Shown: one piece after another, positions 1 to 51,908 of the stretch
Layout of the letters: each line of letters starts with the position of its first letter
Numbering within the stretch: position 1 is the stretch's first letter
Origin: a virus
Lineage: Duplodnaviria; Caudoviricetes
Reading direction: 5' to 3' (one strand)
IMG/VR virus record: IMGVR_UViG_3300047288_000217
Span: 1-51,908 of that record
DNA length: 51,908 nucleotides
The notes under the pieces: generated by a model
Databases searched by the model: none
What the model saw: the letters and a program-made list of their open reading frames with translations, nothing else
Told to the model about the DNA's origin: nothing
Program-made: the position numbers and the translations under genes

Positions 1-1
1 G

Positions 2-211
2 GCCCTCTACCCCGAGGACCTGGTTGTCGCCCACGGCGAGGTCATGGCATCCTACGAGCGCGCCCGGATCCTGGCGCTCCTGGACGCCTTCGGCGATCAG
101 TGCCAGGCCCAGGGCATGGCCTTGTCCGAAACCGGCCACGCCAACTCGGTCGTGGTCAACGCGCAGCTCGACGCGGTGCGGCTGCTGCAGGAAGCGATCA
201 ACGCCGCATGA
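2..211 (+). CDS. Hypothetical protein, 5'-truncated by window edge
   Basis: Open frame ALYPEDLVVAHGEV...QEAINAA* ending in TGA 209-211, overlapping next ATG (ATGA). Confidence 0.55.
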   Translation, partial: ALYPEDLVVAHGEVMASYERARILALLDAFGDQCQAQGMALSETGHANSVVVNAQLDAVRLLQEAINAA

Positions 212-405
212 CTGCCTCAGCGGTTTACCCGGGCGATGAACAGGCGCTTTGCCACATCATCCCGCTCGGGGACTTCAAAGAGCACGAGGTCAGCCGTGCT
301 TGCTGGTGCCACCCAAGGGTGCACGAGGAATACCCGGACGTGATCCTGCACAACGCCATGGACCAGCGCGACAAGCTCGAGCGCGGGGAGATTCGGCTGC
401 AATGA
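208..405 (+). CDS. Small hypothetical protein (His/Cys motif H..CWCHP..H), 65 aa
   Basis: ATG 208 coupled to upstream stop; stop overlaps terminase ATG (ATGA). Confidence 0.65.
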   Translation: MTASAVYPGDEQALCHIIPLGDFKEHEVSRACWCHPRVHEEYPDVILHNAMDQRDKLERGEIRLQ

Positions 406-1982
406 ACGCACCCGTCTCCCCCGCCGTCATGCTGGACCTGATCGCCAAGGAGCAGGACCGCCGCCGCGCCAGCGCCAGCCTGTACGAGTTCGTCAAGCAG
501 GCCTGGCACGTCATGGAGCCCGGCGTCCCGTTCGTTCCCAGCTGGCACATCGAGCTGATCTGCGAGCACCTGGAGGCCGTCAGCTTCGGCGAGATTCAGC
601 GCCTGCTCATCAACATCCCGCCGCGCCACTCCAAGTCCACCATCGTCTCGGTGGCCTGGTGCTGCTGGGAGTGGCTGACCTCGCCCGAGCAGAAGTTCCT
701 CGCCGCGTCTTACTCCGGCACGCTTTCCATCCGCGACAACCTCAAGGCCCGGCGGCTGATCCAGTCGCCTTGGTACCAGGAGCGCTGGGGGCACATGTTC
801 CAGCTGGCCGGGGACCAAAACGCCAAACAGCGCTTTGAGAACAACAAGACCGGCTACCGGCTGGCCACCTCGGTGGGCGGTACCGCAACCGGTGAAGGCG
901 GCTCGCGCCTGATCCTGGACGACCCGCACGGCGCACAGGACGCGCAGTCCGAGACCATGCGCGAGAGCGCGCTCGAGTGGTTCGACATGGTCTGGTCCAC
1001 GCGTCTGAACAACCCCAAGACCGACGCCATGGTGACGGTCATGCAGCGCCTGCACGAGAAGGACATCAGCGGGCATATCCTGAACGACATCAAAGGCTGG
1101 GAGCACATCTGCATCCCGGCCGAGTGGGACGGCAAGCAGCGCAGGACGGTACTCGGACCCTACGACCCGCGCCGCACCAAGGGCGAGCTGATCTGCCCGG
1201 ACCGCTTCGGCGAGGCCGAGATCACCAAGCTCAAGCAGCTGCTGGGCACCTACGGCACCGCTGGCCAGCTGCAGCAAGAGCCGTCGCCCGCCGAGGGTGG
1301 CATCCTGAAGGCCGACTGCTTCAACCTCTGGCCGGTGGCCCAACGCCTGCCGCCCTTTGAGTACATCCTGCAAAGCTACGACTGCGCCTTCACCGAGCGG
1401 ACCACAGGCGACCCGACGGCCTGCACGGTCTGGGGCGTGTTCACGCACCGGGGCTTGCGCAACGCCATGCTGCTCGACGCTTGGGACGAGCACTTGGGCT
1501 ACCCCGACCTGCGCTCCAAGGTGATCCGCGACTGGACCAGCGAGTACGGGGCGGACAAGTCGGCCAAGGCTGGCATGCCCACCAAGGGACGACGGCCCGA
1601 CCGGCTGCTGGTCGAGGCCAAGGCCAGCGGCCAATCGCTGCTGCAGGACTTGCGGCTGGCCAAGGTCCCAGCCGTTGGCTACAATCCCGGTCAAGCGGAT
1701 AAGGTGTCGAGGGCGCACCAGACCGCGCCGACGTTGGAGCTTGGACTGCTGTGGATTCCGGAGTCTGCGAAGAACCCCGGCCAGCCTGTGAGCTGGGCCC
1801 AGCCGTTCCTGAACCAGGTGGCGAAGTTTCCCGTTGCGGAGCATGACGATTACGTGGACACATTCACGCAAGCGGTCATCTACCTGAAAAATGACGGGTG
1901 GTTTACTTTGCCAGAGGCACGCGACGTTGACGACAGGCCGCCTCGACAACGTGAAGGAAGGGTCAATCCGTATGCCGCTTAA
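402..1982 (+). CDS. terL: Terminase large subunit
   Basis: Walker A-like NIPPRHSKS, Walker B LILDDP, coupling motif VMQRLHEKD, RNase H-like nuclease SYDCAF..DPTAC..HDDYVD; ATG 402 overlaps upstream stop (ORF track start 249 is too long). Confidence 0.95.
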   Translation: MNAPVSPAVMLDLIAKEQDRRRASASLYEFVKQAWHVMEPGVPFVPSWHIELICEHLEAVSFGEIQRLLINIPPRHSKSTIVSVAWCCWEWLTSPEQKFLAASYSGTLSIRDNLKARRLIQSPWYQERWGHMFQLAGDQNAKQRFENNKTGYRLATSVGGTATGEGGSRLILDDPHGAQDAQSETMRESALEWFDMVWSTRLNNPKTDAMVTVMQRLHEKDISGHILNDIKGWEHICIPAEWDGKQRRTVLGPYDPRRTKGELICPDRFGEAEITKLKQLLGTYGTAGQLQQEPSPAEGGILKADCFNLWPVAQRLPPFEYILQSYDCAFTERTTGDPTACTVWGVFTHRGLRNAMLLDAWDEHLGYPDLRSKVIRDWTSEYGADKSAKAGMPTKGRRPDRLLVEAKASGQSLLQDLRLAKVPAVGYNPGQADKVSRAHQTAPTLELGLLWIPESAKNPGQPVSWAQPFLNQVAKFPVAEHDDYVDTFTQAVIYLKNDGWFTLPEARDVDDRPPRQREGRVNPYAA

Positions 1983-2250
1983 ACCGCTTAAAAAATCCGA
2001 CATGGCGTGCAACAAGCCCAAGCGCACGCCCGACCATCCCAAGAAATCTCACGTGGTCAAAGCCTGCTTCGATGGCACTGAGAAGGTGATCCGCTTCGGC
2101 GAGCAGGGCGCGAAGACGGCTGGCAAGCCCAAGACTGGCGAGTCGGCGGCTACGACAGCCAAGCGGGAGTCGTTCAAAGCGCGCCATGGTGCAAACATTG
2201 CCAAGGGGCCGTCAAGTGCGGCGTACTGGTCCAACAAAACGAAGTGGTAA
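1972..2250 (+). CDS. Small basic conserved phage protein (IRFG..G..RESFKARH..SAAYWS..KW)
   Basis: 92 aa Lys-rich; GAAGG upstream of ATG 1972; this motif type is common beside terminase/portal genes. Confidence 0.7.
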   Translation: MPLKPLKKSDMACNKPKRTPDHPKKSHVVKACFDGTEKVIRFGEQGAKTAGKPKTGESAATTAKRESFKARHGANIAKGPSSAAYWSNKTKW

Positions 2251-2253
2251 GCC

Positions 2254-4908
2254 ATGCCTAAAGACACCCCATCAATCTTTTCCGTCAGCCCCTACGCCAG
2301 CAGCGTTGCTCGCGAAATGTACCCAGGCCAGCTTGGCCAGGATGACCGGCAGGACGCGGCGCGCCACATGCTGGCCGCTGGCACTATGGCACGCAAGTAC
2401 GGCCCAAAGGTTGCTGACTTTGCCGGTAAGGCGCACGAGTATTCCACGTCCCCGATGCGTGCTTTGATGATGATGCTTGGCCGTGGCGAGATGCCACCGG
2501 ATTACCAGCAAGACATGCACAACAACACTCTTGGGATTGAAATGGCTGTGCGAGCAAAGTCTCAGCGCGAGTTTGAAGACCTTGTGCAGCAGGCGGCCGA
2601 GCGCGCCGCGATGAGTCGCACCGAGGGTCGTCCCTGGATTAGCAAGGCCAAGGGTGGCGAAGTCAGCGCGGATGAATTGAACCGCCCGTACATCGGCTAC
2701 CGCTCCGCTGGCCGCCGCCCCGAGTCCCAGCAAGACAGAGCGGCGTCCTCCGTGGCTCCACTGGCTGCGTTGCGCGGCGCGGTATCGGGTGTGCTCGGCG
2801 CTCCCGGCGACATCGAGTCGTTGATCCGTATGCTGCCCGGCCTGTCAGAGCAGACCTTCCTGCCGACCAGCCGCGACGTCGAAGCTCGCTTGCCGTTGCG
2901 CGGCGTGAGCCAGACGCCCGTTGGCCGCGCCGCGACCGAGCTGGGCACGCTGGGCGGCGGGTTCTACACCGGGCCCGGCTCCCCGCTGCGTGCGATCGCT
3001 TCGCTGCCTGCGGCTGTGTCCCATGGCGCTGGCGAGTTCGCCCGTGCTGCTGGTGGCGCTGGCGCGCACGTTGTGAAACCCAAGGGCGGCAACTGGCTGT
3101 CCGGGACGGTTGAGCGAGTTGTTGAGCCGATGCGAGGTCGCGTAATTGGATCAGATCCAGCTCAACGTTTGCGTGATCTTGATGCCGCCTATGCTCAGAA
3201 TGTCGAGGCTGGCGTTGCTGTTGATCCTGAAGTTTTTGCAAGAGAACGCGCTCGGCTGGAGCCCGAAGCTGCCATCAACCGCTGGCTTGATACGAAACTT
3301 GCAAAATATTTCCGCAACGAGATGGCCACACCAGAAGACCCGCTGCGCGCACTGGCCGAGCGCGGCGTTTTGCACTACGACCCAACGCCAACAGGCTACA
3401 GCGTTTCAAAACAACGCATCGCCGCTGGATTCCCCGAAGAAGGCATGGCGCAATCCGACCTTGCAAAGCGATGGGAAAAACGTGCCGACACTTTCTTCAA
3501 CGAACTTCAAGCCTCCGATTTGACGCGCGGATATCCCGAGCTTGTTGAAAAAGACCCATGGCTTGCAAAAGTCCCACCTGAAACTCGCGTGTACGAACTT
3601 CTTGGCGGCGCGAATGAAGAGCTCGGAATGCAGCACCTGGTCGACGAGCTGAAAAACGCCATCAACCCAACGTCCGGTCTGCCCGAGAACCTGCGCTGGA
3701 AGTACCAGGACCTGGACAAGGTCACGGTGCCCCAGGCCGTTCAGCGCGTGGCGGACATCAACGCCTGGCGCGCGGCGCAAAAGGCCGAGGCTGACATGGC
3801 ACGAGCCATGGGACCGGCCACGCAGATTGTGAAGGAGTACCCGGAGCAGGGGTTTAAGTGGGTGGAGTTGAAGTTGCCCGAAAAAACAGGGAAAAAGGAA
3901 GCTCGAAGAATAGGGTCGGATGAGGCAGAAAGAATTGATGAGGGCGTTGATCGTCTTAATGAAGATGATCTGCAAGACTTTATTCGAGAGCAAGCAAAAG
4001 AAATGGGAATCAGGCGCGGGACTCCTGAATATGAAGAGCTTGCTCAAGAGTTAAAGAGAGATTTTGGCCCGGTCGAGAGCGAAGTAGACTCTGCTTACAA
4101 CATTCTCGAAGACGCCCTCAAGTACGAGGGCGAGACCATGGGCCACTGCGTCGGCGGCTACTGCCCGGATGTGGTCGAGGGCCGCTCCAAGATTTTCAGC
4201 CTGCGCGACAAGAAGGGGCAGCCGCATGTGACGATTGAGGTCAAGCCTGGGGTGGAAAATCCGTCGATTACTGAAGGTGAGTGGAAAGGTCAACGTCGCT
4301 TTATCGTCAACAACAAAGGAACTGGCTTTCCAACGATTGAAGAGGCCCAGCAATACGCTCGTGAAATAAGCACACCTGAAATCGTCCAGATCAAGGGCAA
4401 GGCCAACCGTGCGCCCAACCCCGAGTACCTGCCCGCCGTGCAAGACTTTGTGCGCAGCCAGCAGTGGGGACGAATTGGCGATCTGCAAAACACAGGCCTT
4501 GTCCAACTGCCCGACAAACGCCTGATCACTAAGGAGCAGTTCGACGAAGGTATCCAGCGCCTGACAGGCGAAGGCGAGCCAAGCGTGAACACTGAGTGGT
4601 TCCAGCAACAGATTAAGCGCGATCCGTCTTGGTGGGAGGAATCGAAGGGCGCTTTTGAAGGCTACGCTTTGGGCGGCCTGGTCCAGAAGTATGCCGCCGG
4701 TGGTCTGGTCATGGACCAGTCCAACATCTACGGCAGCGACGCCAAGCAGGACCCGGCGTCGGCCTACAAGTTCGCCGACGGTGGCCAGGCCGGATCGCCG
4801 CCGGCTTATGCCGAGGGTGGCTTGGTTGCGAATTCCCCCACAGTTGACTTCGACCCGGCTAGAATCGACTCCATCGTGGGCGAGCTCCACGCAATGAACG
4901 CAGGCTGA
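2254..4908 (+). CDS. Large multidomain protein (884 aa): N-terminal DA.RH...AHE...D.HNN..G domain, PcfJ-like domain, YAxGGxV repeats; probable virion-packaged protein
   Basis: QDAARHMLAAG..AHE..QDMHNNTLG; LKYEGETMGHCVGGY..IFSLRD..PHVTIEV..QIKGKANRAP (PcfJ-like); lies between terL and portal. Confidence 0.75.
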   Translation: MPKDTPSIFSVSPYASSVAREMYPGQLGQDDRQDAARHMLAAGTMARKYGPKVADFAGKAHEYSTSPMRALMMMLGRGEMPPDYQQDMHNNTLGIEMAVRAKSQREFEDLVQQAAERAAMSRTEGRPWISKAKGGEVSADELNRPYIGYRSAGRRPESQQDRAASSVAPLAALRGAVSGVLGAPGDIESLIRMLPGLSEQTFLPTSRDVEARLPLRGVSQTPVGRAATELGTLGGGFYTGPGSPLRAIASLPAAVSHGAGEFARAAGGAGAHVVKPKGGNWLSGTVERVVEPMRGRVIGSDPAQRLRDLDAAYAQNVEAGVAVDPEVFARERARLEPEAAINRWLDTKLAKYFRNEMATPEDPLRALAERGVLHYDPTPTGYSVSKQRIAAGFPEEGMAQSDLAKRWEKRADTFFNELQASDLTRGYPELVEKDPWLAKVPPETRVYELLGGANEELGMQHLVDELKNAINPTSGLPENLRWKYQDLDKVTVPQAVQRVADINAWRAAQKAEADMARAMGPATQIVKEYPEQGFKWVELKLPEKTGKKEARRIGSDEAERIDEGVDRLNEDDLQDFIREQAKEMGIRRGTPEYEELAQELKRDFGPVESEVDSAYNILEDALKYEGETMGHCVGGYCPDVVEGRSKIFSLRDKKGQPHVTIEVKPGVENPSITEGEWKGQRRFIVNNKGTGFPTIEEAQQYAREISTPEIVQIKGKANRAPNPEYLPAVQDFVRSQQWGRIGDLQNTGLVQLPDKRLITKEQFDEGIQRLTGEGEPSVNTEWFQQQIKRDPSWWEESKGAFEGYALGGLVQKYAAGGLVMDQSNIYGSDAKQDPASAYKFADGGQAGSPPAYAEGGLVANSPTVDFDPARIDSIVGELHAMNAG

Positions 4909-4913
4909 ACACC

Positions 4914-7433
4914 ATGGCAGACGAACTCCTGAACGAAGGCGAAGACGAAAACCCCAGCGAGGATGCGCAGCGCGGCGAGTCTGTCTCCCTGCCCGACGAG
5001 GACCTGGAGGTCGAGGACACCGAGGACGGCGGCGCCGTCATTCGGATGACCAACGAGCGCGATGTGGCCGACAAGAAGGCCCACTTCGCCAACATCGTCG
5101 ACGAGGTCGATCGCAGCATGCTGTCCGACGCGGTCGTTGACCTGCTCGACAAGATCGAGCGCGACAAGGACGCCCGCTCCAAGCGCGACAAGCTCTACGA
5201 GGAAGGCCTGCGCCGCACCGGCCTGGGCGACGATGCACCCGGCGGTGCTCAGTTCTCGGGGGCCAACAAGGTGGTGCACCCGATGCTGGTCGAGGCCTGC
5301 GTAGATTTCAGTGCCCGATTCATGAAGGAGGTTTTTCCGCCTTCCGGCCCGGTCAAGTCCAAGATTCTGGGCGAGGCAGAGCCCGAGAAGCTGGAGAAGG
5401 CTCGCCGCAAGGCCGAGTTCATGAATTGGCAGACCACGCAGCAAATGCCCGAGCTGCGCGGCGAGCTGGAGCAGCTGTCCACCCAGCTTCCCCTGGGCGG
5501 CGGTCAGTACCTCAAGCTCATGTGGTCCCCGCAGTGGAAGCGCCCGACGGCCGAGTTCATCGCCATCGACGACATCTACCTGCCGTTTGCGGCCACCAAC
5601 TTCTACTCTGCCGAGCGCAAGACGCACGTCCAGTACGTGACCAAGGCCGAGTTCAACCGCCGGATGAAGGCGGGTATGTATGCCGAGGTGGACATTGGCT
5701 CGCCCGATCAAGTCGAGTTCAGCAAGGCCACGATCGCCAACGACAAGATCGAGGGCCGCGAGGACACCAGCTACAACGAGGACGGCCTGCGGACCATCTT
5801 CGAGATTTACACCCACCTGGACTTTGGTGACGGCATGGATCCGTACATCATCAGCATCGACAAGTCCACGCGCAAGGCGCTCTCGCTGTACCGCAACTGG
5901 GAGCCAGAGGACCAGCGCCGCAAGGAGCTGGACTGGATTGTCGAGTTCCCGTTCGTGCCTTGGCGCGGTGCGTACCCGATTGGCCTGACCCACATGATCG
6001 GCGGCTTGTCGGGCGCAGCCACTGGCGCGCTGCGTGCGTTGCTGGACTCGGCACACATCCAAAACATCCCGACGCTTTTGAAACTCAAGGGCGGCCCCGG
6101 CGGCCAGACGATCAACCTGCAGCCGACCGAGGTGGTCGAGATCGAGGGCGGCGCTCTGGTCGACGACATTCGCAAGCTGGCCATGGCCCTGCCGTTCAAC
6201 GGCCCAAGTCCCACGCTGTTTCAGCTGCTCGGCTTCCTGGTGGACGCGGGCAAGGGCGTGGTGCAGACCTCGTTTGAGAAGCTGTCCGACCAAAACCCCA
6301 ACGCCCCAGTGGGCACTACCCTGGCGCTCATCGAGCAGGGCATGGTGGTGTTCAGCTCCATCCACTCGCGCCTGCACAACAGCATGGCACGGGTGTTTGC
6401 TATCCTGCACCGCATCAACAGCGCGTACCTGACCGAAGAGGACATCGAGGCCATGGAAAACGGCCTGGATGTGAAGCCCGAGGACTTCGACGGCCCGATG
6501 GACGTTGTGCCTGTGTCCGACCCGGCCATCTTCAGCGAGGCTCAGCGCTTCGCCCAGGTCCAGGCCGTGCAGGCCCGTGCGTCTGCCATGCCGCAGATGT
6601 ACGACCTGCGCAAGGTCGAGGAAATGTTCCTGCGCAACCTCAAGCTCAGCCCAGACGACGTGCTGCAGCCGCAGCCTGGCCAGGACGACGTCGACCCGGT
6701 CAGCGAGAACGTGGCCGCCTCGATGGGCCGCCCGGTCTACGTGCTGCCCAAGCAGGACCACGTGGCCCACATCCAGACGCACCTGGCTTTCCTGAAGTCG
6801 CCCATGTTCGGCATGAACCCGGCGATCATCAAGACCTACATCTACCCGATGGCGCAGCACCTGCGTGACCACCTGCTGAACTTCTACCTGACGCAGGCCC
6901 ACCAGGCCGTGCAGCGCGCCGAGCGCGAGAACCTGATCAGCAACGAGGCCGAGCAGCAGGTGCGCGTGATCGTGAAGGTCCAGCAGATCATCGAGCAGCA
7001 GCTGGCCAACTTCGCCCAGGACCTGGCCAAGATCGACGAGATCGCGCAGCAGTTTGCACCGCAGCCGCCGCAGATGCCGCAGGACAACAGCATGCAGATC
7101 GCGCAGCTCAATGCGCAGGTGCAGCAGCTGGCCCTGCAACAGCGTGCCCAGACGGACGCCGCTCGCTTGCAACTGGAGCAGCAGAAGGCCGCGCAAAGCG
7201 CCCAGGCCGACGCCGCTGCCCTGGCCGACAAGCAACAGGCGCGCGCAGAGGACCTGCAGCGCGAGCAGCTGCGTCAGGTCGCCGAGTCTCAGCGCACAGC
7301 GGCTGAAATTGACGCCCGCTTGCAGATGAACGACTCGGACAACGCCACGGCCATGCGCTTGGCGGCAGCAGAGATTGCCTCCGGCGAGAAAATCGCCGTG
7401 TCCACCGGCACCGGCATCAACCCTAACCCTTAA
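4914..7433 (+). CDS. Portal protein
   Basis: 839 aa after terminase; HPMLVEACVDFSARFMKEVFPPSGPVK and PVGTTLALIEQG..SSIHSRLH motifs of podoviral portals; Q-rich coiled-coil C-terminus. Confidence 0.85.
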   Translation: MADELLNEGEDENPSEDAQRGESVSLPDEDLEVEDTEDGGAVIRMTNERDVADKKAHFANIVDEVDRSMLSDAVVDLLDKIERDKDARSKRDKLYEEGLRRTGLGDDAPGGAQFSGANKVVHPMLVEACVDFSARFMKEVFPPSGPVKSKILGEAEPEKLEKARRKAEFMNWQTTQQMPELRGELEQLSTQLPLGGGQYLKLMWSPQWKRPTAEFIAIDDIYLPFAATNFYSAERKTHVQYVTKAEFNRRMKAGMYAEVDIGSPDQVEFSKATIANDKIEGREDTSYNEDGLRTIFEIYTHLDFGDGMDPYIISIDKSTRKALSLYRNWEPEDQRRKELDWIVEFPFVPWRGAYPIGLTHMIGGLSGAATGALRALLDSAHIQNIPTLLKLKGGPGGQTINLQPTEVVEIEGGALVDDIRKLAMALPFNGPSPTLFQLLGFLVDAGKGVVQTSFEKLSDQNPNAPVGTTLALIEQGMVVFSSIHSRLHNSMARVFAILHRINSAYLTEEDIEAMENGLDVKPEDFDGPMDVVPVSDPAIFSEAQRFAQVQAVQARASAMPQMYDLRKVEEMFLRNLKLSPDDVLQPQPGQDDVDPVSENVAASMGRPVYVLPKQDHVAHIQTHLAFLKSPMFGMNPAIIKTYIYPMAQHLRDHLLNFYLTQAHQAVQRAERENLISNEAEQQVRVIVKVQQIIEQQLANFAQDLAKIDEIAQQFAPQPPQMPQDNSMQIAQLNAQVQQLALQQRAQTDAARLQLEQQKAAQSAQADAAALADKQQARAEDLQREQLRQVAESQRTAAEIDARLQMNDSDNATAMRLAAAEIASGEKIAVSTGTGINPNP

Positions 7434-7445
7434 AAGGAGCCCACC

Positions 7446-7583
7446 ATGAGCGACAAACCCACCACCGGCACCGTGCCCATGACCGGCGCACTGGTTAAGC
7501 AGCATCACCGCATGGCCGCTGGCCAGCCCGTGAGCGGCCAGACCACGCCGGCCGCCCCATCGATGCCCAAAACGCCCGCCTGA
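7446..7583 (+). CDS. Small hypothetical protein (45 aa; not in ORF track)
   Basis: AAGGAG RBS, MSDKPTTGTVPMTGALVKQHHRMAAG..; stop overlaps next ATG (TGATG). Confidence 0.55.
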   Translation: MSDKPTTGTVPMTGALVKQHHRMAAGQPVSGQTTPAAPSMPKTPA

Positions 7584-7780
7584 TGGCCATCGAGGACCGC
7601 CTGCTCGGCAAGCTCAAGGCTGACCAGCAGGTTTTCGCGCTTGAAGCCCTCAAGCGCCCGGTCGATCGGGACGCTTTCGAGTACGGATACCGAGTGGGCA
7701 TGGTTGCTGGTTACGAAGCTGCCATCAAAGCCCTGCTTGACCTTCTGAACGACGAGCGAAACGGCGACCGAGACCTGTGA
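7583..7780 (+). CDS. Hypothetical protein (65 aa) of the type found between portal and GroES
   Basis: DAFEYGYRVGMVAGYEAA helix; translational coupling. Confidence 0.7.
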   Translation: MAIEDRLLGKLKADQQVFALEALKRPVDRDAFEYGYRVGMVAGYEAAIKALLDLLNDERNGDRDL

Positions 7781-7834
7781 TTTGCACCGGTCTGTGAAGA
7801 TTTTTTGATGGTGGCCGCTGTGGCCGCCGTACAC

Positions 7835-7850
7835 CTGCTGAAAGGAGCAG
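7835..7850 (+). promoter_or_regulatory. RBS hairpin CTGCT-GAAAGG-AGCAG
   Basis: 5-bp stem/6-nt loop 3 nt before ATG 7854; covarying copy at 10549-10564. Confidence 0.45.
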
Positions 7851-7853
7851 AAG

Positions 7854-8264
7854 ATGACAGCTGACGCGCTGATTGACGCGATGAGAGAAGCCTTCCCCGA
7901 GGCAAGCCCTGGGATCGTCCCATTCGGGAGCCGAGTCTTGGTGCAGATCCGCACCCCCAAGACGAAAACGGCCTCCGGCATCATCATTGACAACGGCTCT
8001 CGGGACACCGAGAAGTGGAACACCCAGGTGGCGCGCGTCGTCTCCGTCGGTGCTCTGGCCTTCAAGAACCGAAACACCATGGACCCCTGGCCCGAAGGCA
8101 GCTGGTGCAGCCCGGGCGACTACGTTCGCGTGCCGAAATACGGCGGCGACCGCTGGGAAGTGCCGCTGTCCAACGGCGAGTCCGCTTTGTTCGTGATCTT
8201 CAACGATCTGGACATCATCGGCCAGGTGACCGGCGACCCGCTGGCCATCCGTGCATTCATCTGA
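7854..8264 (+). CDS. groES: GroES/Cpn10-like co-chaperonin
   Basis: PFGSRVLVQ..KTASGIII..ARVVSVG..PGDYVRVPKYGG..IFNDLDIIG follows the Cpn10 pattern. Confidence 0.85.
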   Translation: MTADALIDAMREAFPEASPGIVPFGSRVLVQIRTPKTKTASGIIIDNGSRDTEKWNTQVARVVSVGALAFKNRNTMDPWPEGSWCSPGDYVRVPKYGGDRWEVPLSNGESALFVIFNDLDIIGQVTGDPLAIRAFI

Positions 8265-8275
8265 CGGGGGGTGTT

Positions 8276-8515
8276 ATGAGCGAAGAAACACGCGATCTGT
8301 CGTTCGGCGAGAGGGCCGTCGGCCTGACGTTCAACCCAGGCAACAACCCGGATGTGGACGCCTGCAAACGCGAGTTTGCCGCCGTCATCGACCGCATGGA
8401 TCTGTTGCGCGCAAAGGCGGAAAACGCCGAAATCAAGCGCATGGCCAGCGTCGCCATCACCGAAGCTCAGACTGCCCAGATGTGGGCTGTCAAAGCAATC
8501 ACCTGGAGGAGCTGA
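8276..8515 (+). CDS. Acb2/Tad1-hairpin-like protein (putative nucleotide-signal sponge), 79 aa
   Basis: Helical hairpin ending RMASVAITEAQTAQMWAVKAITW, like the R..A.A.T..E.A.MW helix of Tad1/Acb2-type proteins; ATG 8276. Confidence 0.55.
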   Translation: MSEETRDLSFGERAVGLTFNPGNNPDVDACKREFAAVIDRMDLLRAKAENAEIKRMASVAITEAQTAQMWAVKAITWRS

Positions 8516-8516
8516 C

Positions 8517-9005
8517 ATGGAACGTTACATCGGAACCAAACTGATCAACGCCAAGCCCATGACCCGGGCTGAGTACAACGCCTTCCGTGGCTGGACTGTC
8601 CCTGCCGACGAGAACCCCGAGGACGCAGGCTACCTGGTCGAGTACTTGGACGGCGGAAAAGGCAACACAGACCACTACGCCGGTTACGTGAGCTGGTCGC
8701 CAGCCGAAGTGTTCGACCGAGCCTACCGCAAGTGCAGCGGCATGACCTTTGGCCAAGCCATTGAGGCGCTGAAGGCAGGCCAAAAGGTCGCCCGCGCTGG
8801 CTGGAATGGCAAGGGCATGTTTGTCTACTACGTCCCCGCCAACAGCTACCCTGTGCAAACCGGCGCGGCCAAGAGCCACTTCGGCGAAGGCGCAATGGTC
8901 CCATACAACGCCTACATGGCGATCAAAAACGTGGACAACACCGTGAGCACTTGGGTACCCAGTGTCAACGACGTGCTGGCCGAAGACTGGAGCATTCAAT
9001 CATGA
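8517..9005 (+). CDS. Two-domain protein: N-terminal YIGTK..GYLVEY..SWSP domain plus DUF2829/Tad2-like sponge domain
   Basis: C-terminal half MTFGQAIEALKAGQKVARAGWNGKGMF...WVPSVNDVLAEDW is the DUF2829 signature; GGAGG RBS, ATG 8517. Confidence 0.8.
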   Translation: MERYIGTKLINAKPMTRAEYNAFRGWTVPADENPEDAGYLVEYLDGGKGNTDHYAGYVSWSPAEVFDRAYRKCSGMTFGQAIEALKAGQKVARAGWNGKGMFVYYVPANSYPVQTGAAKSHFGEGAMVPYNAYMAIKNVDNTVSTWVPSVNDVLAEDWSIQS

Positions 9006-9466
9006 GCACCGACGCACAAATCGAAGCCGAAATCCAAGCCAAGGGCAAGACCGCCCCGCGCATCACGCCTGCCGACATCGAGGCCAACATCTTTGAGGAG
9101 GTTTACTTCACAGCCGCCCAAGGCACGCTCGGCGCTGTGATTGCGCAAGCCAAAGAGCACTCGCCCGAGATCGTTGTCGGCTCGTTTGAAAACGCAAAGG
9201 CTCCACTCGACCTGTTGACTTTCTGCGTGCTCGTGTTGAAAAACGGATTCACCGTCACCGGCGAGTCGGCCTGCGCCAGCCCCGAGAACTTTGACGCCGA
9301 GATCGGCCGCAAGGTTGCTCGCGCCAACGCCGTGCAGAAAATCTGGCCGCTCATGGGCTACGAGCTGCGCAGCAAGCTGGCCGCCCAGGCCGCACACGAC
9401 GACGACTTCCCCCTCGGCAAAGCCTGCGACCTCTCCGGCGAAGGCACCTGCGAGGCCTGCCAATAA
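9002..9466 (+). CDS. N4 Gp49/Sf6 gp66 family protein (Acb4-like sponge) with Cys-rich C-terminal tail
   Basis: APRITPADIE..LTFCVLVLKNGFTVTGESACASPENFDAEIGRKVARANAVQKIWPLMGYEL signature; ATG 9002 overlaps upstream stop. Confidence 0.8.
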   Translation: MSTDAQIEAEIQAKGKTAPRITPADIEANIFEEVYFTAAQGTLGAVIAQAKEHSPEIVVGSFENAKAPLDLLTFCVLVLKNGFTVTGESACASPENFDAEIGRKVARANAVQKIWPLMGYELRSKLAAQAAHDDDFPLGKACDLSGEGTCEACQ

Positions 9467-9484
9467 CCATCACAGGAGCACAAC

Positions 9485-10501
9485 ATGCCAACCATGACCG
9501 AAGATGACAACAACCCCAGCGACAACCGCCCGGGGGACAACGAGGACATCGTCATCGTCGAGAACCAGCCTGGCGCCAACCAGGACCGGGACAACCATGA
9601 CGACGATCACGACGACGACGCCCGCCTGAACGCTGGCGACGACAGCCGCGACGACGGCAACGACGCCGAGCGTGAGGCGATCCGCGAGCGCCGCCGCCTC
9701 GAAAAGCTCGAACGCAAGGAGCGCCGCGAGCAGGCGATCAAGCGCGACAAGCTGGAGCTGGACTTCCTGCGCAAGCGCAACGACGACCTCGAGCGCCGCC
9801 TCGGTACCGTCGAGCAGCGCACGCACCAGGCCGACCTCTCCCAGATTGACGCCCAGATCCTGCAAGCCAGGAACGAGGCCGAAATGGCCGAGCGCGTGAT
9901 CGCCAAGGCTGTGGCCGCTGGCAACGGTGACGATGTGGCCCAGGCCATGCGCTACCGCGACCAGGCGATCCAGAAGGCCAACCAGCTGGCGTTTGCCAAG
10001 CAGCAGGCCATGGTCCAGCGCCAGCAGGCCCAGCCGAAGAACGAAGGCCTGGACGACATGGCCATGCACTACGCCAAGGAGTTCATCACGGAAAACTCGT
10101 GGTACGACCCCAAGGGCCAAGACGAGGACAGCGCGATCGTGTTGGCCATCGACGGCGCCCTGCACCGCGAAGGCTTCCGCCCGGACACCGAGGAATACTG
10201 GGACGAGCTGCGCGATCGTGCTGCCAAACGCCTGCCCGAGCGCTTCAAGCAGACCACCCGCCGCAACGATCACGGCGACGACCGTGGCGCCCGCGACGAG
10301 CCCCGCCAGCAGCGCCAGCAACGCGGCGGCCCGGCCATCGGCTCTGGTCGTGAGCACGCACCCACCAGCACCCGGACCGAGGTCTACATCAGCCCCGAGC
10401 GCAAGCAAGCGCTGATCGAGGCCGGCGTCTGGGACGACCCGGTGCTGCGCATGAAGTACGTCAAACGCTACGCGGAATATGACCGCAACAACCGCGCGTA
10501 A
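9485..10501 (+). CDS. Putative capsid scaffolding protein
   Basis: Acidic N-terminus, long coiled coil, upstream of the capsid genes; AGGAG RBS. Confidence 0.6.
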   Translation: MPTMTEDDNNPSDNRPGDNEDIVIVENQPGANQDRDNHDDDHDDDARLNAGDDSRDDGNDAEREAIRERRRLEKLERKERREQAIKRDKLELDFLRKRNDDLERRLGTVEQRTHQADLSQIDAQILQARNEAEMAERVIAKAVAAGNGDDVAQAMRYRDQAIQKANQLAFAKQQAMVQRQQAQPKNEGLDDMAMHYAKEFITENSWYDPKGQDEDSAIVLAIDGALHREGFRPDTEEYWDELRDRAAKRLPERFKQTTRRNDHGDDRGARDEPRQQRQQRGGPAIGSGREHAPTSTRTEVYISPERKQALIEAGVWDDPVLRMKYVKRYAEYDRNNRA

Positions 10502-10511
10502 AAAAATCGCG

Positions 10512-10539
10512 TTGTGTTTTTTGAAATCCCACCTATAAT
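10512..10539 (+). promoter_or_regulatory. Sigma70-type promoter for capsid genes
   Basis: TTGTGT-16 bp-TATAAT in an AT-rich gap; CCTATAATT also at 15057 and 23512. Confidence 0.6.
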
Positions 10540-10548
10540 TTTTCCCAA

Positions 10549-10564
10549 TCGCTGAAAGGAGCGA
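10549..10564 (+). promoter_or_regulatory. RBS hairpin TCGCT-GAAAGG-AGCGA
   Basis: Same loop and spacing to ATG as 7835-7850, with compensatory stem changes. Confidence 0.45.
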
Positions 10565-10567
10565 GAA

Positions 10568-11098
10568 ATGTCTGACGAACGCCTGAAGAAATCCGCTGGT
10601 GACAACCGTGAAAGCCGTGCGATGGTAGATCGCGCTGCCTCTGAATCACGTGCCCTGTCCGATGATGAGCGGGTTGAAATGTTCCGACAGCAGTTCCACC
10701 AGTCCTCACTTCCGGACTTGCCCAAACTCGACGGCTGGCATTGCTGCTGGCTGACCACAACGAACCCTCGTGATTCGATCCACATGCGCATGCGTCTGGG
10801 TTACGAGCCTTTGAAGCCAAGCGACGTGCCTGGCTGGGACTACGTCACCGTCAAAACCGGTGAGTGGCAAGGCTTCATTGGAGTCAACGAGATGCTCGCT
10901 TTCAAACTCCCGCTGAGCCTGTACGAAAAGTACATGCAGGAAGCTCACCACGACGCGCCGCTGCGCGAAGAGGAAAAGCTGACCGACACGGCCGAGTTCA
11001 TGGAGCAGCAGGCGCGCGCCTCTGGTTCACGCGTGGATGCGGGTGACGGCATGACGGAAATTGGACAAAGACGGTCCGCTCAGTTTGAGCTGACCTGA
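10568..11098 (+). CDS. Conserved head-module protein (176 aa)
   Basis: LPDLPKLDGWHCCW..RMRLGYEPLK..IGVNEMLAFKLP; lies between scaffold and capsid genes. Confidence 0.8.
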   Translation: MSDERLKKSAGDNRESRAMVDRAASESRALSDDERVEMFRQQFHQSSLPDLPKLDGWHCCWLTTTNPRDSIHMRMRLGYEPLKPSDVPGWDYVTVKTGEWQGFIGVNEMLAFKLPLSLYEKYMQEAHHDAPLREEEKLTDTAEFMEQQARASGSRVDAGDGMTEIGQRRSAQFELT

Positions 11099-11136
11099 AC
11101 ACGCAAGTCCATTCAACCCCTTAAGGAGTAAGCTCT

Positions 11137-11730
11137 ATGTCCTCGACTAGCGCACCTTTTGGCTTCCGTGCGTCGTACCACAACAGTGGTCAAATGCGCC
11201 CGAAAGCCTACACGATTGCGAGCACCTACGCCGCCAACATCTTCTCGGGCGACCCCGTGAAGCTGACTGACGCTGGCGTGATTCAACTGGGCACCTCGGA
11301 CGGCACTCGTTCCGGCACCACCGACGGCGTCACCCTCCTGGGTATCTTCGCCGGCTGCCAGTACAACGATGCCACCGGTCGCCCCACCATCAGCCCCTTC
11401 TGGCCCTCGGGCGTCACCGCCACCAACATCGTGGCTTGGGTGTACGACGATCCGGAAACTCTGTTCGACGTGCAGTACAACAACCCCTCCGCTGGTACCA
11501 CCGTGCAAACGGCCGTCGGCGAAGAGTGCGATTGGACTGTCGCCTCCCCTGGTGGCTCGACCCAAACCGGTCTGAGCAACACCTACCTCACCGCCATCCA
11601 AGCCACCTCTGGCCAGTTCCAGATCACCGGCTTCGCTGGCAACATCAACGACTCGCTGACCGACGCTTATGTCACGGCCACTGTTCGCATCAACGAACAC
11701 GCCTACAAAGCGGCCGTCAACAGCATCTAA
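11137..11730 (+). CDS. Putative capsid decoration/cement protein
   Basis: APFGFR..YTIASTYAANIFSGDPVKL; beta-rich, immediately before the capsid gene; TAAGGAG RBS. Confidence 0.65.
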   Translation: MSSTSAPFGFRASYHNSGQMRPKAYTIASTYAANIFSGDPVKLTDAGVIQLGTSDGTRSGTTDGVTLLGIFAGCQYNDATGRPTISPFWPSGVTATNIVAWVYDDPETLFDVQYNNPSAGTTVQTAVGEECDWTVASPGGSTQTGLSNTYLTAIQATSGQFQITGFAGNINDSLTDAYVTATVRINEHAYKAAVNSI

Positions 11731-11743
11731 GGAGGGCTGAAAC

Positions 11744-12658
11744 ATGGCAACCCCAATGCGTAGTACGGACTTCCGGTCCGTTGTTGAGCCTATCCTCAAC
11801 GAAGTGTTCGACGGTGTTTACGAGCAGCGTGCGGACGAGTGGAAGCAAGTCTTCCGCGAGCAAAAAGGCATCCCGCGCAACTATCACGAAGAACCCGTCC
11901 TGTACGGCTTCGGTGCTGCGCCCGAGCTGCCTGACGGCATGGCAGTGACCTACCAATCCGGTGGCGTCCTGTTCCTGCAGCGCTACCTGTACAAGGTGTA
12001 CGGCCTGGCCTTCGCTTTGACCAAAGTTCTGGTTGAAGACGGCGACCACATCCGTATCGGTCAGACCTACGCCAAGCACCTGGCGCAGTCCCTGATCGAG
12101 ACCAAAGAAACCCTGGCTGCCAACATCCTGAACCGCGCTTTCAACGGCGCGTACACCGGTGGTGACGGCGTGTCCCTGGTTTCCCCGGCCCACCCGATCG
12201 TCAACGGCACGTTCAGCAACCAGCTGGCCACCGCCGCCGCCCTGTCGCAGACGTCCCTCGAGCAGATGCTGATCCAGATCCGCAATGCCGTGGACAACAA
12301 CGGCAAGCGCATCCGCCTGACACCCAAGAAGATCGTTTCCGGTCCTTCCAACGTGTTCCAGGCCGAAGTGCTGCTCAAGTCTGTGCTGCGCACCGGCACT
12401 GCCGACAACGACATCAACCCGGTGAAGTCGATGGGTCTGCTGGCCGAAGGCCAAGCCAACCTGTCTCGTATCACCAGCACCACCGCCTGGTGGGTGCAGA
12501 CCGACGCTCCCGAAGGTCTGAAGCTGATGATGCGCCGTGGTCTGGAAAAGTCCATGGAAGGCGACTTCGAAACCGACAGCATGCGTTACAAAGCCACCGA
12601 GCGTTACGCTCTGGGCTGGACTGACCCGCGCGGTGTGTTCGGAACGGCCGGAGTCTGA
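11744..12658 (+). CDS. Major capsid protein (Mu gpT-like, HK97 fold)
   Basis: 304 aa, strongly biased codons, GDGVSLVSPAHP..N and EGDFETDSMRYKATERYALGWTDPRGVFG C-terminus; AAGGAGG RBS. Confidence 0.88.
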   Translation: MATPMRSTDFRSVVEPILNEVFDGVYEQRADEWKQVFREQKGIPRNYHEEPVLYGFGAAPELPDGMAVTYQSGGVLFLQRYLYKVYGLAFALTKVLVEDGDHIRIGQTYAKHLAQSLIETKETLAANILNRAFNGAYTGGDGVSLVSPAHPIVNGTFSNQLATAAALSQTSLEQMLIQIRNAVDNNGKRIRLTPKKIVSGPSNVFQAEVLLKSVLRTGTADNDINPVKSMGLLAEGQANLSRITSTTAWWVQTDAPEGLKLMMRRGLEKSMEGDFETDSMRYKATERYALGWTDPRGVFGTAGV

Positions 12659-12700
12659 CGTCTCACGGGGGTCTGTCCAGGCCCCCGAAGATGCCAACCG

Positions 12701-12729
12701 AAGCCTCCGCCCACAAAGCGGGGGCTTTC
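12701..12729 (+). terminator. Hairpin/weak intrinsic terminator after capsid gene
   Basis: AAGCCTCCGC-CCACAAA-GCGGGGGCTT then TC; a second hairpin at about 12666-12687. Confidence 0.5.
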
Positions 12730-12744
12730 ATGGGCACCTTCAAT

Positions 12745-12812
12745 CCAGCGCAGCAGACGGCCCGCCCTGGCCGACGACATGCAGACGGCTGCGCAACACT
12801 CGCATGTGAGGA
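12745..12812 (+). ncRNA. Candidate structured RNA downstream of the gpT-like capsid gene (possibly Mu-gpT-DE motif)
   Basis: Stem GCGCAGC 12748-54/GCTGCGC 12788-94, possible CCAG/CTGG pairing, repeated GAC; location matches that described for the motif. Confidence 0.45.
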
Positions 12813-12818
12813 CACATC

Positions 12819-13094
12819 ATGGCTTCTACTACCTTCTCGGGTCCCGTTACATCTCAAAACGGTTTTGTCGGCAACATCACCGGCAACGTGACCGGCGACG
12901 TGACCGGCGACGTTACCCTGGCTGACTTCGTCAAACTGACCGCTGTTGCAACTGCCGCTCTTCCCGCCGCAGCCGCTGGCAACGCTGGCCAGGTTCGCCT
13001 GATCAACGACAACGGCGCAGGCAACAACGAGTTTTGCCTTGTCATCAGCACCGGCTCTGCCTGGGTGACTGCTGTCGGCGCGGCTTTGAGCTGA
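12819..13094 (+). CDS. Small virion protein (MASTTFSGPV N-terminus)
   Basis: GAGGA RBS; TGNVTGDVTGDV repeat; follows capsid gene. Confidence 0.75.
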   Translation: MASTTFSGPVTSQNGFVGNITGNVTGDVTGDVTLADFVKLTAVATAALPAAAAGNAGQVRLINDNGAGNNEFCLVISTGSAWVTAVGAALS

Positions 13095-13099
13095 TTTCC

Positions 13100-13136
13100 T
13101 GCGTCATGACGCACCCCGCTTGACGGCGGGGTTTCA
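13100..13136 (+). terminator. 14-bp perfect palindrome plus GC hairpin
   Basis: TGCGTCATGACGCA 13100-13113; ACCCCGC-TTGACG-GCGGGGT followed by TTC. Confidence 0.45.
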
Positions 13137-13155
13137 TTCAAACCAGGAGATCACA

Positions 13156-13560
13156 ATGGCTGACGCAGTAACCTCTCAAACCATCCTTGACGGTGAGCGC
13201 CTGTTCATCGGCAAGTTCACCAACATCTCAGACGGTACCGGCGAAGTCGGCGCTCTGAAGATTGATGTTTCCACGCTTTCCGCAAGCGCTGCTGGCAACG
13301 CCTGCAACGGGGTCAAGATCAACAAGGTCTGGGCTCAGACGCAAGGCATGGGCGTCGACATCCTTTGGGATGCCACCACCGACTTGCTTTGCGAGACCAT
13401 CCCAGCTGACCAGCTTTACATGCTGGACTACAGCTCGTTTGGCGGTCTGCCAAATAACGCCGGGACCGGCAAGACTGGCGATGTGCTTTTCTCGACCGTT
13501 GGCGCTGCCTCTGGCGATCGTTACACGATCGTGATCGAGGCAATCAAGACGTACGCTTAA
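13156..13560 (+). CDS. Putative virion structural protein (134 aa)
   Basis: CAGGAG RBS, ATG 13156; beta-rich. Confidence 0.75.
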   Translation: MADAVTSQTILDGERLFIGKFTNISDGTGEVGALKIDVSTLSASAAGNACNGVKINKVWAQTQGMGVDILWDATTDLLCETIPADQLYMLDYSSFGGLPNNAGTGKTGDVLFSTVGAASGDRYTIVIEAIKTYA

Positions 13561-13571
13561 GGCTGACGACC

Positions 13572-14351
13572 ATGGGCGCGCCAGCTTCAACGACTCGTTT
13601 TGGTGAGTTTGGACCTTTTGGACTGCAGGTGGCTCGCGGCCAGATTGCGTTTCACCAATCAATCCAGGTTTTCGGCTACAACCCTGACGTTGACACATCC
13701 GAGGAATCGGTGTGGCCTGACGGCGGGGTTGTGCCGCATCCCACAGTTGCATCAGTCCTGAAAATCAGCTCCACCAGCGCAAATGACACCTCTGCAGGTA
13801 CGGGCGCACGCACCGTGTTTATTGGAGGCCTGGACGGCAGCTACAACGTGGTCAGCGAGACCGTGACGCTCAATGGCCAGACCGCAGTGGATACCACCAA
13901 CTCCTACCTGTATGTCAACGAGTTCTACGTTCTCACAGTGGGCACGGATGGGCACAACGATGGCGTAATCAATGCAGGCACTGGCGTTGTGACTGCGGGT
14001 GTGCCTGCGGTTTTGTACGACCTGATTGCGGCAACCTACAACAACCGCACCACGGGGCACTACTGTGTTCCTGCTGGCTACACTGGCTACATGCAGGTGG
14101 GGATTTTCACCACAGGGCAGCCTTCTGGCAGCTCTTCCGTGACTGGTTTTTTGAAGCAGCACGGCCCTGATGGGATTGTCCGTATTGGCGCGGTTTCCAC
14201 ACTCAACAACGGCTCTGTGCAGTATGACTTTGCTTACCCATATCAAATCCCGGAAAAGAATTGCGTTGGTTCCTCTGCAATTGGCAGCCAGGCAAATAAC
14301 GCAGTTAGCTCATTCTTCAACATCGTTTTAATCAAAAACGAAACGGAGTAA
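13572..14351 (+). CDS. Putative virion structural protein (259 aa)
   Basis: FGLQVARGQI..FGYNPDVD..SSTSANDT..GTGARTV; G/T/S-rich beta protein. Confidence 0.75.
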   Translation: MGAPASTTRFGEFGPFGLQVARGQIAFHQSIQVFGYNPDVDTSEESVWPDGGVVPHPTVASVLKISSTSANDTSAGTGARTVFIGGLDGSYNVVSETVTLNGQTAVDTTNSYLYVNEFYVLTVGTDGHNDGVINAGTGVVTAGVPAVLYDLIAATYNNRTTGHYCVPAGYTGYMQVGIFTTGQPSGSSSVTGFLKQHGPDGIVRIGAVSTLNNGSVQYDFAYPYQIPEKNCVGSSAIGSQANNAVSSFFNIVLIKNETE

Positions 14352-14356
14352 ATGAG

Positions 14357-14602
14357 ATGGAAATGATGGTATGGAACGTTGTTCTAAGCGCCGTTGTGGC
14401 TGTTATGGGATTTCTGCTCAAAAGCAAGTTTGACGAGCTTTCTAGGCTTGGAATATTGCTCAACCGTACTCGCGAGGAAGTTGCTCGCGATCACATCACA
14501 CGCTCGGAATTCCGTGCGGACATGCAACAGCTGCTCGATCGATTCGATCGGCTTGAGCGCAAGATCGACAACCTCAAATCGCCCTCATATGAGCGCAATT
14601 AA
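14357..14602 (+). CDS. Small membrane-anchored coiled-coil protein
   Basis: N-terminal hydrophobic helix WNVVLSAVVAVMGFLL then coiled coil; GGAG RBS. Confidence 0.7.
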   Translation: MEMMVWNVVLSAVVAVMGFLLKSKFDELSRLGILLNRTREEVARDHITRSEFRADMQQLLDRFDRLERKIDNLKSPSYERN

Positions 14603-14614
14603 CTGGAGATAAAC

Positions 14615-15034
14615 ATGGGCTGCAAATACGTCAAAGAGTTTGATTTCGGCACCAAAGGCAAAGACGGCTCTGTGAAGTACTGTGGCGGCGGCGCTGTCAA
14701 AAAGTACGCCGATGGCGGCAGCGTCAAGGCCGACATGAAGCAGGACAAGGCCATGGTCAAAGCTGCTGTGCATAAGCACGAGAAGGCCATGCACAAAGGC
14801 GAGCCCCTGACCAAGTTGGCCAAGGGCGGCAAGGTGCCCAAGGTCGAGGCGATGGAGAAGCGCGAGATGGCCGAGACGCCAACCATGCGCCGCGAGTCGG
14901 CCATGAGCAGCCGCAAGGTTGAGGCTCCAGCGCGTCGCTCGGTACCCGTTGCTCCCCGCGAGCCCATGCTGGCCATGAAGTCTGGCGGCAAGGTCTCCAA
15001 AATGATGTGCGGCGGCAAGGCTGGCAAGTACTGA
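14615..15034 (+). CDS. Basic Lys/Met-rich protein with five xxGGxV repeats
   Basis: YCGGGAV, YADGGSV, LAKGGKV, MKSGGKV, MMCGGKA; GGAG RBS. Confidence 0.8.
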   Translation: MGCKYVKEFDFGTKGKDGSVKYCGGGAVKKYADGGSVKADMKQDKAMVKAAVHKHEKAMHKGEPLTKLAKGGKVPKVEAMEKREMAETPTMRRESAMSSRKVEAPARRSVPVAPREPMLAMKSGGKVSKMMCGGKAGKY

Positions 15035-15064
15035 TTGAGCGTTTTAGGCCTCGTGGCCTATAAT
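15035..15064 (+). promoter_or_regulatory. Sigma70-type promoter for adaptor/fibre genes
   Basis: TTGAGC-18 bp-TATAAT. Confidence 0.55.
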
Positions 15065-15125
15065 TTAACAACCCCCAGGGCATGCCGCAACGGCCGCCAT
15101 CCTGACGACCAACGACGGAGTTAGC

Positions 15126-16109
15126 ATGGCCTTTTCCGGCAGCATTAGCAACACGACATTTAATGCCTTGAAGGTGGTGGACCACGCCTTCAGGCGTTGC
15201 CGTTTGCCCGCCCAGGCCATCACGTCTGAAATGCAGACGTATGCGCTGGAATCGCTGTACCTTTTTCTGAGCGAGCTGGCCAACATCAAGACCCCCAGCT
15301 GGTGCATCGAAAAGGTGCTTCTGCCGATGTACGAAAACCAGCCCATCGTCGAGCTGCCCCTGGGCACCGTTGAAGTTTTGAACCTGAATTACCGGGTTTT
15401 GCAGCCGGTGACCGGTACCACCGTGATCACCTCGACTTCCTACACGGTCAGTTTTTCGACACAAACGCAGGTCAGCACCATCGGCATCGAGTGGTCGGCG
15501 GCGGCGGTTCCTGTCACGTTTCAGGTCAGCAACGACGGCGTTTCTTGGAGCACGGTCGGGACCTCAACGGCAACGGCAAGCAGCGGCCAAATCACCTGGA
15601 CCGACATTTCGGCTCCGATCCCGCACAACTATTTCCGGATTGTGGCGACGACCGGTGTTTTGAGCTTTGCGGTGATCACCCTGGGCAACATGCCGCAGGA
15701 AATCCCGCTTGGGCAGTTGAGCCGCGACAGCTATGTGAACCAGTCGAACAAGATTTTTCCCGGCCGCCCAAGCAGCTACTACTTCCAGCGTGACATTCCG
15801 CAGCCGGTGGTCAACCTCTGGCCTGCGCCGTTCATTGCCGCCGAGCAGGCGCAGTTGGTGCTTTGGCGTCACCGCCAGATCATGGACACAAACAACCTGC
15901 AGCAAGAGGTTGAGGTTCCCCAGCGCTGGCTGCAAGCGATTGTGGACGGCCTGGCCGCCAAGGTTGCGGCCGAGACACCTTCGGTTGACATTCAGTTGAT
16001 ACCCGTCTTGGAGCAGCGCGCAACCATGAGCGTGCAGCGCGCTTGGGACGGCGATAACGACGGCTCGCCGATCCAGATTAACCCCGGCATAGGGGTTTAC
16101 ACAAAATGA
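15126..16109 (+). CDS. Head-tail adaptor-like protein with inserted beta (discoidin-like) domain
   Basis: LSRDSYVNQSNK..GRPSSYYFQR..NLWPAP adaptor pattern; insert FQVSNDGVSWSTV..YFRIV. Confidence 0.6.
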   Translation: MAFSGSISNTTFNALKVVDHAFRRCRLPAQAITSEMQTYALESLYLFLSELANIKTPSWCIEKVLLPMYENQPIVELPLGTVEVLNLNYRVLQPVTGTTVITSTSYTVSFSTQTQVSTIGIEWSAAAVPVTFQVSNDGVSWSTVGTSTATASSGQITWTDISAPIPHNYFRIVATTGVLSFAVITLGNMPQEIPLGQLSRDSYVNQSNKIFPGRPSSYYFQRDIPQPVVNLWPAPFIAAEQAQLVLWRHRQIMDTNNLQQEVEVPQRWLQAIVDGLAAKVAAETPSVDIQLIPVLEQRATMSVQRAWDGDNDGSPIQINPGIGVYTK

Positions 16110-16420
16110 GCGGAAAGTTCATCGTCCCAGATGCAAGCGACCCAACGTATGGGTTGGGCATTTGTGCGCGTTGTTCTCGCAAATTCAAGCTCGCCGAACT
16201 GCATGCCGACCCCAACTACCCGGCGCTCATGGTGTGCGACGAGGACACGGACGACTACGACCCCTACCGCCTGGCCCCGCGCAAGGAGGACCAGGTCGTG
16301 CTGCCGTTTGTGCGCCCGGATGTGCCTGTGACCACCAATCCTTCGGGTTTGATCACGCAGGACGGCACGCAGTTCATCGTTTCTGAGGACGGGCAACGCT
16401 TCCTGTTCGTTGTGGATTAA
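16106..16420 (+). CDS. Small Cys-containing protein (CARCSRKF..VC)
   Basis: Coupled to adaptor gene; GICARC motif. Confidence 0.7.
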   Translation: MSGKFIVPDASDPTYGLGICARCSRKFKLAELHADPNYPALMVCDEDTDDYDPYRLAPRKEDQVVLPFVRPDVPVTTNPSGLITQDGTQFIVSEDGQRFLFVVD

Positions 16421-16423
16421 AAA

Positions 16424-18829
16424 ATGGCCCAAGTCCCATCAAACCTCATCCCGATCAGCATCACGAACCTGCCGGTTCCGGTGACGCTGCCTTCGGAGGA
16501 CACGCTGCTCGTTGGCGTCTATCAGGGCGTGACGTACAAGATTCGCGCCGGTGACCTGCTGCAAGTGGCCGGTGTGCCGACCTCGCGCCAGGTGATTGCT
16601 GGCACGAGCCTTACAGGCGGCGGAGCGCTGTCCTCGAACGTGACTTTGTCGGTTGCGCCCAAGGGCATCGGCACCGCGCAACTGGCCGACTCGGGCGTGA
16701 CCCCGGGCGTCTACGGCGACGGCACCAATGTGCCCCAGGTCACCGTGGACGCCACGGGCCGCGTGATGGCGGCGACGTCGGTGCCGATCTCGATTTCCGG
16801 CTACGTGCCAACCAGCCGCGAAGTGATCGCTGGAAACGGCCTCACGGGTGGTGGCCCGTTGTCCTCGAACGTCACGCTTGCGGTGAATTACGGCGGCACG
16901 CCCCTGGCTGGCTCCGGCTCCGGCTCGGCAGGCACGGCGCTGACCTTGTCGCGCTCTGACCACCGTCACCCAGCGGTTGACCTGGCCGACCAGACCCAGA
17001 TCGACGGCATCTTGCCGATCGACCAAGGCGGTACCGGCCGCAGCCTGGTCATGCAGCCCGGCGGCATGATCTGGTCCGGCTCCGACGGCCTGTATGTCGG
17101 GCCCGCTGGCGTTTCTGGCCAGGTGCTGGTCTCCGGCGGTACCGGCGCTCCGACCTGGGGCTCGACGGTGATCCTGGCGCCCGTGACGGCGCACTATTTC
17201 TTCGCCGGCCCATCGTCTGGCCCGGCCGCCGATCCCACCTTCCGCGCAATCGTCAACGGCGATCTGCCTGGCTTGGGCGAGGTGACCTACAACGGCGTGA
17301 GCGTTGCCCTGGGGGGCTCGGGCACCATCACGGCGGTAAACCCGTATGCGCTGACGATTGGCACCGGCCTGTCGGGCACCTCGTATGACGGCAGCGCTGC
17401 CGTCACGATCGCCAACACGGGCGTTTTGAGCTGGAGCGGCGGCACCACTGGCCTGACGCCCGCCACAGCCACCACGGGCGCTGTGACACTGGCTGGCACC
17501 CTGGCCATCGCCAACGGCGGCACAGGAGCCACCACGGCCGCTGGCGCCCCGTTCGCGCTCAAGGGAGCGAACAGCGATATCACCTCCATGTCGGGCATCA
17601 CCGGCGGGGTGGCCACTCCGGACTACATCGACTTCCACACCGGCGCGGTGGTGACGTCTGCGGTTGGCCGAATTTTCTGGGACGGCGGCACCACGCTGAA
17701 TGTCGGCATGACAGCCAACGTCGCCGGCAAGGTCAACGAGGACCAGTTCTACTACATCAAGGCATCCAGCGCGATCACCAAAGGTCAGGTGATCATGTTC
17801 ACCGGCGCCGTTGGCGCCTCGGGTGTTGTGACTGGCGCACCAGCAACCGGCGTCACCGATGGCTCGTACATCATGGGCGTGGCCGCAGAGGACATTGCGC
17901 TCAACGGTTTTGGCCTGGTGCAGGTCGCCGGAACGCTGCGCGGCCTGGACACCTCGGCCTTCACCGATGGCGCTGTGCTTTGGTACAACCCCGCTGTTAC
18001 GGGCGGTCTGACAGCAACCAAGCCTTCGGCGCCCAACATCAAAGTTCAGATCGCGGCTGTCGTCAACGCTGGCAACGGCGGCAGTGGCTCGATCCTGATT
18101 CGCGTCAGTGCCGGCTCTGTCCTGGGCGGCACGGACTCCAACGTCCAGTTTGGCACCCTGGCCAACAACGACCTGATCCAATACAGCACATCGCTGGGCT
18201 ACTGGCACAACATCCAACCTTCCGCCCTGACCGGTGTTGGCTCGCTGGCCAACGCGCTCACGATCGGCACAGGCCTGAGCGGGACGTCTTACAACGGATC
18301 GAGCGCAATCACGATTGCGATCGACAGCACGGTTGCAACGCTCAGCGGCTCGCAGACCCTGACCAACAAAACGATCAGCGGTGCTTCGAACACGCTGTCG
18401 AACATCGGCAACTCCTCGCTGACAAACTCATCTGTGACGTTCAACGGCGTGACTGTGGCCCTGGGCGCGTCCGGCACCATCACAGCGGCAAACCCGGCCG
18501 CGCTGACGCTGGGTTCCTACCTGACAGGTACCAGCTACGACGGCTCCGCGGCGGTCACGGCAGCCGTTGATGCCACCAGCACCAACACGGCGTCCAAGGT
18601 GGTGGCCCGTGACGCATCTGGCAACTTTGCGGCCGGCACGATCACGGCCGCCTTGTCTGGCAACGCCACCTCGGCCACCAACCTGGCTGGCGGCGCTGCC
18701 TCGCAGATACCATACCAGTCCGCAGCAGGCACCACGGCGTTTATCGCCAACGGCACGGCCGGGCAGGTTCTGAAATCAAACGGAGCGAGCGCCCCCTCCT
18801 GGGGTGACATTTCCGGAGGGACATTCTGA
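16424..18829 (+). CDS. Tail fibre protein (801 aa) with internal repeats
   Basis: G/T/S/A-rich; VTVDATGRV, AGxGLTGGGxLSSNVTL x2, ALTIGTGLSGTSYxGS-like x3, GGTGATTA; ends GGTF. Confidence 0.85.
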   Translation: MAQVPSNLIPISITNLPVPVTLPSEDTLLVGVYQGVTYKIRAGDLLQVAGVPTSRQVIAGTSLTGGGALSSNVTLSVAPKGIGTAQLADSGVTPGVYGDGTNVPQVTVDATGRVMAATSVPISISGYVPTSREVIAGNGLTGGGPLSSNVTLAVNYGGTPLAGSGSGSAGTALTLSRSDHRHPAVDLADQTQIDGILPIDQGGTGRSLVMQPGGMIWSGSDGLYVGPAGVSGQVLVSGGTGAPTWGSTVILAPVTAHYFFAGPSSGPAADPTFRAIVNGDLPGLGEVTYNGVSVALGGSGTITAVNPYALTIGTGLSGTSYDGSAAVTIANTGVLSWSGGTTGLTPATATTGAVTLAGTLAIANGGTGATTAAGAPFALKGANSDITSMSGITGGVATPDYIDFHTGAVVTSAVGRIFWDGGTTLNVGMTANVAGKVNEDQFYYIKASSAITKGQVIMFTGAVGASGVVTGAPATGVTDGSYIMGVAAEDIALNGFGLVQVAGTLRGLDTSAFTDGAVLWYNPAVTGGLTATKPSAPNIKVQIAAVVNAGNGGSGSILIRVSAGSVLGGTDSNVQFGTLANNDLIQYSTSLGYWHNIQPSALTGVGSLANALTIGTGLSGTSYNGSSAITIAIDSTVATLSGSQTLTNKTISGASNTLSNIGNSSLTNSSVTFNGVTVALGASGTITAANPAALTLGSYLTGTSYDGSAAVTAAVDATSTNTASKVVARDASGNFAAGTITAALSGNATSATNLAGGAASQIPYQSAAGTTAFIANGTAGQVLKSNGASAPSWGDISGGTF

Positions 18830-19164
18830 TGTTGGAAGAATTCATCAAGCGGCAGTTCGCCATCCGCGACGCCGCTCACCGCGCGCACTGGACGACCGAT
18901 TCAGGCTATCAGCACGAGACGCTGGGCGGTTTTTACAAAGGCGTGATCGACAAGGCCGACATGCTGGTCGAGGCCTCGATCGCTGCCTTTGGTGAAAAAC
19001 CCGAATCGCCTGAAAATACCATCGAGCAGATCAGGGAAAACATGATTTGGCTGATTGAGAATCGAAAAAAGCTGGCGCGCGAAGTCCCCGCCATCGAAAA
19101 TATCGTCGACGAGGTGTGCAAGTTCTACCTCGATGCACTGTTCAAACTCGAAAACCTGAGGTAA
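18829..19164 (+). CDS. Ferritin/Dps-like four-helix protein (DUF5856-like)
   Basis: AHRAHWTT.SGYQHETLGGFY..DMLVE..IENIVDE..LFKLENL. Confidence 0.65.
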   Translation: MLEEFIKRQFAIRDAAHRAHWTTDSGYQHETLGGFYKGVIDKADMLVEASIAAFGEKPESPENTIEQIRENMIWLIENRKKLAREVPAIENIVDEVCKFYLDALFKLENLR

Positions 19165-19168
19165 GAAA

Positions 19169-20572
19169 ATGTCGCAAGCAGGCTACACCCCGATCCAGCT
19201 CTATTACTCGACCACCGCTTCGACTGCTCCGTCCGCTGGCAACCTGGCCAACGGCGAGTTGGCGATCAACATCACGGACGGCAAGCTGTTCTACAAAGAC
19301 AACGGCGGCGTTGTGCAGGTGCTGGCCACGAAAGGCGCTGGCACCATCGGTGGCTCGAACACGCAGGTTCAGTACAACAGCTCTGGCGCCCTGGCCGGGT
19401 CTGCGAACCTGACGTTTGATGGCACCACACTGACGGCCTCTGGGTTGTCTGGCCCGCTGAACGGAACCGTGGGCGCAACAACGCCAAACACCGGCGCTTT
19501 CACCACACTGACGGCCTCTGGGTTGTTTTCGCTGACAGGGGATCAAGTTCAAGTCTCCGAAGGTGGAACTGGTGCCACAACCGCCATCAACGCACTAAGC
19601 AATCTCGGGTTCATCGCCTACAACGGCCTGTTCAGAAAAACCGACTCCACCATCGTCGCCTTCACCAAGACCGGTGCGGGTACAGCCACGACCTCTTCGA
19701 CCCTTTACGTCGAAGTCAACGGCAGCGTGAAGACCATTGCCAGCGGCGCATCTATCACCATGCCGACTCTGGCGGCAGGAACAGACTACGCAATCTGGGC
19801 CAAGACAGACGGCACACTTGAGGCCACCAGCAACCACACGTCCCCACCGACAGCCAACGCCCGCAAGATTGGCGGCTTCCACTACGCCCCGGGCGGTAAC
19901 GCCACAGGGCAGTCCGGTGGCAACACTACGGCACAAATCAACGAGTACTCGTTCTGGGATCTGAAATTCCGGCCCGTTTGTTCTGACCCACGAGGAATGA
20001 CGCTAGTTGGCGGCGGCTACTGGGTGGATATCTACCTCACGGGTGTGGACGCAATCACCAATGGATCATCCAAATACAACGTGACAATGGCGGATGGCGC
20101 TAGCCCTCCAAAAGTCCCGACCATGTTTGGCGGTAACGGCTCGACAACTTACGGCTCGTACACTTGGTTTGAGGCGATGGAGTTGGCGACTGCATTCGGT
20201 AAGCGTTGTCCTACACAGCAAGAGTTTATGTCTGCGATGTATGGCACAACCGAGGCATCGTCTGTTGGTTCTGACCAAGGTAGCACGATTCTCAATGCCG
20301 CCTACACGTCCAAATGGGGCGTTATCCAGGCTACTGGCGTGCTGTGGGTTTGGGGGCAAGAACGTGGCGGCGCGTACAACACAGGTGGCTGGAATGCCAA
20401 CACCGAAGGCCGTGGCTCCGAGTACAACGCACCCAATGCGGTGCTCCTTGGCGGCAACTGGAACAACGGGTCGAACTCCGGTTCACGTTGCTCGAGCTGG
20501 GCCAACGCGGCGTCGGACTCGGACTACCGCCTCGGTTCGCGCTTCGCCTGTGACCACCTGCAACTTGATTGA
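19169..20572 (+). CDS. mtd: DGR target: Mtd-like receptor-binding tail fibre protein with C-type-lectin-fold C-terminus
   Basis: NEYSFWDLKFRP..DPRGMTLV..SKWGVIQATG.LW.WG..GGNW..SGSR..GSRFACDHL closely resembles Bordetella phage BPP-1 Mtd as recalled; the N-terminal GELAINITDGKLFYKD domain differs. Confidence 0.92.
   Translation: MSQAGYTPIQLYYSTTASTAPSAGNLANGELAINITDGKLFYKDNGGVVQVLATKGAGTIGGSNTQVQYNSSGALAGSANLTFDGTTLTASGLSGPLNGTVGATTPNTGAFTTLTASGLFSLTGDQVQVSEGGTGATTAINALSNLGFIAYNGLFRKTDSTIVAFTKTGAGTATTSSTLYVEVNGSVKTIASGASITMPTLAAGTDYAIWAKTDGTLEATSNHTSPPTANARKIGGFHYAPGGNATGQSGGNTTAQINEYSFWDLKFRPVCSDPRGMTLVGGGYWVDIYLTGVDAITNGSSKYNVTMADGASPPKVPTMFGGNGSTTYGSYTWFEAMELATAFGKRCPTQQEFMSAMYGTTEASSVGSDQGSTILNAAYTSKWGVIQATGVLWVWGQERGGAYNTGGWNANTEGRGSEYNAPNAVLLGGNWNNGSNSGSRCSSWANAASDSDYRLGSRFACDHLQLD
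19423..19526 (+). repeat. Exact 26-bp direct repeat CACCACACTGACGGCCTCTGGGTTGT (19423-19448, 19501-19526)
   Basis: Read directly; encodes TTLTASGL twice. Confidence 0.9.
20436..20554 (+). repeat. DGR variable repeat (VR), 119 bp
   Basis: Matches 20977-21095 except at 20496, 20501, 20502, 20516, 20522, 20525, 20528, 20529 and 20531, all A in TR. Confidence 0.97.
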
Positions 20573-20588
20573 GGTGGCGAAAGCCACC
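20573..20588 (+). promoter_or_regulatory. DGR homing hairpin/cruciform downstream of VR/IMH
   Basis: GGTGGC-GAAA-GCCACC immediately after the target stop codon. Confidence 0.85.
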
Positions 20589-20599
20589 GGTAAGACTAA

Positions 20600-20965
20600 A
20601 TGGAACCAGTAAAGGACGCAGGAACGTGCTACGACCAAATGGCTATCGTCGAAAAGTACGAACGAGTCATCGCGTATCTGTATCCGATTGCGCAATCCAT
20701 GCCAAGAAAGCACGGGGTGGCGCGAGAGATGTTCTTGCAGTGCCTTTTGGGGGTCCCGGACTTGTTGTTTCAAGCTGGCAAGTCCAATCAGGTTTCAAAG
20801 ATTTACACCGCCGATGCGTCACTGGCGCAGGTGCGGTTTTGGATGCGATTCCTGCACTCGATAAAAGCAATGACCACGCACCAAATTCAGACAGCCCAAG
20901 TGCTGCTAGCAGAAGTTGGTGCGATGGTCGGGGCTTGGATCAAGCGCAGGCAAAAGCAGGGGTAG
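20600..20965 (+). CDS. avd: DGR accessory variability determinant
   Basis: 121 aa, CYDQMAIVEKYERVIAYLYPIAQSMPRKHGVAREMFL..GKSNQVSK..EVG..GAWIK; between target and TR. Confidence 0.93.
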   Translation: MEPVKDAGTCYDQMAIVEKYERVIAYLYPIAQSMPRKHGVAREMFLQCLLGVPDLLFQAGKSNQVSKIYTADASLAQVRFWMRFLHSIKAMTTHQIQTAQVLLAEVGAMVGAWIKRRQKQG

Positions 20966-20976
20966 GCTGGGTCAAT

Positions 20977-21095
20977 ATGCGGTGCTCCTTGGCGGCAACT
21001 GGAACAACGGGTCGAACTCCGGTTCACGTTGCTCGAACTGGAACAACGCGGCGTCGAACTCGAACAACAACATCGGTTCGCGCTTCGCCTGTGAC
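20977..21095 (+). ncRNA. DGR template repeat (TR); functional RNA probably includes the avd 3' end and the 21096-21243 spacer
   Basis: 11 AAC codons in the VR frame, 26 adenines; diverges from VR after TGTGAC (IMH vs IMH*). Confidence 0.95.
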
Positions 21096-21243
21096 GACAT
21101 CACATCATCGCTCTGTGCCTGCTACGGCGGCACAGGCAGACCAATCTAAGTGTGGTCAGCCAGTTCTATCCTCCTTCGGGAAATACGTTACTCGGTTCAC
21201 CATAGCGCCTAGTAGGAAATCGAAAAGCGCGGGTGGCATTTTT

Positions 21244-22227
21244 ATGGCAAAGAGACATTACAACCTGATCGAGCAGATAGCCAACATGGACAATCTGCGG
21301 CTCGCCCTTGACAGAACGGCACGTGGCAAAAAGATGACCTACGGCTATCTGGAGTTCAAGGAGTTTGCTGAGGCCAACTTGCTGGAAGTGCAGCAAGAGC
21401 TGATGGATGGCGCATACAAGATCGGCCCGTATAGGGAGTTCACCGTCTACGAGCCAAAGCCTCGCCAGATTTCCGCGCTGGACTTCAAAGACAGGCTGGT
21501 GCAGCACGCGCTGTGCAATGTCGTTGCGCCCATATTTGACCAAGCACTGCTGCCACAGACATTTGCCTGCCGCACCGGTTTCGGCACGCATGCAGGCGTG
21601 CGGTTTGTGCAGTCCAAGCTACGTTACACCGAAGCAAAGTATTTTCTCAAGACGGACTATTCAAAGTTCTTTCCGAGCATCGACAGGACAATCTTGCACA
21701 ACATGATTGAGAGAAAGATCGGGTGCAAGCGAACGCTTGAGATTTTCAGGGTGATTGTCCCGCCGGTCGGCAAAGGCTTACCCATTGGAAGCCTGACCAG
21801 CCCGTTGCTTGCCAATACCTACGGGAACGCCTCAGATCGGTTTGTACACTTCGACCTCGGCCACAGACACTGGGCTCGGTACATGGACGACATCGTGATT
21901 TTGAGCGACGACAAAGACCGACTCATGGACAGCTTTCTGCGCCTGAACGACTTTTCAATGAACCGCCTGAAGCTGCGCATCGGCAAGTGGCAAATCTCGC
22001 CAACCTCACGAGGCGTGAATTTCCTCGGGTACCGCATCTGGGCATCGCACAAACTGCTTCGCAAGGATTCGGTTCTGCGCGCAAAGCGCAAGGTTGCCAA
22101 CTTCATCCGCCACAAGGACGATGAAGGCCTGAGAAAATTCACAGCATCATGGTCTGGCCACGCACAATGGGCGGACACGCACAATCTTTTCAAATGGATG
22201 GAGCGCCGACATGGCATCACTTTCTAA
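21244..22227 (+). CDS. brt: DGR reverse transcriptase (327 aa)
   Basis: EPKPRQISALDFKDRLVQHAL, KTDYSKFFPSID, GLPIGSLTSP, RYMDD, GVNFLGYRI; ATG 21244. Confidence 0.96.
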   Translation: MAKRHYNLIEQIANMDNLRLALDRTARGKKMTYGYLEFKEFAEANLLEVQQELMDGAYKIGPYREFTVYEPKPRQISALDFKDRLVQHALCNVVAPIFDQALLPQTFACRTGFGTHAGVRFVQSKLRYTEAKYFLKTDYSKFFPSIDRTILHNMIERKIGCKRTLEIFRVIVPPVGKGLPIGSLTSPLLANTYGNASDRFVHFDLGHRHWARYMDDIVILSDDKDRLMDSFLRLNDFSMNRLKLRIGKWQISPTSRGVNFLGYRIWASHKLLRKDSVLRAKRKVANFIRHKDDEGLRKFTASWSGHAQWADTHNLFKWMERRHGITF

Positions 22228-22459
22228 AACCGTCATCAACACCCGCGAAGACCTGGACGCGATTCATGGCACGCCAGAGCATGCAGAGTTCATGTCCTTC
22301 CTCCGTTACTCAATGACCCGCAAGCAGGACGTTGCCGTTCGACCAGACGGATACGGTCAGCCCGGGTATGAAGGCCCAAAGATTCCGCCTGTCTGGGCTG
22401 ATGTTGAAGACCTGAGCACCATTGAGCGTTTTGGGTTCACAAAGGCAGATTTCGAGTGA
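22211..22459 (+). CDS. Hypothetical protein coupled to the RT gene (82 aa)
   Basis: GGAG RBS, overlaps RT end; INTREDLDAI..EDLSTIERFGF. Confidence 0.7.
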   Translation: MASLSKTVINTREDLDAIHGTPEHAEFMSFLRYSMTRKQDVAVRPDGYGQPGYEGPKIPPVWADVEDLSTIERFGFTKADFE

Positions 22460-22466
22460 GGTCAAT

Positions 22467-22562
22467 GTGCGCGACTGGGCTGAAGCACTGATCGCCGCCA
22501 CCCTGATCGTCGGCGTGGTGCTTTGGTCCGTCCGGATTTTCTTGGGAGTTTTCTATGGCTGA
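22467..22562 (+). CDS. 31-aa single-TM peptide upstream of endolysin (not in ORF track)
   Basis: GAGG RBS, GTG start, MRDWAEALIAATLIVGVVLWSVRIFLGVFYG*; overlaps lysin start. Confidence 0.5.
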   Translation: MRDWAEALIAATLIVGVVLWSVRIFLGVFYG

Positions 22563-23073
22563 TTTCCTGCCAGCGTTTGAACGCATGATCCAGGACGAGG
22601 GCGGCTACGTGCTGCACAACGTCCAGGGCGACCGTGGCGGCCAAACTTACGCGGGCATCGCCAGGAACTTCAACTCGGACTGGGAAGGCTGGGAGTACGT
22701 CGACCGGCGCGAGACGCCGCCAACGCCCCTGGTGCGCAACTGGTACCACACGAGCTACTGGGCCCCGATTTGCGGCGACCAGATCACCAGCCAGGCGATC
22801 GCGTCCTCGATCTTCAACTTTGCGGTCAACTCCAGCGCGCCCAAGCGGCCCACCGTGGCCATCAAGCTCGCGCAGCTGGTGGTGGGGGCAACGCCGGACG
22901 GAATCCTTGGGCCGGCCACCATCCAGGCCATCAACGCCTGCGATCCGGACAAGTTCGTGATGGCCTACGCCCTGGCCAAGATCGCCCGGTACCGGGATAT
23001 CGTGACCCGCGACCGCACCCAGGCCAAGTTCCTGCTCGGCTGGATCAACCGCACACTGAAGGACGCCACATGA
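22555..23073 (+). CDS. Endolysin, glycoside hydrolase family 108 with peptidoglycan-binding C-terminus
   Basis: EGGY..DRGGQTYAGIA; DGILGPATI; KFLLGWINR. Confidence 0.92.
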   Translation: MADFLPAFERMIQDEGGYVLHNVQGDRGGQTYAGIARNFNSDWEGWEYVDRRETPPTPLVRNWYHTSYWAPICGDQITSQAIASSIFNFAVNSSAPKRPTVAIKLAQLVVGATPDGILGPATIQAINACDPDKFVMAYALAKIARYRDIVTRDRTQAKFLLGWINRTLKDAT

Positions 23074-23483
23074 ACATCCTGGGCATCGGCAGCGTGATCG
23101 AGTCGGTCGGCAAGGTGGCCGGCGACCTGATCACCACGGACAAAGAGCGCATGCAGCTTGAGCTGGAGGGCCGCAAGCTCGACCAGGCCATCGACCAGGC
23201 GCAGATCGAGGTCAACAAGGTGGAGGCGGCCAGCTCCAGCGTTTTTGTCGCCGGCTGGCGCCCCGCGATCGGCTGGATTGGCGCTGCAGCCCTGGCCTAT
23301 CAGTTCTTGCTCTACCCGCTGGCCTTGTGGGTCTGGACCTACCTGCAGGGCACCGGCTGGATTCCCAAGGAGCTGACGCCACCGCCCGTCCTGGACGCGG
23401 ACAAGCTGTGGGTGATCCTGTCGGGCATCCTGGGCATCGCAGGTCTTCGCTCGGCCGAGAAATTCAAGGGTGTGGCCCGATGA
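23070..23483 (+). CDS. Holin (3TM, GTA-holin-like family)
   Basis: QIEVNKVEA..FVAGWRPAIGW..GILGIAGLRSAEKFKG; ATG 23070 overlaps lysin stop. Confidence 0.85.
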   Translation: MNILGIGSVIESVGKVAGDLITTDKERMQLELEGRKLDQAIDQAQIEVNKVEAASSSVFVAGWRPAIGWIGAAALAYQFLLYPLALWVWTYLQGTGWIPKELTPPPVLDADKLWVILSGILGIAGLRSAEKFKGVAR

Positions 23484-23490
23484 CGCCGGT

Positions 23491-23519
23491 TTGCCCTGCG
23501 CCAGCGGCCAACCTATAAT
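23491..23519 (+). promoter_or_regulatory. Sigma70-type promoter for tail/internal protein genes
   Basis: TTGCCC-17 bp-TATAAT. Confidence 0.6.
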
Positions 23520-23572
23520 TCCGCAACACAGCGCCGGCTGTACCAGCGGCTTCAAACCACACTGGAGTCCCC

Positions 23573-24202
23573 ATGTACACGATGACGTACAGCAGCCTGC
23601 TAGAGGATCTTCGCCGATACCTTGAGCGGGGTTTTACAGCCGAAAGCGACCAGCTCGTCTACGAGCAACTGCCGCGCCTGATTACCCTGGGTGAGCGCCG
23701 CATTTCGCGCGAGCTCAAGATTCAAGGCTTCATCCGGGCCGTCACCACACCCCTGCAAACCGGCGTTGCCACCTACCGCAAGCCCGACCGCTGGCGCGAC
23801 ACGGTGAGCATGACCGTTGATGGCGCTCCGATCTTTGCGCGCGCCTACGAGTACTGCCGCAACTACTGGCCCGACGAGGCCCAGACCGGTGCACCGCAGT
23901 TCTATGCCGACTACGATTACAACCACTGGCTTATCACGCCGACGCCAAACGCAAACAGCACGCTTGAGGTGATGTACTACGAGCAGCCGCGTTTCTTGGG
24001 CGAGGACTTCCAGACCAACTGGCTGACCGAGTACGCCCCCGACCTGCTGCTGTACGCCTCCTTGCTGGAGGCCACTCCGTTCCTGAAAAATGACCAGCGA
24101 ATCGGCACGTGGCAGCAGCTCTACGACCGCGCGGCCCAGGCGCTCAACGGCGAGGACCTCAAGAAAATCATGGACCGCAGCGCCCAAAGGACTGAAGCAT
24201 GA
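23573..24202 (+). CDS. Head-tail adaptor / tail tubular protein A-like
   Basis: TYSSL..LITLGERRISREL..GAPQFYA..ITPTP..NWLTEYAPDLLLYASLLEA. Confidence 0.7.
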   Translation: MYTMTYSSLLEDLRRYLERGFTAESDQLVYEQLPRLITLGERRISRELKIQGFIRAVTTPLQTGVATYRKPDRWRDTVSMTVDGAPIFARAYEYCRNYWPDEAQTGAPQFYADYDYNHWLITPTPNANSTLEVMYYEQPRFLGEDFQTNWLTEYAPDLLLYASLLEATPFLKNDQRIGTWQQLYDRAAQALNGEDLKKIMDRSAQRTEA

Positions 24203-25398
24203 CCACCTACACCGACGTTTTTGGCGGGGCAAACATCTACCCCAGCGAGATCGACTACAGCGCCGTTGCGCTGGCGGCCGACATTACGCTGAGCTGGCCG
24301 GACGAGACCTCGACCAGCCAGAACCTGGCCACCAAGATCATGGACGTCACTGCGGCGTCCGCTGGCCTGGCCATCACCTTGCCGCCTGCTGACAAAACCG
24401 GCACCGGCCAAACCATCCTGTTCAACAACAAGGGCGCATCGACTTTCACGGTCAAGCGCGCCGATGGCGTGCAAGTCGTCACGGTGGCCTCGGGCACGCT
24501 GTGGCAGATTTACCTCACCAACAACAGCACGGCCGCAGGCACCTGGGTTGCCCTGCAGTACGGCGCATCGACCTCCCAGGTCAACGCTTCGTCGCTGGCC
24601 GGCAACGGCATCGTGGCCACCGGTACGCTGCTGGCGCAGTCTGTGCCCGTCACCGAGTTCAACAGCAACTACACGGCCGGCGAGCAGGACCGGGCCCGCA
24701 TGTTTGTGTGGACCGGCGCAGGCGGCACGCTCACGCTGCCAGCCCCGACGGTCGTTGGCAACAACTGGTTCTGCTACCTGCGCAACTCCGGCTCTGGCGC
24801 CATCGTGGCCGACCCGACCGGTACGGTGCTGATCGACAGCGGTCCGACCCTGTCCTTCCAGCCTGGAGAGTCGGCGATCATCGTTTCGGACGGCGCCAAC
24901 TACTACACGATCGGTTTCGGCCAGTCGGCCACGTTCGCCTTCGACTACACCTCGATCAACGTTTCCGGCTCGGGCAACTACACCCTGACCGGTACCGAGC
25001 TCAACCGCATCGCCTACGGATTCACGGGCGTCCTGACCGGCAACCGCACGATCATCGTCCCGGCCACGGTGCAGCAGTATTGGGTCAACAACGAGACGAC
25101 GGGCCCCTACAACTTCACGGTCCGGACCGCTGCAGGCTCTGGCGTCCTGGTGGCGTCCGGCTCGCGCTCCATCCTGTACTGCGATGGCACCGATGTGGTC
25201 AACGCCGATACGGGCGGCCTGGCCGTGCCGATTCAGGTGTCCGACGGCGGTACCGGCGCAACGACGGCCGGCTCGGCTCGAATCAACCTGGGTGCAACGG
25301 CTGTGGGCGACGCGGTGTTCACTGCCGCAGACGAAAACGCGGCCTATGCTGCGCTTGGCATCGCACCCTTCGGCGTCGTGGTGGGCGGGACGTTCTGA
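24199..25398 (+). CDS. Tail structural/fibre-like protein (399 aa)
   Basis: Beta-rich, LTGNRTIIVP, GGTGATTAGSARINLG; ends GGTF. Confidence 0.75.
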   Translation: MTTYTDVFGGANIYPSEIDYSAVALAADITLSWPDETSTSQNLATKIMDVTAASAGLAITLPPADKTGTGQTILFNNKGASTFTVKRADGVQVVTVASGTLWQIYLTNNSTAAGTWVALQYGASTSQVNASSLAGNGIVATGTLLAQSVPVTEFNSNYTAGEQDRARMFVWTGAGGTLTLPAPTVVGNNWFCYLRNSGSGAIVADPTGTVLIDSGPTLSFQPGESAIIVSDGANYYTIGFGQSATFAFDYTSINVSGSGNYTLTGTELNRIAYGFTGVLTGNRTIIVPATVQQYWVNNETTGPYNFTVRTAAGSGVLVASGSRSILYCDGTDVVNADTGGLAVPIQVSDGGTGATTAGSARINLGATAVGDAVFTAADENAAYAALGIAPFGVVVGGTF

Positions 25399-27227
25399 TG
25401 CCAACCCAGATCCTGCGCTCCCAGCCGGGCATCAAACGCGACGGCACCAAGTTCGAAGGCGACTTCTACGTCGACGGACAGTGGGTGCGGTTTCAGCGCG
25501 GCCTGCCTCGCAAGATCGGTGGGTACCGCTCGATCTCCAAGTACCTGACCGAGATTTCGCGCGGCTTCATGAGCTTCACGCAGCAGCTGTTGCAGTATTG
25601 CCACAGCGGCGGCCCGAGCACGCTTGAGCGATTCACGATCGACGCCAGCAAGAACAGCAGCCTGATTTCCAACCGCACCCCGGTGGCCGTGGCCGCAACT
25701 GGCACTGTGACGCTCACGGGCGGCGCTGGCGGCTCTGTGGACGGCATCACGGTCAACGGCGTGCAGATCATGTCCGGCGCGGTGACGTTCACCGTCGACC
25801 TGGCCACCACGGCTGCGGCGGTGGCCACCAACATCAACCTGCACACCTCGATCCCGGATTACACTGCTGTGGCTGTCGGACCGGTGATCACGATCACGGC
25901 CGCAACCGCAGGCGTTGCCACCAACGGCTACGTGGTCGCGGCGGCAACAACGACCATCACGGCCACCGACACGGACATGGTGGGCGGCTCGGACGCGCTG
26001 GCCGCCTCGGATGCCAATCGCTGGATGTTCCAGGCGGTCTACGACTCCTCGACCGCTTACAACGCGCTGCTCGCGCACGTCTCGCCTAACGGACGCTGTC
26101 TGTGCAACGATGTGGGCGGGCAGATTTTCTACGGCGACCTGCTGGGCACCGCACCGCTGAAAAGCGTGCAGCTTCCCGCTGGTGCCAACGCCACCGGCGG
26201 CATTGTGGCGCTGCACCCGTACCTGTTCTACTACGGCACCGCTGGCATCATCGGCTGGTCCGTGGCCGGCGAGCCCACCGACCTGACTGGCTCCGGCTCT
26301 GGCATCGCCCGGGTGTGGAGCCAGAAAATTGTCAAGGGCATGCCCCTGCGCGCAGGATCGGGCTCGGCACCGGCTGGCATCTTCTGGGCCTACGATGCGG
26401 TGATTCGTGCCACCTTCACGGGCGGCTCGACGGTGTTCCAGTTCGACACAATTGCCACCGACACCTCCATCATGTCGGCAGACTCGGTGGTCGATTACGA
26501 CGGGGTGTTTTTCTGGGCCGGCGTGGACCGGTTCTTCATGTTCAACGGCGTGGTGCGTGATGTGCCCAACCAGATGAACATCAACTACTTCCTCGAGGGA
26601 CTGAACCCGCAGCAGCACAGTAAGGTGTTTGCCTGGAAGGTGCCGCGCTTCGGCGAAATCTGGTGGGCATACCCGAAGGGCGACGCCACCGAATGCACGC
26701 ACGCCGTGATCTACAACGTGCGCGAAAACACCTGGTACGACACCGCGCTGCCGACCTCTGGCCGATCGGCCGGCGGCTACAACAACGCCTTCATGTCGCC
26801 CATCCTGGTCGATGCCGTTCCGACCACCAGCGGCTACCGCACCTGGGTGCATGAGCAGGGCGTCGACGAGATCGACGGCACGCTGGCCGCGCCCATCCAG
26901 TCCTACTTCGAAACGGCGGACCTGTCGTCCATCGTGCAGGGCCAGGACGGCTATCTGCGCATCACCACGATCGAGCCGGACTTCGTGCAAAAGGGCCCGA
27001 TGACCGTGCAGATCACCGGCCGCGCCAACGCCCGCGCCCCCGAGGTGGTCAGCTCGATCTTCACCTTCCCCGAGCAGGCCGACCAGCCTTTCGAGCAGAT
27101 CGTGATGCTCAAGGAGCAGCGCCGCGAGCTGCGCGCCCGCTTTGAGTCCAACGCGCTGTACGGCGACTACCAGATGGGCCAGATCATTGCGCACATCGAA
27201 TCTGGCGACAGGACGGTGCTGGGATGA
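25398..27227 (+). CDS. Tail nozzle / tubular protein B-like (beta-propeller) protein
   Basis: ATG 25398 overlaps upstream stop; PGIKRDGT..WVRFQRGLPRKIGG..FGEIWWAYP..VIYNVRENTWY; 609 aa. Confidence 0.7.
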   Translation: MPTQILRSQPGIKRDGTKFEGDFYVDGQWVRFQRGLPRKIGGYRSISKYLTEISRGFMSFTQQLLQYCHSGGPSTLERFTIDASKNSSLISNRTPVAVAATGTVTLTGGAGGSVDGITVNGVQIMSGAVTFTVDLATTAAAVATNINLHTSIPDYTAVAVGPVITITAATAGVATNGYVVAAATTTITATDTDMVGGSDALAASDANRWMFQAVYDSSTAYNALLAHVSPNGRCLCNDVGGQIFYGDLLGTAPLKSVQLPAGANATGGIVALHPYLFYYGTAGIIGWSVAGEPTDLTGSGSGIARVWSQKIVKGMPLRAGSGSAPAGIFWAYDAVIRATFTGGSTVFQFDTIATDTSIMSADSVVDYDGVFFWAGVDRFFMFNGVVRDVPNQMNINYFLEGLNPQQHSKVFAWKVPRFGEIWWAYPKGDATECTHAVIYNVRENTWYDTALPTSGRSAGGYNNAFMSPILVDAVPTTSGYRTWVHEQGVDEIDGTLAAPIQSYFETADLSSIVQGQDGYLRITTIEPDFVQKGPMTVQITGRANARAPEVVSSIFTFPEQADQPFEQIVMLKEQRRELRARFESNALYGDYQMGQIIAHIESGDRTVLG

Positions 27228-27451
27228 TCATCACACTGCCCACCGGCATGGACCTCATGGACTGGTCCGCCCAGGTCATCCTCGACCTCGACTCCTACGG
27301 AGCCTTCGGACGCCTGAAGGATCCGGAGCGCTGGCAGGATTGGGGTGTGCAGTTCCTGAACAACACGACGATTGGGCGAAACTTGCCGAATCCTTACGGT
27401 TTTAACGATTGGAAAGAATGGGCCGAGAGGCTGGTTGGAGCACTGTCATGA
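27224..27451 (+). CDS. Small Trp-rich conserved protein
   Basis: WQDWG..LPNPYGFNDWKEWAERL; coupled on both sides. Confidence 0.75.
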   Translation: MIITLPTGMDLMDWSAQVILDLDSYGAFGRLKDPERWQDWGVQFLNNTTIGRNLPNPYGFNDWKEWAERLVGALS

Positions 27452-29361
27452 ATCAAGAAATTTTGAACCTTATCCAGAGCAACCCGCAGGCCATGCAGGC
27501 CGTTGGCGAGGCCATCCAGGAGATCATGAACGACGAGGACGTCTCGCCGGAGGCTGTTGACCAGCTCACGCAGATCGTCGAGAGCACGCTCCAAAACCCC
27601 GGCCTGTATCCGCAAACGCGGATGGCCATGATCGAGTCCAACCTGATCGACGCGGACGACCTGCCCGAGCAGTTCGACGAGGTTCTGCTGACCGTGCTGC
27701 TGATCGCGCTCAAGGTCGTGCAAAGCCAGCTCCAGGCAGGCAACACACCCCGTTTCGCACGCGGCGGTCTCAACCAGATTGCACGCATGGGCCGCTACGG
27801 CGACACCATGCTGGCCCACATTTCGCCCGAGGAAGCCCGGATGCTTCGCGCTCGCGGCGGCTCCGGCACGATCAACCCTCAAACGGGCCTGCCTGAGTTC
27901 TGGAGCCTGAAAAAAGCCCTGAAAAAAGTCTTTAAGGCTGTTGCGCCTGTTTTGCCCATCGTCCTGAGCTTTGTGGCCCCTGGCCTGGGGACCGCCATCG
28001 GTACCGCCTTGGGAGCCTCGGGCACAGCTGCCAGCATGCTTGGCAGCGCAGCAATCGGTGGCCTGTCCTCCGCTGCCGCTGGAGGCGATGCGCTGAAGGG
28101 CGCAATCGGCGGGGCCCTGGGCGCTGGCGCTGGTGGTGCTTTGGGCAGCGCGATTGGCGATGCCACGGGTATGACGCTGAGCAACACGGCGCAAAACGTG
28201 CTGGGCAGCTCCCTGATTGGCGGCGCACAAAGCGCGGCCACCGGTGGTGATTTCCTGACAGGCGCTGTTCAAGGCGGCCTTGGCGGCTATGCAGGCAGCA
28301 CGCTCTCTGGCGCGGCCAGCGGCCTTGAGGGCAAGCTCGGCGCTGGATTGCAGACCGCAGGCACGCAGTTTGGCAACGCGCTCACCATGGGCGCGGACCC
28401 CAAGCAGGCGCTGGCCCAGGGCGCTTTGTCTGGATTAGCCGCTGCTTATGCGGCCCCGGCGGCACCAGAGCCAAAATCAATCTACGACATCACGCCCACC
28501 GAGACTGGCGGTCTTGGCCTGAAGGCTCCTTCGGACATTGCCATCGAAGGCCTGAAAGCTCCGGCCGTGAACACCGCCAGCTTCCCATCGGCTGGCCTTG
28601 GCGTGGATTACAGCGTGGACAGCGGCATGACGCCAACGTTCAAAGGCCCAGAAACCATGGCGGCAGATTATTCGCTGTACAGCCAACCTCAAGCCTCCAC
28701 CGTATCAGCGCAGCCCGAAATGGGCACAGGCATTCAGGCATCGCCTCTGAACGCGATCGCGGCCCAAACGGCAGCTGGAACACCTGGAACCAGTGGGACA
28801 GTTGGCAACGCACCAGCCAACAAAGGTTTCAGCATCGGCACTGCGGCCAACATGCTGCCCCTGTTGTCTCTGTTCAGCGCCGCCGAAACGCCCGAGCAGG
28901 TGCAGCAGGTGGTCGCGCAGATGACGCCAGAGCAGCAGGAGTACTTCAACCGCCCGATGCGCACCTGGAATTGGGACACGCTCAGCGCGGCCGCCAAGAT
29001 TCAGGGCCTGCCGATCGGCAGCTACATCGCCCGCAATTGGGACAAGGTCGGCGGCGGCATGTACGACAACCCCGTCGAGGAAGCTCCCAAGCAGCTGGCC
29101 CGTGGCGGCGCTTTGAACCGCCTGGCCCGTGGCGGCGGCTCTGGCCGCGACGACACCATCGATGCCAAGTTGTCGGACGGCGAGTACGTGATGGACGCCG
29201 AGACCGTGGCGCTTTTGGGCGACGGTTCGACCACCGCTGGGGCTCGCCGACTGGACCAGATGCGGGCTAAAATCCGCGAACACAAAGGCAAATCGATGGC
29301 CCGGGGCAAGTTCAGCGCGAACGCCAAATCGCCGTTGGCATACTTGAAAGAGAGCGCATAA
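27448..29361 (+). CDS. Internal virion/ejection protein (637 aa)
   Basis: GRYGDTMLAHISPEEA..GSGTINPQTGLPEF, Gly/Ala hydrophobic tract, C-terminal GRDDTIDAKLSDGEYVMDAETV; ATG 27448. Confidence 0.7.
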   Translation: MNQEILNLIQSNPQAMQAVGEAIQEIMNDEDVSPEAVDQLTQIVESTLQNPGLYPQTRMAMIESNLIDADDLPEQFDEVLLTVLLIALKVVQSQLQAGNTPRFARGGLNQIARMGRYGDTMLAHISPEEARMLRARGGSGTINPQTGLPEFWSLKKALKKVFKAVAPVLPIVLSFVAPGLGTAIGTALGASGTAASMLGSAAIGGLSSAAAGGDALKGAIGGALGAGAGGALGSAIGDATGMTLSNTAQNVLGSSLIGGAQSAATGGDFLTGAVQGGLGGYAGSTLSGAASGLEGKLGAGLQTAGTQFGNALTMGADPKQALAQGALSGLAAAYAAPAAPEPKSIYDITPTETGGLGLKAPSDIAIEGLKAPAVNTASFPSAGLGVDYSVDSGMTPTFKGPETMAADYSLYSQPQASTVSAQPEMGTGIQASPLNAIAAQTAAGTPGTSGTVGNAPANKGFSIGTAANMLPLLSLFSAAETPEQVQQVVAQMTPEQQEYFNRPMRTWNWDTLSAAAKIQGLPIGSYIARNWDKVGGGMYDNPVEEAPKQLARGGALNRLARGGGSGRDDTIDAKLSDGEYVMDAETVALLGDGSTTAGARRLDQMRAKIREHKGKSMARGKFSANAKSPLAYLKESA

Positions 29362-31047
29362 ATGGCCAGCTTGTTTCAGGGTGACCCCCAAAAAGCCACC
29401 TCCTACGTCACCAGCACGACGGAAACCCCGAAGTGGCTGCAGGACGCCATCTACAACCAGATTTACCAGGCCACCAACGTGGCCAACACGCCGTTCACGC
29501 CGTACAAGGGAACCCTGGTCGCCGGTGCAACTCCGCAGCAGCAGCAGGCCTACGATGCCGTCACGGCCAACCAGGGTTTGTGGAAGGCTCCGTTCGAGGC
29601 GGCTCAAACCGGCCTTGAGAAGCTGAGCACAGCGCCTGGCGCCATGACGGCCGCGACGCCGTACATGACCCGGGCCGCCGGCATGAGCCCGCTTGAAGCA
29701 GCGCAGGGCCTGATTTCCCAGGCCACCGGCACCACTGGCGTGAGCGCAGCCACCCCGTACCTTGCCAAACAGGCCGAGCAGCTGGGCGGCATCGACTACA
29801 ACGCCCCAGGCTCTGCCCTGTCGCCCTACGTGCAGCAGGCCATGCAGACCAGCGGCGTCGGCGCCGCATCGCCCTACCTGACGCAACAAGCTGCCGCCCT
29901 GGCCGGCGTTGACACCGGTACCGGCGCGCGCACGCTCTCGCCGTATGTGCAGGCCAGCTTGCAGGGCTCCGGCCTCACCGCTGCCGCCCCGTACATGCAG
30001 CAGGCCGCGCAGACGAGCGCCCAGGACATTGGGCAGTTCTTCAACCCCTACACCGAGTCGGTCACCAACCAGATCGCCAAGCTGGGCGCGCGCAACTTGC
30101 AGGAAAACCTGCTGCCGGCCGTCTCCGACGCTTTCATCCGTGCTGGCCAGTTCGGCGGCACGCGCATGGGCGAGTTTGGTAGCCGCGCACTGCGTGACAC
30201 CCAAGAATCGGTGCTGGCGCAGCAGTCCCAGGCGCTGCAGTCCGGGTATGGCCAAGCTCTGTCCGCCGCTCAGCAGGAAGCCGCACGCCAGGCGCAGTTG
30301 GCCTCGACGGCTGGCGGCCTTGGCACCGCCCAGCAGCAGGCCATTCTGCAAGGTGGGCAGGCGCTCACATCTGCCCAGCAACAGGCCGTGCAGCAGGAAA
30401 TGGCGCGCGCCCAAGCCTTGGGCACCGTGGGCACGCAACTTGGCCAGCTCACGCAGGCTCAGCAGCAAGCCCTGCTCACCGGCGGCCAGGCCCTCACGGC
30501 GGCCGAGCAGCAGGAAATTTCCCAGCGCCTGTCAGGTGCCGGTCAGCTCGGCCAGATCGGCACGCAGCTTGGCGGCCTGACCCAAGCCCAGCAGCAGGCT
30601 CTGCTGAGCGCTGCCCAGCAAACCGGCGCCCTCACCGGTCAGCAGCAGCAGCTCCTGGCCTCGCTTGGATCGCAAGCCGGCCAGCTCACCGCAGCCGACC
30701 TGCAGCGCCAGCAATCGGTGCTCCAGCAGATGGCCACGCAGGCCCAGCAAGGCCAGCAGATGCGCACCCAGGACGTTGCCGCTCTGGAGGCCGCTGGTTT
30801 GTCTCAGCAACAGCTTGCACAGAAGCAGGCCGACGCCGCGTACCAGCAGTACCTTACGGAGCTGCAATACCCCAAGACGCAGCTCGACTGGCTGTCCACG
30901 CAAGTTCGCGGCATGGCGCCCAACGTGCAGTCGGCGACCACGCAGAGCGGTACCACCACGGGCCAAACTTACTCGGCATCGCCGCTGCAGCAACTGGCGA
31001 CCGGTCTGTCTGCATCTGCCGGCCTGAGCAAGTTGCTCGGCGGTTAA
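29362..31047 (+). CDS. Internal virion/DNA-ejection protein, Gln/Ala-rich
   Basis: TETPKWLQD, FFNPYTESV, AGQFGGTR; QAQQQAL and SPY repeats. Confidence 0.7.
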   Translation: MASLFQGDPQKATSYVTSTTETPKWLQDAIYNQIYQATNVANTPFTPYKGTLVAGATPQQQQAYDAVTANQGLWKAPFEAAQTGLEKLSTAPGAMTAATPYMTRAAGMSPLEAAQGLISQATGTTGVSAATPYLAKQAEQLGGIDYNAPGSALSPYVQQAMQTSGVGAASPYLTQQAAALAGVDTGTGARTLSPYVQASLQGSGLTAAAPYMQQAAQTSAQDIGQFFNPYTESVTNQIAKLGARNLQENLLPAVSDAFIRAGQFGGTRMGEFGSRALRDTQESVLAQQSQALQSGYGQALSAAQQEAARQAQLASTAGGLGTAQQQAILQGGQALTSAQQQAVQQEMARAQALGTVGTQLGQLTQAQQQALLTGGQALTAAEQQEISQRLSGAGQLGQIGTQLGGLTQAQQQALLSAAQQTGALTGQQQQLLASLGSQAGQLTAADLQRQQSVLQQMATQAQQGQQMRTQDVAALEAAGLSQQQLAQKQADAAYQQYLTELQYPKTQLDWLSTQVRGMAPNVQSATTQSGTTTGQTYSASPLQQLATGLSASAGLSKLLGG

Positions 31048-31062
31048 TTTTTGGAGGCGCAC

Positions 31063-32349
31063 ATGCCATCGATCTACGACCTGGCCTCGAACTACGACCT
31101 CGGCGAAATGGGCGGCGCGCCCGGCATTCGCCTGCCCGTGGCCGAGGCCCCCATCGTTGCAGCACCGGCTGCCGCGCCTGTTGCCGCTGTTGCTCCCGTG
31201 GCGCTGCCTGGCGCCGAGGCTGTCGGTGATGGCCGCAACCAGCAGCTCCTGTCGCTGCTCGGTCGGTACTTCCCCCAGGGTGACGAGTACGGCCCAGAGC
31301 TCAAGGCCGCACGCGCCACGATGACCAAGGAGTCCGAGGCCTTCAACAAGCTGCTCCAGGACGCCATCAAACAGCCCCAGGAAACCGGCCCGAGCAAGGC
31401 CGAGATGTATTTCCGCCTGGCCGCAGCCTTTGGAGCCCCGACCAAGACCGGCAACTTCATGGAGTCGCTGGGCAAGGCCGGCGAGGCCGCTGCCACCATG
31501 AACAAGGAGCAGCGCGAGGCTGCCCAGGCAGAGCGCGCACGCCGCCTGCAGCTTGGCCTGGAGGCGCAAAAGCTGCGCATGACCGGAGCCAAGGAGGACC
31601 TGAACACGCTGCGCCTGCTCGCCGCCGAGGGCATGAAGGACAAGCGCACGATCGCCACCGAGCTGATCAAGGACTATGTGAAGTCCGGCCAGGCTCAGTC
31701 CACCGCAGGCAAGCAGGCTCAGGACGAGGGCCTGGTGCCTGGCACGCCCGAGTTTCAAAAGCGCGTCGGCCAGATCGCCGAAATGAACGTCGAAAAGCAG
31801 ATGGCCCAGATCAACGCGACGCTGGCCAACATGGGCACCGCCCAGGCCAACCTTGCGTTGGCCCAGCAAAAGTTCGACTTCCAGCAGACCCAGGCCGCCA
31901 AGTTGACCGCGCCCGAGCTGAAGCTCAAGACCGAAACCGAGGATTCGCTGAGCACGCTCAAGGGCTCCATGGGAGTTTTGAAGCGCGCCTTCGACCTCAA
32001 CAAAAACAGCATGTCCGGCTCCCTGGTCGACAAGGCTGCTCGCGTTGCGCTGGAAACCGCTGGTTCCAAGGACCCGGTGCTGCTCAACACGCAGGAACTG
32101 GAAAACCTGCTGACGGACCAGATGATCACCTCAGCCTCTGAAAAAATGAAGGGCGTGCTGTCCGATTCGGACATCAAGTTGCTGTCTGCGGTGTCTGGCG
32201 CCAAATCCAAAAACCAGGAAGAGCGCAAGCGCATCATGATCAACGCCTACGGCGCCCTGCAGCGCGGCATGGCCAAGCAGCAAAAGCGCCTCAACGAGAT
32301 CAACCAGGGTCTGTACCGCGAAACCTCACCCGCTGGAGGGCTTGAATAA
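31063..32349 (+). CDS. Internal virion/ejection protein (helical, 428 aa)
   Basis: GGAGG RBS, ATG 31063; KGVLSDSDIKLL; position in core-protein block. Confidence 0.65.
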   Translation: MPSIYDLASNYDLGEMGGAPGIRLPVAEAPIVAAPAAAPVAAVAPVALPGAEAVGDGRNQQLLSLLGRYFPQGDEYGPELKAARATMTKESEAFNKLLQDAIKQPQETGPSKAEMYFRLAAAFGAPTKTGNFMESLGKAGEAAATMNKEQREAAQAERARRLQLGLEAQKLRMTGAKEDLNTLRLLAAEGMKDKRTIATELIKDYVKSGQAQSTAGKQAQDEGLVPGTPEFQKRVGQIAEMNVEKQMAQINATLANMGTAQANLALAQQKFDFQQTQAAKLTAPELKLKTETEDSLSTLKGSMGVLKRAFDLNKNSMSGSLVDKAARVALETAGSKDPVLLNTQELENLLTDQMITSASEKMKGVLSDSDIKLLSAVSGAKSKNQEERKRIMINAYGALQRGMAKQQKRLNEINQGLYRETSPAGGLE

Positions 32350-34376
32350 TGGCCGACAACGCTACCAACGCGGCACGCGCCTTCCTGGGCCAAGGCCTGG
32401 GCATGGGCTGGGGCGACGAGGCCGAGGCCTGGCTGCGCTCCAGGCTGGGCGACCAGCCCTACGAGCAAGCTCTCCAGCAGATCCGCCAGGAGTACGCTCG
32501 GTACGCCCGCGAGAACCCTGGCACGGCCATGGCCGCCGAGTTCGCTGGCGGCATGGCTCCTGCAATTGGGATGATGTTTGTCCCAGGCGCGCAGCCCGCC
32601 GCTGTTGCGCAGGCGCAACGCTCAACCGTTGGCGCTCTTGGCCGACTGGCAGCCCTTGGTGGAGCCACGGGTGCGGTGTCGGGCGCTGGGTCGGCCACAG
32701 AGGGCGATCGAGGCACAGGGGCCGTCGTTGGCGGCACGCTGGGCACGATCATCGGCGGCGGCGCACCCGTTGTGCTGCGTGGAGTTCAGAGTGCAGGTCA
32801 GGTGCTCCGCAATAAATATTTCCCCACAGAAGCAACGATTGCCTCTCGGGCTGGCGAAAGAATGACCAGTGCAATGCGCCAGTCCGACCTGACGCCACAG
32901 CAGATCGAGCAGATGATGGCCAAGGACCGCGCCCTGGGCGTGCCCAGTACCCTGGCCAACGTGGACGCCGCCATGGCCGACCTGGCCGAGGCTGTAGCCC
33001 AGCGCACCGGCAAGGGCACCCGCAAGGTCGAAAAGACCATCCGGCAACAGCAGACCGGTGCGCGTGAGCGCACCTACCAGCAGGTCCAAAAGGGCCTGCA
33101 GCCGGGCGACTACTACTCCGACGAGGCCAACCTTGTCAGCCAGCTTCGCAAGAAGGCCAACACGGTCTACGACGAGGCCTATGCCTGGGGCGATGTGGAC
33201 GATCCACGCATCGTGGAGGCGCTCAAAAACCCGCAGTTCCAGCAGTTCTTCCAGAAGGCGCGCGGCATCGCCGACACCGAGGCTATGGCCGCCAAACTGC
33301 GTGGCGAGGACCCGTCCAAGTACGCGCTTCCCGAGATTTACAAGCCGACGGGCAAGTTTACCGATTCCGGCGCCGAAATCCTGGAGCTGACCAAGCTGCC
33401 CGACGTTCGCACGCTGGACTACATCAAGCGCGGCATCGATGCCACGATCGAATCCGGGTTTGCCGGCAAAGGCCTGTCCAAGACCGAGGCCAGCGCCCTG
33501 CGCGACCTGCGTAAGGTGTTTGTGAACGCCATCGACGAGGCCACCGGCGGCGATCAGTCTGCCTACCGCAACGCCCGCAAGGCCTATGCTGGCGACATGG
33601 AGGTGATCGACGCCATGCGCGCCGGCATGACCGACTTTGGCAAGCTCGACCACGAGCAGGTGATCAAGCTGGTGTCGGAGATGGGCAACGCCGAGAAAGA
33701 GGCCTTCCGCACCGGTGTGGCCCGCAGCCTGTACGGCCAGATCATGGACACGGCGCAAAACCGCAACGCGGCCAACAACATCATCAACTCGCCCGAGACT
33801 GCTGCCAAGCTGCAGCCGCTGTTTGACGACCCGGCGCACTTCCGGCTGTTCAAGGCAGCCCTGGAGCGCGAGGCGCAGTTGTTCCAGCAGGCCAACAAAA
33901 TCCTGGCCGGCTCGCAAACAGCCAAGCGCGGTGCTTTGAAAGAGGCGCTCGAGGAAGAGCCTGGCGTTGGCCAGGCCGTGGTGCAGGGCGCCTTGGGCAA
34001 CTTCGGCGGCGCGCTGTCGGGGCTGGTCAACCGCTTTGCCAACAGCGCCACGATCACGCCGCAGGTGGCCGACAAGCTGGCCGACATGCTGATGGCCAAG
34101 AACCCGTCCGAGGTGGGCGCCGTGGTGAAGTTCCTGGAGGACTATGCCGCTGGCCAGGTGCCCAAGGCCGTCAAGGCCACAGCGGGCGAGCGCGGCGCTG
34201 TCATGGGCACCACGACCTCGATCTTCAACCCACCGGCCGTGGAAGGCGAAACAGGCGGCGGCATCGAGGCCGCAATGCCGACCGTGCCCAATGTGCCCGA
34301 AGGCGAAAGCGACCTGGAGCGGGAGTGGCGCAAGATGCAGGCGCCGCAGGAAAACCCGCCTGCCACGCTGGAATGA
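32349..34376 (+). CDS. Large internal virion/ejection protein (675 aa)
   Basis: GQGLGMGWGDEAEA, VRTLDYIKRGID, GSQTAKR; last gene before terminator. Confidence 0.7.
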   Translation: MADNATNAARAFLGQGLGMGWGDEAEAWLRSRLGDQPYEQALQQIRQEYARYARENPGTAMAAEFAGGMAPAIGMMFVPGAQPAAVAQAQRSTVGALGRLAALGGATGAVSGAGSATEGDRGTGAVVGGTLGTIIGGGAPVVLRGVQSAGQVLRNKYFPTEATIASRAGERMTSAMRQSDLTPQQIEQMMAKDRALGVPSTLANVDAAMADLAEAVAQRTGKGTRKVEKTIRQQQTGARERTYQQVQKGLQPGDYYSDEANLVSQLRKKANTVYDEAYAWGDVDDPRIVEALKNPQFQQFFQKARGIADTEAMAAKLRGEDPSKYALPEIYKPTGKFTDSGAEILELTKLPDVRTLDYIKRGIDATIESGFAGKGLSKTEASALRDLRKVFVNAIDEATGGDQSAYRNARKAYAGDMEVIDAMRAGMTDFGKLDHEQVIKLVSEMGNAEKEAFRTGVARSLYGQIMDTAQNRNAANNIINSPETAAKLQPLFDDPAHFRLFKAALEREAQLFQQANKILAGSQTAKRGALKEALEEEPGVGQAVVQGALGNFGGALSGLVNRFANSATITPQVADKLADMLMAKNPSEVGAVVKFLEDYAAGQVPKAVKATAGERGAVMGTTTSIFNPPAVEGETGGGIEAAMPTVPNVPEGESDLEREWRKMQAPQENPPATLE

Positions 34377-34396
34377 TTGTCTCCTGTTGGAAGTTT

Positions 34397-34425
34397 GCCC
34401 CGCCCTAACCCGGCGGGGTTTTTTC
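34397..34425 (+). terminator. Rho-independent terminator ending the late region
   Basis: GCCCCGCC-CTAACCC-GGCGGGGT followed by a T run, at the convergence of + and - arms. Confidence 0.85.
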
Positions 34426-34611
34426 TTCCGGGAGCACAAACCCGACAACCCGAATCTGGTCTAGGATGATGCGCAAGTGATCGGCCGCCGCACGCTGGCC
34501 TTCGCGCTCGGCCCGGTTGATCGCCGCCTCGATGACGTCCGGCGACTTCGACCAGTGCAGTCCTGGGCCGAGCAGGACGCGGATGTACGGCCAGGGCGTT
34601 TCAGTGCTCAC
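34405..34611 (-). CDS. Hypothetical protein (68 aa)
   Basis: GTG start overlapping upstream gene; STETPWPYIRVLLGPG. Confidence 0.55.
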   Translation of the reverse strand: MSTETPWPYIRVLLGPGLHWSKSPDVIEAAINRAEREGQRAAADHLRIILDQIRVVGFVLPEEKTPPG

Positions 34612-34771
34612 CGCTGGCCTGCGGCTGCGCCAGACGGGCCTGCAGCTCCTTGACCTGCTTTTCAAGGGCTTCGTTTTCGGCCGTCAGGCGCTCGTTGCGC
34701 GCCCGCAGCAGCCGGTTCTCGTAGTCCAGCTCGGCCACCAGCATGTCCAGCTTCATCTCGTCTTCGCTCAC
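34601..34771 (-). CDS. Small coiled-coil protein
   Basis: GGAGG RBS, GTG start; LDYENRLLRARNERL. Confidence 0.65.
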   Translation of the reverse strand: MSEDEMKLDMLVAELDYENRLLRARNERLTAENEALEKQVKELQARLAQPQASGEH

Positions 34772-35370
34772 ACCCCACCTCCCTTCTTCTCGCGCAGCTT
34801 GGCTTCGATGGCGCGTTGCCATTGCCAGTAGGCGGCTGGATAGATGACCAGATATTCCTCGTCAGATGTGCGAACGCGCTCTGCCTCGAATTGCTTTTCA
34901 AGCTCACGCATTTCCTCATCCGTCAGCCCAACAAATTGCCGCTGTGCTGCGTGTGCGTCTGTGCGTCGAAGGTTTGCTGCCGTCGATGCGTTGGCCAAAG
35001 GAAGGTGACACTTTCCCATGCAAGCTTGGTGATAAGCGCAAACCCTTGAGTCCGTGCATCCACGCTCTTTGGTCTTTGTCAATGCCACAGGCTCCTGCAC
35101 AGGTGCTGCGGGTGGGGTGGTGTAGAGGGGCATAACCTCTTTGATGCGGCCAATCCAATACTCGGGCGAGTTGTATGGCAGGGTGTCCAACATATCGTTG
35201 AGCAACTGCTCAACTTGTAAGAATTGCTTACCAGTTGCCACCGGCTCCTGCTTCTCTGCTTGCTCGATGGCGGTGCGTAGGGCCATAGCTAAGACATCAA
35301 CATCAGAGCCTCCATATGTGTTGGCCTCAATAAACTCCAGCGCCTGCTTCATTGTTTCGATGTGGTTCAT
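34768..35370 (-). CDS. Mosaic hypothetical protein (QEPVA / PLYTTPP / VGLTDEE modules)
   Basis: AAGGA RBS; modular phage early-protein motifs. Confidence 0.7.
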   Translation of the reverse strand: MNHIETMKQALEFIEANTYGGSDVDVLAMALRTAIEQAEKQEPVATGKQFLQVEQLLNDMLDTLPYNSPEYWIGRIKEVMPLYTTPPAAPVQEPVALTKTKERGCTDSRVCAYHQACMGKCHLPLANASTAANLRRTDAHAAQRQFVGLTDEEMRELEKQFEAERVRTSDEEYLVIYPAAYWQWQRAIEAKLREKKGGGV

Positions 35371-35380
35371 TTCAGTATCC

Positions 35381-35965
35381 TTACAAATCCATCACTTCAA
35401 CATCGTGCGGCTTTTTCTTGCCGGCCAGTATTTCGTGAATGCGCCGCTCTGTCTCGCGGTGCGCCTTGATCATCGTGCGCGCTGGCAGGGCTTCGAGCAT
35501 GTCGCTGTAATCGGCAAGGACGCCGCGCACGGCCTGGATGCCAGCGCCGTCGAGCCGGATGTTTCCGCCCGCCTTGTGGCGCTTTCCTGCCAGCGCCATG
35601 GCCGTCACCGCGTCGGACAGCAGGCCGGAGGCGTCGGTAATCTCCACCATGTCGCCGTCGCACCCATGCCAGTGGCCAGGAATCGGCACCTGGCGAGCCT
35701 CGCCCGTTTCCGGATCGACTTTGATTTCGAAGAAGCTGCCGCTTGTGACCAGCGTCTCCATGATGTTGACCGCGTCGCTCACCACGCGCCAGTCGTCCGT
35801 GCTGGGCTCTGGGGCCTTCTCCATGGCGTCCAGGCCCTGGTGCATGCGCATGAGCTGGTGAGTCCGGTGCGATTCTGGCAGCGGCTGCGTGGGGCTGGCC
35901 ATCATCACATCGATTAGGCTGTAACGGTACACATACACTGTTTTTGGCTTTTTGTGCTTTTTCAT
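35381..35965 (-). CDS. Hypothetical phage protein (194 aa)
   Basis: DWRVVSDAVNIMETL..IRLDGAGIQAVR; coupled genes. Confidence 0.75.
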   Translation of the reverse strand: MKKHKKPKTVYVYRYSLIDVMMASPTQPLPESHRTHQLMRMHQGLDAMEKAPEPSTDDWRVVSDAVNIMETLVTSGSFFEIKVDPETGEARQVPIPGHWHGCDGDMVEITDASGLLSDAVTAMALAGKRHKAGGNIRLDGAGIQAVRGVLADYSDMLEALPARTMIKAHRETERRIHEILAGKKKPHDVEVMDL

Positions 35966-36201
35966 ATTCCGGCAAGTTTTTGTGCGGCTCGATGCAGCCG
36001 CGCGTTGAACCAGCGCCTGATCGCGTAACTGCGCACCAGGCTGATGATGGTGAACCAGGCGCCGATCGCCAGGTTGTCGGACAGTGGCAGCTGAATGCCA
36101 AACATCGGGAAAATGACCAACTGGCTGGCCAGCGCCACACCGTAGCCGATCACCACGTTGAACACGGACTCAATCAGCGAGGCGGTGCGGGACTGGTTCA
36201 C
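35962..36201 (-). CDS. Small two-TM membrane protein
   Basis: QSRTASLIESVFNVVIGY..SLVRSYAIRRWF; GTG start overlapping upstream stop. Confidence 0.75.
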   Translation of the reverse strand: MNQSRTASLIESVFNVVIGYGVALASQLVIFPMFGIQLPLSDNLAIGAWFTIISLVRSYAIRRWFNARLHRAAQKLAGI

Positions 36202-36395
36202 GCCACCACCCACACGGCCTTGCCGCCCGTGGCCTCGATCTGTTCCGTCTTGAGCCGGATGTACTGTTGGCCAGGTACGCCGGCCGACTGCACGTAGCCC
36301 TGAATGCCCCAGGGCTTGAGCTCGGTGACCACAACCATGCAGCCCCCAAAAACCTCAACCTCTGGGTTGACTTGAACGATATCGCCGACGTTCAT
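36198..36395 (-). CDS. Small beta-barrel (SH3-like) hypothetical protein
   Basis: MNVGDIVQVNP..GCMVVVTELKPWGIQGYV. Confidence 0.7.
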   Translation of the reverse strand: MNVGDIVQVNPEVEVFGGCMVVVTELKPWGIQGYVQSAGVPGQQYIRLKTEQIEATGGKAVWVVA

Positions 36396-36601
36396 TTTTC
36401 GTCCCCAGACTTGGCGTCCTCGAACATCCAATCCTCAACGTCCTGGAGGCGGTAGCGAACATGGCCGCGCGGCGTGCCGCCGAGCTTGATGAACTTGGGA
36501 CCCTTGTTGGCCAGGCGCCAGTTTTCCAGCGTGCCGACCGAAATCTTGATCAACTGGGAGACCTCCTGTGGCGTCAGCATCTGGTTTTCAAACTTCTCCA
36601 T
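36392..36601 (-). CDS. Excisionase/AlpA-like helix-turn-helix protein
   Basis: LTPQEVSQLIKISVGTLENWR..GPKFIKLG..VRYRLQDVEDWM. Confidence 0.88.
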   Translation of the reverse strand: MEKFENQMLTPQEVSQLIKISVGTLENWRLANKGPKFIKLGGTPRGHVRYRLQDVEDWMFEDAKSGDEK

Positions 36602-36645
36602 GCGGGTACTCCTTGCGGACCGCCCGAAGGCGGCCCTTGTTCACG

Positions 36646-36846
36646 TTATTCAGCGGCTGCTGGGGCAGTCTCTGCGGCGGGGTTAACCACAGGGATGTTT
36701 TGCGCCTCAGCTTGCGCTTTGGCCTGGCTCTCCAGGTTGTTCAAGAGCACCCAGGCGTTGGTCTTGGTGGGCAGGTCACCAAGAATGGCGTGCAGGAAGT
36801 TGAACTCGCTGACGGACAGCTTGATGGTGATGGTTTGTTCGTTCAT
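36646..36846 (-). CDS. Hypothetical protein (66 aa)
   Basis: ITIKLSVSEFNFLHAILGDLP; co-oriented in operon. Confidence 0.6.
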   Translation of the reverse strand: MNEQTITIKLSVSEFNFLHAILGDLPTKTNAWVLLNNLESQAKAQAEAQNIPVVNPAAETAPAAAE

Positions 36847-36853
36847 GGGTTTC

Positions 36854-37669
36854 TCACTTAGGTTGGTATGTGCCCAAAAGCACAGCGGTGGTTTTCACAG
36901 TTGAGCGGACCAGCTCGGCCAGCTCGTTTGCCATTTCCTCTTCGTGCTGCTCCAGATTCTGGACACGCAGAGTGATGGTGGGTTTGTCGCCGCTTGTGCG
37001 CACGCCAAGGCGAAGCACAAACAAGCGCGATGCCAGGCCGTGGTAAGGCACGGTTTCGAAGTAAACCAAGGTGGGCAGCGGCTCGGTGCTGGTCGCTTGG
37101 ACGCTTTCAAAAGCGCTGCGGCTGGCGGCGTGCTGCTTCTCGGTGTTCTCCATCTTGCGCATGGCCTCAATGCTCACCTTGCGAACAGCGGCGATGGCTT
37201 TGGCTGGCGAGATGGTGCCCTCGTCGTTGAAGCAGGACACCATGCTGGGCCAGTCCTCCAAGAACTCGGCTATCGTTTGCTGGCTGTGAGCTTGGCCCCC
37301 GGACACCGTGAGCATGGCCTGAAATGCGGCTGTGCGGCGAGCCTCAAGCACGGCCAGGTTGTCGGCCTGGCCCGGCTCTTCGGGTACCCCAAGGTTCAGG
37401 ACCGCTGTGGCCGACATGGCGGATGCGTTGACAAACACCGTGGCTCCAATCTCGGCGTGTGCTTCCACGTAGGTGGCAAAGTCTGGTAGCGCGTTGGTCT
37501 TCATCACGCCGATGGCGCGGCGGCGATTGGTCTGGTGTTTCTCCAGATCATGCAGCCGGAAACCCTCGGGCAGCACGGCCACAAAAGATGCGCCGACATT
37601 GTTGTTTGCGGCGGTGATGGCCTCTGACATTTGCAGGGCCTCGATGGCGTCTTTGTCGATCATGGCCAC
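36854..37669 (-). CDS. DUF2303 (YfdQ-like) protein
   Basis: LPEGFRLHDLEK..AVLNLG..EFLEDW..AAVRKVSIE..F...PYHGL. Confidence 0.85.
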   Translation of the reverse strand: MAMIDKDAIEALQMSEAITAANNNVGASFVAVLPEGFRLHDLEKHQTNRRRAIGVMKTNALPDFATYVEAHAEIGATVFVNASAMSATAVLNLGVPEEPGQADNLAVLEARRTAAFQAMLTVSGGQAHSQQTIAEFLEDWPSMVSCFNDEGTISPAKAIAAVRKVSIEAMRKMENTEKQHAASRSAFESVQATSTEPLPTLVYFETVPYHGLASRLFVLRLGVRTSGDKPTITLRVQNLEQHEEEMANELAELVRSTVKTTAVLLGTYQPK

Positions 37670-37672
37670 CCC

Positions 37673-38029
37673 TTAGACCAGCTCGCCCTGCTTGCCCATC
37701 AGCGAAGGCTGAGCGAGCGAGAGAGCGCCGTACTTGCCAACGTGCAGCACGGTGGCGCGTTTTTCTTCCTCGCCAGACTTGCCGTCCAGCGTGGGCTTGA
37801 CGAATTTCAGCGTGTGCTCGCAGCGCACCTGGCCGGTACCAGGAATCTGCGAAAAAGACAGCTTGATGTTGACCTCGCCGACCTTGTCGTGGTCGGTGCA
37901 GGCAGCGGCCACTTGGGACAGGGCGATCGAGAGCTTGCGCTCAAAGATGCCGCCGTCCAGGTCGGTGAAGAACTCGGAAACGTCGGTCGCGGCTGCGACG
38001 CTGATGGGGGATGGTTTTTGCTCGCTCAT
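37673..38029 (-). CDS. YfdP-like protein paired with DUF2303
   Basis: TDVSEFFTDLDGGIFERKLS..HTLKFVKPT..G..EE..LHVGKYGALS. Confidence 0.75.
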   Translation of the reverse strand: MSEQKPSPISVAAATDVSEFFTDLDGGIFERKLSIALSQVAAACTDHDKVGEVNIKLSFSQIPGTGQVRCEHTLKFVKPTLDGKSGEEEKRATVLHVGKYGALSLAQPSLMGKQGELV

Positions 38030-38047
38030 GGTGTGCTCCTGGTTGGG

Positions 38048-38254
38048 TTAAACGGCGTCTGCGTTGTCGTTGTTGGCCACGCGCTCGACCGGAATACCGG
38101 CCGTCACGTAGTCTGCAACATCTGCGGTGCTTGCGCGATCAATTTCAAAGCGGTCCTTGACCAGGTGGCGCAGCACCTGGGCCAGGCTGCCTGCGCGGAC
38201 CAGACGAATGTCGTCCTTGCCTTGCTCGCGAATCACGTAAATGCGGTATTCCAT
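38048..38254 (-). CDS. Hypothetical protein (68 aa)
   Basis: RIYVI..RLVRAGSLAQVLRH; AGGAG RBS. Confidence 0.7.
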   Translation of the reverse strand: MEYRIYVIREQGKDDIRLVRAGSLAQVLRHLVKDRFEIDRASTADVADYVTAGIPVERVANNDNADAV

Positions 38255-38275
38255 GGGGTTCTCCTGTTGGCGGGC

Positions 38276-38560
38276 TTATTGTTTGGCCGGGAAAAGTTGT
38301 GCCAGCACGGATTCGTACTGCGTCTTGCGGCGCTCAAGCAGAGCGACCTTGTCGAGCTTGTCCAGCAGGCTTGGGAAGTTGATGTCCTCCTTGGCGCACT
38401 GCTCTTGAATGTCGGCTTCCAAACGAATCAACTCGTCGTCCAGCTTGGCCATCTCCAGCTCGGCTTGGCTGCGAACCTTGCGTGCGCGGATGGGTGCCAG
38501 TGCTTCTGACAGCTTCTCCTTGGACATGGCGATGATTTCTGCAAATGGTTTGAGTTTCAT
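38276..38560 (-). CDS. Hypothetical coiled-coil protein
   Basis: GGAG RBS; helical 94 aa. Confidence 0.7.
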   Translation of the reverse strand: MKLKPFAEIIAMSKEKLSEALAPIRARKVRSQAELEMAKLDDELIRLEADIQEQCAKEDINFPSLLDKLDKVALLERRKTQYESVLAQLFPAKQ

Positions 38561-38826
38561 GGGGCTTCTCCAGTCAGTAAAAGTTTGTTGTCTGCCTTCT
38601 TGAGAAAGGCAAGGGGGTCTTTGGGGTCCACGACAGCTACTTGTCGTTGTTGCTCGGCGTGATGCCCACCAGCAATTGCGCCGCCGTATGGGTTGTAGAC
38701 CATCTGCTGCTGCGCATGCATCATGCGTTGCTGTTCGTAACGCAAGTGCTCCATGTGCCGGTCATACTGTGCTTTGCTGTCAAACATCATGTCTTTGCTG
38801 TGATCGTAGAACGTACCAATTGCCAT
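38557..38826 (-). CDS. Hypothetical protein (89 aa)
   Basis: AAGGA RBS before ATG 38826; stop overlaps next start. Confidence 0.6.
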   Translation of the reverse strand: MAIGTFYDHSKDMMFDSKAQYDRHMEHLRYEQQRMMHAQQQMVYNPYGGAIAGGHHAEQQRQVAVVDPKDPLAFLKKADNKLLLTGEAP

Positions 38827-38913
38827 GGTTATTCCTTGTGAGGTGGGCCTACTTGCCACCCCGTCAGCGGCAACAACTCCGCCCGTGCCGGGGTTTGGCT
38901 TTCGGCCCAAAAA

Positions 38914-39768
38914 TCAGATCGGGCTGTCGGCTTCGTTTTCGCCAGCGTAGGTGGCGTCCTGGACGTCGGTGTGCGGCACGTCGATCACGCCGTCGGCGTC
39001 AGGCTGCTGGGGCTCTTCCTGCGCCTGCTCAGCGACTTTATTGAGGCGGCTGGGGCGTCGGGCTGCGGACGGCTTTTCCTCGGCTTGTGCGGCCTCTGGT
39101 GCGGCCTGTGCGGGCTCTGGCATGAACAGCTCGTCGTCCTCTTTGAGCACGCCGTCAATGTCGGTGCTCAAAGGCAGGCGCTTGCTGTGGCGGCGAATGA
39201 CGGTCTTCTTGGCCATCTCGGCAAAGTCTGACACCCAGGGGCCAGAGCTGCCGGAGCGGCTGCGGGCCTTGATCGCCAGCACGTCCTCGACGCTCATCAC
39301 TTCGCGGGATTTCTCGCCGTCCTTCATGGTGACGATCGAGTAAACCGCGATCAGCTTGCCACGGTTGGCCAGGTTGGGCTTGTGCGTGATGTGCTCTTCG
39401 TCGCCCAGGCAGAAATCGAAGGTGTCGTTTTCGTAGACCGCCTGGACCGACCAGGTGCTGATTTCGCCCGAGTTGCGCACCAGCTTCATGATGCCCGCGA
39501 CCATCGGCATCCACTGCGCCTGGTTTTTGAACGTGACGATTGCGCCTTCGCGGCCGTCTGGCAGCAGGCCCATCTGCGCGGCCTTGGTGGCTGCGGCAAA
39601 CAGCGTGCGGCGGTCAGCCTCCAACAACGCTGGGTTGGTCTGCACAGCGGTCAGCGTGACGCGCACAAAACGGTCGACGCTGACGTGGGCTGGCAGGGCG
39701 GCTTTGAACTGAGGGGCCATCTTTTCGATTGCGCCTCGCACCTCTTGAACTGCGGGGAGATTACTCAT
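38914..39768 (-). CDS. recT: RecT-family single-strand annealing recombinase
   Basis: AAQMGLLPDGREG..GIMKLVRNSG..AVYENDTF..GPWVSDFAEMAKKTVIRRHSKRLPLS. Confidence 0.93.
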   Translation of the reverse strand: MSNLPAVQEVRGAIEKMAPQFKAALPAHVSVDRFVRVTLTAVQTNPALLEADRRTLFAAATKAAQMGLLPDGREGAIVTFKNQAQWMPMVAGIMKLVRNSGEISTWSVQAVYENDTFDFCLGDEEHITHKPNLANRGKLIAVYSIVTMKDGEKSREVMSVEDVLAIKARSRSGSSGPWVSDFAEMAKKTVIRRHSKRLPLSTDIDGVLKEDDELFMPEPAQAAPEAAQAEEKPSAARRPSRLNKVAEQAQEEPQQPDADGVIDVPHTDVQDATYAGENEADSPI

Positions 39769-39846
39769 CTGGATTACTCCTGAAAACGCCGGTGGCCGAC
39801 CGGCTGCGGGGTGGATTCCTGTTTGGAATTTGCAAACAGTGTACCA

Positions 39847-40803
39847 TCATTTCGTGGGCTTGCGTGGGTATAAACGAAGATTTCTGAACCCTGCGCGGCC
39901 ACCGTAGGACTTGCCCACCATGTCGGCGGTGATCAGCGTTGGCGGTGTGTCTGCCTGCATCGCGCAGCTCACGCTCCAGGCGCTGGTCAGGACCTTCTCG
40001 GCGTCGCCGATGTGCTTGAAGATTTTGGCCTTGGCCACGTCCTTGTCCTCCTTGGCGTTAGCCTCTGTCGTGGCGGCTGTTTTGTATTCCAGCAGCAGCT
40101 TGGCCAGCGTTTCGTCGCCGTCGGCGCTGAGCACCTTGCCAGGCTTGGCGTACTGGTTGAGCCGGATGATCACCTCGGCGTCGCCTGGCATCACCGGGTC
40201 CGGCTCCATGCCTTCGTCGACCGTTTTCCAGAAGGCCGCCACCTTGGCTTTGATCGCCTTGATGACGTCCTCATCGCGCAGGCGCTCGATCACCACGCCC
40301 CTGTTGCCGCCGATGAACGCGCCGATGAACGCTCGCTCAAAGCCTGAGACGGCCATCTGGTGCTGCACCTGCATTTCGATGTGCTCGGGCGCCTCGATGC
40401 TGCCGTCCTCGTGCTCAAGCCATCCGTCGCGGAAGGCCAGGTAGTCGACGTTCTTGATCTCCAGGTGAACCGGGCCTCCCGGCAGGTTGGTGATCACGAA
40501 GTCAAACGAGCTGCCCATGCGCAGGTCTGGGTCGCGGAAGTACTCCTTCATGGGCCGGATTTCCCAGCCCTGCTCCTCGGCGATGCCGTGCGCGATCGCG
40601 GCCTCCAGGCGGTTGCCCCACTTCATGCGGTCGTTGGTCTGGAACTCGGGCACGATGCCCGTGCGCTTGCGGTGCCAGAGGTCGAAGTGCGTGACGTAGG
40701 GGCTCATACCAAAAAGCGCCGCAGACTCGGTGCTGGTGACGTCTTGCTTGCGCATGGCAAGCCAGTGTTCTTGGTCGCTTGGGACGATGATTTCAGTTGC
40801 CAT
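39847..40803 (-). CDS. YqaJ-like viral recombinase exonuclease
   Basis: WLAMRKQDVTSTESAALFGMSPY..WGNRLE..SSFD..LEIKNV..QVQHQMAV; ATG 40803; adjacent to recT. Confidence 0.92.
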   Translation of the reverse strand: MATEIIVPSDQEHWLAMRKQDVTSTESAALFGMSPYVTHFDLWHRKRTGIVPEFQTNDRMKWGNRLEAAIAHGIAEEQGWEIRPMKEYFRDPDLRMGSSFDFVITNLPGGPVHLEIKNVDYLAFRDGWLEHEDGSIEAPEHIEMQVQHQMAVSGFERAFIGAFIGGNRGVVIERLRDEDVIKAIKAKVAAFWKTVDEGMEPDPVMPGDAEVIIRLNQYAKPGKVLSADGDETLAKLLLEYKTAATTEANAKEDKDVAKAKIFKHIGDAEKVLTSAWSVSCAMQADTPPTLITADMVGKSYGGRAGFRNLRLYPRKPTK

Positions 40804-41014
40804 GATCGAGCTCCAAAGGTCCGAAAAGCGCGCGCCCTGCAGCCTCGGGGAACCGGGCGCCACGTGAGGCCACCAGGTTGGCGTCGATCACCTCGTTGAA
40901 GCCGTCGCATGGCGATATCCAGTAGCCGCGCTCGCCGTCGTCCTGCGTGGCCTCAACGATGCCCACCAGGCCTCGTCCGCTGGTGAACCAGGTTACTTTG
41001 TGAATGGTGGTCAT
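40793..41014 (-). CDS. Hypothetical protein (73 aa)
   Basis: WFTSGRGLVGIV..GARFP; coupled. Confidence 0.7.
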   Translation of the reverse strand: MTTIHKVTWFTSGRGLVGIVEATQDDGERGYWISPCDGFNEVIDANLVASRGARFPEAAGRALFGPLELDHGN

Positions 41015-41346
41015 GCGGCGCTCCCGGTGGCTTTGTTGATCTGTTCGATCGTGAATTCGCCGTTTGAGAGCGTTGCGTTTTTGAGGTCGTTTGGCTTGCC
41101 GGTGGCCTTTGCGATTGCAGCTCGGGCTTTATTGTTTTCGCGCGGGTTTTTCGGGAACAGCAGCAACCCGTACAACGCCTCCAGCAGATCAGGCGCGGCG
41201 GCGATCAAGTCGGCATTTGCCTCATCTTCATCATTGCTGGTCAAAAAAACGGAAGCGATGTCCTTTTCGCCTCCGCAGAAATCTTCGGATCTGGCAACAA
41301 TATCGCCGTTTCCAAGATTTATCCATGGTCCTTTGGTGTGTTTCAT
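41011..41346 (-). CDS. Hypothetical phage protein (HTKGPW..ANADLIAAAPDLLEAL family)
   Basis: Widespread phage early-protein motif; GAAAGGAG RBS. Confidence 0.8.
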   Translation of the reverse strand: MKHTKGPWINLGNGDIVARSEDFCGGEKDIASVFLTSNDEDEANADLIAAAPDLLEALYGLLLFPKNPRENNKARAAIAKATGKPNDLKNATLSNGEFTIEQINKATGSAA

Positions 41347-41396
41347 AGGTCGCTCCTTTCAGCTTCCGTTACGGTTTAAAAATCGTGGCTTAAAAA

Positions 41397-41546
41397 TCAC
41401 AAGACGATGTTTGCTCTCCAGGAAAAAACATCAAGTCCAACAACGATAAGTCCAAGCAAAAATACAACACATTCCGCGATAAAAATGCCGCGCTCAGATT
41501 GTGTGGGGATGGGTTTGGCGGGGCCGGTGTACGGAATGAATGTCAT
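41397..41546 (-). CDS. Small membrane protein
   Basis: CAGGAG RBS; hydrophobic CVVFLLGLIVVGLDVFSWR. Confidence 0.6.
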   Translation of the reverse strand: MTFIPYTGPAKPIPTQSERGIFIAECVVFLLGLIVVGLDVFSWRANIVL

Positions 41547-41761
41547 GTGCAGCTCCTGATTGTCAGAAGCAGCAGCATGACAACAACAAATCCACCCAAA
41601 ATCCACGCCAGGAACTTGCCAGTGTCATCTGGCTGGCAAGGGCATTTTTTCCCGCTGGCGTTATAACCAAGTCCGTGGCACCACGGGCATTTGGCCTGTT
41701 CTTTGCGCACCGGGCAGTCGCGGCCCTGATTGCAGTTGCCGTATTCGTCGCAGCAGTTCAT
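41543..41761 (-). CDS. Cys-rich small protein with C-terminal TM helix
   Basis: MNCCDEYGNCNQGRDCPVR..CPWCHGLG..; AAGGAGG RBS. Confidence 0.65.
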   Translation of the reverse strand: MNCCDEYGNCNQGRDCPVRKEQAKCPWCHGLGYNASGKKCPCQPDDTGKFLAWILGGFVVVMLLLLTIRSCT

Positions 41762-41892
41762 GCGGCCTCCTTCACGGAGCGGCGGCCGTTTAAAAATCGT
41801 AGCCAACACTCAGCGCATAGCCAGCGCTTGGCGGTCAGGAAAATGCCGCCTTCTGGCAGGCGGTCGCGTTTGCATTCGGAGCAGTGTTTCAT
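41758..41892 (-). CDS. 44-aa zinc-finger-like peptide (not in ORF track)
   Basis: MKHCSECKRDRLPEGG..WLCAECW; ATGA overlaps at both ends. Confidence 0.6.
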   Translation of the reverse strand: MKHCSECKRDRLPEGGIFLTAKRWLCAECWLRFLNGRRSVKEAA

Positions 41893-42083
41893 GGGGTCTC
41901 GTCAATTAAGTTGCACTGCCAGTAATGCAGTTTTGTCATTTCCAAAACGCCCATCACTGTTGCAGTTGTCATGTGGTCGTATTTGGTGGCGTTGATAACT
42001 TCTCGTAGTTCGTTCATCAAGTCCATCCCCATCGCTTTTTGATCTGAGGATGGAATCACCGTCAGTTTTGGTTTTTCATTCAT
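41889..42083 (-). CDS. Hypothetical protein, paralogue of 47476-47664
   Basis: PKLTVIPSSDQKA..KYDHMT.AT..GVLEMTKLHYW. Confidence 0.75.
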   Translation of the reverse strand: MNEKPKLTVIPSSDQKAMGMDLMNELREVINATKYDHMTTATVMGVLEMTKLHYWQCNLIDETP

Positions 42084-42439
42084 TTATCACCTCGGATCAG
42101 CGGCTCACCCATGAACGTCGGGCTCACCTGTTCATGCAGTTTGTTCATCTCGCTTCGGTACTGCCCAAGCGTGTCCCAGGCCTCGTCGTACCAGGGGCCC
42201 TGATACCGCGCCAGGACGCATTCAAGGTCCAGCGCCAACCGGTGGGCAAACCGGTGGGCAACCTCGTCCATGGCGTTGCCGATGCGGTCCAGCGATGTAT
42301 TGACCGCCCGGTCCACACTGGACTGCATCTGTTTTTGCATGCCGTCGATGAAGCCGCGCTCGTAAGCGTCCTGGACGTTTTTCTCTGTTCTTATTGGCTG
42401 TGATGGATATCCATTCATGCCGGTACCTATTGTGTTCAT
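42080..42439 (-). CDS. Hypothetical protein (119 aa)
   Basis: GGAG RBS, ATG 42439; AYERGFIDGMQKQMQSSVDRAV. Confidence 0.65.
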   Translation of the reverse strand: MNTIGTGMNGYPSQPIRTEKNVQDAYERGFIDGMQKQMQSSVDRAVNTSLDRIGNAMDEVAHRFAHRLALDLECVLARYQGPWYDEAWDTLGQYRSEMNKLHEQVSPTFMGEPLIRGDK

Positions 42440-42627
42440 GGTTTCTCCAGGAGGCTGATCGGAAGGTAGCAGCACGCCGGATCGCGGCTGCTTGACGCGG
42501 CCACAAACGACTGGCGGTGTGGGTTGTTGACCTGCTCGGGATGGTCCATCCACCGGCGGCAGTTTTGGCATTTGTCGCACACGGTGGCGGGAAGGCAGCG
42601 GCTGTAGTCGAAGGGGAGCGGGGTCAT
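42436..42627 (-). CDS. Cys-rich small protein
   Basis: LPFDYSRC..CDKCQNCRRW. Confidence 0.65.
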   Translation of the reverse strand: MTPLPFDYSRCLPATVCDKCQNCRRWMDHPEQVNNPHRQSFVAASSSRDPACCYLPISLLEKP

Positions 42628-42837
42628 TCAGTACTCCACCTTGTTGAGCTTGAACTCGTGCTGGCAGTGTTCGCATGTCACTTCCCAGCCTTGGAGCTTG
42701 TCCCATTTGTTGTTGAAGATGAATCCGGAAATGTAGTGCTCCGCGTCGTGGTTTGGGCCAGCCAGATCATTGGATTCTTTGCAGTTGGGGCATTCAACGT
42801 ATAGTCTCCACTCAAGCCGCGCTGTTGGTGAGGTCAT
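42628..42837 (-). CDS. Zinc-ribbon protein
   Basis: VECPNCKE..VTCEHCQHEF. Confidence 0.7.
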   Translation of the reverse strand: MTSPTARLEWRLYVECPNCKESNDLAGPNHDAEHYISGFIFNNKWDKLQGWEVTCEHCQHEFKLNKVEY

Positions 42838-43055
42838 TGCTGGCTCCTGGCGGCGATCATGGCGTCGGCCATTTTGTAGGCATCAGTTGCGATTACGTTC
42901 CAAAAAGGCTCTCCCTCTGTTTGATCTAGTGTCGTAGCAATCCCCTGCATCGCCTTGGCCGCAAAGTAGTCGCGTAGGGTCATGCCTTCGTGCGCCACTT
43001 CGCCCATGCTGCCGTGGCTGGGAAACGCTGGACCACCTGTGTTCTTTTCGCTCAT
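42834..43055 (-). CDS. Conserved phage protein (GGPAFP..GMTLRDYFAAKAMQG family)
   Basis: Recognisable widespread motif ending AYKMADAMIAAR. Confidence 0.85.
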   Translation of the reverse strand: MSEKNTGGPAFPSHGSMGEVAHEGMTLRDYFAAKAMQGIATTLDQTEGEPFWNVIATDAYKMADAMIAARSQQ

Positions 43056-43525
43056 CAGAAGTCCTCCGGCATCGATGGCGCTGGCGGCACCTCTGGCGGC
43101 GCAGCATCGGGCATGGCCGCGTCGTCACCGCACTTGATCTCGTAGACCGGCTTTTGTTCGTAGCCAACGATCACGCGGCGGCACTCGGGGCCTTCGCCTT
43201 TGAGCTCGGCGTCAACGCGAATCCATGGCATGTTGCTGGATGTGAACTCGCGCCAGCCAAGGTCAGCCTCGTCGTGTGTGCGGTCAAACTCGGCGCCCAT
43301 TTCTTCGGTCAAAACCTCCAGCACCGGCGTGATTTCCTTGATGCTGTTGACGTCGACACGGATGATTACCCTGGTGTCCAAAAATACGTAGCCGACTGTC
43401 GCAAATTTTTCGATGATGCGGGTGACGCGCCCCAGGCGCTCAAATTTTGGCCGCAGGTCCTCCAGGCCGGTGATTGCATCACGTTTGTGTTTAAGCGATC
43501 GCTCAAACGATTCAATGATTTTCAT
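43055..43525 (-). CDS. Hypothetical protein (156 aa)
   Basis: AAGGAG RBS; ECRRVIVG..YEIKC. Confidence 0.7.
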   Translation of the reverse strand: MKIIESFERSLKHKRDAITGLEDLRPKFERLGRVTRIIEKFATVGYVFLDTRVIIRVDVNSIKEITPVLEVLTEEMGAEFDRTHDEADLGWREFTSSNMPWIRVDAELKGEGPECRRVIVGYEQKPVYEIKCGDDAAMPDAAPPEVPPAPSMPEDF

Positions 43526-43710
43526 GTGTTCTCCTTGGTGGGCGGGTCGATGATGTCTTGCATTACGTGGATGCCTCCGTCTGCTCGAAGAACCGTGGCC
43601 ACAACGCCGATGCGTCCGTCCTCGGTCCAGAAAGATTTGAATGCGTGCTTCGGAAACTCAAATGGCGGCGCTCCCACCACTGGCTCTCTCGTTACCAGTG
43701 TGATGTTCAT
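43522..43710 (-). CDS. Hypothetical protein (62 aa)
   Basis: AAGGAG RBS; flanked by identical 19-bp junction repeats. Confidence 0.6.
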   Translation of the reverse strand: MNITLVTREPVVGAPPFEFPKHAFKSFWTEDGRIGVVATVLRADGGIHVMQDIIDPPTKENT

Positions 43711-44084
43711 GTGTTCTCCTTGGTTGCATCGTTCCAGGTCAGCGCGTCAACGCTGGCCATGTCGGTCCACTTCAGCGCTCTGGCGTCGCTGAGTGTGTAG
43801 GTGTCCTTCCAGGCGGTGCTGGCCTGGTCGTACATGTTCTGGGCGCGCTCGATCGCGTTGGCTTTGTTCTTGGCCACCACGTTGTATATGCGCAGCCACT
43901 CGCCGGTCTGGCGATGCTGGCCAAACACAGCCCACTTCGGTGACGGCGCCCTGGGTTTGGTGTACTGCTTGCCCGTACCGTTGCAGCCGTAGCACTTGGT
44001 GCCGTGCTGCAGGTTGAAGCTGTACCGGCCCGTGCCGTTGCACCTGGTGCAGGTGTAGGCCTGGCGCGGCGCGGCGTCCGTCAT
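43707..44084 (-). CDS. Protein with DnaJ-type zinc finger (CxxCxGxG x2)
   Basis: CTRCNGTG..CYGCNGTG; CAGGAGG RBS, ATG 44084. Confidence 0.75.
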   Translation of the reverse strand: MTDAAPRQAYTCTRCNGTGRYSFNLQHGTKCYGCNGTGKQYTKPRAPSPKWAVFGQHRQTGEWLRIYNVVAKNKANAIERAQNMYDQASTAWKDTYTLSDARALKWTDMASVDALTWNDATKENT

Positions 44085-44335
44085 GCTTGCCTCCTGGCTT
44101 CGTAGGCTTCCTCCAGGCTGCGCGGCGTGCGCAAGGGAAATGGCAGCACCAGGCTGGAAATCTTGCCCTCCTGGATGGGCGTTGCCAAGCGGCGCTGGCT
44201 GTTGGCCATCACCCAGCGGTTGCCGAGCTGGCGAACCGAGCGCACCCACTTGCGCATGTTGGCGCGCTGCGTTGCGCGGTCGGCGTGGCCAATGCACCAA
44301 AGGCGGCGGGCCATTTTTAACATCGTGGTGTTCAT
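44081..44335 (-). CDS. Hypothetical basic protein
   Basis: RANMRKWVRSVRQLGNRWV; AAGGAG RBS. Confidence 0.7.
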   Translation of the reverse strand: MNTTMLKMARRLWCIGHADRATQRANMRKWVRSVRQLGNRWVMANSQRRLATPIQEGKISSLVLPFPLRTPRSLEEAYEARRQA

Positions 44336-44514
44336 GCTTTCTCCTTAGGGTAAATCAGGCGGCCGCCTTGCAAGCTGGGCAGCTCATAGGCGCGGAACCG
44401 TTCGTCTGTGATGCCAGGGTTGCGGCGCAGCTCTTTGCCGTCGTAGATCGGGCGGCTGAACACCTCGGGGCGCGCCGCAGGTATCAGGTCGGGTTTGGTT
44501 TTCTTGGTGGTCAT
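44332..44514 (-). CDS. Hypothetical protein (60 aa)
   Basis: YDGKELRRNPG..AYELPSL; GGAGG RBS. Confidence 0.65.
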   Translation of the reverse strand: MTTKKTKPDLIPAARPEVFSRPIYDGKELRRNPGITDERFRAYELPSLQGGRLIYPKEKA

Positions 44515-44517
44515 GGT

Positions 44518-44838
44518 TCAGTCCTCCAGTTGTTCGGTGATCTCTTGCTCGATGCGCTGGCGGTCGTCGTCGGTGACCTTGCGCTCCAACCAGGCTGCTG
44601 GCCTGCCGCGCCGGTCCAGGATTTCAAACTCGCATTCGGTGTAGCCGTAGTAGTCCATGTCGCTGTCGCAGGTGTGCGCGCTGCCTCGGTGCGGCGCCTG
44701 GCGGAAGAAGTGCGTCACCTTGGCAATGCAGGGAATGCCTGAGACGCGGGTTTCGATTTCCATGTTTTCTCCTTGGTGAAAAGCGGCCCCGGCAAATGGG
44801 GCCAGGGCTTGCTGCATGATCGGGTGCAGGTGGTTCAT
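44518..44838 (-). CDS. Hypothetical phage protein, first gene of leftward arm (alternative start 44763)
   Basis: RVSGIPC..SDMDYYGYTECEFEILDRRGRPAAWLERK; AAGGAG before 44763. Confidence 0.75.
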   Translation of the reverse strand: MNHLHPIMQQALAPFAGAAFHQGENMEIETRVSGIPCIAKVTHFFRQAPHRGSAHTCDSDMDYYGYTECEFEILDRRGRPAAWLERKVTDDDRQRIEQEITEQLED

Positions 44839-44856
44839 ATCGTGATCCTGGCGAGG

Positions 44857-44960
44857 TGTTGCGATAACTGCATCATCGCTCCGTTTTCAGTGGGTTGCAA
44901 GGGGTTTGCGTGGGTTTCTTCGAGATATTTTCGGTCGAGTGTTGCTTTTTACGCTACACT
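44857..44960. promoter_or_regulatory. Divergent promoter region with two operator-like palindromes
   Basis: Leftward TTGCAA-17-GATGAT (44900-44872); rightward -10 TACACT 44955-60; TGTTGCG-N5-TGCATCA 44857-75 and TGTTGCT-N5-CGCTACA 44940-58. Confidence 0.55.
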
Positions 44961-44968
44961 TTAGGCCC

Positions 44969-45235
44969 ATGACCTCAGAAATCAAAGATCCCGGCCCCGA
45001 AACCCCTGCCGACAAGGCCATCACAGCCTTCGGCGGCGTCCGTGCGCTGGCACGCGCCCTGGAGCGAAACCCCAGCTCCGTGGTGCGCTGGCGCAAGCCC
45101 AAAGACGAGGGCGGCAGCAACGGCGCGGTACCCTCAGCCCTGCAGGGCCGAATCCTGGCCATGGCCCAGGCGCGTGGACTGAACCTCACCGCCGAGGACC
45201 TCATCCTGCGCACCGCTGAGGATTGGGCCGTTTAA
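44969..45235 (+). CDS. Cro/YdaS-like helix-turn-helix regulator
   Basis: AITAFGGVRALARALERNPSSVVRWRK..GAVP; first gene of rightward arm. Confidence 0.8.
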   Translation: MTSEIKDPGPETPADKAITAFGGVRALARALERNPSSVVRWRKPKDEGGSNGAVPSALQGRILAMAQARGLNLTAEDLILRTAEDWAV

Positions 45236-45453
45236 CCGGGGCACTGCACTTGGCCAATAAGACCGTCACCGATCGCATGGTTCTGGCCGCCGTCTCGGCC
45301 ACCAGGTACGAGCTGCCTCGGGACATTTCCACCAGGCTCGGGCGGCGGAAAATAAACGGCTCCCTTGGCCGTTTGATTCGCACGGGCCAGCTCGAACGCG
45401 TGCCGGGGCCGACCTGCTTTTTGTACCGCTCAAAACAGTCGAGGATTGTTTGA
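45223..45453 (+). CDS. Small basic winged-helix-like protein (start uncertain)
   Basis: DISTRLGRRKINGSLGRLIRTGQLERV. Confidence 0.5.
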   Translation: MGRLTGALHLANKTVTDRMVLAAVSATRYELPRDISTRLGRRKINGSLGRLIRTGQLERVPGPTCFLYRSKQSRIV

Positions 45454-45540
45454 AAACAAATCGCCAAAAATAACTTGACTTGTTTTTGATTATTGGGCGA
45501 ACATCAAAACCGCAGACAAATTAACCCACAGGAGAGCTGT

Positions 45541-45672
45541 ATGAGCTTACTTGACACCCCGGCCAACACCTGGCCATTCCCACCCCCAACCGGGCCTGTG
45601 CCCTGGACTCCTAAGCAAGAGGCCGAATACCGCCGCCAGCAGCGCGACGAGGCCGAGGAGGCACCATGGTGA
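45541..45672 (+). CDS. 43-aa Pro-rich peptide (not in ORF track)
   Basis: CAGGAG RBS; NTWPFPPPTGPVPWTPKQ..EEAPW*. Confidence 0.6.
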   Translation: MSLLDTPANTWPFPPPTGPVPWTPKQEAEYRRQQRDEAEEAPW

Positions 45673-45875
45673 GCCGCGAAGACATCACCCGGTTTGACCT
45701 TGACATGGACGGCTCCATGGAGCCCGCTGAGCACGGTCGTTGGATTCGCCATGAAGACCTTGTGCGTGCAATCGCAGCAGAGCGCGAGGCGTGTGCGAAG
45801 TTGATGGAAAGCCAGTGGGATTGGGTGAGTAAAAACGCCGCAGCCGCCGCCATCCGAGCAAGGGGTCAGGCATGA
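45666..45875 (+). CDS. Hypothetical protein (AAEREACA..AAAIRARG module)
   Basis: GAGGAGG RBS; shares C-terminal module with next gene. Confidence 0.7.
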   Translation: MVSREDITRFDLDMDGSMEPAEHGRWIRHEDLVRAIAAEREACAKLMESQWDWVSKNAAAAAIRARGQA

Positions 45876-46084
45876 ACCGAGACGAAGCAATGATGCGACT
45901 GTGTGCTGCTTTTGGCGTAGACCCCGCTTTGGCTGACTTCAATATCGTGGCAGTCAACTGCGTGCTGGATTCGCTGGAGGCAGCCGAGCGCGAGGCCTGC
46001 GCGAATGTGGTTGAGAAAACCAAATGGTCAAACTGGTTTCAGGCTGACGCCGCCGCTGCAATTCGAGCAAGGAGCCAATCATGA
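45872..46084 (+). CDS. Hypothetical protein (AAEREACA..AAAIRARS module)
   Basis: ATGA coupling; same module as previous gene. Confidence 0.7.
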   Translation: MNRDEAMMRLCAAFGVDPALADFNIVAVNCVLDSLEAAEREACANVVEKTKWSNWFQADAAAAIRARSQS

Positions 46085-46611
46085 CCTGCAAACACGACTG
46101 GCACTTCACCGCCAGAAACATCCTGAGCTGCCAGCGCTGCAACGTGGAGACCGGGCCCAGCACGCCGGAGCAGCTCGCGCAAGAAATGCTGCGTGACGTG
46201 ACCACCATGGGCAGCGCTTGGAGCCAAGGCGGCAAACGCATCGACCCAGCGGAGGTGTACGCCGATCCCGCGTATGCATTTCACAAGCCACAGCCCAACA
46301 GCATCAAGTTTTTCAACGCGATCGGCGGCATACAAAACACCGAAGTATTGCGCATGACCAAAGACGGCATCTGGGCCAACCCGGATGTTCCTCCAGACGA
46401 GGCTGCAAAGGCAGTGCTTCAGGCTTTGGATTGGCACATCAAGCAGATGGTTGAGCGTGTGCGCAACGAATACACGACGGTGGCTTGGGGTGTGTTTGAG
46501 GGCGGCAATTTGCACGACATGTTTTTCCTTGAGATCGAGGCCAAAGAGATGGCTGGATACAAGGGCGAACACGCTGTGGTGCGTCCGTTGCTCGTGTGGG
46601 GTCGGCCATGA
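46081..46611 (+). CDS. Mosaic hypothetical protein (176 aa)
   Basis: CKHDW..CQRC N-terminus; EVLRMTKDGIWANPDV. Confidence 0.65.
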   Translation: MTCKHDWHFTARNILSCQRCNVETGPSTPEQLAQEMLRDVTTMGSAWSQGGKRIDPAEVYADPAYAFHKPQPNSIKFFNAIGGIQNTEVLRMTKDGIWANPDVPPDEAAKAVLQALDWHIKQMVERVRNEYTTVAWGVFEGGNLHDMFFLEIEAKEMAGYKGEHAVVRPLLVWGRP

Positions 46612-47012
46612 TGCGCGGTAAAGCACTCCCTCACTACGGAAAGCTGCAGGTCAAGAATCTGGACCCCGAGGTTTATCGGATCTGGCTCACGCGCAACGAC
46701 GACCTGGATGAACTCCCCTTGCTGGATGGGGAACCAACAAACTCTTACGAAATGGAGTTTGAAATGCAGGACTACATGCGCAAGATTTGGGAACGGTCAA
46801 ACCTGAACAATCAGCAGTGCCTTGTGTTTTTGGCAAGGGTTATTTACGGCGAGACTCTTGAAGAAGTAGGTCTGAAAATTGGCGTCACGCGTGAGCGCGT
46901 TCGGCAGATCGAGAACAAGGCTATCCGAAAACTCAGGCAGGTCGCGTGGGCCATAAACGAAAGCGACCGGGTCGTCAGCCTCAACGACAAAATCAACAGG
47001 AAAACCTCATGA
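46608..47012 (+). CDS. Sigma-70 region 4 domain protein
   Basis: ETLEEVGLKIGVTRERVRQIENKAIRKLR mirrors RpoD region 4.2; no region 2. Confidence 0.85.
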   Translation: MMRGKALPHYGKLQVKNLDPEVYRIWLTRNDDLDELPLLDGEPTNSYEMEFEMQDYMRKIWERSNLNNQQCLVFLARVIYGETLEEVGLKIGVTRERVRQIENKAIRKLRQVAWAINESDRVVSLNDKINRKTS

Positions 47013-47164
47013 ACTACCACGGCGCAATCACCCAAGCCCTGGTCGACGAGCTGCTGGCCGTTGTCCACAAATACGAACAGACCATGCTGTTGCCCACCGC
47101 GCTTGGCTGCTTGGACCTGGTCAAGGCCCAGCTGATTCAAGATCACCAGGAGGACGAGGAATGA
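47009..47164 (+). CDS. Small hypothetical protein (51 aa)
   Basis: ELLAVVHKYE..TALGCLDLVKAQL; possibly distantly related to 41889/47476. Confidence 0.65.
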   Translation: MNYHGAITQALVDELLAVVHKYEQTMLLPTALGCLDLVKAQLIQDHQEDEE

Positions 47165-47483
47165 TCCACTACACCCGCGAGGGCGAGTACCTGCGCCTGG
47201 GTCTGAACTTCCGCTTCACACCAGGCGGCTTCGTGCTGCTGTGGGCCTGGTACGACTTCGCCAGCCACAGCGCCACCATTTACCGTCTGCGCGTTCGCAT
47301 GCACCGCAAGCCTCGATTCATGTTTGCCAAAAACAAGCACAACGTGATCGACACATACCTGCACCTGCTGGCATGGAGGTTGTGCACAGCGAAGTACTGC
47401 AAGACCTCAAAGCGATCGAGCAGGCCACCTGGCGGCGGACAACAGCAAACGCGTGGATTAAGCCGGGGGATTTGAATGACTGA
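47161..47483 (+). pseudogene. Hypothetical gene with an apparent 1-nt frameshift near 47367
   Basis: One frame gives MIHYTREG..NVIDTYLHL; another continues GMEVVHSEVLQDLKAIEQ..GDLND*, ending over the next ATG. Confidence 0.45.
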
Positions 47484-47664
47484 AATCACTCAACCAAAAC
47501 TTACAGTAATTCCGTCATCCGATCAAAAGGCGACGGGCTCTGAGCTTATGAATGACTTGCGGGATCTTATCAATTCACCAAAGTATGACCACATGACCGT
47601 GGCCACACTGATTGGCGTTTTGGAAATGACCAAGCTGCACTACTGGAGTGTCAACAATGAATGA
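47476..47664 (+). CDS. Hypothetical protein, paralogue of 41889-42083
   Basis: PKLTVIPSSDQKA..KYDHMTVATLIGVLEMTKLHYW. Confidence 0.75.
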   Translation: MTEITQPKLTVIPSSDQKATGSELMNDLRDLINSPKYDHMTVATLIGVLEMTKLHYWSVNNE

Positions 47665-47776
47665 AGGCGAAAAAGCCGGGTGCTGGGCTATGGCGTATTT
47701 GTACATCGCGTTGTTTGGTGTTTGGTTTACCGTGTTCGCCATAGCCTGGTACCACATCAAGGAGTGGCTTGCATGA
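47657..47776 (+). CDS. 39-aa single-TM peptide (not in ORF track)
   Basis: GGAG RBS; MNEGEKAGCWAMAYLYIALFGVWFTVFAIAWYHIKEWLA*. Confidence 0.55.
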   Translation: MNEGEKAGCWAMAYLYIALFGVWFTVFAIAWYHIKEWLA

Positions 47777-48072
47777 CTGAAATCATCGACCTCGCCAAGG
47801 CCCGCAAGGAGCGCGAGCCGCACATCGCTGGCGTGCTGTTTTGCCAGGGGTGCGATTACGAATGGAGCACCGTGTGGGAGATGGGCACCACCGAGTTTGA
47901 GTGCCCGGCGTGCAACAGCATGCGCGGGCGCAGCAAGTTTGACGTGGCCCCCACGCCGGGCTCAAAGGTCTGGAGCTGCATGTCCTGCGGCAACCAGTTG
48001 TTCAACCTCCTGCCCGATCGCGTCCACTGCCCTGGCTGCGGCAAGCAGTGGGATTATGGGGAGCTGTCATGA
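47773..48072 (+). CDS. Double zinc-ribbon protein (four CxxC)
   Basis: CQGC, CPAC, CMSC, CPGC; AAGGAG RBS, ATG 47773. Confidence 0.75.
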   Translation: MTEIIDLAKARKEREPHIAGVLFCQGCDYEWSTVWEMGTTEFECPACNSMRGRSKFDVAPTPGSKVWSCMSCGNQLFNLLPDRVHCPGCGKQWDYGELS

Positions 48073-48308
48073 CTCGGGATGAATTTGAGGCAACGCTTAA
48101 AAAGAACGCCTACTTGGAAATTATTGATTTTCTCACTCGCATCGCTAGAACCGGACAACCAAACGAAATCAGCGTGTCTGTGCTTGCGCATATTCCACAC
48201 GGCGTGTCATTCCAGGAAATACTCGAGCAATCCAATCTGACGGGCAAATTCAATCACGCCACCGGACGGTATTTTGTGGAGCGGCGACCACTGCCGGGTA
48301 AGCGATGA
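48069..48308 (+). CDS. Hypothetical protein (79 aa, lower GC)
   Basis: ATGA coupling at both ends. Confidence 0.6.
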   Translation: MTRDEFEATLKKNAYLEIIDFLTRIARTGQPNEISVSVLAHIPHGVSFQEILEQSNLTGKFNHATGRYFVERRPLPGKR

Positions 48309-49726
48309 TCACCCCCCGCCCCCGACAAGCCCAGGCCATTGCCGACCTGCGCAAAGCCTACCGCTTTGGCCACAAAGCCCCCATCCTGATTGCCCCGACG
48401 GGTTTTGGCAAGAGTGCAACCGCGATCTGCATGATTCAGAGCGCCTTGGACAAAGGCAAACGCGTGTGGTTCATCGCGCACCTCAAGGAAATCCTGAACG
48501 ACACCAGCAACCGCCTGACCGATGCGGGCATCCCCTACGGCTGGATCGCCTCTGGCCGCGACGGCAACCACCGCCTGCCCGTGCAGGTGGCCATGGTGCA
48601 AACGCTGGTGCGCCGCCTGGACCGGTACCAGCCGCCGGACCTGATCATCGTGGACGAGGCGCACCTGGCGGTGGCCAACACGTACCAGCAGATTTTCGAG
48701 TGGGCTGGCGCAGGCCCGAAGTTCAAGCGCCCGGGCGGCGCGCACCTGCTGCACCTCACGGCCACGCCCTGCCGCCTGGACGGCCGAGGCATGAACGAGG
48801 TCGCCGACATTCTGGTGCCCACCTGCAGCACGCAGGACCTGATCGACGAGGGGCTGCTCGCGCCCATCCGCTACTACGCGCCCAGCGAGCCGGACCTCTC
48901 GGGTGTGCACACCAGCATGGGCGACTTCAACCAGGGCGAGCTGGCCGCCGCCATGGACAAGCCTGTCATTACCGGCAGCGCCGTGCAGCACTACCGCAAG
49001 CTCGCCGACGGTCGCCCGGCCGTGGCGTTTTGCGTGACCGTCGAGCACGCCACCAACGTGGCCGAGCAGTTTCGCCAGGCCGGGTACCGGGCCGTGGCCA
49101 TCAGCGGCGAGTCCGACACCGTTGAGCGCGACGCTGCCCTGCAAGGCCTGCGCGACGGCCTCCTGGATGTGGTCTGCAACTGCGCCCTGTGGGTGGCCGG
49201 TGTGGACGCGCCATCCATCGGCTGCATCATCCAGCTCGCGCCTACGCAGTCGGTCGTGAAATACCTGCAATCCGTTGGCCGTGGCCTGCGCACACACCCT
49301 GGCAAGGACGACTGCATCATCCTCGACCACGCGGGCAACGTGAAGCGCCACGGGCTGCCCACCGACCTGCGCGAGTGGACCCTGGCCGCCGTCGAGAAGC
49401 GCAAAAACTCCAAGAAGTCCGAGGTGCCGGTGAAAACCTGTCCCGTGTGCTTTGCCACTGTGCCTTCTATCGTCACCGACTGCGCTTGTGGCCACCACTT
49501 CGAGCCCGTTGGCCGCGAGATCGAAGAAGTGGATGGGCAACTCGAGGAGATCACCGCTGCCGCCGCCAAGGCCCAGGCGGTCAAGGAGCGCAAGATGGAG
49601 CAGGGCAGGTCGCATACCCTTGATGAGCTGGTGAAAATAGGCAGAGCACGCGGGATGCGTCGTCCTGAGTTGTGGGCAAAATTTGTTCTCCGCGCCCGCG
49701 CCGCCAAGGAGGCCCAGAAGCGATGA
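48305..49726 (+). CDS. Superfamily 2 DEAH helicase (RadD/YejH-like) with C-terminal zinc finger
   Basis: APTGFGKS, VDEAH, LTATP, QSVGRGLR, ILDHAGN, CPVC..CACGH. Confidence 0.93.
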   Translation: MITPRPRQAQAIADLRKAYRFGHKAPILIAPTGFGKSATAICMIQSALDKGKRVWFIAHLKEILNDTSNRLTDAGIPYGWIASGRDGNHRLPVQVAMVQTLVRRLDRYQPPDLIIVDEAHLAVANTYQQIFEWAGAGPKFKRPGGAHLLHLTATPCRLDGRGMNEVADILVPTCSTQDLIDEGLLAPIRYYAPSEPDLSGVHTSMGDFNQGELAAAMDKPVITGSAVQHYRKLADGRPAVAFCVTVEHATNVAEQFRQAGYRAVAISGESDTVERDAALQGLRDGLLDVVCNCALWVAGVDAPSIGCIIQLAPTQSVVKYLQSVGRGLRTHPGKDDCIILDHAGNVKRHGLPTDLREWTLAAVEKRKNSKKSEVPVKTCPVCFATVPSIVTDCACGHHFEPVGREIEEVDGQLEEITAAAAKAQAVKERKMEQGRSHTLDELVKIGRARGMRRPELWAKFVLRARAAKEAQKR

Positions 49727-50013
49727 GCTGCGCCGGTTGCAACCGCCTGGAAACCGACCAGGTCGTGAAGTTGATCGACGGCACCACGGTGTGCACCTAC
49801 TGCCCGTCCTGGGCGCGTGAGTGCGAGGCCCGCCACATCCTGTCCATCCCCGACAAAGTCCAGCGCCGCGAATACCTGCGCGGCCAAGAGGAAGCCGGAA
49901 AAATCGTCAAACGCGGGATCCTGCAGATGCGCGGCGAGCAGGCGTGCCAGGAGCTCGAGGTTCTGGTGCGGCGTGTCTGGGAGCATGGCCGGAAACAACC
50001 GGGGGAAAAATGA
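49723..50013 (+). CDS. Hypothetical protein (96 aa)
   Basis: CAGC..WARECEARHIL..RREYL; coupled. Confidence 0.7.
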   Translation: MSCAGCNRLETDQVVKLIDGTTVCTYCPSWARECEARHILSIPDKVQRREYLRGQEEAGKIVKRGILQMRGEQACQELEVLVRRVWEHGRKQPGEK

Positions 50014-50348
50014 ACCCGAAAATTCCACCCCCACTAAGCGAGACCGACCTCATGCGCCAGATCATGGTCGCGCTGTCCGCCGACGGGCACTTCGTGGCCA
50101 GGGCCAATGTGGGATTGTTCTTCACCGCCGACGGCAGGCCCGTCAAAACAGGACTGCCCAAAGGGTTCTCGGATTTGTTTGGACACCGGGCCAGCGATGC
50201 GCGGGCGTTCTATCTGGAGGTGAAAACCGCCAAGGGCCGCGCCAGACCCGAGCAGCTGGCCTTCATCGCCGCGATGAAAAAGCGCGGGGCCCTGGCGGCA
50301 ATCGTTCGGTCGGTGGAGGATGCCAGGCTGGCGGTGAATGGAGGTTGA
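50010..50348 (+). CDS. VRR-NUC domain nuclease
   Basis: GLPKGFSDLFG..YLEVKTAKGRARPEQLAF..RSVEDA (PD-D/ExK). Confidence 0.9.
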   Translation: MNPKIPPPLSETDLMRQIMVALSADGHFVARANVGLFFTADGRPVKTGLPKGFSDLFGHRASDARAFYLEVKTAKGRARPEQLAFIAAMKKRGALAAIVRSVEDARLAVNGG

Positions 50349-50424
50349 TGGTGGCCGGTGCTGATCCCGGCATTTCCCCGTCATCCACTGACGGGCTGTT
50401 CTCCAAAACTTGAACTACACCATC
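50346..50424 (-). ncRNA. tRNA-like cloverleaf with non-canonical anticodon arm and T loop
   Basis: Minus strand GATGGTG TA GTTC AAGTTTTGGA GAAC AG CCCGTCA GTGGA TGACGGG GAAAT GCCGG GATCAGCA CCGGC CACCATC A: 7-bp acceptor, 4-bp D stem, 7-bp middle stem, 5-bp T stem. Confidence 0.6.
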
Positions 50425-50760
50425 ACGGCTGCAGCCTGTTAGCCCGACTTGGCCAGAACCCCGGTTTTGTCGGTTTATGCCAGCAGGGTGTGCCATTTAT
50501 GCCAAGCCGCATGCGTGATGTGACGCCCTCACCCCCGTTTCGCCGAGTTCCTTGCAGGACTCCGTGAGCACTGGCGTCAGCAACAATGCTACCACAACCG
50601 TTGCGCAAAACCGCACATTTATTTAAATAGCCGTTGCGTTTTTCCGCCCACACAGGCTTATACTGTCTGCGGGGCTTGATCGGTCTGATCCACCGATGAC
50701 AAAGCCGGACCCTGGCGAAGGCCGCCCCACCTTTTATTCGCCAGCCAACAGACGCCAGGT

Positions 50761-51908
50761 ATGCAACGAACAAAAACTACAGGGCCAAGGGACCCCATTT
50801 CCCTCGAGACAGCGGAGCGCATGCTCTCATTCGTTCGTGGAGTTGATGACCGCGAGACCTGGGTGAAGATGGCCTTCATCCTCAAAGAAGAATTCGGCGA
50901 GCCAGCCTTTGATGCCTGGGACGCCTGGAGCCAGCAGGGCTCAAACTACAACCCCCGCGACGCGCGCGACGTCTGGAAATCGTGCAAGCCCGGCGGCGGC
51001 ACCAACCGCGCCACGATCGGCACCCTGATCGCCCTGGCCAAAGAGGGCGGCTACAAATCCACCGCCCAGGACCGCAAGCCGGTCGACCCCGAAGAACGCG
51101 CCCGCCGCATCGCTGAGCGCGAGGCCCGGATGGCCGAAGAGGAAACCGCAGCGCGCATCGAGCGCGAGCTGGCCGCCCAACGCGCCGCCGAGATGTGGGC
51201 CCGGGCCAGCACCCCAACCGTTCACCCCTACGCCCAACGCAAGCTGATCGAGCCCGAGGGCGCGCGGCAGCTGGCCGACGAGCTGCTCATCCCCATGCGC
51301 CATGGCCCCGGCGCCCTGGTCGGCCTGCAGCGCATCAAGTCCGACGGCACAAAGCTGTTTTTGAAAGGCACCCCGTCCGGCGGCGCCTACACCGTCCTGG
51401 GCAAGCCCGACAAGCAGGGTACGGTCATCATCGCCGAGGGCTGGGCCACCTGCTGCTCCATCCGCATGGCCACCGGGCACTGCGTGGTGGTCGCCTTCAA
51501 CTCCGGCAACCTGGCGCCGGTCGCCCGCAAGATCCGCGCGGCCCTGCCCGACGCCCGAATCGTGATCGCGGCCGACGACGATTTCCAAACCAAGGGGAAT
51601 CCGGGCACCACCGACGCCCGCAAAGCTGCGCGAGAAATCAACGCCCTGGTGGCCATTCCCTTGTGGTCTGTGGACCGGGGCACCGGTACCGACTTCAACG
51701 ACCTGCACCTGGCCGAGGGTTTGGCGGCAGTCGAGGACGGCATCATGAAGGCAGGCTCACCAGATGAGCCCGAGACCCCACCGCCTGGTGACGACGGTCC
51801 CGAAGGTGCGCCTTGGGACGATTTGCCCACCGGTTTGCCCACCCCCGGGGGTATCGATTCCCAAGGGGGTAAAAATCAGCCCCCATATTCGCCCCCATAT
51901 TCCGAGGG
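50761..51908 (+). CDS. Primase (PriCT-2 + TOPRIM), 3'-truncated by window edge; not in ORF track
   Basis: Translated by hand from ATG 50761: DDRETWVKMAF..WDAWSQQGSNY..WKSCK..TIGTL (PriCT-2); HPYAQRK..GLQRI..IAEGWAT..VAFNSGNL..IAADDD..TDFNDL (TOPRIM). Confidence 0.9.
   Translation, partial: MQRTKTTGPRDPISLETAERMLSFVRGVDDRETWVKMAFILKEEFGEPAFDAWDAWSQQGSNYNPRDARDVWKSCKPGGGTNRATIGTLIALAKEGGYKSTAQDRKPVDPEERARRIAEREARMAEEETAARIERELAAQRAAEMWARASTPTVHPYAQRKLIEPEGARQLADELLIPMRHGPGALVGLQRIKSDGTKLFLKGTPSGGAYTVLGKPDKQGTVIIAEGWATCCSIRMATGHCVVVAFNSGNLAPVARKIRAALPDARIVIAADDDFQTKGNPGTTDARKAAREINALVAIPLWSVDRGTGTDFNDLHLAEGLAAVEDGIMKAGSPDEPETPPPGDDGPEGAPWDDLPTGLPTPGGIDSQGGKNQPPYSPPYSE

Follow-up and report, generated by a model that had tools for sequence, protein, structure and literature searches.

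Adenovirus, African swine fever virus (ASFV) and poxviruses mark the maturation cuts in their virion-internal precursors with a hydrophobic-x-G-G sequence; the cuts fall after Gly-Gly and are made by a packaged cysteine protease of clan CE. The internal proteins of phage T4 carry a capsid targeting sequence, an N-terminal, single-copy peptide that attaches to the scaffold core and is cut off at L-x-E by the prohead protease. A third system is the class of polyvalent proteins, for which packaging and injection have been predicted (Iyer et al., 2017; PMC5512222). In the available text of that account, processing is proposed to depend on a metallopeptidase domain (MPTase) and packaging on fusions with MuF or the portal; T4 Alt is discussed, and no linker motif is mentioned. 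The tape measures of the siphophages T5 and lambda are cleaved during tail assembly, in the cytoplasm and before infection, according to the available text of PMC10038345 and PMC12617516.

Here we analyzed a window of 51,908 nt (virus record IMGVR_UViG_3300047288_000217) from a short-tailed phage, in which [YF(KLMR)]-A-x-G-G-x-V recurs in an 884-aa pre-portal protein, a 139-aa basic protein and a 650-aa tape-measure-like ejection protein. It is a short linear peptide motif in disordered linkers and serves as a portable joint between exchangeable modules of late proteins. The junction motif is thereby common to three distinct proteins of one short-tailed phage, of which only the 650-aa protein is tape-measure-like; several spellings of the motif were searched in the literature, and no report of a shared junction motif was found. 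Searches for 'PcfJ' returned C. elegans plasmid names only, and those for 'Tal2009' with 'glycine-rich' nothing relevant.

The 884-aa protein resembles the polyvalent proteins in that it is large, has multiple modules and is encoded as a late gene next to the portal and terminase packaging genes (PMC5512222, available text). Several unrelated effector-type domains characterize that class; the window protein has DUF6973 and a PcfJ-like domain, and some of its relatives carry ART-PolyVal. Pfam recognized no MPTase, MuF or portal fusion in the 884-aa protein or in the 7 + 47 relatives scanned. As portal-adjacent proteins with swappable effectors are thus already described (Iyer et al., 2017; PMC5512222, available text), the original prediction went too far in proposing an undescribed cargo-delivery system.

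Like the T4 sequence found in Alt and the internal proteins, which loads varied cargo into the head for injection, the motif is a short portable peptide that may be coupled to a cleavage site. The window motif differs in being internal or C-terminal, multi-copy and also present in tail-lumen proteins; it is not an N-terminal peptide of ~10 aa removed by a prohead protease, and no such protease was recognized by Pfam or PHROG among the late ORFs. Neither an adenain/Ulp-like enzyme nor any other peptidase family was detected in 28 + 11 late ORFs and 21 other ORFs at the Pfam/PHROG thresholds used. The clan CE systems differ further from the only mapped phage precedent, that of T5, which cuts before Ala.

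Copies of the motif in the window and in related phages

The motif is non-random, conserved at the peptide level, limited to three gene slots, located at cassette boundaries and common to siphophage tape-measure proteins. The original prediction listed about 13 copies in three late proteins, and all 13 were read at their coordinates and in frame, together with a 14th of the same kind, RARGGSG in the 650-aa protein (Table 1). The motif was defined post hoc, after the data had been seen, and the window enrichment figures carry this bias: the strict form [YFLM]AxGGxV occurs five times in the three proteins (none in the 650-aa protein) against 0.025 expected from each protein's own composition, the looser [YFLM]AxGG 9 times against 0.48, and the broadest class 13 times against 1.4, compared with 4 against 5.6 expected elsewhere. 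The strict form is absent from 29 other late ORFs and from the 30 early ORFs, which bears out the earlier remark that the early genes lack it. In 1000 shuffles per protein the observed counts were never reached, save for the broadest class in the 650-aa protein (42/1000).

Table 1. Motif copies and associated features in the window
Feature	Position	Strand	Evidence or remark
884-aa pre-portal protein gene	2254..4908	+	Pfam DUF6973 at residues 8-116, PcfJ at 621-665
Motif KAKGGEV, N-module/core junction	2644..2664	+	YAKGGEV or YAEGGEV in relatives
Motif YALGGLV	4663..4683	+	read at these coordinates
Motif YAAGGLV	4690..4710	+	read at these coordinates
Motif FADGGQA	4771..4791	+	FADGGQA or FADGGFA kept in relatives
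Motif YAEGGLV, start of conserved C-terminal tail	4807..4827	+	G19, G20 and V22 invariant in 29-sequence tail alignment A4
C-terminal tail element DFDPARIDSIVGELHAMNAG, form [FY]DPxxIDxIV	4846..4905	+	tail alignment and profile
Portal gene (context; defines the pre-portal slot)	4914..7433	+	PHROG 1216 portal
139-aa basic protein gene	14615..15034	+	pI 9.9, 18% Lys; 351 homologues
Motif YCGGGAV	14678..14698	+	YAKGGAV or YAMGGKV in relatives
Motif YADGGSV	14705..14725	+	A32, G34 and G35 at least 90% conserved in 86 sequences
Motif LAKGGKV	14816..14836	+	L68, A69, G71 and G72 at least 90% conserved in 86 sequences
Motif MKSGGKV	14975..14995	+	G124 and G125 invariant, K122 at least 90% conserved (86 sequences)
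Motif MMCGGKA, weakest copy	15002..15022	+	copy present in only part of the family
First ejection protein gene, tape-measure-like	27409..29361	+	ORF of 650 aa; database form P0126, 637 aa
Motif FARGGLN, start of N-terminal gpH-type module	27754..27774	+	kept in 20/20 locus homologues
Central strand GDTMLAHISPEEARML, module 1; counterpart of D-T-I-x-A-x-L-S-x-G-E-Y-V	27799..27846	+	read from sequence
Motif RARGGSG, end of module 1	27847..27867	+	G137 and G138 (P0126 numbering) at least 90% conserved in alignment A3
Motif LARGGAL	29095..29115	+	in 14/20 locus homologues
Motif LARGGGS, start of C-terminal gpH-type module	29122..29142	+	kept in 20/20 locus homologues
Central strand DDTIDAKLSDGEYVMD, module 2 (GE[FY]V element)	29149..29196	+	phmmer match to Douge gp16

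An unbiased scan of all exact gapped words placed YA.GG.V at the top of its class (4 observed, 0.024 expected), A.GG.V at rank 3 and YA.GG at rank 5; given the latter two ranks, the window alone is suggestive but not decisive. Codon usage varies from copy to copy, which indicates that the peptide and not a DNA repeat is the conserved entity. Constraint is seen at five of the seven positions: GG is present in 100%, A in 85-97% and V in 75-86%, and position 0 takes an aromatic or long residue. The copies that are degenerate in the window, KAKGGEV, MKSGGKV, MMCGGKA and YCGGGAV, align with conserved or canonical copies of relatives.

Conservation in homologues is evidence independent of the post hoc choice of motif. 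A portal-based collection yielded 246 related stretches, of which 80 loci were kept, and a six-frame census of the strict motif covered 103 related loci (1,350,806 bases). It returned 172 matches, 170 of them on the gene strand. Three slots hold them: one ahead of the portal gene, one that separates head from adaptor genes, and the gene of the tape-measure-like ejection protein. Homologues of the 884-aa protein accounted for 96 matches and those of the 139-aa protein for 32; a further 8 lay in two ORFs that match best to the 119-aa gene immediately preceding the pre-portal gene (one of the two, L079_448_4341, sits between terminase and portal), and homologues of the 650-aa protein and of a 432-aa protein had one each. 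Another 32 were in ORFs without a match; of the 21 such motif-bearing ORFs of at least 60 aa, 18 occupy the terminase-portal slot and 3 the head-adaptor slot. The motif is present in 53/53 distinct pre-portal homologues and, among the database matches listed, in 119/120 homologues of the 139-aa protein; 117/120 of the listed 650-aa homologues have at least two copies of [YFLMKRW][AS]xGG.

The arrangement extends to distant phages. In DSL-LC04 (34% portal identity) the pre-portal protein has three copies, here N-terminal, a 114-aa post-portal protein has one, and the tape-measure-like protein has two, each ahead of a GE element. The isolate ctpbd312 (46% portal identity) encodes an unrelated 890-aa pre-portal protein with four copies and a 650-aa homologue with two; five more are in a 449-aa basic protein whose gene separates those for capsid and adaptor. 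Among comparison phages, T7 has three matches and Roseobacter phage CRP-901 one, and BPP-1, a high-GC podophage with a diversity-generating retroelement, shows scattered broad-class matches in six frames and none in structural proteins. BPP-1 had been considered as a relative through its Mtd/RT cassette and was rejected, since it lacks a motif system and its structural module is of another type.

Modules around the motif in the three proteins

The 884-aa protein consists of a DUF6973 N-module, a motif, a PcfJ-like core, a motif cluster and a conserved C-terminal tail, and its gene lies between the large terminase gene (249-1982) and the portal gene, as it does in relatives. The architecture in 37 relatives is N-module, motif, core, motif, optional inserts, motif and tail. 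BLAST matches to relatives whose N-module is missing or replaced begin at residues 130-143, near KAKGGEV; ART-PolyVal domains are flanked by motif copies in two relatives (P0272 and P0300), and in another (P0388) DUF6973 has moved from the N-terminal side to between the motifs at 793 and 941. ART-PolyVal was found in 2/72 relatives of one set and in 4/47 of the largest tail-bearing representatives, 23/47 of which have no Pfam family at all. In split-gene relatives, the stand-alone N-modules retain the motif at their end, followed by 14-20 residues. In one relative (L032), part of the pre-portal protein matches the 650-aa protein over residues 15-303 of the latter.

A profile of the last motif plus tail matched 461 representative proteins at E≤0.001; the best 150 of these were 58 to 1761 aa long, with the match almost always C-terminal. 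The tail-joined last copy lies at most 60 aa from the C-terminus in 139/145 representatives. Matches of up to 130 aa (25/145), several of which resemble fragments or miscalled starts, were excluded from use. Among 514 internal BLAST end-points, 15% fall within 5 aa of a motif, compared with 2% of random positions; 72% are more than 25 aa from any motif, which counts against a cleavage site.

The 139-aa protein is predicted to be largely disordered (AlphaFold2 mean pLDDT 56.9, motifs in coil). Relatives have a 49-aa cassette inserted exactly at LAKGGKV, the end of which forms a second LAKGG. A PDB search with the family profile gave nothing meaningful (a designed protein, E 1.3), and the ESM Atlas returned unnamed viral clusters only. 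T7 gp6.7 and gp7.3 were tried as analogues of this protein and rejected, as they contain just loose G-G words.

The start codon of the 650-aa ORF is probably at 27448, since the database form has 637 aa. AlphaFold2 gave a confident helical N-domain followed by low-confidence modules; no fold was obtained for the motif regions in the monomer models of this protein or the 139-aa protein. Judged by its sequence, the motif flanks modules of the lambda-gpH type (AxGG ... D-[ST]-I-x-A-x-L-S-x-G-E-[FY]-V). When such a module was defined as [FY/L]AxGG followed within ~10-25 residues by D-[ST]-h-x-A-x-h-[ST]-x-[GE]-E-[FYx]-[VM], it occurred twice, at residues 116-146 and 572-596; the 884-aa and 139-aa proteins, with 10 copies between them, have no such strand. 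Over residues 121-164, tblastn matched DSL-LC04, a Manatee Spring phage and Methylophilales phage Venkman. The strand of module 2 matched two such elements in the tape measure gp16 of mycobacteriophage Douge (phmmer, E 9.5e-5) and a Caulobacter phage tape-measure-like protein (tblastn, 5e-17); in that of Caulobacter phage RLK, as in DSL-LC04, the motif and the GE[FY]V element are both present.

The BLAST junctions, the architecture of the 37 relatives, the AlphaFold2 model and the end-point enrichment agree with the earlier observation that the copies sit at domain boundaries and termini. The motif is a portable tag in the sense that the peptide moves between unrelated proteins and occupies module junctions and termini; that it routes cargo, as also proposed, is conjecture. 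Gene position and order, together with the relatives, suggest that all three proteins are in the virion.

Tape measures of long-tailed phages

The original prediction named a similar segment near the C-termini of siphophage tape-measure proteins, and the motif is indeed present in lambda gpH, which has FATGGF at 733, GEFV at 754 and YATGGYV at 778; the joined GE[FY]V element is the one matched in Douge gp16. The tape-measure joints of lambda gpH (~733-785), T5 pb2 (~R1127) and Douge gp16 share with the window phage an [FY]AxGG followed by a GE[FY]V-type strand, and gpH and pb2 are cut during tail maturation close to the motif. The window phage differs from these systems as a podophage without a tail tube, in which 10/14 copies are in two other proteins without the strand. 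Significant matches were limited to Douge gp16 and the tape-measure-like proteins of DSL-LC04 and Caulobacter phages.

In T5 pb2, mass spectrometry placed the cut after R1127 (PMC10038345, available text). The sequence around it reads ...FVPR|AEGGMMYPG..., so that cleavage occurs directly before A-E-G-G, at one of just two A.GG sites in 1219 residues; the position at which most copies of the window phage have Phe or Tyr is Arg in pb2. The fragment that starts at the motif, pb2C, holds a stretch reported to be muralytic, and its release into the periplasm has been proposed (PMC10038345, PMC12617516, available text). For lambda gpH, the available text of PMC12617516 states that the cleavage site and mechanism are unknown. 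Both gpH copies of the motif and GEFV fall within the structurally unresolved part of the cleaved fragment gpHC, and a cut at 733/734 would free 12.5 kDa compared with the ~14 kDa reported (PMC12617516, available text).

A link to lambda and T5 at the profile level failed: the profile of the C-terminal module of the window protein gave 0.4 bits for pb2 and 0.6 bits for gpH, and the control, T7 gp16, reached 0.8, so the likeness is at the motif level only. The same profile scored 38 and 90 bits on proteins annotated as tape measures in DSL-LC04 and Caulobacter phages. A PDB sequence search with this module found Douge gp16 only, in which the module is not modelled. The modelled residues are 1658-1699 in Douge gp16 and 818-849 in lambda gpH (the latter from the available text of PMC12617516), and none of the solved structures checked contains the motif.

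A proposed processing site and other readings

By analogy with T5 pb2, we favor the motif as a putative recognition site for maturation cleavage, with a probability of roughly 40%. The cut would fall between the large residue at position 0 and Ala, as mapped in pb2. Cleavage after assembly would free cargo modules from putative anchors, namely the [FY]DPxxIDxIV tail in the pre-portal protein and, in the ejection protein, the GE[FY]V modules; the freed modules could then exit through the portal and tail channel together with the DNA. A protease of the host or a phage enzyme that escaped recognition could make the cut, or the proteins could cleave themselves in an assembly-dependent manner. The earlier idea that the motif marks cleavage may thus claim one experimental precedent, that of T5. 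Against cleavage, the 139-aa protein cut at every copy would give peptides of 9-53 residues.

A pure inter-domain cut site is disfavored because the stand-alone N-modules of split-gene relatives keep their terminal motif, which a docking tag would need. The main rival, possible though we are doubtful, is that the motif is an uncut docking or co-assembly strand, an extended peptide that folds on binding and bundles cargo with the ejection protein for joint loading and expulsion; it may bind further copies of itself, the wall of the portal or tail channel, or the GE[FY]V strand in the ejection or tape-measure protein. In its favor, the conserved tail always accompanies the last copy, the 650-aa protein and lambda gpH agree in the motif-strand-motif order of the full gpH-type module, and the pLDDT below 50 of both modules in the monomer model fits folding on assembly. 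The variable, often tandem copy number suggests multivalency, and the L032 pre-portal protein includes a segment of the 650-aa protein. However, no partner was identified and no solved structure contains the motif; moreover, in siphophages the motif is in a tail-lumen protein that never meets portal or capsid, so the partner would need to be generic. That the motif is a passive linker and recombination joint, a favored flexible end-cap conserved through module shuffling and read by no factor, we consider unlikely. Cassettes are gained, lost and relocated at the motif, BLAST end-points are enriched close to it and it lies within predicted disordered segments, but ~21 nt with differing codons are too short and degenerate for homologous exchange. 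Flexibility alone also needs less than five constrained positions of seven, maintained across oppositely charged proteins and phages at 34-46% portal identity, and the other multi-domain late proteins of the genome lack the motif.

It is still more unlikely that the signal acts after ejection, in the host envelope, where it would be recognized by, for example, a periplasmic protease or chaperone or would bind cell wall or membrane, and so releases or positions the modules. Such a role accords with T5 pb2C and its proposed periplasmic destination, and a reference title cited in the available text of PMC10038345 contains 'selective host involvement' in T5 tail protein cleavage; yet in T5 and lambda the cleavage of the tape measure takes place in the cytoplasm and precedes infection, and nothing in the window bears on the periplasm. 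Chance in Gly/Ala-rich proteins of a genome of ~61% G+C could be argued from the degenerate copies (MMCGGKA, LARGGG), the shuffles of the 650-aa protein that reached the broadest class and the rank of YA.GG in the window. This explanation is hardly credible given the window enrichment, the gene-strand census, the restriction to slots and the few or scattered matches in BPP-1, T7 and CRP-901, and it is refuted by the conservation of the motif in relatives.

The processing-site reading could be extended to a general scheme, which is improbable as a whole. One code, [FY]AxGGxV, with a single agent in long- and short-tailed phages, would govern the tethering of effector modules and their release for injection; the lambda gpH and T5 pb2 cuts would be special cases. 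In the podophage lineage, it would have spread from the ejection protein to polyvalent cargo and to basic peptide-precursor proteins, and flanking by the motif would suffice to add a cassette to the injected payload.

Even if it were a mere linker, the motif would be a useful marker of module boundaries in these proteins. If it is a processing or docking code, it would suggest, in testable form, where and how lambda gpH is cleaved, and the loading of foreign proteins into phage particles may become possible in laboratory systems. It would also explain how podophage cargo with swappable enzyme cassettes, such as ADP-ribosyltransferases, is organized, and would give a simple sequence rule to spot injected phage proteins in metagenomes.

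Motif copies and gene layout in the window

All 13 copies that the original prediction had placed in the three carriers (the 884-aa pre-portal protein, the 139-aa basic protein and the 650-aa tape-measure-like first ejection protein) were recovered in position, and a 14th, RARGGSG at 27847, was added. The strict motif [YFLM]AxGGxV, numbered from 0 at the large residue to +6 at V, occurs five times in the three proteins (three, two and zero copies, respectively) against 0.025 expected from the composition of each, and in none of the 29 other late and 30 early ORFs, which bears out the noted absence of the motif from the early genes. The looser core [YFLM]AxGG was observed nine times versus 0.48 expected, and the widest class of the original prediction 13 times versus 1.4, both in the three proteins. 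A six-frame scan of the window returned a single extra strict match, on the opposite strand. As the motif was defined post hoc, all exact gapped words were also ranked; YA.GG.V was the first of its class (4 observed vs 0.024 expected), and the four-residue YA.GG and A.GG.V ranked fifth and third. The codons vary between copies, indicating that a peptide is conserved and not a DNA repeat. Taken alone, the window makes a suggestive case; the decisive evidence is the comparison with relatives. The observation as a whole is confirmed.

The window is a complete contig of 51.9 kb with ~61% G+C, which carries a late operon of podophage type on its + strand. Pfam and PHROG family scans of the late and other ORFs recognized no tail tube, sheath or protease. 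Ranked by portal identity, the closest phages in culture are Caulobacter phages RW and RLK (58%), isolate ctpbd312 (46%), Roseobacter phage CRP-901 (37%) and phage DSL-LC04 (34%). The GroES-like gene is found at the equivalent position in DSL-LC04, CRP-901 and ctpbd312 as well.

Features of the window and of related loci (locus prefix L, other entries in the window)
Feature	Coordinates	Strand	Remarks
Large terminase	249-1982	+	domain and family assignment
884-aa protein gene	2254-4908	+	
Portal gene	4914-7433	+	
GroES/Cpn10-like protein gene	7854-8264	+	between portal and capsid genes
Protein with Thoeris anti-defence Tad2-like domain	8352-9005	+	late operon; PF11195, E 1.9e-26, residues 131-215
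N4 gp49 / Sf6 gp66 family protein	8951-9466		between portal and capsid genes
Capsid gene	11744-12658	+	
139-aa basic protein gene	14615-15034	+	
SU10-type adaptors		+	late operon
Mtd and reverse-transcriptase cassette		+	late operon
Diversity-generating retroelement	19169-22227		
Mtd-like receptor-binding gene	19169-20572		Pfam Mtd second domain; contains the variable repeat
Variable repeat	20436-20557		122 nt
Small ORF	20600-20965		between variable and template repeats
Template repeat	20977-21098		92% identical to variable repeat; upstream of reverse transcriptase
Reverse transcriptase ORF	20569-22227		true start probably downstream of template repeat
GH108 endolysin		+	late operon
Four large proteins, 650-aa one first	27409-29361 (650-aa)	+	late operon
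Early genes	36854-40863 and 46596-51906		DUF2303, RecT, YqaJ-like exonuclease, sigma-70 region 4 protein, DEAD/ResIII helicase, PriCT-2/Toprim primase (ORF extends past window end)
Separate DUF6973 N-module ORF	L048:4179-4637		
Separate DUF6973 N-module ORF	L018:3078-3539		
Separate DUF6973 N-module ORF	L009:208-744		
Separate DUF6973 N-module ORF	L025:2728-3264		

Conservation of the motif in related loci

The motif is retained in the homologues of all three carriers. Database searches gave 351 homologues of the 139-aa protein, and 119 of the 120 listed contain the motif. An alignment of 86 sequences shows A-x-G-G (copy 2), L-A-x-G-G (copy 3) and K-x-G-G (copy 4) to be invariant or conserved to at least 90%, and cassettes are gained or lost precisely between copies, as in a 49-aa insert ending in a second LAKGG. 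The motif is present in each of the 53 distinct 884-aa protein homologues from related loci. For the 650-aa protein, 20/20 locus homologues retain the copy before each GE-type strand, and 14/20 retain the third copy. Residues 51-68 of the 139-aa protein (window 14765-14821) form a near-invariant His cluster, A-V-H-K-H-E-K-x-x-H-x-G-x-P-x-T-K-L, within the sole long predicted helix of the family. The cluster is a possible metal site, and some members have an additional DUF6496 domain at the C-terminus.

We scanned 103 related IMG/VR loci (1,350,806 bases) in six frames with the strict pattern [YF]AxGGx[VIL]. The census yielded 172 matches, 170 of them on the gene strand. Homologues of the 884-aa and 139-aa proteins account for 96 and 32, respectively, and those of the 650-aa protein and of a 432-aa protein for one each. 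Eight more fall in two ORFs best matching the 119-aa gene directly upstream of the 884-aa gene, one of which, in locus L079, was placed in the terminase-portal slot. The remaining 32 lie in ORFs with no match; 21 such motif-bearing ORFs of at least 60 aa occupy the terminase-portal slot (18) or the head-adaptor slot (3).

Thirty-seven relatives of the 884-aa protein (193-1453 aa) share a layout of variable N-module, motif, ~650-aa core with a PcfJ-like domain, motif(s), optional inserts, a further motif and a tail of 33-35 aa. In relatives whose N-module is missing or replaced, BLAST matches start at residues 130-143, the site of KAKGGEV (YAKGGEV or YAEGGEV in relatives). The tail consists of the motif followed by [FY]DPxxIDxIV. 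A search with its profile returned 461 representative proteins with E ≤ 0.001, 122 of them with E ≤ 1e-10, and the best 150 of the 461 range from 58 to 1761 aa. In 139 of 145 newly listed tail-profile proteins, a motif is at most 60 aa away from the C-terminus. The proposed placement of copies at domain boundaries and termini is supported. Among the 47 largest tail-bearing proteins, Pfam assigned PcfJ to 21, ART-PolyVal to four, DUF6973 to two, DUF4214 to one and no family to 23.

In relatives P0272 and P0300, an ART-PolyVal domain (702-847 and 721-857) sits between motifs 656 and 854 and motifs 672 and 864, respectively; DUF6973 is N-terminal in the window protein but lies between motifs 793 and 941 in P0388, and part of a relative in locus L032 matches residues 15-303 of the 650-aa protein. 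Internal BLAST end-points (n=514, mutually non-independent) fall within 5 aa of a motif in 15% of cases versus 2% of random positions, and 72% are more than 25 aa away. Split-gene relatives encode the N-module in a separate ORF that ends in K-A-x-G-G-x-V and a conserved 14-aa peptide, and other stand-alone N-modules end in Y-A-x-G-G-A-V and 14-20 aa. In the four loci with separate DUF6973 N-module ORFs, the ORF end (motif and RSPLNH[VI]KECSCGR) overlaps the core gene start in another frame. As this alternative frame is conserved at the protein level, the split form looks stable.

The tape-measure module and distant phages

The motif copies of the 650-aa protein are unlike the others in having R at +2 and lacking V at +6. 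They flank two strands, GDTMLAHISPEEARML and DDTIDAKLSDGEYVMD, and the same motif-strand-motif order is found in lambda gpH (FATGGF 733, GEFV 754, YATGGYV 778). The C-terminal module of the 650-aa protein matched tape-measure-annotated proteins of Caulobacter phages (5e-17), DSL-LC04 (38 bits) and two elements of Douge gp16 (E 9.5e-5). Its profile scored 0.6 bits against lambda gpH and 0.4 bits against T5 pb2, no better than the T7 gp16 control (0.8), so that the link to lambda and T5 exists at the motif level only. The motif is seen in no structure, the models covering only residues 1658-1699 of Douge gp16 and 818-849 of gpH. AlphaFold2 predicted a confident helical N-domain and two modules of pLDDT <50 for the 650-aa protein; for the 139-aa protein, the mean pLDDT was 56.9 and the motifs were modelled as coil.

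In DSL-LC04, three copies stand at the N-terminus of a PcfJ-like pre-portal protein, one in a 114-aa protein after the portal and two in the annotated tape measure, each preceding a GE element; no [YF]AxGGx[VIL] match was found beyond the coding frames of these three proteins. Isolate ctpbd312 has four copies in an unrelated 890-aa pre-portal protein, two in its 650-aa homologue, and five [YFK]AxGGx[VI] copies, with several K-K-G-G-K variants, in a protein of 449 aa rich in Lys and Gly and encoded between the capsid and adaptor genes (L111:29844-31193), which corresponds to the 139-aa protein but is much longer. Caulobacter phage RLK (L109) has a tRNA-Val gene (36966-37039) in place of the pre-portal gene, and its motif is confined to the C-terminal module of the 650-aa homologue. 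Only one widest-class match was found in CRP-901, three loose matches in T7, and scattered matches in all frames in BPP-1. These cases indicate that the motif system is specific to a lineage and does not simply follow from G+C content.

Candidate roles of the motif and known systems

The original prediction read the motif as a packaging or processing tag. We tentatively favor a maturation-cleavage site (probability about 0.4), at which cleavage would release modules from anchoring elements. This reading draws on two published observations. Mass-spectrometry mapping placed a cut in T5 pb2 after R1127 (PMC10038345), and the pb2 sequence there reads ...FVPR/AEGGMMYPG..., the slash marking the cut; pb2 has two A.GG sites in 1219 residues, and by a post-hoc estimate the cut would coincide exactly with the start of one by chance in roughly 2 of 1218 cases. 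Lambda gpH loses ~14 kDa from its Gly-rich C-terminal region, with site and catalyst both unknown according to PMC12617516, and a hypothetical cut at F733/A734 would release a computed 12.5 kDa. The original interpretation is partly supported: the conserved peptide motif is shared with tape measures, and the pb2 cut at A-E-G-G is a precedent for cleavage. Several points speak against the cleavage reading. T5 and lambda are linked at the motif level only. The family scans recognized no protease among the window ORFs, the motif is retained on stand-alone modules, and cleavage of the 139-aa protein would yield peptides of 9-53 residues.

Retention on stand-alone modules, multivalency and monomer disorder fit better with a docking strand that folds on assembly, the main rival reading, to which we give a slightly lower probability. 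A passive linker or recombination joint is improbable, since five of the seven positions are strictly conserved across proteins of opposite charge. We give a low probability to a signal read after ejection, and a minimal one to chance. Among these, the cleavage site remains our preferred reading.

Two known systems operate in a way comparable to the proposed role: the capsid targeting sequence of T4, and maturation at Gly-Gly sites in adenovirus and African swine fever virus. The features that define each of these systems are not those of the window system. The 884-aa family resembles polyvalent proteins in where its gene lies and in the ART-PolyVal cassettes that relatives carry, but lacks the MPTase, MuF or portal-fusion features described for that class in PMC5512222. 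The 650-aa protein is like siphophage tape measures in carrying their joint module. A literature search with the motif spellings found no paper naming the motif, which is no proof that it is undescribed. What is new is that the motif occurs in three separate proteins of one short-tailed phage, only one of them tape-measure-like, and that this three-slot pattern is conserved across a lineage.

Follow-up and report, generated by a model that had tools for sequence, protein, structure and literature searches.

Whether the direct repeat that ends a fibre-type gene of an uncultivated tailed phage belongs to a working diversity-generating retroelement (DGR) was the question raised by the window analysed here, the complete 51,908-nt stretch of IMG/VR record IMGVR_UViG_3300047288_000217. 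An initial annotation, made from the letters alone, had read the locus as a complete DGR with the tropism-switching architecture of Bordetella phage BPP-1 and with evidence of past activity. The architecture was borne out, as each component was recovered by independent tests (the Mtd, Bbp7 and bRT structures, Rfam family RF03022, and the priming and initiation sites), and we are highly confident that region 19169–22459 is a complete BPP-1-type DGR, the homing mechanism proposed by homology included. All parts of such an element, namely an Mtd-like target, Avd, spacer RNA, reverse transcriptase (RT), IMH-like end and hairpin, were present and intact on the + strand, and the whole record contains a single template repeat (TR), a single variable region (VR) and a single RT. 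The BPP-1 gene order mtd – avd/bbp7 – TR – brt – bbp4 is the same here, including the small gene overlapping the RT stop. The element is a DGR of the ordinary kind, carried by a freshwater phage unrelated to BPP-1.

The repeat finder returned one 122-nt direct repeat (20436–20557 and 20977–21098, offset 541), which comprises the VR (20436–20554, 119 nt, encoding aa 423–462 of the target) and the TR (20977–21095, with an IMH*-like continuation to about 21108); the corresponding length in BPP-1 is 134 nt. Within these 119 nt the two copies showed exactly nine mismatches (20496, 20501, 20502, 20516, 20522, 20525, 20528, 20529 and 20531), every one an A in the TR copy as first reported, and a search of the alignment for non-adenine mismatches returned none in the 119 nt. 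With 26 adenines among the 119 nt of the TR, nine of nine mismatches at A are expected by chance with a probability of about 3.2e-7. The codon changes (AAC to AGC, GCC, GAC, GAC, TAC and CGC, and ATC to CTC) and the 11 in-frame AAC codons of the TR were likewise exactly as described. The IMH/IMH* differences begin with a tenth mismatch, C vs G at 20555. All nine changes of the VR are restricted to its 3' part. The same bias was found in related loci, where 561 of 614 mismatches in 41 ungapped VR/TR pairs fell on adenines of the downstream copy. That the repeat is a chance similarity or a duplicated segment without retroelement function is a reading to which we give next to no credence, since the mismatches are adenine-specific, Avd, RT and the Rfam RNA follow in canonical order and the synteny with BPP-1 is kept; no point in its support was found.

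The target gene (19169–20572, 467 aa, stop codon at 20570–20572) consists of an N-terminal fibre-type module (approximately aa 1–152) followed by Mtd-like beta-sandwich and C-type-lectin domains (aa 153–466). The latter part matched the solved Mtd structure PDB 1yu4 (aa 153–466, E = 1e-99), Pfam mtd_2nd (aa 164–264) and PHROG 11262 'tail protein' (aa 140–466, 1e-113), and was 52% identical to BPP-1 Mtd over aa 155–467. Of the 12 variable codons, 11 coincide in position with residues that vary in BPP-1 Mtd; together with the match to the solved structure, this places the VR in the predicted C-type-lectin domain at the C-terminus of an Mtd-type target. The N-terminus is unlike that of BPP-1, as had been proposed: aa 1–154 had no match in BPP-1, whose Mtd is shorter (381 aa), and the N-terminal 152 aa are a different fibre module, with tail-fibre N-terminus PHROGs covering aa 3–127. 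Comparison of the N-terminus with other fibre proteins of the window gave no significant match to the 801-aa protein and, for the 399-aa protein, a single shared motif of 21 residues of the GGTGATTA type (E = 5e-05).

The two elements that would direct homing to the VR were located by alignment with BPP-1, from which the IMH has been defined (PMC3240598). The IMH-like end of the VR (20533–20567), whose function is putative, consists of a 14-nt counterpart of (GC)14 (20533–20546) and a 21-nt element (20547–20567) that contains TGTGACCACCTG at 20549–20560, where it had been noticed before. VR and TR correspond up to 20554/21095 and diverge afterwards, which by sequence makes this end a probable IMH/IMH* pair. 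Between the 21-nt element and the corresponding TR segment (21088–21108), nine of 21 positions differ, compared with five in BPP-1, and the (GC)14 counterpart is, unlike that of BPP-1, not GC-only (10/14, with four T), whereas the CTGTGACCACCTG stretch at the VR end, the IMH core, is identical in both. The previously described GGTGGC-GAAA-GCCACC hairpin was found directly after the stop codon (20573–20588), forming a putative hairpin/cruciform element, GC-rich and with a 4-nt GRNA loop, just 3' of the IMH. The BPP-1 hairpin lies at the same place after the stop and also has a GAAA loop, with compensatory changes in a stem of 8 bp compared with 6 bp here. In BPP-1 homing, stems of 8–10 bp were optimal and deletions of at least 2 bp greatly reduced homing (PMC3240598); among relatives, 6 bp is the commonest stem length (25 of 49 loci), and the loops are of GNRA type, with GAAA at 25 of the 49 loci. 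In an alignment of 43 sequences, 83.5% of cells were paired compared with 62% in shuffles, and double-change cells numbered 48 compared with 15.2, a value reached in none of 500 shuffles. Covariation alone speaks for the hairpin, since a single-sequence DNA fold of 20540–20605 was no better than shuffles (z −1.49). The minimum-energy fold of this region paired the 5' arm with an upstream ACCACC.

Between the target and the TR lies avd (20600–20965, 121 aa), the presence of which was confirmed by Pfam bAvd (3e-28) and PHROG 3206 'Avd protein of DGR'; its product is 67% identical to Bbp7 of BPP-1 and matched PDB 4dwl at 6e-52. Downstream of the TR, the spacer (Sp) of the DGR RNA (21110–21237) matched Rfam RF03022 Phage_DGR with 106.4 bits (gathering threshold 50, E = 1.7e-19) over model positions 1–127 of 127, with no difference seen at model level. 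The BPP-1 spacer RNA is conserved here and the equivalents of Sp A56 and TR G117 are kept: the adenosine whose priming role has been described (PMC6182149) corresponds to A21158, inside a 10-nt block (Sp 50–59) identical to BPP-1, and the first copied base to 21091. The RT gene (21244–22227, 327 aa, Pfam RVT_1) has the YMDD motif that had been pointed out, as well as R74 and I181, and encodes a DGR-clade RT with an intact catalytic YxDD that shares 64% identity with Brt along its entire length and matched bRT (PDB 8ub7_A) at 1e-142. In the mechanism proposed, the RT–Avd complex would bind a transcript spanning the avd end, the TR and the spacer RNA; the cDNA would be primed from the Sp A56 equivalent and start at the G117 equivalent, with the TR copied faithfully except at adenines. 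With the IMH-like end and the GAAA hairpin as guides, this cDNA would take the place of the VR in the 3' end of the fibre gene, and 12 codons (11 AAC and one ATC) would be randomised, without stops, on the ligand-binding face of the C-type-lectin domain. How the cDNA is primed, what the hairpin does and that the target protein binds a receptor are all inferred by homology with BPP-1.

One residue of the RT departs from this prototype. The signature motif [I/V/L]GxxxSQ, named in PMC7826257, reads IGSLTSP in the window (6/7 positions fit), compared with IGSLTSQ in BPP-1, because codon 187 (21802–21804) is CCG. Glutamine was found at this position in all 54 related RTs (IGSLTSQ) and in four of four other runs of the same phage, which have A at 21803, and residue 187 is the sole difference between the window RT and its cluster representative, the commoner variant (three contigs). 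This RT copy could therefore be altered in activity, and it would follow that a genuine DGR is present in an impaired or altered copy, its VR being the frozen product of earlier activity; the window also has the fewest VR/TR mismatches of the cassettes in the comparison (nine; range 9–23, median 14). We consider this unlikely. PMC7826257 reports that bRT(Q187P)-Avd has an unaltered frequency of adenine misincorporation in vitro, with more bias to dA, the closeness of VR to TR is uninformative on activity, and the proline codon could be a minority variant, though two sources contain the exact P187 protein. The natural occurrence of Q187P in the signature motif, alongside a Q187 sibling, offers a handle on DGR biology.

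Past activity was assessed in other runs. As the run data are contigs, the comparison is one between samples, and the best-supported differences were listed. Among the differences listed, a contig from an independent run (X3) differed from the window at 19 positions over 19500–23500 (4001 nt), and 16 of these lay in the VR, within 80 nt (20457–20536); 14 of the 16 were at TR-adenine sites and the remaining two at TR thymines (20477 and 20536), while no change appeared in the TR. X4, X6 and X10 had nearly identical flanks, and either the VR differed or the contigs broke at 20461/20532. The VR is thus a hotspot at which samples differ while matching closely elsewhere, in line with the past activity initially proposed, and the concentration of the X3 differences in the VR at TR-adenine sites suggests that the element has diversified its target gene in nature. 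Such differences might also arise by ordinary mutation under diversifying selection, or by recombination with related phages, rather than by retrohoming: two of the 16 VR differences of X3 are at TR thymines, X3 is mosaic upstream of 19500, with 21 differences in 734 nt and part of the 801-aa fibre gene replaced, and many related cassettes share samples, as seen from extra depth and joints in X4. This explanation is nevertheless very improbable in our view, because TR-adenine sites, which took 14 of the 16 differences, make up just 25 of the 115 copied positions, 16 of the 19 differences listed in 4001 nt fall within 80 nt, and the same-sequence TR copy 541 nt away is unchanged. Non-adenine errors of bRT in vitro, put at about 0.5–3% per site in PMC7826257, suffice for one to two changes per event. 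VR variants were recoverable from several independent studies. For phage ecology, diversification by retrohoming would make this a further example of hypervariation aimed at a receptor-binding tip, a role assigned by homology.

The phage that carries the cassette has little in common with BPP-1. Against the whole BPP-1 genome, seven of 61 ORFs of the window were matched, including the C-terminal two thirds of Mtd, Avd, RT and Bbp4 (52–67% identity) and, weakly, an endolysin and a primase. The proposed non-BPP-1 backbone was therefore upheld, with the weak endolysin and primase matches at most outside the cassette genes, and the window does not share the backbone of Rauchvirus, the genus of BPP-1. 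A Mu-gpT-like capsid (11744–12658) had also been proposed; this stood in part, with Mu-like_gpT scoring 23.3 bits, but no stretch passed alone and the best Pfam match was Phage_capsid_4 (45.6 bits). The structural module is syntenic with that of Caulobacter phage RW, which with its close isolates forms the proposed genus Riverwalkvirus (PMC11053796), and its genes are 35–85% identical (capsid 85%, portal 53%, GroES-like protein 63%, SU10-type adaptor 56%, fibre and virion proteins 46–53%). Among the replication genes, the window primase showed a weak match to RW (28% over approximately 100 aa) and the others none; RecT/RecE-like, helicase and primase genes were identified in the window, whereas a DNA polymerase is encoded by RW. 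The position taken up by three small genes in RW is occupied in the window by the gene for the 801-aa fibre, the DGR and lysis genes. A search of RW for Mtd, Avd, RT and Bbp4 gave no match, and the terms 'reverse transcriptase' and 'diversity-generating' are absent from the text of PMC11053796. The presence of the cassette in an RW-like, non-BPP-1 backbone suggests that it has moved as a module, which appears to extend from approximately residue 141–155 of the target, the start of the Mtd beta-sandwich, through the Bbp4-like gene. The locus adds a natural and well-documented instance in which the prototype DGR cassette operates in a phage other than those of Bordetella: the same machinery, joined to a different fibre N-terminus, is present in a freshwater phage whose structural genes are Caulobacter-phage-like. 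Caulobacter phages are indicated by the capsid, and related RTs occur in Akkermansiaceae and Thiobacillus metagenome-assembled genomes and in a Pandoraea nosoerga assembly; neither observation names a host.

The last gene of the cassette (22211–22459) codes for an acidic protein of 82 aa that is 66% identical to BPP-1 Bbp4, and the first 17 nt of this gene lie within the RT gene. Among 45 loci with an RT identity of 49% or more and no less than 260 nt of downstream sequence, a Bbp4-like gene was found in 44, adjoining the RT gene in 43, compared with none of the 10 loci with more distant RTs. It accompanies the cassette through unrelated phage backbones, unlike the other flanking genes, which are not conserved with it. 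The protein had no Pfam or PHROG match and no usable match in the ESM Atlas; its matches in the sequence database form 606 unnamed clusters, and those among 50,697 phage records are confined to five Bordetella phage records. The structure model was confident, with no relative in the PDB (best Foldseek match E = 4) and a best VIA-align wide match of Z = 2.5. None of the papers listed named both bbp4 and BPP-1, a weak negative as the full-text matches were dominated by RBBP4, and bbp4 is absent as an accessory gene from the BPP-1 row in Supplementary Table S1 of a 2017 survey (PMC5758913). Retrohoming does not need Bbp4, because the BPP-1 DGR has been rebuilt in E. coli from core components alone, with an efficiency of about 1e-5 (PMC12875486). 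Only tentatively, and with more doubt than conviction, do we put forward that the Bbp4-like protein has an as yet unrecognised function within BPP-1-type DGR cassettes; candidates are modulation of RT–Avd, an influence on what becomes of the cDNA, and help in assembling the diversified Mtd tip. A conserved small gene of putative role is a second handle on DGR biology.

The kind of element described here is known and very common in uncultivated phages, and this DGR is one more member; DGRs of this kind have been catalogued at large scale already (PMC8144416). More than 600 IMG/VR stretches were found to encode Mtd-like proteins, and the best 80 of these were 50–82% identical to the target, most of them matching only residues from about 141/153 to 467. 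VR/TR spacing in the IMG/VR relatives was about 515–575 nt, with an adenine bias as in the window, and none of the IMG/VR loci fetched was the same phage. In the phage collection, the closest RT outside the five Bordetella phage records (64% identity) was 40% identical, and the Mtd-type DGRs of the cultured Synechococcus phages S-CBS1 and S-CBS3 and of Marinomonas phage P12026 have targets just 37–44% identical to that of the window.

The window is an entire IMG/VR virus record, linear (51,908 bp, estimated completeness of 95% according to CheckV), and carries at 19169–22459 a complete diversity-generating retroelement (DGR) of the kind known from Bordetella phage BPP-1, placed on a different phage backbone. 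All elements lie on the plus strand: a target gene coding for 467 aa (start at 19169), a short hairpin, a 121-aa gene, the 119-nt downstream repeat copy (template repeat TR, 20977–21095), a non-coding stretch of 128 nt, a 327-aa reverse transcriptase (RT) gene and an 82-aa Bbp4-like gene (22211–22459) overlapping the end of the RT gene by 17 nt. TR, variable region (VR, 20436–20554) and RT each occur once in the whole record. Both the observation in the initial annotation and its reading as a BPP-1-type DGR hold, and the element is very probably functional. DGRs of this type are already well known and abundant; the points that could repay experiments are a Q187P variant of the RT and the conserved Bbp4-like gene.

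A repeat finder reported one strong direct repeat (20436–20557 and 20977–21098). When VR and TR were aligned at an offset of 541, exactly nine mismatches were found within 20436–20554, all at TR adenines as initially annotated and with the same codon changes; given 26 adenines in the 119-nt TR, the chance of this is about 3.2 × 10−7. All nine changes sit in the 3′ part of 20436–20531, and the in-frame TR codons include 11 AAC and one ATC. The next mismatch is at 20555, from where the copies diverge (9 of 21 positions differing in 20547–20567), which is the behaviour expected of IMH, the VR 3′ end as defined for BPP-1 (PMC3240598), versus its TR counterpart IMH*. For comparison, the best 80 of more than 600 Mtd-like stretches in IMG/VR (78 distinct loci) and 16 further loci with related RTs from GTDB genomes were collected, and 47 loci with a VR/TR-like pair were chosen by eye from a self-BLAST of these 94 loci. 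The 41 pairs that aligned without gaps had 9–23 mismatches each (median 14), 614 in all, and 561 of these fell at adenines of the downstream copy. One IMG/VR locus, L030, contained two VR-like copies for one TR (2771–2893, 3785–3907 and 4321–4443).

The cassette was partly present in 20 of 24 listed public runs (two of the runs may be the source), which came from 15 studies covering freshwater, aquatic and riverine metagenomes and one coded organism. Contigs, not reads, of four runs from four studies (X3, X4, X6 and X10) were compared with the window over 18000–23500. A single 5,037-nt contig of X3 spanned 19500–23500 with 19 differences, 16 within 20457–20536 and three elsewhere (21459, 21803 and 23468); the TR was unchanged. 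Fourteen of the 16 VR differences were at TR-adenine sites and two (20477 and 20536) at TR thymines, the latter being within the in-vitro error rates of about 0.5–3% at U, C and G reported for the BPP-1 enzyme bRT (PMC7826257), considering about 90 sites. X4 showed no difference in the contig covering 20532–21015, one in that covering 21057–22696 and 13 in that covering 19621–20559, of which those listed (five) were all at TR-adenine sites. The contigs of X6 ended at 20461 and restarted at 20532, and X10 had 17 differences in a 160-nt contig over the VR versus two in the preceding 809 nt. Judged from contigs and from the best-supported differences listed, the VR is clearly the hotspot of between-sample differences, and the pattern is that predicted by retrohoming; natural samples thereby directly document that the VR has diversified, in line with the past activity originally proposed. 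In the window, the VR is unchanged at all 11 TR-adenine sites upstream of 20496 but altered at 9 of the 14 sites starting at 20496 (Fisher p = 0.001), which suggests a partial, 3′-anchored homing event with its 5′ junction inside the VR; according to PMC5758913, retrohoming transfer begins at the 3′ end and its upstream stop is not fixed. Selection keeping Asn at the unchanged 5′ codons would be an alternative to partial homing, but the same codons were altered in X3.

At the VR 3′ end, the CTGTGACCACCTG stretch was identical to that of BPP-1, whereas the counterpart of the BPP-1 (GC)14 contained four T. The hairpin after the stop codon had the same GAAA loop and two compensatory stem changes, but a stem of 6 bp versus 8 bp in BPP-1, where loss of at least 2 bp strongly cut homing (PMC3240598). 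Most of the related loci with a VR/TR-like pair had a 4-nt-loop hairpin after the stop codon; among 49 loci, including BPP-1 and the window, the loops were GAAA (25), GGAA (7), GGTA (4) and GCAA, GATA or GACA (5), and the stem was 6 bp long in 25. Because 6 bp is the norm among related cassettes, the stem-length requirement evidently differs between cassettes. The single-sequence fold was not significant by itself; when 43 distinct sequences were aligned, the six stem pairs were 83.5% paired versus 62% in shuffles, with 48 double-change cells versus 15.2 expected (0 of 500 shuffles as high).

The 121-aa protein was bAvd-like and matched the solved Bbp7, the Avd of BPP-1, and the full-length RT shared 64% identity with Brt and matched the solved bRT (8ub7) at 1e-142. 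The spacer between TR and RT matched Rfam RF03022 (Phage_DGR) end to end with 106 bits (gathering score 50). Published landmarks were mapped by aligning TR and spacer with BPP-1: 21091 corresponds to TR G117, the base copied first, and A21158, which lies in a 10-nt block shared unchanged with BPP-1, to spacer A56, whose 2′-OH primes cDNA synthesis in BPP-1 (PMC6182149). RT codon 187 (21802–21804) is CCG (Pro), and the signature motif reads IGSLTSP. Gln was present at this position in all 54 related RTs compared, and 21803 was A in all four runs whose contigs were compared, giving CAG (Gln); a 90%-identity cluster representative (3 contigs) departed from the window's RT solely at residue 187. 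Two sources record the exact Pro protein, which speaks against an artefact of the assembler alone. Since bRT Q187P of BPP-1 kept its adenine misincorporation frequency, with a raised bias to dA (PMC7826257), the P187 RT would be expected to be active.

The target protein carried the Pfam Mtd second domain, and residues 153–466 matched solved variants of Mtd, the BPP-1 target (E = 1e-99). Its first 152 residues resembled tail-fibre N-termini, with matches of 56–86% for residues 1 to 55–57 in fibre genes from other uncultivated phages. Most of the IMG/VR relatives (best 80 of more than 600) aligned only from residue 141–157 or so onward, so the shared module's junction falls where the Mtd beta-sandwich begins. 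Within the N-terminal fibre module, an exact 26-nt direct repeat (19423–19448 and 19501–19526) encoded TTLTASGL twice, and X3 contigs broke at this repeat. In two Escherichia phage T7 records (LR745707.1 and LR745708.1), which look like engineered constructs, the C-terminus of gene 17 (tail fibre) was Mtd-like, being 50–51% identical to target residues 258–467.

The acidic 82-aa protein was 66% identical to BPP-1 Bbp4, whose gene likewise overlaps brt. Of 45 loci (including some near-duplicates) whose RT shared 49% identity or more and that offered 260 nt or more of sequence downstream, 44 had a Bbp4-like gene, directly after the RT in 43 of them; in the exception, L030, the ORF (1659–1901) lay upstream of the two VRs. 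It was found in none of 10 loci with RTs less than 48% identical and, among 50,697 phage records, only in five of Bordetella phages, a related RT being present in 47. The Bbp4-like gene stays with BPP-1-type cassettes in different phage backbones; the cassette's other neighbours were not conserved. The protein had no match in Pfam or PHROG, its 606 protein database clusters were all unnamed, and its confident predicted model (pLDDT 86.9) gave no fold match in the PDB. The BPP-1 row in Supplementary Table S1 of a 2017 survey gives avd as the only accessory gene (PMC5758913), and retrohoming in E. coli does not require Bbp4 (PMC12875486).

When 61 window ORFs were compared with the whole BPP-1 genome (tblastn), seven matched, including Mtd (residues 155–467, 52%), Avd (67%), RT (64%), Bbp4 (66%), the endolysin (30%) and, weakly, the primase. 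The capsid (11744–12658), initially annotated as Mu-gpT-like, did match Mu gpT weakly, but its best Pfam match was Phage_capsid_4, and it was 84.5% identical to that of Caulobacter phages RW, GB2A, RLK and KcrB, the proposed genus Riverwalkvirus (PMC11053796). Synteny with RW, at 35–63%, covered the portal, GroES-like and adaptor proteins as well as several virion proteins, whereas RW matched no cassette gene. The interval that holds three small genes in RW is taken up in the window by an 801-aa fibre gene together with the DGR and lysis genes (the endolysin at 22555–23073 and a holin). Because the early and replication genes in and beyond 34768–47000, coding for RecT-like (38914–39768), RecE-like (39847–40863) and sigma-factor-like (46596–47012) proteins and a helicase (48305–49726), had no RW match, save a weak one for the primase (50761–51906), the genome is mosaic and RW-like in its structural genes only. 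An 884-aa ORF between terminase and portal (2254–4908), without RW match, showed DUF6973 and PcfJ-like matches. The 801-aa fibre-like gene (16424–18829) is Gly/Thr/Ala-rich, without Pfam or PHROG match or RW counterpart, and part of it was replaced in X3, with 937 letters in place of 463.
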